A stretch of DNA of 64,000 nucleotides from Mustelus asterias. Taxonomy: Eukaryota. The position numbers were made by a program, and so were the translations under genes. Under the pieces are notes generated by a model, which saw only the letters and a program-made list of their open reading frames with translations, searched no databases and was not told where the DNA came from. Positions within the stretch are counted from its first letter, which is position 1. Each line of letters starts with the position of its first letter. Location of the stretch: contig NW_027590128.1 of NCBI RefSeq assembly GCF_964213995.1, positions 1,364,001-1,428,000 on the forward strand, read 5' to 3'. Positions 1 to 64,000 of this stretch are shown here, piece by piece.

Positions 1-75
1 ATCTTGGTTCCAGATAAAGCTCGGCACAACATCGTGGGCCAAAGGGCCTGTTCTGTGCTGTACTGTTCTATGTTC
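1..75 (+). mobile_element. 3' tail of CR1-type LINE inserted into a ZNF coding exon
   Basis: GGGCCAAAGGGCCTGTTCTGTGCTGTACTGTTCTATGTTC matches the 3' ends of other CR1 copies (e.g. 6040-6087) and abuts the ZNF exon at 76. Confidence 0.7.
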
Positions 76-960
76 CTCACATTTCCATGGTTTCTCCATG
101 GTGCCAGTATCCTTGTGTCTCTCCAGGTTGATGATCAGTTGACTACACACACTGCACATGTACGGTTCCTCCCTGCTGTGAATGGTGTGATGTTTTTTCA
201 GGCTGTGTAACTGGTTCAAGCTCTTTTCACAGTCAGTTCACTGGAACGCTGTCACTCGGGTGTGTGTGTCTCGCTGCTTTTCCAGTCACACTGATGTTTG
301 AAATCTTTTCCCACAGACAGAACAAACAAACATTTCTCCTTCCACATTGATATTCAGGTCCTGATGAATCGAATGACTGTCAGATCTCAATGTGATGTTT
401 GATTTAAGTTTCCCACCTGTCAATCCTCCCATCCTAATCCCCTGTAAAAGGAGTTTACAGAAGTTATCAGTGTAAATACAGGATAGAAATTCAGAACAGA
501 CAATTCTAGTTTGGATGGAACATTCTTTCCTTTCTTATTCCCTCCAATCATATGGTCCAAACGAACTGAAAGACAAAAATCAACAACCAAGCATCAACAA
601 AACCAAAGGGAACCTTCCGAACTGAACCAGAAAGTTCTGACCAGTGTGACTGATCCTTTTATGTGACTCGGGCACTAGGACCCAGTTAAAAACAGAAATC
701 CTGAATCCCGTCCACTCTCTGTTGTGTGACAATGGGCGTCACCAAGACGTCAGCGCATGCGCTCTGCCCTCCGCTGAACTAAGATGGCGGCTGGTAACCG
801 GGGTCTTCGCCCCAGGAGGACAAACCGGAGCTGCAAACGCGGAACCTGCAGGTCCGTATTCGCGGTTTGAGGCTTTCAGCAGGTATTTAGAAACCCTCCC
901 CGTTCACCCGCCGACTCCATCGGCCCTGCGCGTTTCCACACCTTCACCGGCTGCGGATCA
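76..960 (-). pseudogene. C2H2 ZNF gene relic (ZNF-0): first exon plus start of the terminal exon, interrupted by a LINE
   Basis: Minus strand: donor CCCG|GTTACC near 798; family acceptor CCTTTTACAG near 443; fossil fingers FVCSVCGKRFQTSV*LEKQRDTH; ATG at 99 gives MEKPWKCE, then the CR1 tail. Confidence 0.75.
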
Positions 961-1060
961 GACAAAAGGATCCTCTCTCCCCTTCGCCATCACTGACATC
1001 GCGCATGCTCCCGACCATGTTCGGTACTGCGCCTGCGCACTGTTCCCCTATGGTGTGGAT
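720..1060. promoter_or_regulatory. CpG-island ZNF promoter/first-exon region, possibly bidirectional
   Basis: CpG-rich; NRF1-like GCGCATGCGC (753-762), GCGCATGCTC (1001), TGCGCCTGCGCA (1028); YY1-like AAGATGGCGG (781-790). Confidence 0.65.
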
Positions 1061-1065
1061 AGGGG

Positions 1066-1650
1066 ATAAAGAACAAAGAACAGCACAGCACAAGAACAGG
1101 CCCTTCAGCCCACAAGCCTGCGCCCATCACGTTGTCCTATCTAAACCAACCGCTTATATCCCTCTATACACCGTCTGTTCATGTTTCTATCCAGATAAGT
1201 TTTAAATGTTGCTAATGTATCTGCCTCGACCACCTCACTTGGCAGTGCATTCCAGGCCCCACCACCCACTGTGTAAAAAAAACGTCCCCCCCCGTGTCTC
1301 CACTGAACTTTTCCCCCCCTTACTTTGAATTGTGCCCCCTTGTGATTGTCATTTCTGTCCAGGAAGAAAGCTTCCAACTGTTACCTTACCTACGCCCCTC
1401 ATAATTTTATAAACTTCTATCAGGTTGCCCCATGGCCTCCATCTTTCCAGTTTATTCAATCTTTCCTCATAGCTAATACCCTCCATACCATGCAACATCC
1501 TGGTAAACATTTTCTGTACTCCCTCCAAAGCCACCACGTCCTTCTGGTAGAATGCCGACCAGAATTGGACACAGTATTCCAAATGTGACCTAACCAATAT
1601 TTTATATGACTGTAACATAATTTGCCAACTTTTATACTCAACATTCACCA
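1066..1650 (-). mobile_element. CR1 LINE 3' fragment
   Basis: ORF remnants LVRSHLEYCVQFWS..LEGVQKMFTRM and WNALPSEVVEA; (TTCTTTG)-type tail. Confidence 0.85.
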
Positions 1651-1732
1651 CCGTGGGGGATGTTGGTTAAAATCACCACCTTTGAAAGTCCCAAATAGTT
1701 AAGTCACTGTTTTTGCTTTGATGTGAACATTA

Positions 1733-2027
1733 AGGTGGCACGGTGGTTAGCACTGCTGCCTCACAGCGCCAGGGACACCGGATTCGATTCCCAGCCTTGT
1801 GGAGTCTGTGTGGAGTTTGCACGTTCTCTTCGTATCTGCGTGAGTTCCCTCTGGGTGCTCTGGTTTCCTCCCACAGTCCGAAAGACGTGCTGGTTAGGTA
1901 CATTGGCCATGCTGAATTCTCCCTCAGTGAACCCGAACAGGCGCCGGAGTGTGGCGACTATGGGGTTTTCACAGTAACTTCATTGCAATGTGAATGTAAG
2001 CCTACTTATGATGCTAATAAATAAATA
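1733..2027 (+). mobile_element. tRNA-derived HE1-like SINE (tail type A)
   Basis: GGTGGCACGGTGGTTAGCACTGCTGCCTCACAGCGCCAGG A-box head, GATTCGATTCC B-box, shared core; ends AATAAATAAA. Confidence 0.85.
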
Positions 2028-2683
2028 GACTGTGTCCTTTCACTAACAAGACCAGCAGCAAACATTCCCCATCCTCGGGTACCTGTGGGCAAGATGATGT
2101 TTGACCTTCTTGAACCGTTGCAGTCCATGTGGTGAAGGTGCTCCCACAATGCATTAGGTAAGAGTTACAGGTTATTCACCCAGTGATGATGAAGGAACAA
2201 TGATACATGTCAATAATAACAATCTGTATTTATATGTCTTCCATGTAATAGACTTTCCCAGGGCATTTCAAAGAAGTGTTTTTCACACTAAATGCCTTTG
2301 CAGGTCAGTGAGCTCGGGGGTGATGATGAACAAGACTTGATGTGAGTAAGCACATGGCCAGCAGAGATTTGGATGACTTCAAGACTTCAGGGAGATTGAA
2401 TGTAGGAGGCCGGGAATGCATTCGGATAGTTAAGTCTGGAGTTATTGAAGGAATGGACGAGAGTTCCAGCTGCAGACGAACAGAATCAAGTGTAGGTTAG
2501 AGGGATTAGCGGGTAAAATATGTAGGGATATGGTGATAGGGCCTGGGTGGGATTGTGGTCGGTGCAGACTCGATGAGCCGAATGGCCTCTTTCTGCACTG
2601 TAGGATTTCTATGTTTCTAAGGACAGAGTAAGAGTTTTAACAACACCAGGTTAAAGTCCAACAGGTTTATTTGGTAGCAAATA

Positions 2684-2720
2684 CCATTAGCTTTCGGAGC
2701 GCTGCTCCTTCGTCAGATGG
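2684..2720 (-). ncRNA. Minimal type I hammerhead ribozyme (PLE pLTR)
   Basis: Minus strand CCAT-CTGACGA-AGGAGCAGCGCTCC-GAAA-GCTA-ATGG: intact core, stems I and II, palindromic AGCT helix III. Confidence 0.85.
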
Positions 2721-3611
2721 AGTGGAAATGTGCTCTCAAACAGGGCACAGAAACACACAAATCAAGTTACAGAATACTGATTAGAATGCGAATCCCGACA
2801 GCCAGCCAGATCTTAAAGATACAGACAATGTGGGTGGAGGGAGCATTAAGCACAGGTTAAAGAGATGTGTATTGTCTCCAGACAGAACGGCCTGCAAGTC
2901 CAGGAGGCAAGCTGTGGGGGTTACTGATAATGTGACGTAAATCCAACATCCCGGTTTAGGCCGTCCTCATGTGTGCGGAACTTGGCTATCAGTTTCTGCT
3001 CAGCGACTCTGCGTTGTCGTGTGTCGTGAAGGCCGTCTTGGAGAACGCTTACCTGAAGATCAGAGGCTGAATGCCCGTGACTGCTGAAATGCTCCCCCAC
3101 AGGAAGAGAACAGTCTTGCCTGGTGATTGTCGAGCGGTGTCATTGATGAAGACGAACATCTCGCCAAGGCCATCCCCACACACCCACTTCTTGTCTTCAA
3201 ACAACTGCGCAACCTCAAACAGACCATTGTCCGCAGCAAACTACCCAGCCTTCAGGAGAACAGTGACCACGACACCACACAACCCTGCCACAGCAACCTC
3301 TGCAAGACGTGCCGGATCATCGACGCGGATGCCATCATCTCACGTGAGAACACCACCTACTAGGTACACGGTACCTACTCTTGCAACTCGGCCAACGTTG
3401 TCTACCTGATACGCTGCAGGAAAGGATGTCCCGAAGCATGGTACATTGGGGAAACCATGCAGATGCTACGACAACGGATGAATGAACACCGCTCGACAAT
3501 CACCAGGCAAGACTGTTCTCTTCCTGTGGGGGAGCACTTCAGCAGTCGTGGGCATTCAGCCTTGGATCTTCAGGTAAGCGTTCTCCAAGGCGGCCTTCAC
3601 GACACACGACA

Positions 3612-4913
3612 TAAGAACATAAGAACATAAGAAATAGGAGCAGGAGTAGGCCATCTAGCCCCTCGAGCCTGCCCCGCCATTCAATAAGATCATGGCTGAT
3701 CTGACGTGGATCAGTACCACTTACCCGCCTGATCCCCATAACCCTTAATTCCCTTACCGATCAGGAATCCATCCATCCGCGCTTTAAACATATTCAGCGA
3801 GGTAGCCTCCACCACCTCAGTGGACAGAGAATTCCAGAGATTCACCACCCTCTGGGAGAAGAAGTTCCTCCTCAACTCTGTCCTAAACCGACCCCCCTTT
3901 ATTTTGAGGCTGTGTCCTCTAGTTTTAACTTCCTTACTAAGTGGAAAGAATCTCTCCGCCTCCACCCTATCCAGCCCCCGCATTATCTTATAAGTCTCCA
4001 TAAGATCCCCCCTCATCCTTCTAAACTCCAACGAGTACAAACCCAATCTCCTCAGCCTCTCCTCATAATCCAAACCCCTCATCTCCGGTATCAACCTGGT
4101 GAACCTTCTCTGCACTCCCTCCAATGCCAATATATCCTTCCTCATATAAGGGGACCAATACTGCACACAGTATTCCAGCTGCGGCCTCACCAATGCCCTG
4201 TACAGGTGCATCAAGACATCCCTGCTTTTATATTCTATCCCCTTCGCAATATAGGCCAACATCCCATTTGCCTTCTTGATCACCTGTTGTACCTGCAGAC
4301 TGGGCTTTTGCGTCTCATGCACAAGGACCCCCAGGTCCCTTTGCACGGTAGCATGTTTTAATTTGTTTCCATTGAGATAGTAATCCCATTTGTTATTATT
4401 TCCTCCAAAGTGTATAACCTCGCATTTCTCAACGTTATACTCCATTTGCCATATCCTCGCCCACTCACTCAGCCTGTCCAAATCTCTCTGCAGATCTTCT
4501 CCGTCCTCCACACGATTCACTTTTCCACTTATCTTTGTGTCGTCTGCAAACTTCGTTACCCTACACTCCGTCCCCTCCTCCAGATCATCTATATAAATGG
4601 TAAACAGTTGCGGCCCGAGTACCGATCCCTGCGGCACGCCACTAGTTACCTTCATCCAACTGGAAAAACACCCATTTATTCCGACTCTTTGCTTCCTGTC
4701 GGATAGCCAGTCCCCAATCCACTTTAACACATTACCCCCAACTCCGTGTGCCCTAATCTTCTTCAGCAGCCTTTTATGGGGCACCTTATCAAACGCCTTT
4801 TGGAAATCCAAAAACACCGCATCCACCGGTTCTCCTCCATCAACCGCCCTAGTCACATCTTCATAAAAATCCAACATGTTCGTCAAGCACGACTTTCCCC
4901 TCATGAATCCATG
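3612..4913 (-). mobile_element. Young 5'-truncated CR1 LINE with open RT C-terminal ORF
   Basis: Uninterrupted ORF 3711-4913 (HGFMRGKSCLTN, GVPQGSVLGP, KFADDTK); (TAAGAACA)n tail at 3612-3633; GACA duplicated at the junctions. Confidence 0.95.
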
Positions 4914-5210
4914 ACAGCGCAGAATCGCTGAGCAGAAACTGATAGCCAAGTTCCGCACACATGAGGACGGCCTAAACCGGGACGTTGGATTTATGTCACA
5001 TTATCAGTAACCCCCACAGCTTGCCTCCTGGACTTGCAGGCTGTCCTGTCTGGAGACAATACACATCTCTTTAACCTGTGCTTAATGCTCCCTCCACCCA
5101 CATTGTCTGTATCTTTAAGATCTGGCTGGTTGTAGGGATTCGCATTCTAATCAGTATTCTGTAACTTGTTTTTTGTGTCTCTGTGCCCTGTTTGAGAGCA
5201 CATTTCCACT

Positions 5211-5247
5211 CCATCTGACGAAGGAGCAGCGCTCTGAAAGCTAATGG
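5211..5247 (+). ncRNA. Minimal type I hammerhead ribozyme (PLE pLTR)
   Basis: CCAT-CTGACGA-AGGAGCAGCGCTCT-GAAA-GCTA-ATGG; G-U wobble in stem II. Confidence 0.85.
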
Positions 5248-5375
5248 TATTTGCTACCAAATAAACCTGTTGGACTTTAACCTGGTGTTATTAAAACTCT
5301 TACTGTGTTCACCCCAGTCCAACGCCGGCAACTACACATCATGTCTAAGGACAGAGTCAGGTGATGTTACTCAGG

Positions 5376-6087
5376 TCAGGTACACAGGTCACTGAAAGTC
5401 AGGTACACAGGTCTCTGAAAGTGGCAATGGAGGTGGAGAAGCTAGTCAAGAAGGCATATGACATGCTTGCCTTCATCGGCCGGGGCATTGAGTTTAAAAA
5501 TTGGCAACTCATGTTGATGCTTTATAGAACCTTAGTTAGGCCGCACTTGGAATATAGTGTTCAATTCTGATCGCCACATTACCAGAAGGATGTGGAGGCT
5601 TTGGAGAGGGTACAGAAAAGATTTACCAGGATGTTGCCTGGTATGGAGGGCATTAGCTATGAGGAGAGGTTGGAGAAACTTGGTTTGTTCTCACTGGAGC
5701 GAAGGAGGTTGAGGGGAGACCTGATAGAAGTCCACAAGATTATGAGAAGCATGGACAGAGTGGATAGTCAGAAGCTTTTTCCCAGGATGGAAGAGTCAAT
5801 TACTGGGGGGCATAGGTTTAAGGTGCGAGGGGCGAGGTTTAAGGGAGATGTACGAGGCAGACTTTTTACACAGAGAGTAGTGGGTGCCTGGAACTCGTTG
5901 CCAGGGGAGGTAGTGGAAGCGGTAGTGACTTTTAAGGGGCATCTTGACAAGTACATGAATAGGATGGGAATAGAGGGATATGGTCCCCAGAAGGGTAGGG
6001 GGTTTTAGTTCAGTCGGGCAGCATGGTTGGTGCAGGCTTGGAGGGCCGAAGGGCCTGTCCCTGTGTTGTAATGTTCTTTGTTCTTTG
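5376..6087 (+). mobile_element. CR1 LINE 3' fragment
   Basis: ORFs 5361-5570 and 5592-6008 (LVRPHLEYSVQF*, ALERVQKRFTRMLPGM, WNSLPGEVVEA). Confidence 0.9.
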
Positions 6088-6744
6088 ATCTTTGTACTGA
6101 GATGGAAATTGGCAGTCTTGGTGATTATTCAGATATGAGGTCAGGAGCTCAGTTTAGAGTGAAAGCTGTTATTGAGGCTGGGAACAGTCCGGTTCAGTCT
6201 CAGACAGTTGTCAGGGAGAAGGATGGAGTCAGTAGTTTGGGAGTGGAGTTTGTAGCGGGGACTGAAGAGAAACAATGGTTTTCTTCTTCCCAGTAGTTAA
6301 ATGGAGCACATTGCTGTTCATTCAGTACTGGATATCGGACAGGGCAGGACAGTGTGCGAGTTGGAGGGGAATTTGGAGATTATGGTGTCCGCATAGACCT
6401 GGTCCTCCTTGGTGTAGAAGTTGAAGGTTTGGAGAATTTTGTCAAAGTTTTAGAATTCAAAGTAGAAAATCACCTCCTTTGTTCCTGCGTCTTTCACCTC
6501 TCTCCCCTCCCATAGAGGCCAGAGTCTTGTGTAGGCCCAGACTGGGTGGTAAGTTCCCTTCCCTAAAGGACATTAGTGAACCAGTTGGGTTTTTGTGACA
6601 ATCCAGGAGCTTCCATGGTCACTTTTTCCTCGTGTCGACCCCACAGATTACCAGATTCATTCAGCTCAATTTCATAACCTGCCTTTGTGTTTTTGTGGGC
6701 ACTCTCTCACTCCCTTTTCTCTGTTTTAAATTAATTTCATGAGG

Positions 6745-7280
6745 TATTGAAAGAGGAGGATATGTAGTCAGGAAACTCAAACCAAACATTCACATCAGAT
6801 GGAGTTGTCCAAATCATGGGATTTTGAACATTGAAGGAAAAAGCACTGTTCACAGTGGGGAAAAACCGTACACATGTTCTATGTGTGGATGAGGCTTCAA
6901 CCAATCATCTAACCTGTCGAGACACGATCACACCGGGGAAAACTGTGGAAACATGAGGACTGTGAGAAGGCCTTCAGTTACCGTCTAAACTGGAAACTCA
7001 GCGACGCAGTCACACAAGGGAGAGGCTGTGAACCGGCTCTGAGTGTGGGTTGTGATTCAATAAGTCAAACAACCAGTTGAAACACCAGCAGCTTCACCTG
7101 GGGGAGAGGCCATTCACCTGCTCTGTATGTGGGAAACAATTCACTCAGTCATCATTACCCATGACACAACAGCGAGTTCACACTGACAAGAGACCTTTTA
7201 AATGCCCAGACTGTGGGAAGTGCTATAAAAGTTCCCAAGAACTGACATCCCATCAATATGTTCACACTGAAGAGAGGCTG
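6745..7280 (+). pseudogene. Degenerate ZNF terminal exon, paralog of ZNF-1
   Basis: Finger remnants [14 protein letters not shown].., [23 protein letters not shown]; stops and frameshifts; upstream 6515-6745 is paralogous to 8040-8554. Confidence 0.85.
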
Positions 7281-7309
7281 GAATTAGGGGAGAGCATCGA
7301 TGATGGAGA

Positions 7310-7840
7310 ATTGTGTGACTGAAGGATATTACAGAGAGAGGAGTGGTCGCAGTCATGGAGAAATTTGGAAACAAGAACGGGAGTTTTTAAATGTTAGTGG
7401 TTCTTAAACACGAACCTTTATAGGTCAGTGAGCACAGGGGTGATGGGTGAACAAGTCTTGAATAATTACACAGACAGCAGAGTTTTGGATGACCTCAGGA
7501 TTGCAGCGAGGCTGAATGTGGGAGGCCAGCAAAGAGTGCTCTGGGAGAGTTAAGTCCAGAGGTAACAAAGGAATGGATGAGAGTTTCTGAACAAGATGAT
7601 TTGAGACTCGGGCGATGTTACTGAGGTGGAAATAGACATTCTGGGTGATGATGAGGATATGTGGCTGGAAGCTCAGTTTGGGATGAGCCAGGACACTGAG
7701 GTTGTGAGAAGTCTGGTTCAGCCTCAGACAGTTGCCAGGGAGAGAGAGTGGAGTCTGTTGTGAGGACTGAAGACAACGGCTTGGTTCTTAATATTCAATT
7801 GGAGGAAGTTTCTGTTCATCCAGTACTGGATGTCAGACAC
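7310..7840 (-). mobile_element. Old L2-type LINE fragment
   Basis: Minus strand of ~7520-7590 resembles ETLIHSFVTSGLNSPRALFAGLP (L2 RT C-terminal motif). Confidence 0.55.
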
Positions 7841-8127
7841 GTCAGGATGGTGTGTTAATGAAAAGGAACTTGGAGATGATGGTGTTCCCATACGCCTGCT
7901 TCATTGCTCCATCGAGGTGGTGGAGGTTGTGGGAGTTTGAAATATTTGAAATTCCTTTTTTCCTGTGCTGCCCAATTCTGTCTCGCCCTCTCCTACTTCT
8001 GTCTCTCTGCCTCTTCCCCCTCGATCTCTTCTCCCAGATTGTCCAGAGTCTTGTGTCACCCCTGACCAGGGAGCAGGTTTCCTTCCCTGAAGGACATTGG
8101 TGAATCAGTTGGTTTTTTTTTAAAGTT

Positions 8128-8405
8128 AAAAGTTTATTTATTAGTCACAAGTAGGCTTACATTAACACTGCAATGAAGTTGCTGTGAAATTCCCCTAGTC
8201 GCCACATTCCAGCACCTGTTCGGGTCAATGCAACTAAGCAGCATGTCTTTCGGACTGTGGGAGGAAACCGGAGCACCCGGAGGAAACCCACGCAGACACG
8301 GAGAGCATGCAAACTCCCCACAGACAGTGACCCAAGCTGGGAATCAAACACGGGTCCCTGGCACTGTGAGGTAGCAGTGCTGATCACTGTGCCCCCGTGC
8401 CGCCC
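8128..8405 (-). mobile_element. HE1-like SINE (tail type A)
   Basis: Reverse complement of the 1733-2027 family. Confidence 0.85.
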
Positions 8406-8665
8406 AATGACAATCCGGCAGTTTCCATGGTAACTTTTTCCCAGTGCCGGCCCCACAAATGACCAGATTCATTCAGCTCAATTTCACAACCTGCCTTTGA
8501 GTTTCTGTGGGTTCTCTCTCACTGCCTTTTTTCCATTTAAATCAGTTTCACAGGGTTTTAGAAGAGGAGGATTTTGAGTCAGGAAACACAAAGCGAACAT
8601 CACATCAGGATCTGATGGAGTCGCCCAATTTATTGTAACCATTGTATCATGATTGGATTTTGAAC

Positions 8666-9940
8666 ATGGAAGAAAAAAGCATCGATTGCAGTGGGGAGAA
8701 TCTGTACGCGTGTTCTGTGTATGAATCATCTGACCCCACGAACCACAAGTGCAGTCACACTGAAGAGAAGCCGTTGAAATGTGGGGACTGCGAGGAAGGA
8801 TTCCATTCCCCATCTGAACTGGAAATTCACCAGCGAGTTCATGCTGGGGAGAGGCCGTTCACCTGCTCTGTGTGTGGGAAAGGATTCACTCAGTCGTTCA
8901 ACCTGCTGAGACACCGGCAAGTTCACACTGGAGAGAGACCATTCACCTGCTCCAAATGTGGGAAGGGATTCACTCAGTCATCCAATCTGCTGGTACACCA
9001 GAGAGTTCACACCGGGGAGAGGCCATTCACCTGCTCCCAGTGTGGGAAGGGATTCATTCACACAAGCAACCTGCTATCACACCAGCGAGTTCACACTGAC
9101 AAGAGACCTTTTAAATGTCCAGCATGTGGGAAGTGCTTTAAAAGTTCCCGGGAACTGACACGCCATCAGCAAGTTCACACGGAGGAAAGACCTTTTTACT
9201 GTGCAGAATGTGGAAAGGGCTATAAAAGTTCCTGGGAACTGACGTACCACCAACGTGTTCACACTGAGGAGAGACCGTTCAGGTGCTCTCACTGCGGGAC
9301 TGGGTTCAGGCAATCATCTCAACTCACTGTACACCAGCGAATTCACACTGGGAAAAGGCCATTCACCTGCACGGAGTGTGGGAAGGGATTTAGTCGGTCA
9401 TCCCAACTCATGGTGCACCAGCGGGTTCACTCTGGAGAGAGACCTTTCAAGTGCCTCGACTGTGGGAATTACTATAAAAGTTCTGGAGAACTGAAATCCC
9501 ATCAGCATGTTCACACTGACAAGAGACCGTTCAGATGCTCTCACTGTGCAATTGGATTCAGGCAATCATCCCATCTCACTGAACACCAGCGAATTCACAC
9601 TGGGGAGAGACCGTTCACCTGCTCCAATTGTGGGAAGGGATTTACTCAGTCCTCCCAACTCATGGCTCACCAGCGGGTTCACACTGAGGAGAGACCTTTC
9701 AAATGCCCAGACTGTGGGAAGTGCTACAAACGATCTGGAGATCTGAGGTCCCACCAACGTGTTCACACTGACGAGAGGCCATTCATGTGCTCTCAATGTG
9801 GGACTGGGTTCAGTCGATCGTCGATACTAATTGAACACCAGCGAGTTCACACTGGGGAGAAGCCATTCACCTGCTCCAAGTGTGGGAAGGGATTCACTCG
9901 GAAATCCAACCTGCTGACGCATCAGCGAATTCATAAGTGA
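8666..9940 (+). CDS. C2H2 zinc-finger protein ZNF-1, 14 tandem fingers, no effector domain seen
   Basis: Open frame with 14 CxxC..HxxxH units and TGERP-like linkers; first in-frame ATG at 8666 after acceptor TTTCACAG (8553); TGA at 9938-9940. Confidence 0.9.
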
Positions 9941-10542
9941 AGGCAGGAGTTAGAGTTTGCTGTTAATCACACCCAGGACTGAACAACATTCATTAGGGTC
10001 CTATTCTGCTGGTGTTCATAAACTGCAGCTCGGTAATAGGTGTTAATGTTCTGGATAAAATTAAACTGAATCAGTTTTGTGTCAAACAATATGTGGCAAA
10101 TGTTTTTAATATTAACACAAGTTAGTTGCTTTTGAAGTGAGCTTCCTCTGGACCAAGATTTACTCTGGCTACTTGTTTCCTGTTGTTTCCTTTTTTTTAC
10201 ACTGCTTGGATAGGTATGATCCCATTCAATAAGAACAATATGCAACGAGAGAGTTCGGGGAGTCCATTCAGCCCTCATCATTTGACTGTCAAGTTGACTT
10301 GGACGAAATGCATCATCTGTAAGGCTGTATTTATATCACATTCATAGCCCATCCACCAAGTCACAGCTCATACTGAGCCAGAGGATCTACCATTTTACAG
10401 CCATAGGGGTGTCACACCATGCCAAATATATGAACATTTCCATTAGTGGATGGAAATGATGGCAGTCTGGGGGCCCAATTGGAGACACAAGCACAGAAAT
10501 ATGGGGGAATTGACCATGTTAATGTGGGGATTTGTCACAAAC

Positions 10543-11320
10543 CTTCGTCTTCATCAATGACATGTTGAAGGCTCCAGAGGAGATGCCGTAGCTTCTCCGC
10601 TCCGGGGAAGTACTGGACGACAAAGGGTATTCTGTCCACCATGTCCCGTGTTTGTCTTCTGAGAAGGTCGGTGCGGTTTATCGCTGTGGCACGTCGGAAC
10701 TGTCGATCGATGAGTTGAGCGCCATATCCTGTTCTTTATGAGGGCATCTTTCAGCGCCTGGAGGTGTCTGTTGCGATCCTCCTCATCCGAGCAGATCCTG
10801 TGTATACGGAGGGCTTGTCCATAGGGGGTGACTTCTTTAACGTGTTTAGGGTGGAAGCTGGAGAAGTGGAGCATCGTGAGGTTATCCATGGGCTTGCGGT
10901 ATAGTGAGGTGCTGAGGTGACCGTCCTTAATGGAGATGTGTGTGTCCAAGAATGCAACCGATTCCGGAGAGTAGTCCATGGTGAGTCTGATGGTGGGGTG
11001 GAACTTGTTGATGTCATCATATAGTTGTCCCAGTGATTGTTCACCATGAGTCCAAAGGAAGAAAATGTCATCAATGTATCTAGTGTATAGCATCGGTTGA
11101 AGGTCCTGTGCGGTGAAGATGTCTTGTTTGAACCTGTGCATGAAGATGTTGGCATATTGAGGTGCAAATTTGGTCCCCATGGCTGTTCCGTGTGTCTGGA
11201 TGAAGAACTGGTTGTTGAAGGTGAAGACATTGTGGTCCAGGATGAAGCGGATGAGTTGTAAAATTGCATCTGGAAACTGGCAGTTGTCGGTGCTGAGCAC
11301 TGAAACGGCCTGAGTGGCCT
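10543..11320 (-). mobile_element. Penelope-like element reverse transcriptase fragment
   Basis: QTHGTAMGTKFAPQYANIFM, YTRYIDDIFFLW, FLDT, TSLYRKP, RIHRICS motifs typical of PLE RT. Confidence 0.9.
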
Positions 11321-11359
11321 GCTCATAGTTCATTTGTTCATATATTCTTATGTCTCTTT

Positions 11360-11700
11360 TCCTGGAAATCTCTCTCTCTCTCTTGGGAATGTGCATCACA
11401 CAACTTTTCCATTCGCACTGATGATTGAAATCTTTTTGAACAGGGCATCAGTGTTCCTCTGACATTTGATCACTGATGATAGTCATGTCCAAATGAATCA
11501 AGATGTTTCTGACTGAAAATCCTTCCATTCTAATCCCTTGTAAATAAAAACATCTATCAAAGCAATGAATGTAAGCACAGGATAGAAATTTGAAACTGAT
11601 ATTCTGGTTGTCACGTAACATTCTCCTCCCTTTCTGGAAAGCATTCTTTCTGGTTGTATCACAACTTGATATTTCTCCTGCTCTGTCCAAGACCACAAGA
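11360..11700 (-). pseudogene. Relic of a minus-strand ZNF intron/terminal-exon start
   Basis: Minus strand has the family intron block AATTTCTATCCTGT..., GGATTAGAATGGAAGGATTT and AAAAGATTTCAATCATCAGTGCGAATGGAAAAG, homologous to ZNF-0/2/3/4. Confidence 0.6.
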
Positions 11701-11714
11701 AACTACAAAGGGTC

Positions 11715-12092
11715 ATGAATGACCTAATCCATCATGTAAACCAGCCTCGTATCCATTGACTCTGTCTACATTTCCCACTGTCTTAGAAAAGCAGCCAGCA
11801 TAATCAAAGACCTGGACATTCTTTCTTCCACCTTCTTCCATCGGGAAAAAGATATAAAGGTCTGAGGACATGTACAACCAAATCAAGAATAGCTTCTGCC
11901 CTGTGGCCATCAAACTTTTGAGTGGAACTATCTCACATTAATTTGATCTTTCTCTATATCCTAGCTATGACTGTCATACTCCATTCTGCACCCTCCTCTT
12001 TCCTTCTCTTTGTCAGTAAAACGTACAAGAAACAATACTTCGCACTGTCTACTAATACATGTGACAATAATAAATCAAATCGAATCAAATTT
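11715..12092 (+). mobile_element. Rex1/Babar-type LINE 3' fragment
   Basis: Remnant KAASIIKD..LLPSGKRYKGLRT..IKNSFCP; (AAATC)n tail; same family at 39720, 47170, 54530. Confidence 0.65.
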
Positions 12093-12379
12093 CAAACTTT
12101 AAACATCTGCCTCCTCCCTATCAATTGTAAGCCTAATTCTTTTGACCATCCTCCTTATTTTTCCCCAGTTCTCCCCCAAGGACGCTGCTGACTCTGGGGT
12201 TCAGTTTCACATTGAGCTATTCCACTCCCCAATATGTCACCCAGGTGTCTAAATTTTTACACCTGAATTTTGCGAAGGCGGCTTCGCTATCAATTCCAGT
12301 GACTACCCAGATGTACATTATATCCGGATGGGGTCACTTCGCCTCCTCCCCATCCCATCCATCGCAGTCCCAGGTGTTT

Positions 12380-12730
12380 GGAGACTCGGCTCCGGCCGAG
12401 TAATGGCGGCCGCGGCTCCCACAATCCCCCGCGCTGAGGAAATCGCTCTATTCGCCGGGTGGGACTGCGCATGATGAACCCAGAGAAGTTCTGCGCATGT
12501 GCGGAGGATAGCGTTTCCCATTGGCCAACAACTTCGAGCGATCCAGGGTCAAAGTGTCTCCCACTCACTTCCGCTGCACCACTGTCTTCATGAGGGGCAT
12601 TGACCAATGGGAGGAATTGGAGGACCGGAAGGACACTGGTCCTCCAGCCAATCAGAGTGCGGGCTTTGTGACAATGCAGATTGGATTTCAGACAGACGGA
12701 AACCTCTTCCTGTCGTCAACATCTGTCAGT
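12380..12730 (+). promoter_or_regulatory. CpG-island promoter and first exon of ZNF-2
   Basis: TGCGCATG x2, ETS-like CACTTCCG, two CCAAT boxes, inverted repeat TGGAGGACC/GGTCCTCCA; candidate donor GTAAAA at 12729. Confidence 0.65.
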
Positions 12731-14149
12731 AAAACACTTTGTTTTCTTCTCTCCTTTTTCTTCTCATTCTGGGGTTAAATTGGGGACTTGCAGCAACTGA
12801 AGGGAAAGGAAGTGAATTCAGGGAGCTGCAGACTCTGGAAAGGTTGGCCCAGGTATCTCTCTCCCTCTTAAAGACATTGCCATCCTTTGCTTCCTCAACT
12901 TGTCACATTTATTTGTCTGGTTAAGAGGATGGTCTCTTTCCTAATGTTCACAATTTAAAGGGGTGATTTCCCGAGGAAATAGCTGAAATTTAAGGGGCAG
13001 TAAATTAATATAGGACAGAGATGTGTGCAGTCTTGTAAGATGATACAAATTAGATATATTATGCATGGTCCAGTAATAAAGTTCATTTTTTATTATTTTT
13101 AGTTTTCTTAATACTGTAACTAAGTCGTTTATTTTCAGTAATCGGGTTATTGTATCACACAAGGAGTCCATTCAGCAACTCAAGTCCATGCTAACTCTCT
13201 GTAGAGCAATCCAGTCAGTCCCATTCCCCCTTAAGTTCATAAGATATAGGAGCATAATTAGGCTATTTGGCCCATCGAGTCCACTCCGCCATTCAATCAT
13301 GGCTGATATGCTCCTCATCCCGTCTGTATCCCTGTTCCCCTGCCAGTCTATTTTGACTGCCCATCTAATTTCATTTTGAAATATTGAATGTATCAAAATG
13401 CACCGCCCTCATAGCCAAACAATTGATATTCAAGAACGTTCACTGTTGAAATAGTGTTCTATCTCATAGCCTTGCTGTACTTCTATTTATTAAACTGGTC
13501 CCCTATGTTACATACATTTTACTTCACTAAGTATATTTAGGCATTTAGACTAGCAGCCTGCATGAAGATATCTCAGTACTGGAGAAGAAGCAGTGAGCAT
13601 GGATTTGTTGATCAGCATGAATCAACACCTTCAGGAGAATTGGAAGGGTGTGTTATATATACAGCAGAGTGAGGATACAGGGATAGTGTGTGGGATGGAG
13701 ATGTACAGATCCAGAGGAATGAGAAAGGAAGAAATGTTCCACAGAAACTAGAATTGTCTATTCTGAATTTCTGTTTGATACTGACAGTGATGACTTTTGT
13801 AAACTCATTTTACAGGAAGTTATAAGGGGAAGATTTGCTGCCAGCAATCTCAAAACATGTTAAGGCTTAATAGAGTCACTCAAATGATCAGAACCTGAAT
13901 ATCATCAGTCCTTGAATCTCGAAGAAGAAATATTTATCTGTTTTTTCTGTCACATCAGTGTGACTGGAAAGGCACCAAGAAACACAGAACTGAGTGAGAG
14001 TGTCCAGTACCCTGATTGTCAAAAGACCAGTTACACAGACTGCAAAAATATCACATCATTTACAGCGGGGACAGACGTACACATGCTCTATGTGTGGATG
14101 AGGATTTAACTGATTGTTAAACCTGGAAAGACACAAGGACATCCACACC

Positions 14150-15364
14150 ATGGAGAAACCGGGGAAAGATGAGGATTGTGGTAAGGAATTCCATATCCCG
14201 TCTGCACTGCAAACTCATCAACATATTCGCACTGGGGAGAGACTGTTCCCCTGCTCCAAGTGTGGGGAAGGAGACTGCTCCCCATCTGCCCTGAAGATTC
14301 ATCAATGCAGCCACACTGGGGAGAGGCCCTTCATCTGCTCTGAGTGTGGGAAGGGTTTTCTCCAGGCAGCCGACCTGTGGAATCACCAAGCAGTTCACAG
14401 TAGGGAGAGGCTGTACACCTGCTCTGAGTGTGGGAAGGGATTCACTCAGTTATCCCACCTGCTGACACACCAGCAAGTTCACACTGGGGAAAAGCCGTTC
14501 AACTGCTCTGAGTGTGGGAAGCAATTCAATCATTCATCTGAACTTTTGAATCACCAACAAATCCACACCGGAGAGCGACCATTCACCTGCTCCGACTGTG
14601 GAAAGGGTTTCACTCAGTCATCTCACCTGCAGATACACCAGCGAGCCCACACTAAGGAGAGGCCTTTCAACTGCTCTGAGTGCGGGAAGTGTTTTATTCA
14701 ATTATCACACCTAGTGACTCACCAGGGAGTCCACAGGAGGGAGAGGCTGTTCCCCTGCTCCGAGTGTGGGAAGCGTTTTATTCAGTTATCACACCTAGTG
14801 ACACACAAAGGAACACACACAAGGGAGAGGCCATTCAGCTGCCCCGAATGTGGGAAACGTTTTATCCAATCGTCACACCTAATGTCACACCAGGGAGTTC
14901 ACAGCAGGGAGAGGCCATTCGTCTGCTCCGAGTGTGGGAGGCGTTTTATTCAATCATCCCACCTAGTGTCACATCAGGAGGTTCACACCAGGGAGAGGCC
15001 ATTTACCTGTTCCGAGTGTGGCAGGGGATTCATTCAGTTATCCGACCTGCAGAATCACCAGCAAATTCACACCGGGGAGAGGCCGTTCACCTGCTCTGAG
15101 TGTGGGAAGGGATTCACTCGTTCAGCTAACCTGCAGGCACACCAACGTGTTCACACCAGGGAGAGACCATTCACCTGCTCTGAGTGTGGGAAAGGATTCG
15201 CTCTTTCATCTTATCTGCAGAGTCACCAGCAAGTTCACACTGGAGAGAGGCCGTTTATCTGCTCTGAGTGTGGAAAGGGATTCATTCAGTCATCCCACCT
15301 GCAGACACACCAACGAGTTCACAAGGATTCACAAAGGGATTCACTCAGTCATCCCACCTGCTGA
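14150..15364 (+). CDS. C2H2 zinc-finger protein ZNF-2, 13 fingers plus one degenerate
   Basis: Open frame; Kozak-like CACCATGG at 14150; acceptor TTTTACAG at 13815. Confidence 0.9.
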   Translation: MEKPGKDEDCGKEFHIPSALQTHQHIRTGERLFPCSKCGEGDCSPSALKIHQCSHTGERPFICSECGKGFLQAADLWNHQAVHSRERLYTCSECGKGFTQLSHLLTHQQVHTGEKPFNCSECGKQFNHSSELLNHQQIHTGERPFTCSDCGKGFTQSSHLQIHQRAHTKERPFNCSECGKCFIQLSHLVTHQGVHRRERLFPCSECGKRFIQLSHLVTHKGTHTRERPFSCPECGKRFIQSSHLMSHQGVHSRERPFVCSECGRRFIQSSHLVSHQEVHTRERPFTCSECGRGFIQLSDLQNHQQIHTGERPFTCSECGKGFTRSANLQAHQRVHTRERPFTCSECGKGFALSSYLQSHQQVHTGERPFICSECGKGFIQSSHLQTHQRVHKDSQRDSLSHPTC

Positions 15365-15694
15365 GACACCAGTAAGTTCACAAGTGATGACAGGGGTTGG
15401 ATTCTGTTGTTATTGCTGCTGTTAATCACATCCAGGACTGAACCATGTTCATTCTGACAGTTGGTGAAGTGGGAGGGTTGGAGAGTTTCTTTCTGTTGGA
15501 CTGGCCGGTCTCACAACTTTGTTTCCAGTGGGTTGATCTCTTTGAGTTTGGGAGAGCACATTTCCACTGAAATGATTCGCAAAAAAAAAAGCTGATGAAT
15601 GTGCCAACTCGACACAGCCACCCAAGGCTGGAATCGAACCCGGGTCCCTGGGGCTGTGAGCCAACTGGTCTAACCACTGTGCCACCCATATCAT

Positions 15695-16580
15695 GGACCC
15701 CCAGCAAAACTGGAATCAATGGATATCAAGGGGCAAACTCTCTGCTGGTTGGACTTATACCTGGCAATTAGGAAGATGGTTGTGGTTGTGGAGGGTCAGT
15801 CATCTGAGCTCCAGGACATCAATGCAGGGATCTCTCAGGGTAGTGTCCGAGGCCCAACCATCTTCAGCTGCTTCATCAATGACCTTCCCTCCATCATAAG
15901 ATCAGAAGTGGGGATGTCCACCAATGAATACACAATGTTCAGCACCATTTGTGACTCCTCAGATACTGAAGCAGTCCATGTCCAAATACAGCAATATCCA
16001 GGCTTGGACTGACAAGTGGCAAGTAACATTCATGCCACATAAGTCCGAGGCAATGACCATCTCCAACAGGAGAAGATCTAACCATCACCCCTTGAGATTC
16101 AAGGGCATTACCATCACTGAATCCCCCTTCCATTATCAACATCCTGGGGGGTTACATTGACCAGAAACCCATAGATACTGTGGCTACCAGAGCAGGTCAG
16201 AGACTGGCAGCCCTGAGGAGAGTAACTCACTTTCTGACTCCCCCAGCCAAAGCCCGTCCACCATCTACAAGACACAAGTCAGGAATGTGATGGAATACTC
16301 TCCACTTGCCTGAATGAGTGCAGCTCCCAACAACACTCAAGAAGCTCAAAACCATCTAGGACAAAGCAGCCCCACTTGATCAACACACTAACCACAAACA
16401 TTCACTCCCTCTACCACCGACGGACAGTAGCAACAGTGTGTACCATCTACAAAATGCACTGCAGGAACTCACCAAGACTCCTTAGGCAGCATCTTACAGA
16501 CCCAGGAACATTACCATCTAGAAGGACAAGAGCAGCAGATACATGAGAATGTCACCACCTGGAAGTTCCTCTCTAAGTCA
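15695..16580 (+). mobile_element. Degenerate CR1-group LINE RT 3' fragment (distinct family)
   Basis: AGISQGSVRGPTIFSCFINDLP, QAWTDKWQVTF motifs with frameshifts. Confidence 0.8.
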
Positions 16581-16911
16581 CTCATGTCAGGAAAACAGAG
16601 GTAGTTTTAAGTGATCTATGTTTGTGTTGTTAAATATTAGAAATAAAGTATAGATTTAAGTAAGTTTGATTTAGTGTTTCTGTGTAGGAAGAGTAGAACT
16701 TTGGTTGGATTCATGTTGAACAAAGGTGTTTGCATGTGTGGGGGATAGGTTTCAATTGAAATTGTATTCCTGTTGTGCTGAGAGAGTTTATGGCATGAAA
16801 AATAAATGTGCAGTTGGAGAAATAATGCATTGTTGCATAGTAACCAGGGGCACCTTTAGGGTAGAAGGTTTTTTGAGTGTAGTATTAGTTGAATTTATAG
16901 TCTTTGGTCGT

Positions 16912-17520
16912 GACTTTTAAGGGGCGTCTTGACAAATACATGAATAGGATGGGAATAGAGGGATATGGTCCCCGGAAGGGGAGGGGGTTTTAGTTCAGTC
17001 GGGCAGCTTTTACTCTTAATATAGCTGTAGAACATCTTGGAATTTTCTTTAATCTTATGTGCCAGATCCATATCATACCCTCTTTTTGTCCTCCTGATTT
17101 CCCTCTTCAGTATTTTCTTACACTTTTTATAGTCAGAGTGATTCACTTGTCCCCGATTGCCTAAACCCAATGTATGCTTCCTTCTTTTACCTGACCAGAG
17201 CCTCAATCTCCCTTGTCTGCCATAGAACCCTAAATTTACCATTCTTTCCCTTCATCTTAACAGGAATATACTGCCCTGGACTCTTGATATCACACTTTTA
17301 AAACCTCCCATTTGCCAGTCATTCCTTTCCCTTCAAACAAACTCACCTAATCGACATCTGCGAGGTCCTGCCTAATGCCCACAAAAGTGGCCCTGCTCCA
17401 GTTTAGGGCCTTGACCTGTGGACCTGTCCTATCTTTCTCCAGAACTATTTTGAAACTATTGGTGCTCCCAATAGTGCTCCCTGACTGACACTTCAGTCAC
17501 TTGCTCGACCTCATTTCTTA
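16912..17520. mobile_element. CR1 fragments (3' end on +, internal piece on -)
   Basis: 16912-17007 nearly identical to 5926-6021; minus ORF REIRRTKRGY..KIKENSKMFYSYIKSK is CR1 ORF2. Confidence 0.75.
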
Positions 17521-17685
17521 ACTGTCTAATAGAAAGTGAGTCCAGGAATTGATAATGAAAAATAAGGAGCTGGGAGATGAATTGAACAAGTATTTTGCCT
17601 CGGTGTTCACAATCGAGGATACAGTTAAAACTCAGAAACAGCTGTAAATCAGAATAGTAATTAATTAATAATAATGAATAATAAA

Positions 17686-17980
17686 ATACAGTGCAGGAGG
17701 AGGCCATTCAGCCCATCGAGCCTGCACCGACAACAATCCCATCCAGGCCCTATCCACATATTTCCCTGTTAATCCCCCTGATACCAAGTGACAATTTATC
17801 ATGGCCAATCCGTCTAACCGGCACATCTTTGGACTGTGGAAGGAAACCGGAACACCCGGAGGAAACCCACACAGACACGGGGAGAATGTAGAAACTCTGC
17901 ACAGACAGCGACCCGAGGCTGGAATTGAACCCGGGTCCCTGGCGCTGTTAGGCAGCTGCACTAACCACTGTGCCACCGGG
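17686..17980 (-). mobile_element. HE1-like SINE (tail type B, CR1-like)
   Basis: tRNA-like head, shared core, tail GATGGGCTGAATGGCCTCC. Confidence 0.85.
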
Positions 17981-18036
17981 TCACATGTCAGTGCCATCGC
18001 CCGACTCCAGCCCAGTCTCAGCTCATCTGGAACCCT

Positions 18037-18116
18037 CATCCATTTCATTGTGATGTCACACACTCACACCCATTCCATTGTGACATCACACTCTCACCCA
18101 TTCCATTGTGACGTCA
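18037..18116 (+). repeat. Three 28-30-bp tandem units, each carrying a CRE-like octamer
   Basis: CATTCCATTG-TGATGTCA (18051), -TGACATCA (18081), -TGACGTCA (18109). Confidence 0.8.
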
Positions 18117-18119
18117 GGG

Positions 18120-18720
18120 CTTCACTCTCCGATCACAATCCCTGCCGGCCTCCCACATGCAGCCTCAATGGCGGCAGTCAGCCCGGGTCTAACACTACAA
18201 GCTGCAGCTCCATTTGGTACAAAGGGGGGGACCGGCAATTTCACTTCCGGGGTCTGGGTTTGAACAACATGTTTACAAAGTCTCTCCACCCACCCGCCAC
18301 ATTTATCATTCCCCGCGCGCCCCATCTACCTCGTATTGATCTGACTTCCAAGTTAAAACCATCCGCCTTTCCGTCGCCATTACCCGCACTGCGCATGCTT
18401 CAGATCCCGCCCCTTATTCACTCCGATTGGTTGGAGGACCAGCCGCTCCCGCTCGGTCCTCCAGCCCCGCCCCCTCTTTCTATTGGTCCGGAGCTGCCGT
18501 CAATCAGTGCCCGGGTATTGTGATGTGGAGCATGCGCAGTGTCATTGCTGTCCTTGGCGCTTGTTTGTCCCGGAGAAGCGGAGTCAGCGTTAGGCGGTGG
18601 CTGGGAGGATTTGGAAACACTTTGTGGATCCGCAAACCCTTCAGAATCATTGTCAGCTCCCTGGTTTGCAGCTGCGGGGCTTCTCCCTCCCGGGAACAGG
18701 CCCAGGTTAAGGGCCCCATC
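18120..18720 (+). promoter_or_regulatory. CpG-island promoter and first exon of ZNF-3
   Basis: CACTTCCGG, TGCGCATGC (18390), GCATGCGCA (18530), ATTGG x2, GC boxes; donor GGAACAGGCCCAG|GTTAAG near 18706. Confidence 0.7.
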
Positions 18721-19164
18721 CTGGCTCAGCCACTGGAGGATGGTTCACATCAGAGGATGGGGGAGGGGGACAATAAATAAGAGGTTACACTTTGGCCTCA
18801 AATCAATGAGGACTCTGATCTCTGGGAAGGAAGGAAACCCTGGGAGGTGTGCGGGGAGGATTCACAAACACCCGCTGGAGGCCCCAACACCCCCAGTAAA
18901 AAGCTGCAGCTCCCGAGTTTGCAGCTTTTTCCCGGGAGGGAGTTGGGGAAGTTTTGTGGAGACAATTCCTGGCTGGTTCAGTTCGTGGTTCCTGGAGCTC
19001 AGAAACCCCGAGTTAGAATCCTGAACCCCACAGTGAGTGGTTGTTTTATTAAATACGTTTTATTTATTCATCATCTGTTGAAGAAAATATTAATTTGTTT
19101 TGAAAAATCATTTTATAGCATTTGTGAAAATACCCATTAAAATAGCAATTCTCCCAAAGTATTT

Positions 19165-19495
19165 CATAGAATCCCTACAGTGCTGAAGGAGGTTATTCGG
19201 CCCATCGAGTCTGCACCAACAACAATCCCACCTCGGCCCTGTTCCCGTAACCCCACATATGTAACCTGCTAATCCCTCTAACCGACTCATCCCAGGACAC
19301 GAAGAGGCAATTTAGCATGGCCAATGCACCTAACTGGCACATCTTTGGACGATGGGAGGAAACCGGAGCATCTAGAGAAAACGCACGCCGACATGGGAAG
19401 AACGGGCAGACTCCACACAGACAGTGACCCAAGTTGGGAATCGAACCCAGGTCCCTGGAGCTGTGAGGCAGCAGTGCTAACCACTGTGCCGCCTA
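19165..19495 (-). mobile_element. HE1-like SINE (tail type B)
   Basis: Full-length family match. Confidence 0.85.
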
Positions 19496-20462
19496 CATTG
19501 CTGATGAGAATTTTAATTTACTGACTTGGAAATTAGTTCTCGGGAATAGTCATTCTGAAAATGACCATTAAAATGTGTTTTAATTTACCCCATAATGCCA
19601 GATTTCAGTTTGCATTTCAAAATTGAATTGAGAATGTCTGGGAGCAAATGGTAAAATGAGGTTTGAGACACCAGCTGCAATTATTTTCTGTGACTGATGA
19701 TACCTTTGTGCCTGTGCAGGAGGTAATTCCGCTGCTGTTGTGGCACAAATAAAATGGAGCCTTTCCTCGGAACAGGCCCATGTTAATGGTCACTGTGGTG
19801 TTTCATTGGTGAGCAGAGCACATGTGCCCATTGTGGTAACAACAGAGTCAGTGGGGCTGCACGTCCCCTGACTTGGAAGGAAAATAATTGACTCCTTGAT
19901 TGTACTCTCAATCTGCACATGGTCTGGAGGACTGAATCCAGCTGGAGGGAGAGGGAGCTGAGCTCAGAGTGGAGATGGGGCAATGAGTTTGATTTCAGCT
20001 CAGGGACAAGAGAGAGTGTGTGGGATGGGGATTACAGCTCAAGATAAATAAGATGGAGAAATGTTTCGTGGAAACTGAAATTGTCAGTTCTGAAGTAGTT
20101 TTTTAAAACTCTTTTTGCAGGGAACTAGAAGAGGAGGATTCACAGACATTCGATTCATCATGACCTGCTTTTGACAGTGATTGCTTATGATTGCTTTTGA
20201 CAGTGGAGGGAGAAATAGTTCCCTGTTTTGTCAGTGGAAGAAATTTTCAAAATTCAATGTGACAGAAAAAGAACTGAGACACACACACACACACCCAAGT
20301 GAGAGCGCTCCAGTGAACTGACTGTGGATAGAGCTTTAACCAGTTACACAGCCTGAAAAACACCACACCATTCACAGTGGGGAGAAACCATACATGTGGT
20401 CTGTATGTGGATGAGGCTTCAACTAATCAACCAACCTGGAGAGACAGAAGGACACCAGCACC

Positions 20463-21455
20463 ATGGACAAACCGTGGAAATGTTAGGATTGTGGTAAAGG
20501 GTTCAATTATCCATCCCGGTTGGAAATCCATCGATACGGTCACATTGGGGCTGGGAAAATGGAGAAACCATGGAAATGTGATGATTGTGGTAAAGGATTC
20601 AATTATCCGTACTTGCTGGAAAACCATAGACACAGTCACACTGGAGAGAGGCCATTCATCTGTTCTGTGTGTGGGAAAGGATTCACTACCTCATCCCACC
20701 TGCTGTTACACCAGCGAATTCACACTGAGGAGAGGCCGTTCAGCTGCTCCACCTGTGGAAAGGGGTTCTCATGTTCATCCAACCTCAGTGCACATCAGCG
20801 AGTTCACACTGGGGAGAGATCGTTCACCGGCTCCTTGTGTGGGAAGGATTTTGCTGGGCCATCCGGTCTTTGGTCACACCAGCGAATTCACACAGGAGAG
20901 AAGCCATTCACCTGTTCTGTGTGTGGTAAGAGATTCACTCTGTCATCTAACCTGCTGTCACACCAGCGAGTTCACACAGAGGAGAGACTGTTCAGCTGCA
21001 CTTCCTGTGGAAAGAGGTTCAGGTCTTCATCAAACCTCAGTGCACACAAGCGAGTTCACACTGGGGAAAGGCCGTTCACCTGTTCCACGTGTGGGAGGGA
21101 ATTCACCAATTCATCCGGCCTCCTGTCACATCAGCGAATTCACACTGAGGAGAAGCCATTTATTTGCACATAGTGTGGAAAGAGTTTCAGGCAGTTATCA
21201 ATCCTCACTGCACATCAACACACTCACACTGGGGAGAGACCATTCACTTGCTCCATGTGTGGGAAGGGATACGCTCAGTCTGGCAGCCTGCATTTACATG
21301 AGCTCACCCACACTGGGGAGAGGCCATTCACCTGCTCTGTGTGTGGGAAGGGATACACTCGGTCATCCCACTTGCTGACACATCTGCAAGTTCACAATTG
21401 CCTGCAGGAGTTGGATTTTGCAGTTACTGCAGCTGTTAATCACATCCAGGATTGA
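20463..21455 (+). pseudogene. ZNF-3: C2H2 array with two in-frame TAG stops (could still make a truncated 6-finger protein from ATG 20559)
   Basis: Single frame from ATG 20463; TAG at 20484-20486 and 21171-21173 (CT*C); one finger has Cys>Gly; frame continues to 21455. Confidence 0.8.
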
Positions 21456-22340
21456 TAGTCTGACAATATTTGGTTTGTTTCTGCTGACATTAACAATCGC
21501 GACAACTGGCTGAAGTTTAATATTCTGAGATGTCACTGATTTTCAGGGCTGTTGTGTCCCTTTTTAAAAGCACCATCTGTGATTTTTTAATTTCAGGAAC
21601 TCTCAACAGGAACTTGTTTATAATAAGTTTATGAACTTTTCCTGCAATCTTAAATTGATGTTTGGTGCAAACTGTACAATTCAGTGTCTGAAAGGTTCCA
21701 CTGCTTAAGATTTCCAATTAGAAAATGCTGACAATTCTTACTGACTTGCACATTATTCACAGTGACACTTCCACGATCACATTTAATTATCAAGGAACAT
21801 AAAACAATGCACAGATACTTGTTAGCACTGAACTTGAATATTGCTGAAAAGAGAGACCTGTTGCTGAATCTCTTCATCATGCACTCATCAGGACAGAAGA
21901 ATGCCAAATTTCAAATGATCACAATTGGTGGACTGTCATTGACTTGAAGCATCACCATGGAGAAATCAATAGAAGATTGTAGGTTTCTCAAGCTTCTGGG
22001 AAATTCATAAAAGGTGCAAGGCTTGAAAATTCTCCTTTTGTTTGCAGGGAAAGGATCGCTGCGTATAAATGTAAGTTGCTTCTCACAACTGTAACTATGA
22101 ACTCGACTGATTATCTTCAATTGAATATGAGTGCAGCTATTGGCACACTCAGGATTGTTCAGCAAGTGCTGCCCAGTCTGTAATCACATTAAACATTGTA
22201 TTTTTGGTTTTGTGAGTGTCGGCTGCAAAAAAAATCACTACCTATTCTGCCAAATCAAGGAACATGCTGTTTTATTCTATCAGCCACTCACTGGGATGTA
22301 CAGCCTAGTACCCAGCACTGCACTGGCAAAGATATTCATA

Positions 22341-22550
22341 GTAAGAAGTCTAACAACACCAGGTTAAAGTCCAACAGGTTTATTTGGAAGCAAAAGCCAC
22401 TAGCTTTCGTCAGGTGGGTGGGAGCCTGACAAAGGAACAGCGTTCCGAAAGCTAGTGGCTTTTGCTTCCAAATAAACCTGTTGGACTTTAACCTGGTGTT
22501 GTTAGACTTCTTACTGTGTTTACCCCAGTCCAACGCCGGCATCTCCACAT
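22341..22550 (+). mobile_element. Short fold-back Penelope pLTR insertion
   Basis: 14-bp TSD CAAAGATATTCATA (22327-22340, 22551-22564); ~68-bp inverted arms; hammerhead-like CTGACAA..GGAAC/GTTCC..GAAAGCTA at 22426-22454. Confidence 0.9.
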
Positions 22551-23062
22551 CAAAGATATTCATACCCAGCCTTGCTCATTTGTGTTGGAGGCTGAATGCC
22601 TTTTTGGTGCTGGCAGCTAATTAGTGGAAAGTATCACTCGTGTAACCACGACATAGTCGCAGAATGAAACAGATTAGTGTTCCCTCTGTATTGTGCAGCC
22701 TTGTGATTGTGCTAAAGGCCATCACTTTCAGATCTGAAAAGTGCCTGGGTCAAGGTCAAATTACCCCAGAAAGGGACATTTTCTCTCAAATCTGAAGCAA
22801 CAGGTGAAGCAAATCATTTCACACTGAAACACATCTTCAACGTTGCGGTAGTTTGTTCAGTTACACACTTGGTGGTCACGTGACTCTGGTTGTAGCATTC
22901 CTGAGCCTCATTGGAGGGATTCCTCACATGAGCCGAGTTTGAGGAGAGTATCTCTGGCCTCCAGTGAAGCAGCCGCTGAATCTATTCCTGGAAAAAACAC
23001 ATTTGGAATATTGTGATAATGCTGTCTGAATCCATCAGGACAATTTTGTATTCACTTGGGTG

Positions 23063-24743
23063 GGATAATGTTCACTGTTTTATATTCGGGTCTGAGGGAT
23101 AATGTTCACTGTTTTATATTCGGGTCTGGGGGGGATAATGTTCACTGTTTTATACTCGGGTCTGGGGGATAATGTTCACTGTTTTATATTTGGGTCTGGG
23201 GGATAATGTTCATTATTTTATATTCGGGTCTGGGGGGGATAATGTTCACTGTTTTATATTCGGGTCTGGGGGGGATAATGTTCACTGTTTTATATTCGGG
23301 TCTGGGGGGGATAATGTTCACTGTTTTATATTCGGGTCTGGGGGGGATAATGTTCACTGTTTTATATTCGGGTCTGGGGGGGATAATGTTCACTGTTTTA
23401 TATTCGGGTCTGGGGGATAATGTTCACTGTTTTATATTCGGGTCTGGGGGATAATGTTCACTGTTTTATATTCGGGTCTGGGGGGATAATGTTCACTGTT
23501 TTATATTCGGGTCTGGCGGGGGGGGATAATGTTCACTGTTTTATATTCGAGTCTGGGGGATAATGTTCACTGTTTTATATTCGGGTCGAGGGGATAATGT
23601 TCACTGTTTTATATTCGGGTCTGGGGGATAATGTTCACTGTTTTATATTCGGGTCTGGGGGCGATAATGTTCACTGTTTTATATTCGGGTCTGGGGGATA
23701 ATGTTCACTGTTTTATATTCGGGTCTGGGGGGGATAATGTTCATTGTTTTATATTCGGGTCGAGGGGATAATGTTCACTGTTTTATATTCGGGTCTGGGG
23801 GATAATGTTCACTGTTTTATATTCAGGTCTGGGGGATAATGTTCACTGTTTTATATTCGGGTCTTGGAGATAATGTTCACTGTTTTATATTCGGGTCTGG
23901 GGGGATATTGTTCACTGTTTTATATTCGGGTCTGGGGGATAATGTTCACTGTTTTATATTCGGGTCTGGGGGGGATAATGTTCACTGTTTTATATTCGGG
24001 TCTGGGGGATAATGTTCACTGTTTTATATTCGGGTCGAGGGGATAATGTTCACTGTTTTATATTCGGGTCGAGGGGATAATGTTCACTGTTTTATATTCG
24101 GGTCTGGGGGATAATGTTCACTGTTTTATATTCAGGTCTGGGGGATAATGTTCACTGTTTTATATTTGGGTCGAGGGGATAATGTTCACTGTTTTATATT
24201 CGGGTCTGGGGGATAATGTTCACTGTTTTATATTCGGGTCGAGGGGATAATGTTCACTGTTTTATATTCAGGTCTGGGGGATAATGTTCACTGTTTTATA
24301 TTCAGGTCTGGGGGATAATGTTCACTGTTTTATATTTGGGTCGAGGGGATAATGTTCACTGTTTTATATTCGGGTCTGGGGGATAATGTTCACTGTTTTA
24401 TATTTGGGTCGAGGGGATAATGTTCACTGTTTTATATTCGGGTCTGGGGGGGATAATGTTCACTGTTTTATATTCGGGTCGAGGGGATAATGTTCACTGT
24501 TTTATATTCGGGTCTGGAGGATAATGTTCACTGTTTTATATCCGGGTCTGTGGGGGATAATGTTCACTGTTTTATATTCGGGTCTGGGGGATAATGTTCA
24601 TTGTTTTATATTCGGGTCTGGAGGATAATGTTCACTGTTTTATATCCGGGTCTGGGGGGGATAATGTTCACAGTTTTATATTCGGGTCTGGGGGATAATG
24701 TTCACTGTTTTATATTCGGGTCTGGGGGGTATAATGTTCACTG
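23063..24743 (+). repeat. Minisatellite, about 49 copies of (G)nATAATGTTCACTGTTTTATATTCGGGTCT, mostly 33-36-bp units
   Basis: Directly visible head-to-tail array with variable G run and GTCGAG, TTCAGG, TTTGGG variants; copy number estimated from length. Confidence 0.97.
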
Positions 24744-25649
24744 TCTGGGGTTTGTGAGCTCGGGTCGATTCTGCCTACGGCGCATTCTCGGTTGTCAGAG
24801 CTCTCATTAAAAGCCCTAATTTCCAGTCAGTGACTGAGCTGTCTCTGATGGGATGGGGAATCAGAGTGGGGGTAATGTGCTTCATGGACAGCGATGGGTT
24901 GGAATGAGTATAAAATAAACCCGGATTACACCAGGTAATTGTGAGAACATTAAAATCACCACAAAAAATCATAGCACCATGTTGGAAAACAGAATACTTT
25001 GGCTCAATCTTTGATCAATTTTGTTTGAATCAATATTTTGAGTGGCTTGTCGGATTGCTGGTTATTTTCTAACGGCAGCTCAGCATCATCATTTTGACCA
25101 TAAACTCAGCCCCGGTGACTGCTGCATTTTTCCAGCACCTTCTGTTTTAATTTTAAGTGGAACCTTAATATCTGCTTAGTACACAGGACAATTTATCTTT
25201 CCAGGGGTGAGTGTGTCTGAGAAGTATGCAACTGGAAAACATTTTCCATTCATCTCCTATATTGCTGTATTATATATACATTGTTCTCACTCTGCCAGCA
25301 TGGTTGTGGATTAATTGGATAGATCTTAAAGACAGCCCGACTGGGCAGGATGAGCCAAATGGTTTCCATCTGTGATGTATCATTCCATAAAACAGAATAT
25401 TCAGCATCAGGAGAAAGAAAGTGAAAGAAACCAGTCTCTCTGGGATTTACCCAACCAGTATGAGCACCTTCGGGAGAGTAGAGAGAGGGGAGGAAACCAG
25501 TGGGAAAAGATTTAAAAATTTGGGGTATTCCCACAGGAGAGCACTGGTTTAAATCAATTTTAGAAATAGAGAATGGCAGCGCACAAATTCCGAGGAATGC
25601 ATTTTTAAAAATTATTTAATCTTAATTGCACAAGATAATTTTCTATTAT

Positions 25650-26100
25650 TGTCTTTGACAATGACGCCGTTAATTCCCAGGTGCCCCTGCGGGTGTGAAA
25701 GTGTCCTATTCATTCCACAGGAGCCCATATATCTGGAACGTGCGCAGTGTCACTTTGCACGGAGCCTTGTGAGTGCGGGAGACGCTTTTTTCAGTGGGTG
25801 AGTCGGTGGGGCTGCGGAAGAAATGGAGCCGGGAGTCGGGGTAGGGAGCGAGCTATGGCTTCACAAACACCCGCTGTCGGCCGCACGGCCCGAATAAGAC
25901 CCTGCAGGTCTCGGGTTTACAGCTCCTAGGCTTTTATCCCGGGAACAGGCCCCGGTGAACGGCCACCATCTTGTTTCAGCGGGGAAGGAGAGCGCAGGCG
26001 CTGCTGTCTGTGACGGGTCACAATGGGCGTGGTTTCAGGGGCTGGTTCAGAACCTCTGTCTTCAGAGGGACAATAGGTAGCAGGGCGCATGCGCAGCTAT
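25650..26100 (+). promoter_or_regulatory. CpG-island promoter and first exon of ZNF-4
   Basis: Family first-exon signature TTCACAAACACC..CCCGAATA..CTGCAG..CCCGGGAACAGGCCCCG|GTGAAC (donor 25955); GCGCATGCGC at 26085. Confidence 0.7.
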
Positions 26101-26427
26101 CCAAGAACATCGGAATAAGAATTCGGAACAGGAGCCAGTCAGTCGGCCCATCGAGCCTGCTGCATCATTCAATAAGATCATGTCTACTTTGCTCCCCCAC
26201 CCCGTCCATACCCTTGACTTTCTTGTGGATCAAAACGTCAGCTTTGAATATATTCAATGACCTGCCTCCAATCCTCACTGGTGAAGACAGAGTTCCAAAG
26301 ATCAACAACCCGCTGAGAGAAAAGTTCTCTCTTCATCTTAAATTTGGGATCCTTTATTTTTACTTGATTTCCACACCAGAGGAAACATCCTCTCAGCATC
26401 TACCTTGTCAAGCACCTTATATCATAT

Positions 26428-26722
26428 GAATCATAGAATCCCAGTGCAGAAGGAGGCCATTTGGCCATTGAGTCTGTACCGATCACAATCCCACCCAGGC
26501 CCCATCCCCACAACCCCATGCATTTGACACTAGGGTCAATTTAGCATAGCCAATCCACCTGACCACAGTCTTTGGACTGTGGGAGGAAACCGGAACACCT
26601 GGAGGAAACCCATGCAGACATGGGGAGAATGTGCAAACTCCATACAGACAGTGATCCAAGGCCGGAATTGAACCGGGGACCCTGGCGCTGTGAGGCAGCA
26701 GTGCTCGCCACCATGCCGCCCT
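26428..26722 (-). mobile_element. HE1-like SINE (tail type B)
   Basis: Family match. Confidence 0.8.
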
Positions 26723-27269
26723 TAAATTCCCAGATGTTTCATTAAGATTACTTCTCAGTCTTCACAACTCCAAAGAGTACAGGCCCAAACTGCTCAACCT
26801 GAAAGATAAAACCCCTCATTTCAGGAATCAACCAACTGGATCTTCCCTGAACTGCCTCCACTGCAATTTTGTCCCAGCTAAAATAATTCTGTGCCAGGTT
26901 AAAGGAGGAGAGAATGTTTTGAATTTCTGTTCTGGACAGATGCTGATGGATTTTGGAAACTCCTTTTACAGGGGGTTAGAAGGGAAAGATTTACTCACAG
27001 CAAACTCAGACCAAAAGAAATGTTTGTCTGTCTTGAATTTCTAACCTTGAATTACACCTATAACTTTCCTCATTTACAGGGAGAAGATTTAAAAATTGCA
27101 ACATTTTTCCTGGACACCAATCTCTCTATGAGATCTTTTCAGCTGCAGCAGATTTTAAAATGTGAAAACTGTGTAATTGTTTTGAGGTGAGTGTTAGTGA
27201 GCATTAATTTAAATTTAGAGCATGCTCTGATTCCATGGATCTCGGGCTATTATGACTCCTTTACCATGG

Positions 27270-27545
27270 ATGGGGAGGCAATGGTGTCGCGATAGTGTTA
27301 TTGTATTAGTAATACAGGGATCCAGGGCAATGCACTGTGAACCCTGGGTTCGAATCCCACAGTGGCAAATGAAGAAATTTGAATTCAGTAAAAATCGAGA
27401 ATTAGAAGTCCGTTGATGACAATTGTTGTAAAAATCCATCTGATTGAATAATGTCCTTTAAAGAAGGAAATTACCACATCCCCCAGCAATGCAAGCCACT
27501 CAGTTCAAGGGCAATGAGTTATGGGAATAGATGCTGATGCAGCCA
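27270..27545 (+). mobile_element. Second, older tRNA-derived SINE family
   Basis: B-box GGGTTCGAATCCC; paralogous to 63124-63440 (ATGTCCTTT..GAAGGAAAT, AAGGGCAA..GATGGG). Confidence 0.55.
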
Positions 27546-27549
27546 ACAC

Positions 27550-28800
27550 AGAGTCATAGAGCAATACAGCACAGAAACAGGCCCTTTGGCCCAACTGATC
27601 CATGCCAACCATGGTGCCCTCCCAGCTAGTCCCAATTGCCCATGTTTGGCTCATATCCCTCTTATCCTTTCCAATTCATGTACTTATCCAAATGATTTTT
27701 AAATGTTTAAACCTCCTGTTTGAACCTGCCTCAACCACTTTCTCTGGCAGCTCAGTCCATGTACACACCACCCTCTGCATGAAGAAGTTGCCCCTCAGGT
27801 CCCTTTTAATCTTTCCCCTCTCATCTTAAACCCATGCCCTCTAGTTTTCAATTCCCCTCCCCTGGCAAAAAGACAATGTGGGTTCATCCTATCTATGCCC
27901 CTCATTATTTAATACACCTCAATATGGTCACCCCCATATTCTCCTACGTTCAAAGGAATAAAGCCCTAGCCTGTCCAACCTCTCGTGATCACTCAGACCC
28001 ACTAGTCCCGGCAACAACCTCATAAATCTTCTTTGCACTCTTTCCAGTTTATGAATGTCTTTCCTATAACAGGATTACAAAACTGTAAACAATACTCCAA
28101 GTACAGCCTCACCAACGACTCATACAACTATAACAGAATGCCCCAACTCCTATACTCAGTGCCCTGACTGATGAAGGCCAGTGTGATAAATGCCTTCTTC
28201 ACCACTCTGTCTACCTGTGACGCCACTTTCAATGAACTATATACTTGTACTCCTGGGTTCCTCTGTTCCTCAACACTCCCCAGGGCCTGACCATTCACTG
28301 TACACGTCCTACCCTGGTTTGACTTTCCAAAATGCAACACTCACACTTAAGACCATAAGACATAGGAGCAGAATTAGGCCACTTGGCCCATTGAGTCTGC
28401 TCCGCCATTCAATCATGGCTGATATTTTTCTCACTCCTGTTTTCCTGCCTTTTCCCCATAACCCCAGATCCCCTTATTAATCAAGAACCTATCTATCTCT
28501 GTCTTAAAGACAGTCAATGACCCGGCCTCCACAGCCTTCTGCAGCAAAGAGTTGCACAAATTCACCACTCTCTGGCTGAAGAAATTCCTCCTTATCTCTG
28601 TTTTAAAGGATTGTCCCTTTAGCCTGAGGTTGTGCCTCTGTACTCTGTATTATCTGTACTGAAATCCATTTGCCAATCAGCGGCCCACTTCCCTAACCGA
28701 TCAACTGATCAAGATCCCCCTGTAATTTTTGATAACCTTCTTCACTATCAGCGATACCTCCTAATTTAGTATTGTCTGCAAACTTGTTAACCATGCTTTT
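27550..28800 (-). mobile_element. CR1 fragment with a second CR1 3' end nested at ~28347-28640
   Basis: HFGKSNQGRT..QVDRVVKKA ORF remnant; second tail TAAGACCATAAGACATAGG at 28348. Confidence 0.8.
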
Positions 28801-30754
28801 TATGAATTTTTAAACGGCCATCCATTTCTGTGTTTCACCTCTGCCCTCCCTGATCAGCTCTTTGCCATTGTCTACCTTCCTCTGCCTCTAATAATGGGTG
28901 TATTTTAACTATTATTTCCGCAAGCTATGTCTTGATGAGGTTTTTACCACTTCACAACTCTATTCACTGCTGATTTACCAGCTTAGTCTTACAATGTTCA
29001 GGAACTGTTTCTCTTCCACTGGAGATCATTTCCCTTCCACTTCTGAGCTTATATTGACCAACAAAATCTGATACATTTTTATTCCCTGTAATTCATTCTG
29101 CCCACCCTGAAACGTTAATCTTCTTTCTGTCTAAAAGGACGGTCTCTTTCCAAATGTTCACAATTAAAGGGCAGGAGATGGCTGATATTTAAGGGGACAG
29201 TAAATTAATACAGGACAGAGATATGTCTAGTGTTATTATATAGTACCCAGATTAGATATATTATTTATGTTTCTGTAATAAAATACATTTATTATTTCTT
29301 GCATTGTAATATAATACTGTAGCGATGTTATACATTTCCAGTCATAAAGTCATTACAGCACAGAAGGAATCCATTTGGTAACTCGAGTCCATGCTGACTC
29401 TCTGTATGACATTCCAGTCCCATTCCCACTCTATATCCCCATTCTCCTGAAAGTTTATTTCCTTCAAGTGCCCAACCACTTTCATTTTTAAATGGAATCC
29501 ATAGATAGGGATGGAGATTTACAACTTTTTGAGAATGAAATAGAAAAGAATGTTCCATAGAAACTAGAATTGTCTGCTCTGAATTTCTATCCTATACTGA
29601 CTGTGATGACTTTTGCAAACTCATTTCACAGGATTTTCAATGAGGAATCACAGGCAAAGATCTCAACCGCCACGTCTGGACAGAGTCATATTCCTTGGGA
29701 TCTGAATATCTTGTAATATGGAACTGTAGCTACGTTATATACTTCCAGACATCTCTTCCCTCAGAGGGTTGTTAGTCTTTTGGATTCCTCTTCCACAGGG
29801 ACCAGTGGATGCTGAGGATCATTGAATATATTCCAGTTAGACAGATCTTTGACTGACAACGGTGTCAAGGGTTATGGGGAACAGACAAGAAGATGGAGCA
29901 AAAGCTAATACGTGGGGGGATTTCTTCACTCAAGGATGTGGTAAAGCTTTGGAATTCTCAACCCCTGAGGACAGTGAAGCCTCAGTCATCAACTATTTTC
30001 AAGAGAGAGATTGATTGGTTTCTAGATATTGAAGATATCAAGGGATATGGGTTTAGTGTGGGGAGAATGATGCTGAGGTAGATGAACGAATTATCTCATT
30101 GAATTGTTTAAAAGGCTCGATGGGCCAAATGGCCGACTGCAGCTCCTATTTGTTATGGTCTCTGTGTCCAGGACAGGAAGCAGTGAGCATGGATCTGTCA
30201 ATCAGCCTCAATCAGCACCTTCAGGAGATTGGGAGGGTGAATATTAGATACAGCAGGGTGAGAATGGAGGGAGAGTGTGTGGGATGGAGATTCACAGCTT
30301 TTTGGAACTGAAATAGGAAAGAATGTTCCATAGAAACTAGAATTGTCTGTTCTGAATTTCTATCCTGTACTGACACTGATGACTTTTGTAAACTTGTTTT
30401 GCAGGATATTGAAAGAGGAATCACAGGCCGAAATCTCAAACGTCACGTCAGATCTGACAGAGTCATATTCCATGGGAGTTGAATATCATCGGCCTTTGAA
30501 TCCAGAAGGAGAAATTATTGTCTGGTCTCTTGATTTGCAAAGATTTGAAATGTCAGTGTGACTGGAAAAGCACCGACACACGGCCACACTCGAGTGAGAG
30601 TGTTCCAGTGCACTGACTAAAGAGCTTTAACCAGTTACACAGCCTGAATAAATATCACACCATTCACAGCGGGTAGAGACTGTACCCGTGTTCTGTGTGT
30701 GGACGAGGCTTCAACTGATTGTCCACCCAAGAGAGAGGCAAGGACACCTGCACC

Positions 30755-31597
30755 ATGGAGAAACCATGGAAATGTGGGAACTGTGGGAAGAGATACAGAT
30801 ACCCATCAGAGCTGGAAGCTCATCGGCGCAGCCACACTGGGGAGAGACCGTTCACCTGCTCTCAGTGTGGGGAGGGATTCACTCAGTCATTCAGCCTGCA
30901 GTCACACCAGCGAGTTCACACTGGGGAGAGACCATTCACGTGTTCTCAGTGTGGGAAGGGATTCACTCGGTCATCCGACCTGCGGTCACACGAGCGAGTT
31001 CACACTGGGGAGAGGCCGTTCACCTGCTCTCAGTGTGGGGAGGGATTCAGTCATTTATCCACCTTGCGCACTCACCAGCGATTTCACACTGGGGAGAGGC
31101 CATTCACTTGCAGTGTGTGTGGGAAGGGATTCACTCGGTCATCCGACCTGCGGACACACCAGCGAGTTCATACTGGGGAGAGACCATTCACCTGCTCTCA
31201 GTGTGGGGAGGGATTCACTTGGTCATCTGACCTGCGGGCACATGCATGCGTTCATACTGGGGAGAGGCCGTTCACCTGCTCTCAGTGTGGGAAGGGATTC
31301 ACTCGGTCATCCCACCTGCAGAGACACCGGCGAGTTCACACTGGGGAGAGGCAGTTCATCTGTTCTCAGTGTGGGAAGGGATTCTGTGATTCATCCAGCC
31401 TGCTGAGACACCAGCGAGTTCACACTGGGGAGAGGCCATTCACCTGCTCTCAGTGTGAGAAGGGATTCACTCGATTATCCAACCTGCGGACACACCAGCG
31501 AGTTCACACTGGGGAGAGGCCGTTCACCTGCTCTGTGTGTGAGAAGAGATTCAGTCTTTCATCCGCTCTGCTGAGACACCAACGAGTTCACGAGTGA
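30755..31597 (+). CDS. C2H2 zinc-finger protein ZNF-4, 10 fingers
   Basis: Open frame; CACCATGG at 30755; acceptor TTTTGCAG at 30404; highly homogeneous [11 protein letters not shown] linkers. Confidence 0.9.
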
Positions 31598-31854
31598 TTC
31601 TCGGGGTTGGATTCTGCTGTTATTGTTTCTGCTCTCAATTACATCCAGGACATTTTGTTCATTCTCACAGTTGGTCAATGGGGAGGGTCGGAGGGTTTCT
31701 TTCTGCTGGACTGGCCGGTCTCATGACTTTACTTCCAGTGGACTGATGGTCTTTGAGTCTTGTTGCGAATACCCGGTTTTAAATTTCACACGGATCACAG
31801 AGCGACAGGGTGTTAGGAAGTTAAGAGTCACTATTTCTGTTTGAAACCCCCTCA

Positions 31855-32135
31855 AATGTCCATCCAATTTCCTTTGTAATTGTTTATTGACTCCACTTCC
31901 TCCACCCTCGTAGGCAGCGAGTTCCAGGTCATTACCATTCGCTGCATCAGAATATTCTTCCTCACATCCCCCCTGCATCTCTGGCCCAAAACCATAAATC
32001 CCCTCGTCCTTGTCCCATCAGCTAATGGGAACAGCTTTTCTTTGTCCATCTTATCTAAACCTGTCAGAATCTTGTCCACCTCTATCAAATCTCCCCTCAA
32101 CCTCCTTTGCTCCAAGAGGAACAACCCCAGCCTGA
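31855..32135 (-). mobile_element. CR1 3' fragment
   Basis: LEQRRLRGDLIEV..WNSLP. Confidence 0.75.
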
Positions 32136-33115
32136 TATCGACAATAAAGAACAAACTAACAGAATATGTTAATACCTGAAATCAAATGGGAATGTTTAAT
32201 TTCTGTTTTAAAGATATTGTGAATATATTGTCCTGGACAATAAAGGAATTGGAATAACTCACCTTGGGAGTGGTTGAATGGAATATATAAATCTGGTATC
32301 CACCTATAATCTCGTGAAAGTTTGGAATGTGTAGCTGGAAATCCCTCCCCAACAGCACTATGAGCGTACTTACATCTCAGGCATTGCAGCAGTTCAAGAA
32401 GGCAGTGTTGGGGTTGACCATGGCCGAGGCTACTACATACAGCCACATATTCTGTTATAATTGAAGGACTGCAGATTGAATGTGAGGCATTATGGGACTG
32501 GACTATCTTGACCACATTCCTGTGACTGCTCAGTTTCTGCAATCACCGACCATTAAAGCTGCTTAGCAGGACCCCAACAGAGGACCTGGTGAGAATATTT
32601 ACTCAGAATGAGTTCGATGATGATGATGATTTCTGTTTGTCAATTTTAAATTTTTTAAAAATTTCATTGGTCTGTTTCCTGGCTGTTTTTTTTCTGTCTG
32701 TTTCCATGCTGTAAACCTCTATGCCTGTTTGCCCTGGATCAAACTGACACCCAGGAACTCTCAAATGCTGCAGCTTGAATGTGTACTAATAAACTGTTTC
32801 TTTTATCCAATGATAATTTATTTTTGTTTTTAAGTAGTTTATTAACCTTACCACCTGTTGCTATACTATTTTGATCCTTAGGAACAGAATAAATCTTAGT
32901 CACTTAGCAGATACTCACCAAAAATCTAGCTTCTTCTCCTGTGGAAGAGTAAGATCACTTCCTAAAGGCTGGGAAAGTGAGAAAGCACAACAGCACCTCT
33001 TTTCCTTCCTTCCCTGACTCCCTTAATTACCCAACTCCCAGAACTCTATTCTAAGCTGCTCAAGTGATGCCGGTTCAGAGCTGTTTCTGAGCTGTAGATT
33101 CAATACAATACTCAC

Positions 33116-34293
33116 TTGCTGACATGGACATCAGTGTCTGTATGGGTCTCCAGGCCATCATGCACACCATCATGATAGGGAGGATGGAGCTGGTGTTGCC
33201 AGCCATGTACATGATGAACAGATTCATGGGCAGCTGTTTCAATGGGCCCAAGGCGATGAAAACAGAAAGTGAGCAGGGTATCAGTAAAGGGGGCCGGTTA
33301 GGGGAGGCCATATGCTGATCTTATACCCAGGCCTGGAAGTAAGGATGATGATTAACCCTTTATCACACAGGCTGCTGTGGTTCACCAAGGTACTTCACCA
33401 CCGTGGACAAACCAGGGGCATTGTCAGTCACACACTAAAGGCACATTCAAATCCAACTTACTTTCTCAACCAGGATCCGGTCTGTTTCTTGGACGCTGAT
33501 GTCCGGTAGCTGTTTGTCTGAATATGCGACTGGGTACATGGAGTCTCTCTAGCCACACTGTTGACCACGGCTCCTATGAGAAACAGAAAACACAAATTGG
33601 TCACCCTTTCAAGACCTTCTTTAAAGAGGGAGTCTCTCTGTTGAGGACCCCAACGTGGTGGCAATAGTGCCAGCATGAACTAAAGCTTAGGCAAACCTCA
33701 GACACCCACTGCCGTTGTGTCCACTGAACTGCCACGGGAATGGAGGATGGCAGAAGTGGATGAGTGTCAATTGATAATCAGGGTGCCAATCCACTTGCCC
33801 TCCATTTAGGGACAAAGCGACAAATCACCAGATGTACCAAATTGTATCTTGAAAACAAACACTGCGGGACATTGAGAGAGATCCAGTTCAGCAGCCGGCC
33901 CTGGAAACGAGCAATCGTTCCTCCAACCACCACCACAGTTGGCACCTGATCAGGTGGAGGGGCTGAAACCAAGATGGCATCTCAGGGTCATGACCTGGGG
34001 AAAAGATGCCAAGTGGGGTCTGAGTGGTTTCTGGAGGATTTGAGGGGCTGCTTTGTGCTGAGGAGCTCGGTGAGGGGTAAAAGAGGCGTGAAAAACCCGG
34101 GGTTGGGAAGTTTTGGGTTGGTGCCACGTCCCCGGGTCAGTGTGCGGTGGCGTCCCCTCGAGAGAGGCGGGCTGACCCGGCTTGCCGCTTATTCGAGACC
34201 CCGGCTCCCCGCGCGGCCTCCGCACCTGCTGGTGCCGCTCAGGGTCCGCTTGTGCCAGCGCGCGCGGTTGACAAGTCCCACCCCTGCAGCCAT
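33116..34293 (-). pseudogene. EMC4: Unprocessed, 3'-truncated ER membrane protein complex subunit 4 pseudogene (exons 34226-34293, 33462-33573, 33116-33257)
   Basis: MAAGVGLVNRARWHK.. / [36 protein letters not shown] / [47 protein letters not shown] match vertebrate EMC4; TAG at 33549-33551; exon-3 acceptor AG and RCWD codons deleted; later exons not found. Confidence 0.92.
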
Positions 34294-34299
34294 GACAAC

Positions 34300-34490
34300 G
34301 CCGCCGATCGTTAACCGTCCCCCCTTTCAAATCTGATTCCGATCAAGAGAAGAAGCCGCGCGCTTCCGTCAACAAAACACTCCCGCTGCAATGCGCATGT
34401 GCGAGCCCAACCGCCTGAGCGTTCTGCGGGCACCGCCTAAAGTCCCGCCCCCACATCGACGCCATCTTTGTCAGGGGCGCATCTGTTCCA
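34300..34490 (-). promoter_or_regulatory. Retained CpG-rich promoter of the EMC4 pseudogene
   Basis: GCTTCCGT (ETS-like), TGCGCATGTGC (NRF1-like), CCCGCCCC, CGCCATCTT (YY1-like). Confidence 0.6.
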
Positions 34491-34873
34491 ACTCTCCACC
34501 TTCTGTCCAAATGGAGCACATGTGCCCCGCACAAAGATGGACGTCACTTAATGTCAGAGATATTTGCAATATTGAGTCCAGATTACCTTTTGTCAAAGCA
34601 AAAAGACATAGAAAGTGGGAGATATTTATACTGCAGGGTGAGGGAATGAAAGATGAGCTATAGCCACAGAAACCAGGGGAAAATACTGCGAATGGCTGTC
34701 GCATTCTCTCTTTGGACAGCCATTACAGCACCAGGGACTCAGGTTCGTTTCTCGGCTTGGGGTGACTGTGCGGAGTCTGCACGTTTTCCAGGTGTTCCTG
34801 TTTCCTCCCACACATCATCTTTTTCTTCTCATGAAAATCCAGTATTTCCGATCGCCCTGAATGAATTTTGAGG

Positions 34874-35388
34874 GGGGTTGAAGTGTGTAGTCGGACAAGT
34901 TGACAATGGACTTCCCTGCAGTGGTACTGTTTTCTACTGTGGTACCGGGGGAGGCTTGGTTGCTGCTGGTGGTGATGCCGAGTTTCTCAAGTTTCCTGTT
35001 TTTGGTGTGCATGTAGATGGTGTAGTTCCTTTGTCTCGTCTGCTTAGCAGAGTTTCGCAGCTGGTCTGCGTCCTGAGCGCAAGTTGAGAATATGGATTCG
35101 ATCTTGGTTTCCAGGCTGCGGCGTTTGCTGTAGAGTTGGTGTATGAGGTGGTTGAGGAGGGTGAGAGAGGTGCGACGGCAAAGTCTCTCAGCGTAGTCTG
35201 TGTTATAGGTTGACCTGAGTGGGTTCGTGATCTGTAGTCCTTTCGGTATCTTGTCTGCTTTCTTGCATCTTTGTAGAAACTTGATGTCTGTGTCGATATG
35301 CGCGATCTTCTTGGCGATCCTCTCCACTTGGAGCCGGCAGTTTGCGGTGTCGATGGTAGCCATGATGTGGAGACATCATCTCCACATC
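34874..35388 (-). mobile_element. Penelope-like element N-terminal ORF fragment (inverted insertion)
   Basis: 13-bp TSD ATGAATTTTGAGG (34861-34873, 35389-35401); ORF MATIDTANCRLQVERIAKK..FLQRCKKADKIPKGL..SIVNLSDYTL preceded by the pLTR end TCTCCACATC. Confidence 0.85.
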
Positions 35389-36223
35389 ATGAATTTTGAG
35401 GTTCAGGTCAGAGCGAAAAAATAAAAGCAAAAATCTGTGAATGCTGGAATCTGAAACAAAAACTGAAAATGAACCACTGTGGCAAATGCACATTCTCAAT
35501 CTATTTTACCAGGTATTTGTTTCATTATTCAACATTTAACATCGATACATTTATTTATTATGCATCTCCTGATTCTGAATTGAATATCTCTGACATATGC
35601 AGCATTGAATTGCAAATATGACTGACCAACGAAACAGATCGAGTCACTGGTTAATGCACACCCCATGATGCTCATTTGAGATTGACCACAATCAGTTTAT
35701 AAACAAAATCAAATATGTTTAATGGGAAGAGATTTAAGAATGACCAGTTAGTTTATTCTGGGTGTGAAATATTCTGGTGCCTAAATCCCATTCATCTATA
35801 GGAAAGTCCAGTAGATCTGCACTGAGCCTCGATTTCCTCATCAGCATGAATGGTTTTCCCTGTATCTTTATTATGAAAACCGATTTTAAAAAGATGTTTC
35901 TGTGCAATGTGCACCAATTCCTCTAGTTCAGTCACAGTATCACTTGTGTCTGTCTTTATGAGCACACACTACTATTAGACATGTTTCAGATGGTGATTAA
36001 CTATGTTGGTCTACATCTATAAACCCATGGATCGAACAAGTTGCTAATATATGCACGGTGTCAAAATACAAACGTCTCTTTCCTGCAACTGCATCTAAAA
36101 ATGCAGCATTTCTGATTTTCCTGAAAGCATTTGAGACCGAGGTCAAAACATAATATGGCAACATCGAGAATTGGATAATGTTCAGCAAATAACCAAAATC
36201 ATGCATACTTCCTGAAATGCTAA

Positions 36224-36296
36224 AGTTTCTAGCTGGTTTTGAACCAGGGACTTCTCACGCATTAGGCAAACATGATAACCACTACACTACAGAAAC
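36224..36296 (-). pseudogene. tRNA-Val pseudogene (probably AAC-derived, anticodon now reads AAT)
   Basis: GTTTCTGTAGTGTAGTGGTTATCATGTTTGCCTAATGCGTGAGAAGTCCCTGGTTCAAAACCAGCTAGAAACT; CpG-decay changes disrupt stems. Confidence 0.8.
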
Positions 36297-36379
36297 TACC
36301 AGCAGTTCGGTGTAGCCAATCGACTTGTCTGCAAGGTTCAACTCTGCTGTGTTGCTGCAGGTTCTCATGGTTAGACTAT

Positions 36380-37694
36380 CCACCAGTATCTATTACAAGC
36401 CCACCAACTCCCACAACTATCTTGACTGCAGTTCTTCACCCCACATCCTGAAAGGACTCCATCCCATTCTCTTCATTCTTTCGCCTCCGCCGCATCTGTT
36501 CTGATGATGCCACTTTCCTAAATAGCGTTGCAGATATGTCTTTCTTCTTCAACCGTTGAGGTTTTCCACCCACTGTTGTTGACAGGGCTCTTGACCATGT
36601 CCGACCCACACCCCAGCCACTGCTCTCACTCCCTCCCCTCCCTCCCAGAACCAGGACAGGGTTCCCCTTGTCTTCACTTTTCACCCAACCAGCCTCCGCA
36701 TTCAAAGGATCATCCTCTGCCATTGCTGCCAATTCCAGCATGATGCCACTACCCAACACATCTTCCCTTTAAGCCCCCCCCCCCACTCCACCATCAGCAT
36801 TCCACAGGCATCATCCTCTCTGGGATACCCTGGTCCACTCCTGCATCCCACCCAACATCCTATCCCCTACCCATGGCACCTTCCTATGCAATAGTAGAAG
36901 GTGCAACATCTGCCAATTTACCTCCTCCCTGTTCACCTCCCGGGTCCTGAACACCCTTTCAGGTGAAGCAGTGCTTCACATGCACCTGCTTCAACCTGGT
37001 CTATTCAATTCGCTGCTCCCAATCCAGTCTACTCTACATTGGAGAGACCAAACACAAATTGGATGACTGCTTTGTTGAACACCTTCACTCCATCCGCAAG
37101 CAGGATCCAGAGCTTCCTGTCACTTGCCCCTTCAACACGCCACCCTGCTCTCCTGCCCACATGTCCGTCCTTGGCCTTTTCCAATGTTCTAGTGAACCCC
37201 AATGAAAATTGGAGGAACAGAACCTCATCTTCCGATTGGGCACTTTACAGCCTTCCAGACTGAACATTGTGTTCAAGAACTTCAGACCATGTTTCTCCCC
37301 TCCACCTTCACCCCATTTCCATTTATTTTATTTCATTTTGTTTCTTCTTTTCATCTCATTCCTCCACTTCATCGTACTTCTTTCTCACTTCCATTTTTCA
37401 ACTTCTTCATTCCTGCTCTTCTTCTCGCCCGCACCCGCCCCCTCCCTCCCACCAACCGCCCCTCCCCCCTCCCCCACCCCTACCAACCCCCCCTCCATTC
37501 AGGGCAAACCATCTGTACCTCTGCTCTACCGTTCTGATTAACACTTTTCATACCTCTCTCAGCCTTCTGCATTCTCCTTTTCATTCCCTTTGTCCAATTA
37601 CAGCACCCCCCTTCCACCCTCATAATATAAATCTTGTCTGATTTTCTTTGCCCTGAGCCCTGATGAGGGGTCATCCAAACTCGAAACGTTGGCT
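36380..37694 (+). mobile_element. Degenerate Penelope-like element, second family (RT end, GIY-YIG, 3' UTR, hammerhead)
   Basis: TSIYYKPTNSHNYLD.., RLRRICSDD, FTCTCFNLVYSIRCSQSSLLYIGETK; ends at the hammerhead. Confidence 0.85.
37656..37694 (+). ncRNA. Minimal type I hammerhead ribozyme (second PLE family)
   Basis: AGCC-CTGATGA-GGGGTCATCCAAACTC-GAAA-CGTT-GGCT; palindromic AACGTT helix III; weak stem II. Confidence 0.75.
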
Positions 37695-38460
37695 AGTTAC
37701 TCAATATTTGTTTCGTTATTCAATATTAAATATGAATACATGTATTTAATACATACATCTTCATTCTGAGTTGAATATCTCGGGAATATGCAACATTGCA
37801 TTGCAAACATTACTGACCAATAAAAGAAATCGAGTCACTGGGTAATACACATCCCATGGTGCTTATTTGAGACAGTCAGCTTTTAAACAATATCAAATAT
37901 CTTTAAAGGGAAAAGATTTAATAATGATCTGCTGGTTATACTTCATCCCTCTTTATTCTGCGTGTGAAACATTCTGGCGCCTAAATCCCATACATCTATA
38001 GAAAAGTCCAGCAGATCTACACTTGAGTTTCGATTTACTCATCTGCCTGAGTGATTTTTTCCCATTTCTTTATTATGAAGAACAATTTTAAAAATATGTT
38101 TCCAGGAAATGTGCGCCATTTCCTCGAGTTCAGTTACAGTTTCACTTGTGTCTGTCTTTATGAGCACACAGTACTATTACACCTGTTTCAGATGGTGATT
38201 AACTATGTTAGTCTGCATTTATAAATCCATTAAATTCTGTTATGGACTGAACAAGTTGCTAATATGCGCACGGTGTCAAAGTACAAACATTTATTTCCTC
38301 ATTGCGTCTTAAAATACAGCATTTCTGATTTTGCTGAGAGCATTTGAGGCCGAGGTCAGAGCAAAGATAACATGGCTGCAACATTGAGATTCAGATCATG
38401 TTCAGCAACAACTGAAACCATGCAAAACTTCCCTCATACTCACTGAATAATTTCAATAAA

Positions 38461-38533
38461 TGCTTCTGCCCGGTTTTGAACCGGGGACCTTTCGCGTGTG
38501 AGGCGAACGTGACAACCACTACACTACAGAAAC
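38461..38533 (-). tRNA. tRNA-Val-CAC: tRNA-Val (CAC), near intact
   Basis: GTTTCTGTAGTGTAGTGGTTGTCACGTTCGCCTCACACGCGAAAGGTCCCCGGTTCAAAACCGGGCAGAAGCA, 73 nt; stems pair with G-U wobbles; only a weak TTTATT terminator follows. Confidence 0.85.
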
Positions 38534-39561
38534 AATTGACAGCATAGTGCCACCAATTGGCATGATCACAATGTTCAACTCGACTGTGTTGCTGCAGGCT
38601 CCAATGGTTATACTGAGAGTCCATGTCACTCAATACAAGACAAAAACCGTTTCTTTCAACCTGATTTCTCAACTTATCTTGAACTTCAACCTTTAAAAGC
38701 GGTCGTCCGGCAAATATCTAAGGGAGCAATGATTTCTGCTCAATCATTAATACATCATTCTCATCTTCCATCGAATAATTTCAACCAGTTCCACCCAATA
38801 TTTGTTCGCTGTTCAATGTTTAATATTAACATATTTTTATTCATTACATATCTCCTCATTCTGAATGAAATATCTCCGAAATAGGCAACATTGAATTGCA
38901 AACATGGCTGACCAACAAAAGGAATCGGGTCACTGGGTAATACACATGTCACGGTACTTAATTGAGATTGACCACAATCAGCTTTTAAACAAAATCAAAT
39001 ATATTTAAAGGGAATAGATTTAAGAATGATTTGTTAGTTATACTTGATCCCTCTTTATTCTGTGTATGAAACACTCAGGCGTCTTAATCCCGTTCAGCTG
39101 TAGGAAAGTCCAGTAGATCCGCACTGATTCTCGATTTCCTCAACTGTCTGAGTGGTTTTCCCTATTTCTTTACTCTGAAGAACGATGTTAAATAATGGTT
39201 CCGCGCAATGTGCGCCATTTCCTCCAATTCAGTTACAGTTTCACTTGTGTCTGCCTTTTGGAGCACACAATCCTATTACACATGGTTCAGATGATGATTA
39301 ACTTTGTTAGTCTGCATCAACAAAGCCATTCAATTCTGTTGTGGACTGAATGAGTTGCTGATATGTCCACGGTGTCAAAACAGGGACATCTATTTCCTCT
39401 CATTGCGTCATAAAAATACAAGATCTCTGATTTTGCTGAAAGATTTTGAGGCCGAGGTCAGAGCAAAGATAACATGTCTTTAATATCGAGTTTCGGATAA
39501 TGTTCAGCAACAAATTTCAATCATGTAAACTTCCCTCACCTTAATGAACAAATTATAATAA

Positions 39562-39634
39562 TATTTCGGCATGGTTTTGAACTAGGGATTTTCCGTGTGT
39601 GAGGTGAATGCAGCCACCATTACACTACAGAAAC
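39562..39634 (-). pseudogene. tRNA-Val (CAC) pseudogene
   Basis: Same 5' end GTTTCTGTAGTGTA, CTCACAC loop, GTTCAAAAC; many stem mismatches. Confidence 0.8.
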
Positions 39635-39719
39635 TGCTGGCGTCCGTAGGACCCAATGGGACTCTTTTGAAATGTTGCAACACTCATTGGGACTGCTGTA
39701 GACATATTGATCCAATAAA

Positions 39720-40030
39720 GACTTTGATTTGATTTGATTTATTATTGTCACATGTATTAACATACAGTGAAAAGTATTGTTGCGCTCTATACAGACAAAA
39801 CATACCGTTCATAGAGAAGGAAATGAGAGCGTGCAGAATGCAGTGTTACAGTCATAGCTCGGGTGCAGAGAAAGATCAGCTTAATGCAAGGTAAGTCCAT
39901 TCAAACGTCTGACAGCAGCAGGGAAGAAGCTATTCTTGAGTCGGTTGGTACGTGACCTCAGACTTTTGTATCTTTTTCCCGAAGGAAGAAGGTGAAGGAG
40001 AGAATGTCCAGAGTGCATGGGGTCCTTAAT
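39720..40030 (-). mobile_element. Rex1/Babar-type LINE 3' fragment
   Basis: IKDPMHSGHSLLHLLPSGKRYKSLRSRTNRLKNSFFPAAVRRLN; (GATTT)n tail. Confidence 0.8.
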
Positions 40031-40565
40031 GCCTCTGCCAGTTATATTATGATGAGCTACCAAACTGATGTATCGGTGCGGGCTTGGTGGGCCGAAGGGC
40101 CTGTTCCTGTGCTGCACTGTTCTTTGTTCTCATTTCAATTTCCTTCTCTCATTCCATGAAGCTGATTTTTCTCCCTTTCAAGTCATTGTCCAATCCCCAT
40201 TTGAAGAAGGAGTTTCTGTGGAATCCATGTACAGTTTGCTTTAAGTAACAACGTTTCCCTGACCCAATGGCATGAAGTATTGGATATAGCTTCCCAATAT
40301 AGTTTTCAATGTAAACATATATTTACAAATTTACAAAATTTACAAAACGAGTTTAATCGGATGAAGCATCTCCCCATTATTTCTGAATTATATATAATAT
40401 AACTAATTAACTCCACAACTTTCCAGAGTGTGGAATATAACAGAGGAGAATTAATCACCTATACCTGAAGCAGTCTCCTTGTGTTGTCCTCCTGTGTCCC
40501 AAACATCCGATCTGGCAACCTCGAGAATGGGTGGGGAATCTGTCTTACCTACACTGACCTCACAC

Positions 40566-40856
40566 GGGGTGGCACGGTAGCACAGTGGCACACTGCTGCC
40601 TCACAACGCCAGGGACTCGGGTTCGATTCCTGGCTTGGGTCTGAGTGGAGTTTGCACGTCCTTCCTGTGTCTGTGTGGATTTGCTCCAGTTTCCTCCCAC
40701 AGTCCGAAAGACGTGCTGGTTAGGTGCATTCCCATGCTAAATTTCTCCCTTCGTGTACCCGAACAGGTGGCGAAGTGTGGCGACTAGGGGATTTTCACAG
40801 TAACTTCATTGCAGTATTAATGTAATCCAGCTGTGACATTAATAAATAAACTTTAA
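40566..40856 (+). mobile_element. HE1-like SINE (tail type A)
   Basis: Family match. Confidence 0.8.
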
Positions 40857-41474
40857 ACATGATATGGACACATCCAGAATATGTCTGGCTGTAAAAATAA
40901 ATACATCCATTATTGCTTATTCTCCAAAAGTGTCCACTGTTGAGTCATCAATTAATGATCACCATTGATGAGAAATAGATTTCTGGCTGTTCCTGTTGTT
41001 AAAATGGGCAGTTCCATCGCAATGAATATCTAACACGATATTGCCGCACTGACACGACCCCAGGGAATTCCAGTTCAGGAAGTTTACTCTGGAGCTAGTA
41101 CGCTTTTGACATTGTCCATGGGTGAACTTCTCTTGAGTGTGTCAGTGGCTGTTTTAGTCTGTTTGTTTATCTTCCTTAGTGATTGTCTGTGTGTGTTTGA
41201 GTCGATCAGTTTGAGAATCGATCACTGTGTTTACTTGTCCCTGTGTCTATGCTTTTGTTGATTCTGTGCGGTTCACGAGGCTTCTAGTGAACACGGAGTT
41301 GGAGTTATTCGTGTGTTTTCATAGTTAGCAACTCAGACTAATGTGTCAGAAATCTACAGAATAATTCCGGATTTATAACGAGGGACATTGGAATTGATGT
41401 CTGTGTCTGGGCTTTTATCTATATGTTTATATATCCTGACACGTGTTGGTCTTTGCACGTGGCCGTGTGTGTAT

Positions 41475-41714
41475 CTGTTCTCCCCGTGTCTGCGTGGGTT
41501 TCCTCCGTGTGCTCCAGTTTCCTCCAACAGTCCAAAAAGATGTGCAGGTTAGTTTGACTGGCCATGATAAACTGACCCTAGTGTCAGGGGGATTAGCGGG
41601 GTTAATGTATGAGGTTACGGGAAGAGGGCCTGGGTAGGTTTGTGATCGGTACAGACTCGTTGGGCCGAATGGCATTTTTCTGTACTGAACAAATTCTATG
41701 ATTCTATGATTCTA
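41475..41714 (+). mobile_element. 5'-truncated HE1-like SINE (tail type B)
   Basis: Core plus (ATTCTATG)n tail. Confidence 0.75.
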
Positions 41715-42030
41715 TTATCTGGATATGTATCTATCAGCCTTTACAGGTGACCGTGTGTGTATCTGTTTCCAATATGCGGCATTGCTGTCCACGGGAGGGC
41801 GCTCTCTGATCACTTATGAAAAATCACGATTCCCTTCGAGAGGAAGCGTCTGTTTGAAGATGTAAAAATGGGCGGAGAGACGAAGTGACTTTCGGCCTCA
41901 TACCATTCCACTGACTGTTTCAACTTCTCCATTTCCAGGTCTTATGCAGACAGTGATCACTGCCTCTGTTTCTGGTGTTCAGACTGGAACTATGGGGGTG
42001 AAAGTCTGTCTGTCTCTGGTTATTGTCCTG

Positions 42031-42252
42031 ATGATGTGGAGATGCCGGCGTTGGACTGGGGTAAACACAATAAGAAGTTTAACAACACCAGCTTAAAGTC
42101 CAACAGGTTTATTTGGTAGTAAAAGCCACACAAGCTGTCGGAGCTCCAAGCCCCTTCACTCACCTGAAGAAGGGGCTTGGAGCTCCGAAAGCTTGTGTGG
42201 CTTTTGCTACCAAATAAACCTGTTGGACTTTAACCTGGTGTTGTGAAACTTC
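42031..42252 (-). mobile_element. Short fold-back Penelope pLTR insertion inside the V1 leader exon
   Basis: 11-bp TSD TTATTGTCCTG (42020-42030, 42253-42263); ~85-bp inverted arms. Confidence 0.92.
42161..42197 (+). ncRNA. Minimal type I hammerhead ribozyme
   Basis: CAC-CTGAAGA-AGGGGCTTGGAGCTCC-GAAA-GCTT-GTG. Confidence 0.8.
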
Positions 42253-42708
42253 TTATTGTCCTGCTCACAGGACGGTCATTTTGAACCTTTGACTGAAATC
42301 CGCCAATCACCATATTAATTGCCCATTTCCATTTCTAGGTGATTATTCCGTTGTTGTTACTCCTTCTAAACCGCTGCGCGTCTGTTGTCTATTTTCAGCG
42401 ATGAGTAACGGTGACTCAGTGTCCCAGTCAGAACCAGGAGTTGAAGCATCAGAGGGTGAAGATTCAGCAACACCCTGCAGTTACTCTGTATCGAGTTTAG
42501 CTACAGTCTATGTCCTGTTCTGGTATCGCCAGTATCCACACCGAGCTCCTCAGTATCTGCTCAGAGCCGAGAGTTATGGATTTACCGATACGGCTCCCGG
42601 CTTTAAACATTTCAGCTGGAATCTCAGCGAGACACAAAGCACTTTTCACTTGTCCATGAAAGATTTGAAGATGACAGATAACGCCGTGCATTACTGTGCA
42701 CTGAGACC

Positions 42709-42747
42709 CACACTGAATGAGGATCCCGCGGGCTTCGTACAAAAACT
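42709..42747 (+). promoter_or_regulatory. 23-RSS of V1
   Basis: CACACTG + 23 nt + ACAAAAACT. Confidence 0.92.
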
Positions 42748-43673
42748 GGCGCAGGTCCTCAATCAATGGTTCCTTGTCCGCAAAACACATTGCATTGAAT
42801 TTCAGAGAAAATGTACAGATGATGAACCTGACAATGCAGCCCCAGCTGAGTGGCTTTCCCTCCCTAACGTCAGTGATTGTCACTGTTGGGGAAATGTGAC
42901 ATTTGGCGCTCAGATTATTCCTGTATAAATCCAATCATTTCCTGATCAAAATCACAAAACCCACAGATGTCCCGAGTGAATAACTTAATAAATCAGTACT
43001 TCCCATCTTTCTGTATCAGATGCCTATCTGTCAGGGGAACCTGTTAAATGTGATCCAATATTAAAGGCACACTGAGAGTTGTCACATTTTGAAGTTTCTG
43101 GACAGAAATCATGACTGATTGAATCAGTACTTTCCCAGTATAAGAGTAATCCCAGTGGAAATGCAAGTCAATGTGGACTTGGGTGATTACTTATCCCCGG
43201 TATAAATAAAGCAGTAGCTACTATTATGTTTATGCAGTGGATGCACTCATTAATACCCGCAGAGTAAATGAGGGTAAATTATTTATTTCACTTTTAACTT
43301 TATTTAGAAAGAAAAATCTATCTATAAAAAGGGGGACATTGAGTTCGAATGAAAGAGGGTTAACCGAGAAAGAGACAGTGTAACTGATAATGTTATTCAC
43401 CTCTCATGGAGAGAGAAAGAGAGTGAGAAAAACACACACAGCCCGGGATGGAATGTGTTTGGAGGGAGCCAGCTGTGTTTAGTCCTCCACTAACAGTGTT
43501 TGGTCCACAGCTGACGTTATCTCAAGGGGACCAGCCAATTGCAACACTGGGAAAACCCCCCAATTTGCCAATTATTGAAGCTGCCTCTGATCTGAGTTTA
43601 CTCCGTGATATAAGACTAGAAGCAACAACATATTTTAAACAGTGTCGCTGTTTACTGTCCATTCAGGAACCAC

Positions 43674-44150
43674 ATGTTCCCTGCGTGTTCTACTGATAAT
43701 AATGGACATGCTGCCCGGTGAGTCTGTGCTCAAATCCTCAGTGTGTGTTCAATGGGTTATATTCACTCACAGATTTCTCACACAGTCTATATGTTGTTAC
43801 AGGAACCAATGTCCAAACTTCAGTTTCCCAGGAGCCGCCTGAATTAACGGTTCAGGAAGTACAGACGGTAATTTTGAACTGCAGTTATAAAGATAAGTAC
43901 GTTGACCAAACTCTATTCTGGTACATCCTGTATCCCGGAGAAGCTCCGAGATATTTATTGAAAAGTTACGGCAAGGGGAAGGGGGATAAGTCTCCTGATT
44001 TTTCGGACCAGTTTTCTGCTAATTTGGACAGAGACAAGAAAACAGCTCCATTAAATATCACCGGGGTCCGTGTCTCTGACTCTGCCGTGTATCTGTAACA
44101 GTGTGCGCTGAACCGCAGTTACAGAGACGCAGTTAGTCCGTACAAAAACC
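43674..44150 (+). pseudogene. TRAV/DV: TCR alpha/delta-type V pseudogene V2
   Basis: Leader 43674-43717 (SLRVLLIIMDMLP, +1 frameshift after ATG, GTGAGT donor); exon from 43803 VSQEPP..LNCSY..LFWY..DSAVYL*QCAL; damaged RSS CGCAGTT + 21 nt + ACAAAAACC. Confidence 0.9.
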
Positions 44151-45514
44151 AGCAAAGGCATTCTCACCTCCTCTCACTGAATCCGATCTCTGAGCTGGAT
44201 TGTGAACAGTTAATAGAAACAAAATCATCTCATTAAAACCAATTAAACCGAATGATCAGGTTCTTTGTGCTGAATGTCTGTCAGTGTATGTAAAATCCCT
44301 CTTTATAGTAGTTTCTGTCGTTTACGAGCAACTCTGAATAGGAGACTCTGGTGCTGTTATTACAACATGAAATAAAACTCATCAGAGGCATATCTCAAAA
44401 ATCATCTCAGTCAAAAACCATACATTCGCTTTAATGCACTCTATGTGTCAAAGAGAGCGATGATTGTACAGTCGTTTGATTTCTTGAAGGCAGTTGATAG
44501 ATTTGTGGATATTCAGGGAAATAACGGATATGGAAGTAGTCATAGAGTCATAGAGGTTTACAGCATGGAAACAGACCCTTCTGCCCAACTTGTCCATGCT
44601 ACCCTCTTCTAACCACTATGCAAGTCCCAATTGCCCGCGTTTGGCCCATATCCCAACAAAATATTTGTCTGAGCATGAAGACTTATCCCGCGGTTTCGAT
44701 TTCCCAAAGCACTTCTGGTGATTACAGCAGACTTTTAAAGAAAGACTTTCGGGCATGTGGGCATCGCGGGCTCGGCCGCTATTTATTGTCCATCCCTAGT
44801 TGTCCTTCAGGAACTTTCTGACGCTCTTCTCAATTAGGTTTCTGCATTCAGTCGATTTTCTTACCAAATGTTCCAGTGTCTAGAGTACACCAAACCTGTC
44901 CTCCGAGATTATTAATAGAGATATTAATCATTGTTCATTGGATTCTAAGCATGTATTGAAATAAACTTTTGTACCTTTACTGTTAAGGATTCTTAGTTTT
45001 AATATGTGTCAAGTGTTCATTGTGTTAATATGAGTCACATTCTTCCGAACTCTTTCCAATGAAGTTTCTCTTCGATTCTCAGTTGATATTTTATTTCATT
45101 ACTGTAACATTGAGAGATGTTTAATCAGGCTGTTGTGATTATGAGGATTTGCCTCAGCAGGCGGGCATCAGTTTACACTATTGACTGACATATCAAACCA
45201 AACTGTATTCGTTTCTTTGCCCCGAGTTTCTTTGAAACATCAGAACAAGGGTACAACTAGTTCAAGGCTACCTGCAGCATTTTGAATTCTCAATATTAGT
45301 GCCGATTTCCCGGTGATTCCAAATAAACAACAGCTAATTCTTCCCTCGCACAGTGAATGTAATAATCAGACGGATTCTGTGAACGATTTTAGATGGTGTT
45401 TGTGTGAATTGTGGGCTGGTTTGCGTTCACAGGAATGTATTGACGTGTTAGTGTATAACCCGCTGTTAGAAACAACACTCGACAGACAGCAGCTGTGACT
45501 CAGAAACTTGCGGC

Positions 45515-45553
45515 AGTTTTTGTACGAGGATTTCACTCGTTCTCATCACTGTG
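45515..45553 (-). promoter_or_regulatory. Near-consensus 23-RSS of V3
   Basis: Minus strand CACAGTG + 23 nt + ACAAAAACT. Confidence 0.95.
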
Positions 45554-45857
45554 AGACTCTGTGCACAGTAATAGACCGCGGTGTCAGACAGCCGCAGCTC
45601 CGAAATAGTCACTCGGTACAAATTGTCTGACTGCTGGACTGAATCAGAAAACCGAGTCCGAGCGAAATCCGCCTTTAATTCAAAACCGCCCTTCTTGTCT
45701 CTCCGGACTGCAAACTCAGGCTGTTTTCCTGGGTATTGACGATACCAAAATAAATAATAAGCATCGTCGGTAAAGGTGCAGTTTAAAGTGACATCTTCTC
45801 CCTCTGTCCGTGTGAGTGAGGATTCCCGCTGAGGAACAGAATCTCCATCGCTCAGAT
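45554..45857 (-). CDS. TRAV/DV: TCR alpha/delta-type V exon V3, open reading frame (absent from the ORF track)
   Basis: After TTTCAG acceptor: LSDGDSVPQRESSLTRTEGEDVTLNCTFTDDAYYLFWYRQYPGKQPEFAVRRDKKGGFELKADFARTRFSDSVQQSDNLYRVTISELRLSDTAVYYCAQS, no stops. Confidence 0.92.
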
Positions 45858-46548
45858 CTGAAACACACGGTTAAAGAAAGGAAAAACATTGATTAAAAGT
45901 TCAATTGAACTAAGGGAGAAAATTCACTGACAGTGCAACATAAAAATATGTATTGAATGTATTGAATCATACCACATTCTCTCCAACTGATCTATGTTCC
46001 CGTTTACAGTCCCCTGGAGATTCCTCCCTCTCGCCTCTTCTCAATGCAGTTGTCCCTTTCTTCCTCAGCTGTTTAGTTTAGTTTACCTTTAAATAAGTAT
46101 TTGCTCCTCTCCTCAAGTGTTCATTGTGTTAATATGAGTCACATTCTACCCAACTCTTTCTAAAGATGTTTCTCTCCGATTCCCAGTTGATCTATTTGTT
46201 TCATTAGAATTTTGGGACATATATTTGGATTCCTCCTACAAGTGGAATCATCCTCTCCCCGTCCACCACACCAATCCTCGTTATCATTATAAATAGATCA
46301 GTCAGGTTTGCGTTAGTTTCTTTGGTCAGTCGAGAAAGTAATCATAATCTTGCATTCTGATAGCTCTCATCTCCCAATCCGAGTACCATTTCTCGAAATC
46401 GCCTTTTCAGTGTGCTTTTCGAATCTATTTTCAAAAGACTAAAACCACTCGCAAGAATTCATTTGTCCAATACCTGTATAACATGAATGTCCTGCTTTTC
46501 AACTTTATTCCTCCAGAAAATAACTCATTTTTAAAGTATTAAACTCAT

Positions 46549-46594
46549 CAACAATGAATGTCACCCAGATCAGAGTGAAAACGGGGAGCCGCAT
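46549..46594 (-). CDS. Leader exon of V3 with a mutated splice donor
   Basis: MRLPVFTLIWVTFIV + G (46 nt, phase 1, matching the V exon) followed by ATGAGT instead of GTGAGT. Confidence 0.75.
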
Positions 46595-46664
46595 TGCTGC
46601 TGCTCCTGGATTCCAGGGACTTGTTTCTCCAAAAGCTGCAGAAGCTTGAACAAGATAAAGCTGA

Positions 46665-46855
46665 GAGCATTGGCTGTGGCTGATCTGACGTCACACCCTA
46701 CAGAACCTATGGTCGGAAGAGTGGAGAGCACTGATTAGAGAATAAAGAGCTGATTGGATACCACAATCTACAAATTGGTTTATTCCTGGCAGCGTCATCA
46801 GCTGATATCCAATAAGCTCCTGGGCTCTTTGCTCTGGATTCATCCAATTAGCTGA
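46665..46855 (-). promoter_or_regulatory. V3 promoter
   Basis: Perfect CRE TGACGTCA at 46686-46693, ~90 bp upstream of the leader ATG; several CCAAT/ATTGG boxes. Confidence 0.6.
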
Positions 46856-46881
46856 GAGCTCCTTTCTGCGCTAATTCATGA

Positions 46882-46957
46882 CAGTAAGAACTCTCACAAC
46901 ACCAGGTTAAAGTCCAACAGGTTTATTTGGTAGCACAAGCTTCCGGAGCGCTGCTCC
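46882..46957 (-). mobile_element. Truncated Penelope pLTR fragment
   Basis: CAGTAAGAACTCTCACAACACCAGGTTAAAGTCCAACAGG; stops within the hammerhead. Confidence 0.8.
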
Positions 46958-47169
46958 GAGAATCAGACAAACTGGGAGCACCAGCTCAGTACAATAAATT
47001 TTCAGCATTCTTAATATCGCAATCCGTCAACAGTATAAAATTTTAGAAAATGCTCATTAGAATGCATGCCTCTATTTCAGGTTTTATTTCTCTCATTGTT
47101 TTTCTGAATGAAATAACTGAATATTGTTTCAAAAGATGTATAGGAGGAATTGTCTTGGGTTTGGATAAA

Positions 47170-47590
47170 CTTGATTTGATTTGATTTAGCATTTTCACAA
47201 ACACTGGTCTACAGTGGAAAGTATTGTTTCTTGCATGCTATACAGACAAAGTTTACCATACATAGAGAACATAGGGGAGAAGGACAGGAGAGGGTGCAGG
47301 ATGCAGTGTTACAATTAAAACCAGGGTGTAGAGAAATAACAGCTTAATGTATGGTAGATCCATTTAAAAGTCCGATGGCAGCAGGGGAGAAGCCGTCCTT
47401 CAGTCGGTTGGTACGTGACCTCAGACATCCGTTTCTTTTTCCCAACGGAATAAGGTGGAGAAGCGTATGCCCGGTGTGCATGGGGTCCTTGATTATGCCG
47501 GGCGCTTTTCTGAGGCAGCGGGAAGTGTAGACAGAGTCAGTGGATGGGAGGCTGGTTTGCGTGATGGACCAAGTTTCCTTCAGGACTCTT
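47170..47590 (-). mobile_element. Rex1/Babar-type LINE 3' fragment
   Basis: RCLRKAPGIIKDPMHTGHTL..RSRTNRLKDGFSPAAI. Confidence 0.8.
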
Positions 47591-47901
47591 TGTAAAGAGC
47601 AGGGATGTGGACTTATTTGGATAGCCCATGCGAAGTCCTGGCACAGGCACAATAGGTCAACAGACTCCTCCTTGTCTGTACGGTGCACAGATCTCCGTCT
47701 GCAACTGAAGTGACTGAACAAATAACTGCTGTCGGTGCAGACCTGGCTCAATATCGCGGTGATGATATTAATTTGGATTAACCTTTCCCGCACAACAGTC
47801 AAGAGCTCAACGTTAACAAAATACATAGAAATAAAGAGCAGTAAAATGCTAACATGCTTCAGCCGGCCCGAGTAACCATTTTCCTGAGGAATGGATAGCA
47901 C

Positions 47902-49738
47902 CATAGAGTCATAGAGTCATATAAGTTTACAACATGGAAACAGGCCCTTTGACCCAACTTGTCCATGCTGCCCTTTTTTTCAAACCCTGAAGCTAGTCCC
48001 AATTGCCCGCATTTGGCTCATATCCCTCTATACCCATCAGACCCATGTAACTTTCTAAATGCTTTTCAAAAGACAAAATTGTACCCGCGTCTACTAATAC
48101 CTCTGGCAGCTTGTTCCAGACACTCACCACCCTCTGTGTGAAAAAATTGCCCCTCTGGACACTTTTGTACGGTCTCCCTCTCACCTTAAACCTATGCCTC
48201 TAGCTTTAGACTCCCCCACCATTGGGAAAAGATATTGACTATCTAGCTGATCTACCCCTCATTATTTTATAGACCTATGTAAGATCACCCCTCAGCCTTC
48301 GACGCTCCAGAGAAAAAAAGTCCCAGTCTATCCAGCCTCTCCTTACAACTCAAACCATCAAGTCCCGGTAGCATCCTAGTAAATATTGTCTCCACTCTTT
48401 CTAGTTTAATAATATCCTTTCTATAATAGGGTGACCAGAAATGTACACAATATTCTAAGTGTGGCCTTACCAATGTCTTGTACAACTTCAAAAAGACGTC
48501 CTAACTACTGTATTCAATGCTCTAACCAATGAAAACAACCATTCTGAATGCCGTCTTCACCACTCTGTCCACCCGTGACTGTACTTTCAAGGAGCGATGA
48601 ACATGTACCCCTAGATGTCTTTGTTCTGTAACTCTCCCCAACGCCCTACCATTAACTGAGTAAGTCCTGCCTTGGTTCAATCTACCAAAATGCATCACCT
48701 CGCATTTATCTAAACTAAATTCCATCTGCATTCGTCAGCCCACTGGTCAATTGATCAAGATCCCGTTGCAGTCCGAGAAAACCTTCTTCAATGTGTACTA
48801 TGCCACCAATCTTGGTGTCATCTGGAAACTTACTAACCATGCCTCCTATATTCTCATCCAAATCATTAATATAAATGACAAATAACAGCGGACCCAGTAC
48901 TGATCCCTCAGGCAAACCTCTGGTCACAGGCCTCCAGTTTGAAAAACAACCCTCGGCAATTACCCTCTGGCTTGTGTCATCAACCCAATTTTGTATCCAT
49001 TTAGCTACGTCGCCCTGGATCCCATGATATTTAACCTTATGCAACAACCTGCCATGCGGTACCTTGTGAAAAGCCTTGCTAAAGTCCATGTAGACAACAT
49101 CACCTGCACTGCCCTCATCTACCTTCTTGGTTACCCCTTCAAAAAGCATAATCAAGTTTGTGAGACATGATTTTTCCACTCACAAAGCCATGCTGAATGT
49201 CCCTAATCAGTTCCTGCGTCTCTAAATTCCTGCAGATCTTGCCTCTCAAAATACCTTACAACTTACCCACCACAGGTATGAGGCTCACTGGCCTGTAGTT
49301 CCCAGGCTTTTCCCTGCAGCCCTTTTAAAACAAAGGCACAACATTTGCCTCCCTCAAATCTTCAGGCACATCACCTGTGACTGTCGATGATTCAAATATC
49401 TCTGCTGGGGGACTCGCAATTTCCTCCCTCGCCTCCTACAATGTCCTGGGATACATTTAATCAGATCCCGGGGATTTATCCACCTTGATGCGCTTTAAGA
49501 CTTCCAACACCTCCTTCTCAGTAATATGTACACTCCTCAAGACATCACTATTTATTTCCCCAAGGCCCCGAACATCTATGCTTTTCTCAACAATAAATAC
49601 TTATAAGAAATATTCATTTAGGATCTGACCCAGCTGTTGTGGATCCGCACATCGATGACCTAGTTGATCCTTAACAGACCCTACTCTCTTCCTTGTTACT
49701 CTTTTGCCTTTTATGTATTTGTAGAAGCTCTTTGTATT
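47902..49738 (-). mobile_element. Degenerate CR1 LINE (~1.8 kb)
   Basis: Frameshifted RT ORFs KSCLTNL, MDFSKAF, GSVLGPLLF, LVRPHLEYC; (ATAGAGTC)n tail. Confidence 0.92.
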
Positions 49739-49859
49739 CACCAGTAGTTCACAATGTAGTCAACTTACTGAAGGGCGCAGTGACAGCTGTGAGGATTGTG
49801 AACTCGCAAACTGGGACGTTGTGCTTTTTTCCAAAAGAAAACTTATTCATAAAGTATCT

Positions 49860-50270
49860 GAAAGAACATTACAAAATACTTCAAAATGGCCATAACAGCA
49901 AGTGCAATAACATTCAAGGTTTCGACAATGAAGCTGTTGCACTCAGTGTATAATTAAAGGAACATTACAGAATTTTTCAGAACGGTTTTTACAGAAAGTG
50001 CAATAACGTTTCGGTTTCGGACACAGATAATTTTGCACGCTGACGCGCTTCAACGCATTCAATGAAACATTACAGAACGTTGCAAAATGGTTATTTCAGA
50101 AAGTGCAGTGATACTGAAGTTTTCTGCAAAGATAATGTTGCACATTGAAGAGCTTCAGTGCAATCAATGAAACATAATACATATTTCAAGATCGTCAATA
50201 CAGGAAGGGCGATGTTATTTAGGTTGTCTACATTGAACAAGTTACACTCTCAGGTGCTTCAGTAGAATTG
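49860..50270 (+). repeat. Four diverged ~95-105-bp tandem units
   Basis: AACAT(T/A)A..CAGNAAGTGCA..TTGCAC recurring at ~49866, 49961, 50066, 50171. Confidence 0.7.
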
Positions 50271-50599
50271 CGAGAGGTGTAATATTCACTGCATTCATTC
50301 AATGTGAGTCCAACAGCACGGGGCGTTCATGTGTGTTCTGCTCCCCTCAGATCACAATGGCCGAAAGGTCGCAGTTTTCCCCATTGCGCCTTTGCAGCAA
50401 CTGCCTCACGGTTTAGTGCGTCCCTCAATCGGTAGTCCTGCGCCCTGGAATGTGTTGTCTGCAACACTCGATCGAGGACAATTCTTTGCACATGAAGATC
50501 AACTGGTTTCGGGAAGGCAAATAGTGTATTTTACCGAGTTGAAAATTCTCCAACAGCAATTGGTGCTTGTCTCGGTTTGTCCCTGGGAACAGCCCGTAG

Positions 50600-50741
50600 A
50601 CATGATGAGGAGATGCCGGCGTTGGACTGGGGTGAACACAGTAAGAAGTCTCACAACACCAGGTTAAAGTCCAACAGGTTTATTTGGCAGCAAATACCAT
50701 GAGCTTTCGGAGCGCTGCTCCTTCGTCAGATGGAGTGGAAA
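50600..50741 (-). mobile_element. Solo Penelope pLTR fragment
   Basis: Near-identical to the reverse complement of 5202-5343. Confidence 0.9.
50697..50733 (-). ncRNA. Minimal type I hammerhead ribozyme
   Basis: Minus strand CCAT-CTGACGA-AGGAGCAGCGCTCC-GAAA-GCTC-ATGG. Confidence 0.85.
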
Positions 50742-52222
50742 GCACAGAGTCCTTCGTCACGGAGTTGCTTAGGATGAACCTCGACCAATAAAAAAAGCTT
50801 CTCATCACCTCGGGATATAACTGGATAGTTTATCTGCTACGTTCGGGTTTTGTGTCTCAGTGACTCACTGACACAGTAACACACCCCAGCGCCTGATACC
50901 GATGTGCTGTCTCCATTAGGACTGGTCAAAGGTCTTGTTGAGTGAATGAAGAGTTTGAAGAGTCTGTGGTGTTTCTGCTAACAGATGAAATGACAAATTT
51001 CAGGCCACGGTTCTGTTGCAGGCTGAACGAGCGGATGCTCTCAGGGCATCAGGTGATTGTATTTCATTGGATTTCAATCGATTGTCACTCTTGTGTTAAT
51101 ATCTGCTGTGATTGAGAGGTCGCAGACACTCCACCGATAATTGTCCATGCAAAAGTAAGTTGTTTTTTATGGTCAACACTCTCCTTCCAAAATTGCTCAC
51201 TTAAAATCAAAACGGGAAGCTGCAATTCCACTAATTGCCGTTTCCTGGTTTCTGCATTCTCTCGATCCAGAATATTAAAGGAGTATGACGTCAATGGAGG
51301 TTTAATGGAATACGTAATCATATATATTACTTCCATGGTAAATATCTTTCATATCGTCACCGAGGACAAAGTAGAAATGCAACACTGATGTGTGGTTTTC
51401 GATAAGTTGCCTTGGGACAGAATTTTCATATATCCTTTTCAGTAAAAGGCAGAATTATCTCCTTTGCTCAGCCAACTCGGAGTTTCAAAGTCGCAAATGT
51501 TTAGCTCAGTTTCTCTCTCCACAGAGTCTTTCCAGCAATTTTCTGTTTTTATTTCAGATCTCCCTATCATATGTACACATAGACATGCATTATTTCATAT
51601 TGGCACCGAGAACATTCCTGTCGGTTGCAATTCCTCCTGTGTTTCATTATATCCAAGGAAATGACTAATAACGGCATTTGGTGTGGAAATTAATATTTGA
51701 TATTAATGCGGGAGTGTTTGATATGTCTGTCGATATGTTGGGCGTTGGATATACATGATTTGTACTATGTGCATTGGCTGCAAGTTGTTGATTAATCTCA
51801 CTCCGAACAACAGCAACATGCATCACATTCTGGAGTACTTCCATGGAGTGGAATGTAAAATGACTACTGGAATTTTTTCAAAGTATCAAAATATTACGAT
51901 GGACCTGAGCACCAGCTGATGGTCCATTATGCGGGATATCTGTTATTGAAACCTGTAAGGGAGAGACAAGGGAGAAATGTAGGTGGAGATATGGGAAGAA
52001 AACAAGAGGGATTGAATAATTGGAATTGGAGGCGAGACCTGGAGTTAAGCAGAGCAAGAACCGGTGATATAAATGAATGAATCAGGAATAGATTTAGAGG
52101 AAGATACAATCAGAGAAACAGCTGCAGCAAAATAGACAAATACGAACTAAAAAATGGGGAATATTTGTTCCAAGTGTTATTTTCACTCCCAGATATTTGA
52201 TACATTCTGTGTTTTGTTGCAG

Positions 52223-52550
52223 AAATAGTGATGATTCTGTGTCCAATGATCAATCTGAATTAAGGGTTCTCCAAGCACAGAGCATAATGCTGTATTGTAA
52301 ATACTCGACAGCTACTCTCCCTACTCTGTTCCTGTATCCCAGCCAAACTCCGAGATATTTAATGAGGATTTATAGCTCGGAGGATGTGGAAAAATATTGC
52401 CTACTTTGTACAAAGGAACACTGTTCCTCAAATGTCACCAGGACGCTTCTCTCCGATACCCCCTTGTGTTTCTGCTGCAGAGATAGAACGGATCCCGGAG
52501 AAAAGCACCGCACTTAGTGATCAGCAGAGGGCGCGCTCACCCGAAAAACA
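52223..52550 (+). pseudogene. Heavily degenerate TCR V segment V4
   Basis: After TGTTGCAG: DDSVSND..MLYCKYST..LFLYPSQTPRYL..NVTRTLLSDT..FC; conserved Trp lost; RSS-like CTTAGTG + 22 nt + CGAAAAACA. Confidence 0.6.
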
Positions 52551-53224
52551 GGAATAATAAGTGAGAGTAACAGAAATGTATTATAATTCCGAGCGAAGGC
52601 ACTCACCAAAGTGAGTTAGTGGTGCGTCAGCTGACATTTTGTCTTTGGTGTTATTTCCTAGTCTGTATCAATTATTGGCCAGCCCTTTCCCATCTCCCCT
52701 TTCCGTTTCTCGGTCCATTTGATCACAGTCGGTACACAGCGTGTGTGTGAATGCTTTTTTGCGAATATTACTGAATTTCCCCACAATGCCACTGTCATTT
52801 CGAGCGTAATTTTCGAGCGTAAATTTGTTGTTTCCTGACACCTTTTACGGACCAGAATCTCTGCCTTACCATAACTAGATCAGGATTTTCTTCTGATGTG
52901 AATATCACCAAAGGACACCTTGCCCCGATAAGGACATTAATTATATCCCAGTTCAGTGTTCTTCCATTTACTCGCAGTCACCTCACCAGACTGGGAATTG
53001 TGGACAAAACATGTCGCACATTTTCTCTCTGTTCGCAAGCATGGTTTGAATCACAAATTTAAACTCACTACCGTCTTATTTCTTTTTTTCGGGTTTGAAC
53101 CTTGGAGATTTTGTCATTCAGCCACTGTCCTTTGATGTTATCAGTGATCGGTGGATATGTACGTCGAGATCTCTCTGCTTATCAATACTCCGAAGGGTTC
53201 TATCTTTCCTATATAATCCCGACA

Positions 53225-53555
53225 TGCATTGGACCTTCCAAAATGCATTATCTCACACTTGTCCAGAATAAACTCCATCTGCCATTTTTCCGCCCCAGTC
53301 TCCAACCGGTTTATCTTTTGCAGTAGCTGTATCCTCTGACAATCCTCTTCACTCTCCGCAACTCCACAAATTTTTGTGTCGTCTGTGAACTTACAATTAT
53401 ACCAGTTACATTTTCCTCCAAATCATTTACATATACTACGAACAGCAAAGGTTCCGGAACTGATCCCTGTGGATCATGGCTAGTCACAGCCTTCCAGTCA
53501 GAAAATCACCCCTCTACCGCTACCCTCTGTCTTCTATGGCTAAACCTGTTCTGTA
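53225..53555 (-). mobile_element. CR1 internal fragment
   Basis: Minus strand PQGSVPEPLLF..KFTDDTK remnant. Confidence 0.7.
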
Positions 53556-54002
53556 AACCCCGCAGAGAACATACAGCGCATGTGCAGTTTCGCCTTCGGC
53601 ATCTTTCATGTTAAATTAATAATTGTATTTTTATTTACATATAAATCACCTCCTGGTGGCCTGTCTGGTTCAGAATTTCAGTCACTTTCTCCATTTCTGA
53701 ACAGTCGTTTTTTTTTTCTTTTTTCTTTAAAATAAACGGTGGTGACGTCACTGGAATAGGACGGCCAGTCCTTCCCCGCCTCTGGCTCCTGATGTTCCGC
53801 CAAAGAGCTGCAGCTGGTCCAGGGTACGGCCAAGATGTGACACTGTGAGGAGCAGCAACAGCAGCTGCAGGGAGTGTCCCAGTGACCCCTGGAGCCAGGA
53901 GGTGAAAGAACAGCAAGCATAGTCTCTGCCCAATGGCTACCCCCAGGTCAGTTGTTCAGTGACAGTGGGAACCTCTTACATTTAATCTTCAGCTTCTCAG
54001 AT

Positions 54003-54114
54003 TCACCTCCATCCATCCCTCCATCCATTGCTCCCTTGCTCGATCGGTCCCTCGATCCATCCATCCGTCCATCCCTTCCTCCCTCCATCCATCCCTACAT
54101 GTGTCCCTCCATTC
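54003..54114 (+). repeat. Degenerate (CCAT)n microsatellite
   Basis: Repeated CCATCC units. Confidence 0.75.
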
Positions 54115-54529
54115 ACACAACAAGAACTATTCAGTCTGCACAGCAGCTTCAGTCTCATTCCCCAAGTTTGTTTTCCACCCTTTATCACTCCAATTCTTCT
54201 CCCACATGTTTCACATCATTACATTATAACACAAACTTGATAACCTCTCCAATTTGACATTTGTTCAGGGGTACAGACAGCAGATAAATGATCAACTACA
54301 ACCCCACTCTGGGCTATGGTGATACATTTATACATTATCTCATCACACAATAAAACCCACACACCGGTTTTAAGTTTGTTTCCGTTACCCAGCAGGTTGA
54401 GTAAACTGAAATTGACATCAAGACTTTATGGTCTCTGTCTCTGTGTTTGTGAGACTGTCCGTAATAGTGTGTATGTCTGTGTGTGTGTGTCTCTGTGTGT
54501 TCTTCTGAGAGTATATGTTTTTAATTTTG

Positions 54530-54820
54530 TTGTATTTGATTTATTATTGTCATGTGTATTAGTATGCAGTGAAAAGTATTGTTTCTTGCGCGCTATACAA
54601 ACAAAGCATACCGCACATAGAGAACAGTAAGAAGGCTCAAAACGCCAGGTTAAGGTTTATTTGGAATCACGAGCTTTCGGAGCGCTGCTCCTTCATTACG
54701 TGAGTGGAAAGGTAGGTTTCACAAACACGGCATTACACGCACATAGAAAAGGAAAGGAGAGATTGCAGAATGTAATGTTACAGTCATAGCTAGGGTGTAG
54801 AGAAAGATCAATTTAATTAA
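54530..54820 (-). mobile_element. Rex1-type tail with nested Penelope pLTR fragment (~54625-54735, mutated hammerhead core)
   Basis: Flanks match 39730-39885; insert minus strand CAC-GTAATGA-AGGAGCAGCGCTCC-GAAA-GCTC-GTG. Confidence 0.75.
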
Positions 54821-54959
54821 AACATTGTTATAGATTTCAAAAGAATTAGAATAGAGTTTTAGAAGCAAAGACCGAGAGTAAAAGATAACATCAGAGAGAT
54901 GCGGGGCACAGCATGCAATAAGTCGCTATGGTCCGACGCCATCCTGATTTTTTTTGGTT

Positions 54960-55085
54960 TGTCTCTGTGTTTCTCTGAGAGTGTGTGTGTGTTCGCTTTT
55001 GTCTGAGTATGTATTCGTATGTGTCCGTATGTGCGACTTTGCTTGTGTCTATTTCTCTGAGATCGTGTGACTGTTTTTGCCTGAG

Positions 55086-55123
<38 letters not shown>

Positions 55124-56000
55124 TGTGCTTGTGTCTGTTTGATTGCCTGTTCATGTGTGTGTATTATGCTGAAAGTGCGTGTCTGTGAGTTTACAACCTT
55201 GCCTATGTTGCTTGACTGAGATCATATGTGTGCCTATGTTGGACTGTGTGCGTGTGTTTCTGTGTGCGTGACTGTGTTTGCCTGGGTGTTTGTGTGTGTG
55301 TGTGTTGGTGCCTACGTGTTTTTCTGTGATTGTATGTATGCCTGAGTGTTTGACTGAGTGCTTATGTGTTTGTCTCTAAGTGTGTGTGTTTTGTCTGAGA
55401 GATTGTGTGTATCTGTGTGTTTGCATCAGAGTGAATTTGTATGTGTGTGCCTGTGTGTTCGTTTGATAGTACAGCTGTGTGTGGGTCTGTGTGTGTATAT
55501 TTGCCAGCGAGTGTGTCTGTGTGTGCATGCATGTCTGAGAGTGTATGTTTTCTTTGTCTGAATTTTTCTCTGTATATGGCTGTGTGCAAGAGTTTGCTTG
55601 TGTGTGTTTGTCTGAGTGTGTTCTTGTGATTGTATCTTTGTCTGTGAGTGTGTGTGTGTGCCTGTGTTTTTCTGAGCGTTTCTCTGTGTTTGCGAGTTTT
55701 CCTGCGTCTGTTCGTCTCAGAAATAAGTGTGCCTGCATTTGCCTGTGTGTTTGCGTGTATGTTTTCTGTACTTTTCTAAATGCGTGTGTGTTTGTGTCTG
55801 TGTGTGTGTGCATGTATTTGTCTGACAGCGTGTCTGTGTGTCTGAAAGAGAGAGAAAGTATGTGTGTGCCTGTGGGTGCGTGCGTGTGTTTGTCTGAGCG
55901 AGTATATCTGTGTATGGGCCTGTGTGTGCGAGTTTGCCTGTATCGATTTTTGTGAGATCCTGTGTGTGTGTTTCTGTGTGTGTGTGCTCGTGACTGTTTC
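54960..56000 (+). repeat. Degenerate (TG)n low-complexity tract
   Basis: Directly visible; includes a pure (GT)n run near 55089-55118. Confidence 0.9.
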
Positions 56001-56348
56001 CTAGAAATCATAGAAACCCTTCAGTACAGAAAGAGGCCATTCGGCCCATCGAGTCTGCACCGAACACAATCCCACCCAGGCCCTACCCCCACATCCCTAC
56101 ATATTTTACCCGCTAATCCCTCTAATCTACGCATCTCAGGACACTAAGGGTCAATTTTTAGCATGGCCAATTAACTTAACCCGCATATCTTTGGACTGTG
56201 GGAGGAAACCGGAGCACTCGGAGGAAACCCACGCAGATACAAGGAGAATGTGCAAACTCCACACAGACAGTGACCCAAGCTGGGAATCGAACCCAGGTCT
56301 CTGGAGCGGTGAAGCAGCAGTGCTAACCACTACGCTACGGTGCCGCCC
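56001..56348 (-). mobile_element. HE1-like SINE (tail type B)
   Basis: Full-length family match. Confidence 0.88.
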
Positions 56349-56625
56349 ATTTGTCTGTTTGTGTGTGTACGTTTGCGAGTTTGCTTGTGTCTGCTTGTCT
56401 CAGTGTGTTTTTCTGAATGTGTGTGTGTGTGTGTGTGTTGGTCTCGGATTGTGTGTGTGTGTGAACATTTGAAAAAAAGAAATATATCAAAATGTATGAT
56501 ATACTTGGCATTATGGTGACATGGCTCCAAGGTTAGCAAGGATGGGAACTAAACATTGAGGGCCATTCGATGTTTAGGAAGGACAGACAGAAAGCAAAAA
56601 AATGGAGTACATTGTTTCTTAAAGC

Positions 56626-56942
56626 GGGGCGGCACGGTGGCAGAGTGGTTAGCACTGCTGCCTCAATGACAGGGTCCCGGGTACAATTCCGAACTCGGAT
56701 CACTGCCTGTGTGGAGTTGGCACATTCTCCCCGTGTCTGCTTGGGTTTCCTCCGGGTGCCTCGGTTTCCTCCCACAGTCCAAAGATGTGTGGGTCAGCTT
56801 GATTGGCCATCCGAAATTGACCCTCGTGTCAGGGGATTGACAGGATAAATAATTTGGGTTACGGAAATAGGGCCCGGGATTGTGGTCGGTGCAGACTCAA
56901 TAATCCGAATGGCCTCCTTCTGCACTGTAGGGATCCTATGTG
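56626..56942 (+). mobile_element. HE1-like SINE (tail type B)
   Basis: GGGCGGCACGGTGGCAGAGTGGTTAGCAC head; inverted relative to 56001-56348. Confidence 0.85.
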
Positions 56943-57079
56943 ATATTGAAGAAAGATATTAGCACAGAGGATGTGGAAGACTGGTAAGGGAACTGTGGCC
57001 AAGCCATCGCGTACAAGGGAAGAAGAAACATACAAATTGGTAAATAAATCCATCGACCTGAGAATTTGGAGCAGTTTCA

Positions 57080-59065
57080 ATTCAGCACAAAAGGACCCAG
57101 GAATTGATTCAGAAGGGAAAAAATAGAGTGTGAAAGTAAGAAGGCGGGAAACATAACAAATAGTTGATCCATTTGTGGGCATTTTCGAAAAAATATTTAG
57201 ACTCTAAACTGGTCGCTACAGATTGGAGGGTAGCTAATATACGCCCGCCAGTCAAAAAGGGAGGTAGAGAGAAATAGGGTGAACCATAAGGCAAAGAGCC
57301 GAACATTAGAACTAGGAAATTGCTCGAATCAATTATTAAGGATTTCGTAACTCAGCATTTGGAAGGCAGTGGTAAAATCAGACGAAGTCAACATGGATTT
57401 GCAAAGGGGAAATCATGCTTGGCAAATCTATTGGAATTGTGTGAGAATGTAACTAGTAGAGGTGACCAAGGAAAACTGGTGAGTATGGGTTATTTAGACT
57501 TTAAAATGCTTTCGGCAAGGTCTCATATAGCGTACGACCATAAACGTGGCATGGATACTGTATTGAGCTGGATAGAAAGCTGCTTAGCAGATAGGAAGCA
57601 AAGAGTTGGCAGAAATGAGTGTTTTTCCAATTGGCTGGTAGTGACCAGTGGGGTACCGCAGGGATCCACGCTAGGAGCCCAACTGTTCTTATTATGTACA
57701 ATTGATTTCAAAGAGGGAACTAAATGTGTTTTCTCCAATTTGCAGGTGACGCAAAGTTAGGTGAGAGGGTGAGCTCTGAGAAAGATGCAGCGATGCTTCA
57801 GCCTGATTTAAACAGGCAGAGTGAATGGACATATGCATCGAAGATGCAGTATAATGTGGGCAAATGCGAGATCATCCACTTCGGAGGCAACAATAGGACG
57901 GCAGATTATTATTTGAATAAATTGAGAGGTGAATATTCAGCGACAGCTTGGCATCCATGTGTATGGAAACAAATTGAAACATGCTACCGTGCAAAGGGAC
58001 CTGGGGGTCCTTGTGCATGAGACGCAAAAGCCCAGTCTGCAGGTACAACAGGTGATCAAGAAGGCAAATGGGATGTTGGCCTATATTGCGAGGGGGATAG
58101 AATATAAAAGCAGGGATGTCTTGATGCACCTGTACAGGGCATTGGTGAGGCCGCAGCTGGAATACTGTGTGCAGTATTGGTCCCCTTATATGAGGAAGGA
58201 TATATTGGCATTGGAGGGAGTGCAGAGAAGGTTCACCAGGTTGATACCGGAGATGAGGGGTTTGGATTATGAGGAGAGGCTGAGGAGATTGGGTTTGTAC
58301 TCGTTGGAGTTTAGAAGGATGAGGGAGGATCTTATGGAGACTTATAAGATAATGCGGGGGCTGGATAGGGTGGAGGCGGAGAGATTCTTTCCACTTAGTA
58401 AGGAAGTTAAAACTAGAGGACACAGCCTCAAAATAAAGGGGGGTCGGTTTAAGACAGAGTTGAGGAGGAACTTCTTCTCTCAGAGGGTGGTGAATCTCTG
58501 GAATTCTCTGCCCACTGAGGTGGTGGAGGCTACCTCGCTGAATATGTTTAAAGCGCGGATGGATGGATTCCTGATCGGTAAGGGAATTAAGGGTTATGGG
58601 GATCAGGCGGGTAAGTGGTACTGATCCACGTCAGATCAGCCATGATCTTATTGAATGGCGGGGCAGGCTCGAGGGGTAGATGGCCTACTCCTGCTCCTAT
58701 TTCTTATGTTCTTATTAGACAGGGTAAATTCAGAAAGATTATCCCAGAAGGCTGGGGAGTCCAGAACTAGGGGGTCATAGTCTGAGGATAAGGGGTAAAA
58801 CCTTTAGAACTGAGGTGAAGGAGAAACTTCATCACCCAGACAGTGGTGAATCTGTGGAATTCACTACCACAGGAAGTGATTATGACCAACACGTTGCAGG
58901 ATTTCAAGAAGAAATTAGATACAGCTCTTGGGGCTAAAGGGAGCAAGGGATTTGGAGGGAAGGCACGATCAGGATATTCAATTTGACGATCATCCATGAT
59001 CATAATGAGTGGCGAAGAAGGCTCGAAAGGCCGACAGGCCTTTTCCGGTTTCTATTTTTTCTGTT
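57080..59065 (+). mobile_element. Old CR1 LINE hosting a young CR1 insert
   Basis: SQHGFAKGKSCLANL, GVPQGSTLG remnants; resumes at ~58716 as LDRVN..WNSLPQEV. Confidence 0.85.
57963..58715 (+). mobile_element. Young CR1 3' fragment, near-identical to 3612-4372
   Basis: Peptide GNKLKHATVQRDLG..GDQAGKWY differs at only a few residues from the 3711-4913 copy; same tail. Confidence 0.95.
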
Positions 59066-59836
59066 TCTGTGTGTGTGGGTCTGTGTATGTTTTTTTGTTT
59101 TCCCTGAGCAACAGTGTATATCTTTCTCTGCATGTTCTTTTGATACTGCATGTGTGTGTCTGTCTGGGGCTCTGTGTGGGTGTATCCGTGCGTATGATTT
59201 CTGAGATTCTGTTTGTGTGTGTCTGTGTTTGTCTGAGTGTGTGTATTTAGCTGAGAGGCAGCGTGTGTGTATGTGTGTCTGAGTTTGTCTGAGCATTTGT
59301 GTCTGCTCTATGAGAGTGTGTGTGTTTCTATGTGCTTGTTTGAGTGTGTGTATATTTGTGTTGTCTGAGAGTGTGTGTTTGTGTTTGCTTGTCAATGTGT
59401 GTGTGTGTGCCTGTGTGTGTGTTTATCTGACAGTGTGAGTATCTATGCGTGTGCTTGTGTGCATGTATGTATCTGTGTGTGTGCGTGTATATATGTGTGT
59501 GTGTCATTTTGCCTGAGGTAATCTGTGTGTCTTTGTCTACGTCTGTGATTGTGTGTGTGTGTCAGCTTTTGTCTAAGAGAGTTTGCATTTTTGTCTGAGT
59601 GTGTGTGTATGCCTATGGGTGTGTGTTTGTGTGCGTGTATTTGTCTGAGCGTTTGGTTGCGTGTTTGTATGTGTGTTTGTTTCTGATTGTCTGAGTGTGT
59701 GTGCGCGTTTACCTGAGTGTGTGTGCATGTCTGAGTGTGCGTTTTTCTGTGTGCGTGTTTGTTTGAGTGTGTGTGTATGTGCGTGTGTGAGAGTATGTGT
59801 GCGTGAGAGAGAGTGAGAGAGAGAGAGAGAGAGAGA
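59066..59836 (+). repeat. Degenerate (TG)n tract ending in (GA)n
   Basis: Directly visible. Confidence 0.9.
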
Positions 59837-60441
59837 TTCCTCACTATACTCCATGACTGCAAGGTTCTGGTCTTACTGATGGGGCTCCCTTGCACTGAAG
59901 CACTTAGAGTAGCTCCTGCTCATCGCATGCTCACTTTTCGATTAACTCTTTCAGCGCTGAGCCGTTAGGTTCAAATCTGCAGCATACATAAGAACAGATT
60001 AATTTCCATGTCCTGAAACCGTCGAAACAGCCCAGAATGTGCCTTTCTTTCTGCTTTTGGACTCTGCAGTTGTACTTTTGATTCTTGCCGTTTGCAGCCT
60101 AATGTTTGAGTTGTATTGTTTTCTGCACCTCTGGTCATCCAGAGGAAAGACAGAGAGAATCGTGGCATCCGCCTGTTCCCGCTGTGCAATGGGCAGTCAG
60201 CAGGGGGCGGACGTAGGGCGCATCTGGACACTGAAACAGAAATGTTCATGCATTCATATAGGTTGCTCAATAATTAATTCAAATCTGAATAACATATTTG
60301 GAAGGTGGGGATCGTAGGACAATGACCATGTCACTGAAGAGTCCCAGACTAATATTATGGGCACACGGGTTCAATCCAATTCCCCACCCAGCACCCTCAG
60401 TGCACCGAATGCAATTTGAATTTTTGCATTCAGCAATAACT

Positions 60442-60730
60442 TTTAAGTTTATTTATTTGTGTCACAGGTAGGCTTACATTAATACTGCAATAATGTCACT
60501 GTGAAAATCCTCTAGTCGTCACAGTCCGGCGCCTGTTCCAGTACATTGATGTAGAATTTAGCTTGGTCAATGCACCTAACCAGTACATCTTTCAGACTGC
60601 AGGAGGAAACCGGAGCAGACACGGGGGCAACATGCACACTTCGCACAGATAGTGACCCAAGTCAGGAATCGAACCCGGGTCCCTGGTGCTATGATGCAGC
60701 AGTGCTAACCACTATGTTAATGTCCCGCCA
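60442..60730 (-). mobile_element. HE1-like SINE (tail type A)
   Basis: Family match. Confidence 0.8.
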
Positions 60731-61267
60731 ATCTGGGTTTAGATAGGAAGGCGAGAAAGAACATACTTGTTATAGATGGGGTGCACCAAAAGTTCACCAG
60801 ACTGATACTTGGGATTTAAGCATTGTCCTTTGAGGAGAGATTGAGGTGTGCATTCAATTAAATTCTGAAGAATGGGAGATCTCATTGAAAGATATAAAAT
60901 TCTGACAATTGCAGGATTATGACCCAGCAGTACTGAAGGAACTGCCGATATATTTCCAAGTCGGGATGGTGAGTGACTTGGAGGCTGAATCTCCTTTTGA
61001 TGGTGTCCTCAGGTATCTATTGCCCTTGTGTTTTTATCGTGGTAATGGCTGTGGCTGGGGGAAGTATTGTCTGGTGCTCTGGAAACACGAGTTCAAATCC
61101 CACCAACGGTAACAGGTGGAATTTAAATTTAATTAATAAAAATGTAGAATTGAAAATTCGGCTGAATAATAGAGAACTTAAGAAAACTGTCATCCGTTGT
61201 TGCAAAAGCACATTCTGCGCACCAATGTTGTACCAATGCCCACTGGAGTTTGGAAGAAAATGGGGGT

Positions 61268-61648
61268 TCTTATAGAAACGCATACAATTATGAAAGGAAT
61301 AGATAAGATAGAAGCAAGGAGGTTGTTTCCATGGCAGATGAAATTAGAACTAAGGGACAAGATCTCAAAATAAAGATGAGGAGATTTTGGGCTGTGTTGA
61401 GGAGGAACCTCTTCACTTAAATGGCTGTGAATCTATAAATCCCTGCCCAGTGAAGCAGTTGAGGCTACATCGTTAAACGTTTTTAAGGCAAAGATAGATT
61501 TTTGAGCAGTAAAGGAATTCAGGGTTATGGTGAGCGGGCGGGTAAGCGGAGCTGAGCCCATGAAAAAATCAGCCATGATCTTATTGAATGGCGGAGCAGG
61601 CTCGGAGGGCCAGATGGCCTATTCCTGCTTCTAGTTTTTATGTTCTTT
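61268..61648 (+). mobile_element. CR1 3' fragment
   Basis: Paralogous to 58330-58715. Confidence 0.75.
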
Positions 61649-62827
61649 CAGAAAGGAAATCTGCCGACAACCTGGACTATGTGTGAGACAAGACCCAGAG
61701 AAATGTGGCCGACATTTAGCTATCTTCTGAAATGTTTAGTGAGACAAGAGGCGAGAGGCTGCAGCAACCACATGGGGTGGAAGAATATAAATAACTCGTC
61801 ATCTCTTACATCTTCCAGCCCTCATGCAAAGACATCAATCTGAAACCTTAACTCGGTTTCTCACTTGCACAGTTACTGGCTGGCATGATGCAAGCAGCGT
61901 TTCCTGTTTTTGTCTGAAATGCTGCACTTTGGCCTCTTACGTTCACGCTGGTTTCTTCCCTGAAAAGAAATGTGTGGCTCATTTCGAGAATTCCAACGCA
62001 AAGCCTGTTTTCATCCTCACTCGCCCTGCCTACGAGTCCCTCCTTAGCCTGCTGCAATGCTCCACTGAAGCCCCAAGGGTACTCTTTAAAAATAAGGGGT
62101 CGCACGTTTAGGAGAGGAAGAGTGGGGAGGTTTTCCTCTCAGAGGGTCATGTGTCCCTGGAAGTCCCTCCCTCAGAAGGCAGTGGAAGCAGTCTTTCAAT
62201 ATTTTTAAAGGCAGAAGGAGCTAGATTCTTAGTAAACAAGGAGTGTGAAAGGTGATCAGTGTTGGCAGAAGCTTATAATGAGATCGGCCATAATCTTATT
62301 TACTGGCAGAGCAGGCCGGAAGTGACCAACTCCTACTTCTCAGTAGCCTGTATGTTACTGTATACATATTAAAATTTCGCGGTGGCTTGGTAAGGCGCAC
62401 GTGTAAGAGACGTAGCAAGAACTGTTCCTGGAATCGAAGATGAGCAAGTCGGGTTTACATTGCCAATTGTTAGGGTTTGGGATTCATTGTCTCAAAACCA
62501 GAGTAAACATTTTCCGTGGTGACTTTCGAAAGAGAATGATTACAAAATCCAAAATATAACATGTCGAGGGACATGTGCCAACGGTTTTTTTTTAGCTCAT
62601 TGAGATAGCAAGCATGCGCTCGTTAGGCCGAATTGCCTCGTTCTTTAATGTATGAACCGGATGGGTGACAGGATTGACTGGAGTGCAACACTTTCATTTG
62701 ATTCACTAATAGTTGCTGCCTGAAGAATCGGTTAAACAGAAACTTGTTAATTCTTGGATTCTTTCTCAATAATTTTCATTCATTGGGCTATGAGTATTAT
62801 TCGCAAGGCCAAAAATTGTTGCTAGTC

Positions 62828-63050
62828 CGAAATGCAAATTACTGCGGATTCTATAATCCAAAACAAAAACAAAACATTCTGGAATATCTCAGTGGGTCTG
62901 ACAGCATCTGCGGAGAGAGAATAGAGCCAAAGTTTCGAGTCTCGATGACGATTCGTCAGGGCCATCCGGACTCGAAACGCTAACACTATTCCCTCTTCAC
63001 AGATGATGTCAGAGCTGCAGAGCTTTTCCAGCATTTTCTGGTTTTGTATT
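62828..63050. mobile_element. Old fold-back element derived from the second PLE family, with hammerhead remnant (62925-62963, minus)
   Basis: Imperfect inverted arms around the centre; minus strand GGCC-CTGACGA-ATCGTCATCGAGACTC-GAAA-CTTT-GGCT resembles 37656-37694. Confidence 0.65.
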
Positions 63051-63121
63051 GCTCTTGTTAATTGCCCTTGAACAGTACAGTTTGCTAATGGCCATCTCAG
63101 ATGATAGTTCACAGTCAACCA

Positions 63122-63442
63122 GGGGAGGGAATGGCGAGTAATATTATCGCTAGAGTATCAATCCAAAAACTCAGCTAATGTTCTGGGGTCCCATGTTTGA
63201 AACACAATCCAATAAAAATATCTGAAATTTCGAATCTACTGATGACAGTGAAATCATTGCCAATTGTCAGAAAAAAACATTTGGGTCACTATGTCCTTTG
63301 GGGAAGGAAATCTGCCGTGCTTACCTGGTTTGGCCAACACGTGAGTCCAGAGCCACATCAATGTGGTTGACTGTCAACTGCCCTCCAAGGGCAACTGGAG
63401 ATGGGCAATAAACGCCCATGTTCCATGAATTAATAAAAAAAT
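63122..63442 (+). mobile_element. Second tRNA-derived SINE family copy
   Basis: Paralogous to 27270-27545; AATAAAAAAA tail. Confidence 0.55.
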
Positions 63443-64000
63443 ACTGTGTGTCAGGAGTCACATGAAGCCAGTCGGTGTAAAGACCGCAGATTTTCTTTCT
63501 TAAGGCGGGGAAGCAAGTGATTTCGCTCGACTGGATTGAGGAGTTGGGACGGGGTGATACGAGGAAAGATCAGACAGAGTCCATTGGAGTACAGAAGATT
63601 GAGTGATGATTTTTTGAAACATATATGATCCTTTGGGCGGGTGGGTGGCGGGGGGTGGGGGGGGGGGGGAGGTGGGGGGGAGGGTCGGAGGGGTGATGGG
63701 GACAGCGGTGTGAGGGTGGAAGTTGACAGAATGTTTAACCTTTGCGGGACAGATAGGAAAGAGGGCGAAGAAGAGAGGAATTGTTTCTTCTCTCACATGC
63801 CTGTGTGCTTTTGGAACTGTCTTATGCAGAAATCTCCTGCAGCTTCAGTCGCTGGGAAAGTCTCTGAAAATATTCATGCTTGTCGACAATTGGCAACATC
63901 TGGCCTCTCACTCCTCCCCCCGCACTGCTTAACTGCCACCTCGCTGCTGGAGTTTCCAGTCCCGGGTGATTAAACCACACGTTCTGGTCTTTGAGTAAAC

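Follow-up and report, generated by a model that had tools for sequence, protein, structure and literature searches.

Do the hammerhead motifs scattered through a 64,000-nucleotide stretch of the Mustelus asterias genome (contig NW_027590128.1, positions 1,364,001 to 1,428,000; the window) cut the host pre-mRNAs that run through them, or do they act on the RNA of the elements that carry them? The hammerhead motif and its location in pLTRs are already known. In vivo evidence for the PLE hammerhead was stated to be absent in the founding paper (PMC4209133), and its function has been called unclear (PMC8557442). About 10^5 young copies of a single family make a cellular role testable, with insertion ends counted per base and per subfamily.

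All nine hammerhead stretches listed by a sequence-only reading of the window were present, at the positions listed and with the letters described. We scrutinized them with a minimal type I descriptor comprising CUGANGA, zero or one extra base, a stem II of at least 3 bp, GAAA, a palindromic N15.2-N16.2, U16.1, an H17 other than G, and a stem I of at least 3 bp. Five matches were recorded in the window (2716-, 5215+, 37660+, 42164+, and 50729-) against a chance expectation of 0.007 per window (2 matches in 300 dinucleotide-preserving shuffles), hence the estimate of about five intact copies was right on sequence. The core CUGANGA...GAAA...UH (H not G) was likewise found in 5 of the 9 listed motifs, while the remaining four (22397, 22426, 54668, and 62925) were broken relics. 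Helix III consisted of a palindrome alone, as that reading had it, AGCU in family A and ACGU in family B, the two differing by a G-C to C-G swap. Over 1.4 Mb, the descriptor picked up no hammerhead family besides these two. An Rfam scan matched no hammerhead family up to an E-value of 10; matches to mir-879 and mir-2114 at 42.1 kb were far under thresholds and reflect the fold-back hairpin there.

Covariation of stems I and II was real in an alignment of the copies, though the independent changes were few and at subfamily level. Across 181 copies, the unpaired base between A9 and G10.1 of family A was A in 180, and the G10.1-C11.1 pair was G-C in 168 and G.U in 11. Stem pair I.1 was U-A in 107 and C-G in 67, and stem pair II.3 was A-U in 125, G.U in 46, and G-C in 9. 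Among the first 100 genome matches listed, pair 2.1-1.1 was U-A in 40, C-G in 57, U.G in 2, and mismatched in 1 (hand count). In 19 hand-picked distinct sequences, family B included, stem pairing was held in 93.8% of cells versus 32 to 46% in slid controls, and 7 of 11 pairs were changed on both sides. Self-cofolding of single family A motifs predicted stem-swapped duplexes instead of the helix III dimer, an outcome that says little because the method models short helices and tertiary contacts poorly.

The nine motifs represent seven insertions, as 2684/5211 and 22397/22426 are each two arms of one insertion. The first insertion is flanked by a 14-bp target-site duplication (2616-2629 and 5344-5357). 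It opens with an inverted 5'-truncated family A arm (2623..3147, minus strand; endonuclease end, 3' UTR, and pLTR end, no tail), recognized from this duplication and from complementarity of 96% to 4910-5308 and 94% to 3478-3611. Within this arm lies an intact minimal type I hammerhead (2684..2720, minus strand; stem I CCAU/AUGG, stem II GGAGC/GCUCC, CUA triplet) with a predicted cut between 2688 and 2687. The PLE body (3141..3611, plus strand) translates into a linker zinc finger (CX4CXXC) and a GIY-YIG endonuclease with a single in-frame stop (3361-3363), 90% identity to an intact parental ORF (L071), and a PF01541 match at E 6e-4, under the curated cut-off of that model. A nested LINE fragment that is not part of the PLE (3612..4909, minus strand; RVT_1 E 2.8e-24) splits the body, and the PLE reading frame picks up again beyond it. 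The 3' end (4910..5343, plus strand) carries the last endonuclease codons, 3' UTR, hammerhead, pLTR end, and tail, with AATAAA at 5260-5265; its minimal hammerhead (5211..5247, plus strand) has an intact core, a G.U wobble at 10.1-11.1, and a predicted cut after 5243.

Shorter family A insertions occupy much of the remaining list. A fold-back insertion at 22337..22552 (both strands; 14-bp target-site duplication, predicted hairpin -146.7 kcal/mol) holds two broken hammerheads, one lacking stem II (22397-22417, minus strand) and one with G8 changed to A and the 5' strand of stem I gone (22426-22454, plus strand). Another, at 42032..42259 (both strands; 11-bp target-site duplication), combines an intact hammerhead (42161-42197, plus strand; predicted cut after 42194) on an arm that begins 7 bases before C3 with a partial antisense arm, its predicted hairpin reaching -164.1 kcal/mol versus -11.9 for the ribozyme alone. 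A solo pLTR with tail (50594..50741, minus strand) begins 12 bases before C3 and contains an intact hammerhead with a CUC triplet (50697-50733). An older pLTR inside another repeat (54624..54732, minus strand; 10-bp target-site duplication) has a hammerhead broken by loss of C3 and G5 (54668-54702). Family B is represented by a minimal hammerhead that passes the descriptor (37656..37694, plus strand; AGCC/GGCU, ACGU palindrome, GUU triplet), directly after whose stem I the element stops, and by an old fold-back insertion (62832..63051, both strands) with a partial plus-strand arm and a decayed hammerhead (62925-62963, minus strand) in which one stem II base and the palindrome are broken. Three partial arms go beyond the first list, at 42028-42158 (minus), 62946-63051 (plus), and 46874-46957 (minus), the last a family A pLTR fragment beginning within the hammerhead.

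The motifs are minimal type I hammerheads in the end repeats (pseudo-LTRs) of two endonuclease-bearing PLE families, an arrangement already known (PMC4209133). Their assignment to two PLE families by the sequence-only reading was supported by linkage to ORFs and endonuclease relics. Each family A motif lies about 210 bases past the stop codon of the GIY-YIG ORF, and full-length family A elements carry a second hammerhead ahead of the start codon. The intact parent, L071, has two pLTRs in direct orientation (3192-3322 and 6208-6338), both hammerhead-bearing, and between them a 912-codon open frame encoding an RT (PF00078 E 6.7e-10), the linker zinc finger, and GIY-YIG. PF01541 was unreported on the whole 912-codon protein, and the endonuclease fragment matches it at E 6e-4. 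At three loci a family B arm follows a GIY-YIG relic at a distance of 400 to 700 bp, the hammerhead being shown in this downstream position. One of these relics (36957..37244, plus strand) is a decayed copy for which the family A ORF gave a tblastn match (33% identity, E 2e-7), and related DNA in L113 and L244 is likewise upstream of family B arms. On motifs alone, family A would be a Neptune-type EN+ PLE, although the linker finger, whose CX4CXXC falls within the published CX2-5CXXC (PMC8557442), also occurs in Nematis. Structurally, no difference was apparent from the Neptune-type C-terminal endonuclease PLEs described in PMC8557442 and PMC3846280, which share the single RT and GIY-YIG ORF, the CX2-5CXXC linker finger, direct or inverted pLTRs, a one-sided tail, and heavy 5' truncation; inverted 5'-truncated copies, tails of 30 to 40 bp, and target-site duplications are reported there as well.

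The hammerheads themselves resemble the min-HHR that Cervera and De la Pena (2014, PMC4209133) described in metazoan PLE PLTRs in their type I topology, stem I of 4 to 5 bp, unpaired base 9/10.1, G10.1-C11.1 pair, palindromic 15.2-16.2, and absent helix III. Common to both, too, are several covarying families per genome, dispersed mostly as single or opposite-strand copies from truncated PLEs. Stem II differs, with 5 to 6 bp here and 7 to 8 bp in the schistosome families of that paper. Exact copies of a pLTR 28-mer numbered 175,868 genome-wide, and the intact-hammerhead pattern of family A 91,745, with none for either reversed-pattern control. The latter number compares with about 9,000 in Xenopus and 4,000 in coelacanth, which PMC4209133 called remarkable, a rough comparison as the descriptors differ. 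The family A pLTR was also present in contigs of four runs from four other organisms, which attests presence rather than transcription, ends, or strand.

We scrutinized where insertions begin relative to the predicted cut. In one subfamily, starts counted genome-wide in three two-base windows, with patterns unequal in length and degeneracy, numbered 926 at the predicted cut, 324 three bases before it, and 464 three bases after, a 2- to 3-fold enrichment at the cut over three bases either side. Inspection confirmed true junctions in 18/20, 8/10, and 6/10 of those inspected, respectively, giving corrected values of about 830, 260, and 280. An unbiased sample of 185 arms showed 58 that begin 2 to 17 bases before C3 and 9 in the next 16 bases upstream. 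Relative to the cut, none began at -5 to -1 and 22 at 0 to +8, 5 of the 185 at 0 to +2. Among the short fold-back junctions listed, 20 of 50 had a cut-site start in one arm, in AUGG and GUG subfamilies alike (hand count). In 30 copies whose ORF start is intact, the 5' ends lay scattered, with 1 within a base of the cut and several lacking an alignable upstream pLTR, which tells little about the peak at the cut. A start peak at +4 was rejected as partly artefact, since 4 of the 7 arms there were misalignments of the near-palindrome. Most short copies start just before the ribozyme and would derive from uncut RNA. The excess at the cut is likely the trace of the ribozyme cleaving the element's own RNA in vivo, in a few percent of templates, to judge from where the copies begin. 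We lean toward a reading in which well over a thousand PLE copies were reverse-transcribed from RNA with ribozyme-made 5' ends. On this reading, the weak dimer-dependent hammerheads cut within the germ line, and their product serves as a working template beside the larger uncut-RNA class. Our literature search, which covered mostly freely readable main texts, found no report of PLE hammerheads from sharks, nor of insertion ends that fall on the cut site, and the available text of PMC4209133 makes no mention of cartilaginous fish or of insertion ends versus the cut; the excess goes beyond the literature found.

The most serious competitor, which we regard as possible but distinctly less probable, accepts a genuine hammerhead that active elements conserve, but puts the pile-up at position 0 down to pausing of reverse transcriptase at the three-way junction, microhomology template switching, or a second transcription start. 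The peak is merely about threefold, palindromes (AAGCUU, AAAAGCUUUU, and AAAUAUUU) are abundant around the cut, and the commonest AUGG junctions rely on a 2-base AT overlap, so that some of them are accounted for by microhomology. Yet the peak was also found in GUG subfamilies devoid of the AT overlap, often behind unrelated filler bases, and it moved with the cut instead of keeping a constant distance to the downstream block. Were reverse transcriptase to stall at the base of stem I, ends would be expected at +4 rather than at 0, and several position-0 starts adjoin plain genomic flank.

A mechanism can be proposed in which transcription would start at the initiator-like CCACT, 6 to 7 bases before the core, so that the PLE RNA would carry the ribozyme at its 5' end and read-through transcripts would have another one at their 3' end. 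Both would pair with each other via AGCU and cut after GCUH. Reverse transcription from the pLTR end or tail, mostly on uncut RNA, would yield arms beginning just before the ribozyme, a few percent of events probably copying the 3' cleavage product into arms that begin at the scissile bond. The arms usually occur as pairs in head-to-head arrangement. The Anolis Poseidon element PAc (Frangieh et al. 2024, PMC11167929) likewise has a pLTR hammerhead near the ORF start and genomic copies ending at the pLTR end or tail, where its reverse transcription was shown to begin. In PAc, the ORF starts inside stem II, whereas here about 100 bases separate the cut from the ATG that follows it. PAc cleavage required protein. 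Counting against the proposed role, this one active PLE put to the test inserted in vitro with no need of the ribozyme, and RNA-seq revealed no ends at its cut (PMC11167929), unlike the genomic 5' ends enriched there in the shark. We hold with some confidence that the hammerheads act on their own element's transcript, as dimers or with protein help, and that the dispersed copies are neutrally decaying insertion by-products that probably seldom cut host RNA.

The converse, that intact dispersed copies self-cleave well enough to cut host pre-mRNAs traversing them in sense, as the sequence-only reading had suggested, was unsupported and appears improbable. Across 1.4 Mb inside 11 host genes, with spans drawn from same-strand Pfam exon matches rather than gene models, family A arms numbered 69 sense and 74 antisense. 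The descriptor was passed by 57 of these 143, and the intact sense copies, about 20 per Mb, might in principle find partners within one long pre-mRNA. In addition, a preprint reports Xenopus retrozymes to be under-represented in introns (10.64898/2026.07.22.740005). Against this, intact arms were not depleted in sense (29 versus 28 antisense; 95% interval of the sense share 0.37 to 0.64), and their cores had changed no more in sense (7/519 bases) than in antisense (14/533). The test is small and its LINE control had no significant bias (58 sense, 75 antisense, p 0.17), which leaves room for mild selection. The strand test for family B was without power, as 1 of 76 intragenic arms was intact. 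Nor was the core conserved beyond its flank, with 21/1052 core and 55/2807 flank bases changed in 81 intragenic arms, 2.0% each. Furthermore, 117 of the 143 arms had an inverted partner within 3.5 kb, with which they are predicted to form long hairpins. Whole fold-back inserts were predicted at -96 to -164 kcal/mol, compared with about -12 for the ribozyme fold, and most arms are predicted to be trapped in such duplexes. Same-strand intact partners in the window were 37 to 48 kb apart, and published minimal hammerheads showed no activity as monomers and weak activity as dimers (PMC4209133). A vertebrate thus tolerates intact minimal hammerheads on the sense strand at about 20 per Mb of gene, and this sets a limit on the activity of the motif in ordinary pre-mRNA.

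It is very doubtful that the short inserts form a retrozyme or SINE family of their own that spreads as small circular RNAs: most copies are indeed short, with the ribozyme, the pLTR end, and little else, and animal retrozymes have been proposed as PLE pLTR derivatives (10.64898/2026.07.22.740005), but the window showed no tandem arrays of short units, and in each subfamily the short arms match the pLTRs of the ORF-bearing elements, grading continuously into long 5'-truncated copies. Animal non-LTR retrozymes, too, are short non-coding retroelement sequences that are related to PLE pLTRs and contain a type I hammerhead (PMC7229834, 10.64898/2026.07.22.740005), yet they are head-to-tail tandem units, while the copies here are head-to-head or solo truncation products: those in the window are solo or inverted, the same 117 of 143 intragenic arms stand in inverted pairs, and the short inserts bear the PLE signature of an inverted arm, a one-sided tail, and a target duplication of 10 to 14 bp.

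All nine CUGANGA..GAAA..UH stretches described in the sequence-only reading are present in the window, and its estimate of about five intact copies was borne out on sequence: the motifs starting at 2684, 5211, 37656, 42161, and 50697 match the minimal type I hammerhead descriptor, whereas core or stems are broken in the remaining four (22397, 22426, 54668, and 62925). Chance matches to the descriptor numbered 2 in total over 300 shuffles of the window, and Rfam recognized none of the window's hammerheads. By self-comparison of the window, the nine motifs belong to seven insertions; three additional partial arms of pseudo-LTR (pLTR) sequence were also detected. The available text of PMC4209133 already describes minimal hammerheads with this motif, a helix III reduced to a palindrome, an additional base in the core, and pairs on opposite strands.

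Motifs 2684 and 5211 lie in the two arms of a single family A Penelope-like element (PLE) insertion bounded by a 14-bp target-site duplication. The inverted arm occupies 2623-3147, and the body at 3141-3611 codes for the linker zinc finger and a GIY-YIG endonuclease; a LINE is nested at 3612-4909, and the remainder of the PLE lies at 4910-5343. This inverted layout with tail is already described in the portions seen of PMC8557442 and PMC3846280. Querying the 3.68-Gb genome with the endonuclease returned copies within long open frames, including a locus (L071) where direct pLTRs, with a hammerhead in each, flank a 912-codon open frame that encodes RT and the endonuclease. By the criteria in the available text of PMC8557442, the CX4CXXC linker marks the predicted protein as Neptune or Nematis type. 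Family B (37656 and 62925) is older, with a GIY-YIG relic 412 bases upstream of 37656 and an equal layout at two other loci of the same genome (L113 and L244). Two more family A fragments (10523-11345 and 34875-35384, both on the reverse strand; RT middle and ORF start) have no hammerhead alongside. AATAAA occurs 16-18 bases 3' of the predicted cut after GCUH (5260-5265, forward strand, and in all family A arms) and ranks with the pLTR's best-conserved segments.

Genome-wide, we counted 20,267 exact copies of one 28-base family A core, 91,745 matches to a degenerate intact-hammerhead pattern, and 175,868 exact copies of a pLTR 28-mer behind the ribozyme, with 0 matches in reversed-pattern controls. 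Family B gave 1,626 exact matches to one pattern composed from its two window copies. The accessible text of PMC4209133 names 9,000 and 4,000 copies as remarkable, using a descriptor different from ours. The same family A pLTR was also found in contigs from four other organisms.

The stems had been read as covarying, and pairing is indeed kept through change: across 19 hand-picked sequences, to which family B contributed two, 93.8% of cells were paired, compared with 32-46% in slid-structure controls, and both sides change in 7 of 11 pairs. The number of independent events is small, however. Among 181 distinct whole-core family A copies, a set that the retrieving searches had enriched for intact ones, pair I.1 was U-A in 107 and C-G in 67, pair II.3 was A-U in 125, G.U in 46, and G-C in 9, and most remaining stem pairs were near-invariant. 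These changes trace to a few events during the evolution of active elements, passed on to many copies, and the covariation shows selection on master elements, not on dispersed copies.

Family A copies have two preferred 5' ends. Among 185 arms with enough upstream sequence and alignment over the pLTR block (duplicates removed), 58 start 2-17 bases before core position C3, compared with 9 in the following 16 bases upstream, and 22 start within the ribozyme. The main peak coincides with CCACT, which is conserved across subfamilies and which we take to resemble an initiator; from its sequence, we infer that this peak would mark the transcription start. Initiator-like elements in PLE pLTRs are described in the available portions of PMC3846280 and PMC2377424.

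The second end lies at the predicted cut. Relative to this bond, 0 of the 185 arms start at -5 to -1, 5 at 0 to +2, and 22 at 0 to +8, an unbiased sample by itself too small to reveal a cut-site peak. Using patterns that require two non-consensus upstream bases, the consensus of the AUGG stem I subfamily broke 926 times at the cut, 324 times three bases before, and 464 times three bases after, each pattern spanning two positions such that 0 and -1 are not separable. Among first matches, 18 of 20 (cut), 8 of 10 (before), and 6 of 10 (after) were true junctions, two of the 18 duplicating a single event, and the others were mutations or small deletions; after correction, starts at the cut exceed those on either side by about 3 to 1. 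By hand count of 50 junctions listed from 5,517 very short fold-back inserts (two arms joined head to head), in 20 at least one arm begins at the cut (9 AUGG, 11 GUG type; several preceded by filler bases) and 11 have an arm crossing it. Of the inserts in this class that were fetched, 7 of 15 show an arm at the cut. No start peak at the cut was seen among 30 ORF-start copies. Scaled roughly, cut-start copies make up a few percent. AT microhomology explains part of the peak. We hold an origin in ribozyme cleavage to be somewhat more likely than not. Searches of openly accessible main texts listed no report of such a footprint.

The proposal that intact copies could cut host pre-mRNAs in sense fared poorly. 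Across 1.4 Mb from the interior of 11 genes, whose positions came from same-strand matches to CUB or spectrin exons, family A arms show no strand bias (69 sense vs. 74 antisense), including intact arms (29 vs. 28; 95% interval of the sense share 0.37-0.64) and solo arms (10 vs. 16; p 0.33), although mild selection would escape this test because the LINE control gave 58 vs. 75 (p 0.17). The core decays neutrally: in 81 ribozyme-spanning arms, 21 of 1052 core bases differ from the majority, compared with 55 of 2807 in the 35-base flank, and the fastest-decaying core bases are the two CpG guanines G8 and G12 (10/162). An inverted partner lies within 3.5 kb of 117 of the 143 intragenic arms, and the window's fold-back inserts have predicted hairpins of -96 to -164 kcal/mol vs. 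about -12 for the ribozyme. Intact copies in the window that share palindrome and strand are 37 and 48 kb apart. In the text available, published minimal hammerheads are inactive alone and weak as dimers (PMC4209133), and the Anolis hammerhead requires protein (PMC11167929). Given the even strand counts, neutral decay, fold-back pairing, distant partners, and weak published activity, cutting of host pre-mRNA by dispersed copies is not supported, except perhaps at a low level. Three spectrin-repeat genes (L192-L205 and L212-L225; 280 kb sampled) hold 13 family A arms, 0 of them intact, where other genes hold many; fewer young insertions there, or chance, may account for this.

We consider it likely that PLE pLTR hammerheads act on their own transcript, the dispersed copies being neutrally decaying by-products. 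The PLE transcript would begin just ahead of the ribozyme, with read-through RNA carrying a second ribozyme at its 3' end; the two could dimerize via AGCU, perhaps protein-assisted, and a minority of templates would be cut after GCUH. Reverse transcription initiated at the pLTR end or the tail, as demonstrated for the Anolis Poseidon element PAc in the accessible text of PMC11167929, would then reach either start or cut.

Fold-back arm 22397-22417 (reverse strand) lacks exactly stem II, being joined via the repeated GAA that flanks this hairpin, and its partner arm retains stem II. Elsewhere in the window, immunoglobulin V-set exons at 42293-42928 and 43703-44098 (forward) and 45466-45870 (reverse) look like T-cell-receptor-type V segments adjoining a zinc-finger cluster. 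A recombination signal whose spacer is 23 bases long follows the exon at 45.5 kb, and the exon at 42.7 kb has a similar one behind it in which the heptamer is a variant. Four forward-strand C2H2 arrays of 84-bp period occupy 6800-9940, 14050-15400, 20330-21450, and 30650-31600, some with stops at the array start. Two reverse-strand tRNA genes or pseudogenes (Rfam; 36224-36296 and 38461-38533) adjoin a segment of ~700 bp present in three copies (35514-36169, 37699-38392, and 38793-39494). Inverted LINE copies 54 kb apart (3659-4372 and 57963-58676) are 99% identical and thus belong to a very recent family, and a minisatellite with a 34-bp unit spans 22991-24750.

Follow-up and report, generated by a model that had tools for sequence, protein, structure and literature searches.

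How does a fragment of a retroelement come to lie within one target site duplication (TSD) with a short terminus at one end and an inverted piece of the element's own open reading frame (ORF) at the other, and what does such a copy tell about the positions at which reverse transcription begins? The first-pass annotation of the window analyzed here (a stretch of 64,000 nt from the shark Mustelus asterias) had proposed that insertions of this Penelope-like element (PLE) end at its start codon and at a second fixed site upstream, and that both ends mark internal starts of reverse transcription. We followed this proposal through the genome (3.68 Gb), with particular attention to the copy described above (the focal copy).

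The element and the focal copy

The element is a young PLE with an 892-aa ORF encoding reverse transcriptase (RT) and GIY-YIG domains, and with a tandem unit of 3,097 bp; the coordinates used below are those of a natural tandem copy (locus L047), with the A of the ATG taken as +1. The 892-aa protein matches the RVT_1 RT domain. By itself it gives no match to the Pfam GIY-YIG domain, which was detected in 29 of the 40 aligned members, and the profile of these 40 sequences matches the catalytic GIY-YIG domain of I-TevI (E 0.004). The predicted protein model (pLDDT 89.8) shows long N-terminal helices, and its top six Foldseek matches are all TERT; neither the sequence search nor the literature search returned a solved PLE structure. 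A CxxxxCxxC linker at residue 754, present in 35 of the 37 homologues that cover this residue, would assign the element to the Neptune/Nematis type, for which the available part of PMC8557442 gives a CX2-5CxxC zinc-finger-like linker ahead of GIY-YIG as the marker. The RT and GIY-YIG domains, the pLTR/tandem layout, the inverted copy, the one-sided tail of 30-40 nt and the TSD together identify an EN+ Penelope-like element.

A genome-wide search with the focal N-terminal piece (34876-35363) gave 5,334 candidates at first look; of the 150 best matches, about 100 (counted by hand) lie in frames of ~900 codons or longer. In a set of 20 loci picked for long frames, all 20 have a stop-free frame of at least 912 codons. 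The ATG column is common to two homologues at 61-62% identity and is likely to be the start codon of the PLE ORF. The ORF, identified in the first-pass annotation by its beginning MATIDTANC, is contiguous with RT and GIY-YIG, but MATIDT itself is a minority variant, found in 0 of 25 long frames, most of which have MTTIDT. Two young subtypes (represented by L047 and L034) differ by a 77-bp stretch located just after the stop codon, which repeats the ORF end, and both arms of long insertions belong to the same subtype wherever this stretch is visible.

The focal copy is composed of the TSD, two extra G residues, inverted ORF sequence from +488 to -10, a filler of 4 nt, sense sequence from -11 to +1, and the second TSD copy (Table 1), in agreement with the initial description of a terminus of ~11 nt joined to an inverted ORF piece. 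The inverted arm is 99% identical to an intact natural copy, and the filler is likely to come from slippage. The insertion has a duplicate on another contig (L007), together with its flanks (3,392 of 3,399 bases identical), which differs at ORF +4. With the exception of this duplicate, the notion that the ORF pieces constitute one duplicated family was rejected in general, as the pieces have different partners.

Table 1. PLE-related features of the window (strand "." denotes a two-ended insertion)
Feature	Position	Strand	Remarks
Left half-site CTG of target CTG-N16-CAG	34857..34859	+	read from sequence; motif enrichment
Left TSD copy of focal insertion	34861..34873	+	13 bp maximal; 12 bp in fixed-stagger frame, 34862-34873
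Inverted arm of focal insertion	34876..35373	-	PLE +488 to -10, N-terminal ORF, ATG at 35363
Junction filler, 4 nt	35374..35377	+	matches element -12..-9 (by eye)
Sense S2 terminus of focal insertion	35378..35389	+	-11 to +1
Right TSD copy of focal insertion	35390..35401	+	12-bp frame; first bases = +2..+4 of common ATGA variant
Right half-site CAG of target palindrome	35404..35406	+	
Two-ended insertion	2630..5343	.	S1 arm left, S2 arm right; 14-bp TSD; CR1-like piece inserted
Putative minimal hammerhead motif	5211..5247	+	predicted cut after 5243; one stem II change in this copy
Two-ended S1+S2 insertion	22341..22550	.	14-bp TSD
Two-ended S2+S1 insertion	42031..42252	.	11-bp TSD
Solo S1 arm	46881..46957	-	TSD none found
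Solo S2 arm	50600..50742	-	hammerhead motif 50697-50733; TSD none found
Solo S1 arm	54624..54737	-	10-bp TSD (54612, 54738)

The window also contains other repeats and gene segments. V-set segments similar to T-cell receptor alpha/delta V (42293-42928, Pfam V-set; by eye also 43703-44098, 45466-45870 and 52098-52517) are interspersed with PLE stubs, and four C2H2 zinc-finger array genes or exons were recognized by eye (8639-9940, 14114-15364, 20487-21400, 30719-31597). A decayed RT fragment (10554-11447, minus strand, RVT_1) reads like the same PLE family, and CR1-like RT pieces are present too. Two tRNA-like copies (36224-36296 and 38461-38533, minus strand; one with a CAC anticodon, by eye) lie within a unit of ~1.1 kb that is present three times, and a tandem minisatellite occupies 23040-24744 (unit ~34 bp, 92% identity).

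Two end classes and their pairing

Copies of the element end at either of two sites 37 bases apart, which bracket a 37-nt tail just before the start codon; counted from the ATG, the median position is -37 for S1 and -1 for S2. Loci that had not been picked for their ORF supplied 164 unique arms, of which 76 end at S1, 77 at S2, 9 between them and 2 elsewhere. This is beyond chance; the termini are clustered rather than scattered, and the two fixed ends are confirmed as real and genome-wide. Junctions placed in the target frame, after exclusion of 12 S1 and 4 S2 arms mismatched in their last 8 nt, give a median of -37 for S1 (range -42 to -33, n=24) and of -1 for S2 (26 of 27 within -4..+3). 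Exact counts in the genome are 172,902 for the 29-mer upstream of S1, 57,995 for the 28-mer ending at -1 and 1,132 for the 28-mer across the ATG, numbers that are shaped also by CpG decay and subtypes. Loose ends at positions equivalent to S1 and S2 were found in contigs of three other organisms.

Within the window, the ends at 5343, 22550, 35388, 42031 and 50600 all fall within ~3 nt of CACATC|ATG, as had been noted. The other arms were said to start at GTAAGA, which is exact at 2630, 22341, 46882 and 54625, while at 42252 the motif differs by one base and overlaps the TSD of that insertion; the distance between the two sites, earlier put at ~40 nt, measures ~36-38 nt. Likewise, the TSD range of 11-14 bp holds for four insertions (14 bp at 2616/5344, 14 at 22327/22551, 13 at 34861/35389 and 11 at 42020/42253), but the arm at 54625 has 10 bp, and no duplication of at least 6 nt was present at 46882 and 50600 within the ranges searched.

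The coincidence of S2 with the ATG is probably incidental, because the register of the ends differs among PLEs: according to the available parts of the respective papers, the start sites of Anolis are at +111-118 (PMC11167929), Adineta Pen2a has its tail across codons 13-22 (PMC3846280), and a 34-bp repeat is placed at the ORF start (PMC2377424). A special role of the ATG in the choice of ends is unsupported given this variation, and the location of ends on the ATG looks family-specific.

The pLTR contains a putative minimal hammerhead, whose predicted cut is located ~60 nt upstream of the S1 ends and 97-99 nt upstream of the S2 ends (base -1). Of 134 descriptor matches, 127 have at least 3 pairs in stem I and at least 4 in stem II; there is a compensatory change in stem I between subtypes, and a palindromic AGCU replaces helix III. 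Rfam gave no hammerhead match within the 64-kb window. A pile-up of 5' ends at the predicted cut was not seen in the sample (4 of 132 within 1 nt), with single cases present.

Several motifs surround the two sites. AATAAA occurs at -81 and a branch-point-like CTTAC at S1 (by eye; element -81..-21 corresponds to window 5260-5325), an initiator-like/AG motif at -27..-21 is close to the stops of many ORF pieces (by eye), and the distal site is AC-rich. The interpretation of S1 as the 3' end of a polyadenylated RNA was rejected, because the S1 junctions match the genomic continuation and carry no A tails. An intron in the pLTR was considered from the branch-point/AG-like motif, which ends at -24 (by eye); no joint that would fit such an intron, or a spliced template, is among the joints listed. 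RNA stem-loops around S1 and S2 fold no better than shuffled sequences (z from -0.08 to -1.17), no covariation was seen by eye around S1, and no RNA record holding the sequence was among the matches listed.

Of 212 arms, 131 received a TSD call and 81 had none. With the short duplicate loci, a satellite locus and all TSDs above 17 bp taken out, 80 calls were kept, 79 of them distinct and one made twice; two calls (L014, L027) are false. The lengths peak at 12-13 bp. Among the TSD-bounded calls, 57 (56 distinct) are S1+S2, none is S1+S1 or S2+S2, 14 have S1 only, 5 S2 only and 4 are of other types, so that wherever both ends are defined by a site (56 distinct insertions), one is S1 and the other S2; a single site-defined end without inversion accounts for 19 of the 80 calls. 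With the TSD requirement dropped, the outward-facing pairs (n=56) comprise 45 S1+S2, 9 S2 with an unclear end, one S1+S1 and one S2+S2, the last in a locus with nested insertions. No head-to-head S2+S2 arrangement under 800 bp was found among the first 100 tail-bearing arms listed.

The lengths of the two arms bear on the origin of the inversion. Clean junctions are available for 51 of 60 insertions. The S1 arm reaches further in 21 of these and the S2 arm in 15, whereas the reaches of the other 15 are within 10 nt of each other; that either arm may be longer argues against simple fold-back. Self-priming of one cDNA by fold-back, suggested for Adineta in the available part of PMC3846280, would agree with the head-to-head layout and with the occurrence of some junctions in local hairpins (by eye), but in the 21 of 51 insertions the tail-less arm has upstream sequence absent from the tail arm, and the tail arm has the tail. 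As each arm holds sequence missing from its partner, neither copies the other, and fold-back is largely refuted for these insertions; the focal inverted arm has 488 nt missing from its partner, and as a general source of the inverted arm fold-back is highly improbable. The reaches of the two arms correlate (rho 0.66, and 0.71 for the 44 shorter insertions), and the arms agree in subtype in 36 of 40 pairs, as compared with 31% expected, and differ in 4. Such agreement might also arise from a single active donor in each cell, or from gene conversion at a later time.

Target site, ORF pieces and a proposed mechanism

The motif CTG-N16-CAG, centred on the TSD, is present at 28 of 79 sites, versus 0.15% of random sites, and the focal site fits it exactly. 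Many targets are repeats, so that the sites are not all independent; with similar targets clustered, 15 of the 62 clusters have the motif. One position in a dispersed repeat with a CTG-N16-CAG site is a recurrent hotspot, hit by separate insertions that differ in length (L042, L044, L051, L061-L063, L070, L087, L095, L123), and a short-unit satellite array (L033), left out of the counts, harbors several separate PLE insertions. The first bases of the TSD match the continuation of the element over a mean of 1.38 nt for S1 junctions (0.62 after permutation) and 1.41 nt for S2 junctions (0.55 after permutation) (0 of 10,000 permutations reach the observed values).

This microhomology and the spread of the ends over several bases speak against resolution of a DNA or tandem intermediate by the endonuclease at two staggered cuts, an explanation of the tail offered in the available part of PMC8557442, according to which the ends would not be RT starts. 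Resolution would naturally yield one end with the tail and one without it, and tandem copies of 3,097 bp do exist; on the other hand, the tail of the reference copy, as read from its sequence, is not framed by CTG-N16-CAG, and the genomic ends in Anolis coincide with the RT starts measured in vitro (PMC11167929, available part). We regard this explanation as distinctly unlikely. Two internal RT starts 3' of the hammerhead, with the template running on past both, are supported, since the junction microhomology fits them, as do ORF sequences from beyond S2 that are present in short pieces.

The ATG-spanning matches number 92 in 90 loci; 71 end inside the ORF and 21 run on. Ten of them end exactly at +92 (P ~3e-8), and with a second search pattern 6 of 30 ends fall at +92..94 (2 seen before, 2 sharing one locus), which makes +92 a minor hotspot of ORF-side ends. 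Among 69 loci with ORF pieces, 46 have them internally, likely as a result of template jumps, 10 show the focal layout and 13 other terminal forms. The 10 focal-layout loci, one from the second pattern and the window copy make up a focal class of 12. Here the partner arm begins within the ORF, and the template positions at which the two arms stop nearly coincide (rho 0.77; the median distance between them is 3 nt). The S2 arm reaches at most 45 nt in all 12, versus 2 of 53 ordinary insertions. The simplest reading of this class is a single RNA that ended, or met a block, within the tail (genomic data do not distinguish an RNA 5' end from a block by protein or structure), and the matched stops point to twin priming on one RNA.

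Alternatively, each strand might prime internally on an RNA of its own, one for each subunit, the site being chosen by order or geometry. Such a scheme avoids two RTs on a single template, minimal hammerheads probably work in dimeric form (PMC4209133, available part) and the palindromic AGCU is present here, and 4 of the 40 pairs do differ in subtype; yet the correlated reaches, the 3-nt median between stops in the focal class and the subtype shared by 36 of the 40 pairs would not be expected of it, and we consider it unlikely.

Our preferred interpretation, which we hold to be probable on the sequence evidence, is that the focal copy is a truncated insertion of a Neptune-type PLE, made when cuts in both strands of a palindrome each primed inside one RNA, at S1 and S2. 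A dimer (by analogy with Anolis) would cut the spaced palindromic target, leaving two 12-nt 3' overhangs, each of which would anneal by 1-4 nt at S1 or S2 of the same RNA; the two cDNAs would then stall or run off, and a head-to-head joint would form between them. For the focal class, the template probably had its end, or a block, within the tail, so that the second primer was placed downstream in the ORF (at +488 in the focal copy, both of whose cDNAs probably stopped near -10/-12). As both arms copy the same template stretch, the model would require either that one strand be displaced or that the RNA be a tandem with a second unit. The mechanism rests on the genomic footprint, with RT starts deduced from insertion ends; the two end classes, the S1+S2 pairing, the CTG-N16-CAG bias, the TSDs of ~12 bp, the microhomology and the correlated stops are observed.

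A more specific version, which we offer tentatively and with somewhat less than even confidence, is that an asymmetric PLE dimer cuts CTG-N16-CAG, places the resulting 12-nt overhangs in two different registers of one RNA and extends both simultaneously. On an RNA that lacks S1, the second primer would be forced into the ORF, with a preference for ACA ends like +92. If this is true, a single reaction would account for the TSD as well as for the inverted arms and the one-sided tail, and the arm stops shared in the focal class would be due to both cDNAs running off the 5' end of one RNA, which may be a transcription start inside the tail.

Comparison with known systems

The closest counterpart is PAc, the Poseidon of Anolis carolinensis (Frangieh et al. 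2024, PMC11167929), the source of the only PLE protein reconstituted so far according to the available part of that paper. In vitro, two internal RT starts of PAc bracket a tail of 30-40 nt, and the protein, a predicted dimer, nicks and extends both strands; the idea of two internal RT starts is therefore not new, having already been demonstrated for this element. In the shark PLE, as judged from genomic ends, the ends similarly bracket the tail 3' of the hammerhead at the pLTR-ORF junction, and an AC-rich distal site and long N-terminal helices are common to both. PAc differs in its clade (Poseidon, versus the CxxxxCxxC linker here), its sites (+111-118 versus -37/-1) and its target (an AT-rich ATT target versus CTG-N16-CAG), and the available part of the paper states no S1/S2 pairing rule. 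The shark family would extend internal initiation to a second PLE clade.

Canonical EN+ PLEs share the layout, TSDs of 9-16 bp, partial tandems and a tail near the ORF start (PMC8557442, PMC3846280, PMC2377424), and the inverted copy with a one-sided tail has been described (PMC8557442, PMC3846280); in their available parts these papers invoke endonuclease resolution or self-priming, whereas the shark insertions are quantified as S1+S2 with either arm long. The hammerhead resembles the metazoan PLE minimal hammerheads (available part of PMC4209133) in lacking helix III, in its short stem I and longer stem II and in its location in the pLTR, here at the level of the motif. We did not find in print a PLE pairing rule for S1 and S2, CTG-N16-CAG or another palindromic PLE target, copies in which either arm may be the longer, microhomology with the RNA continuation at the two junctions, or the focal class. 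In the available part of a preprint (10.64898/2026.07.22.740005) the terms 'tail', 'initiation' and 'target site' do not occur.

PLEs are the closest relatives of the telomerase RT, and insertions with an inverted repeat and a tail bear on their mechanism. The S1+S2 two-ended copies likely mean that both cut strands start copying the same RNA. In LINE-1 twin priming, both nicked strands prime on one RNA, producing an inversion inside one TSD, and the shark PLE would likewise prime both strands on one RNA. LINE-1 uses the poly(A) end and a variable internal site, and its arms do not overlap, whereas the shark PLE has two fixed internal sites and overlapping arms. The family combines many young intact ORFs and a defined target with sharply defined pairing and more than 170,000 ends that match exactly, and it allows specific predictions for a test of twin priming. 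The PLE mechanism whose footprint is seen here is a known one; its presence in a new family is real and well supported, and the quantified S1+S2 rule and the focal class add to it by making twin priming on a single RNA testable.
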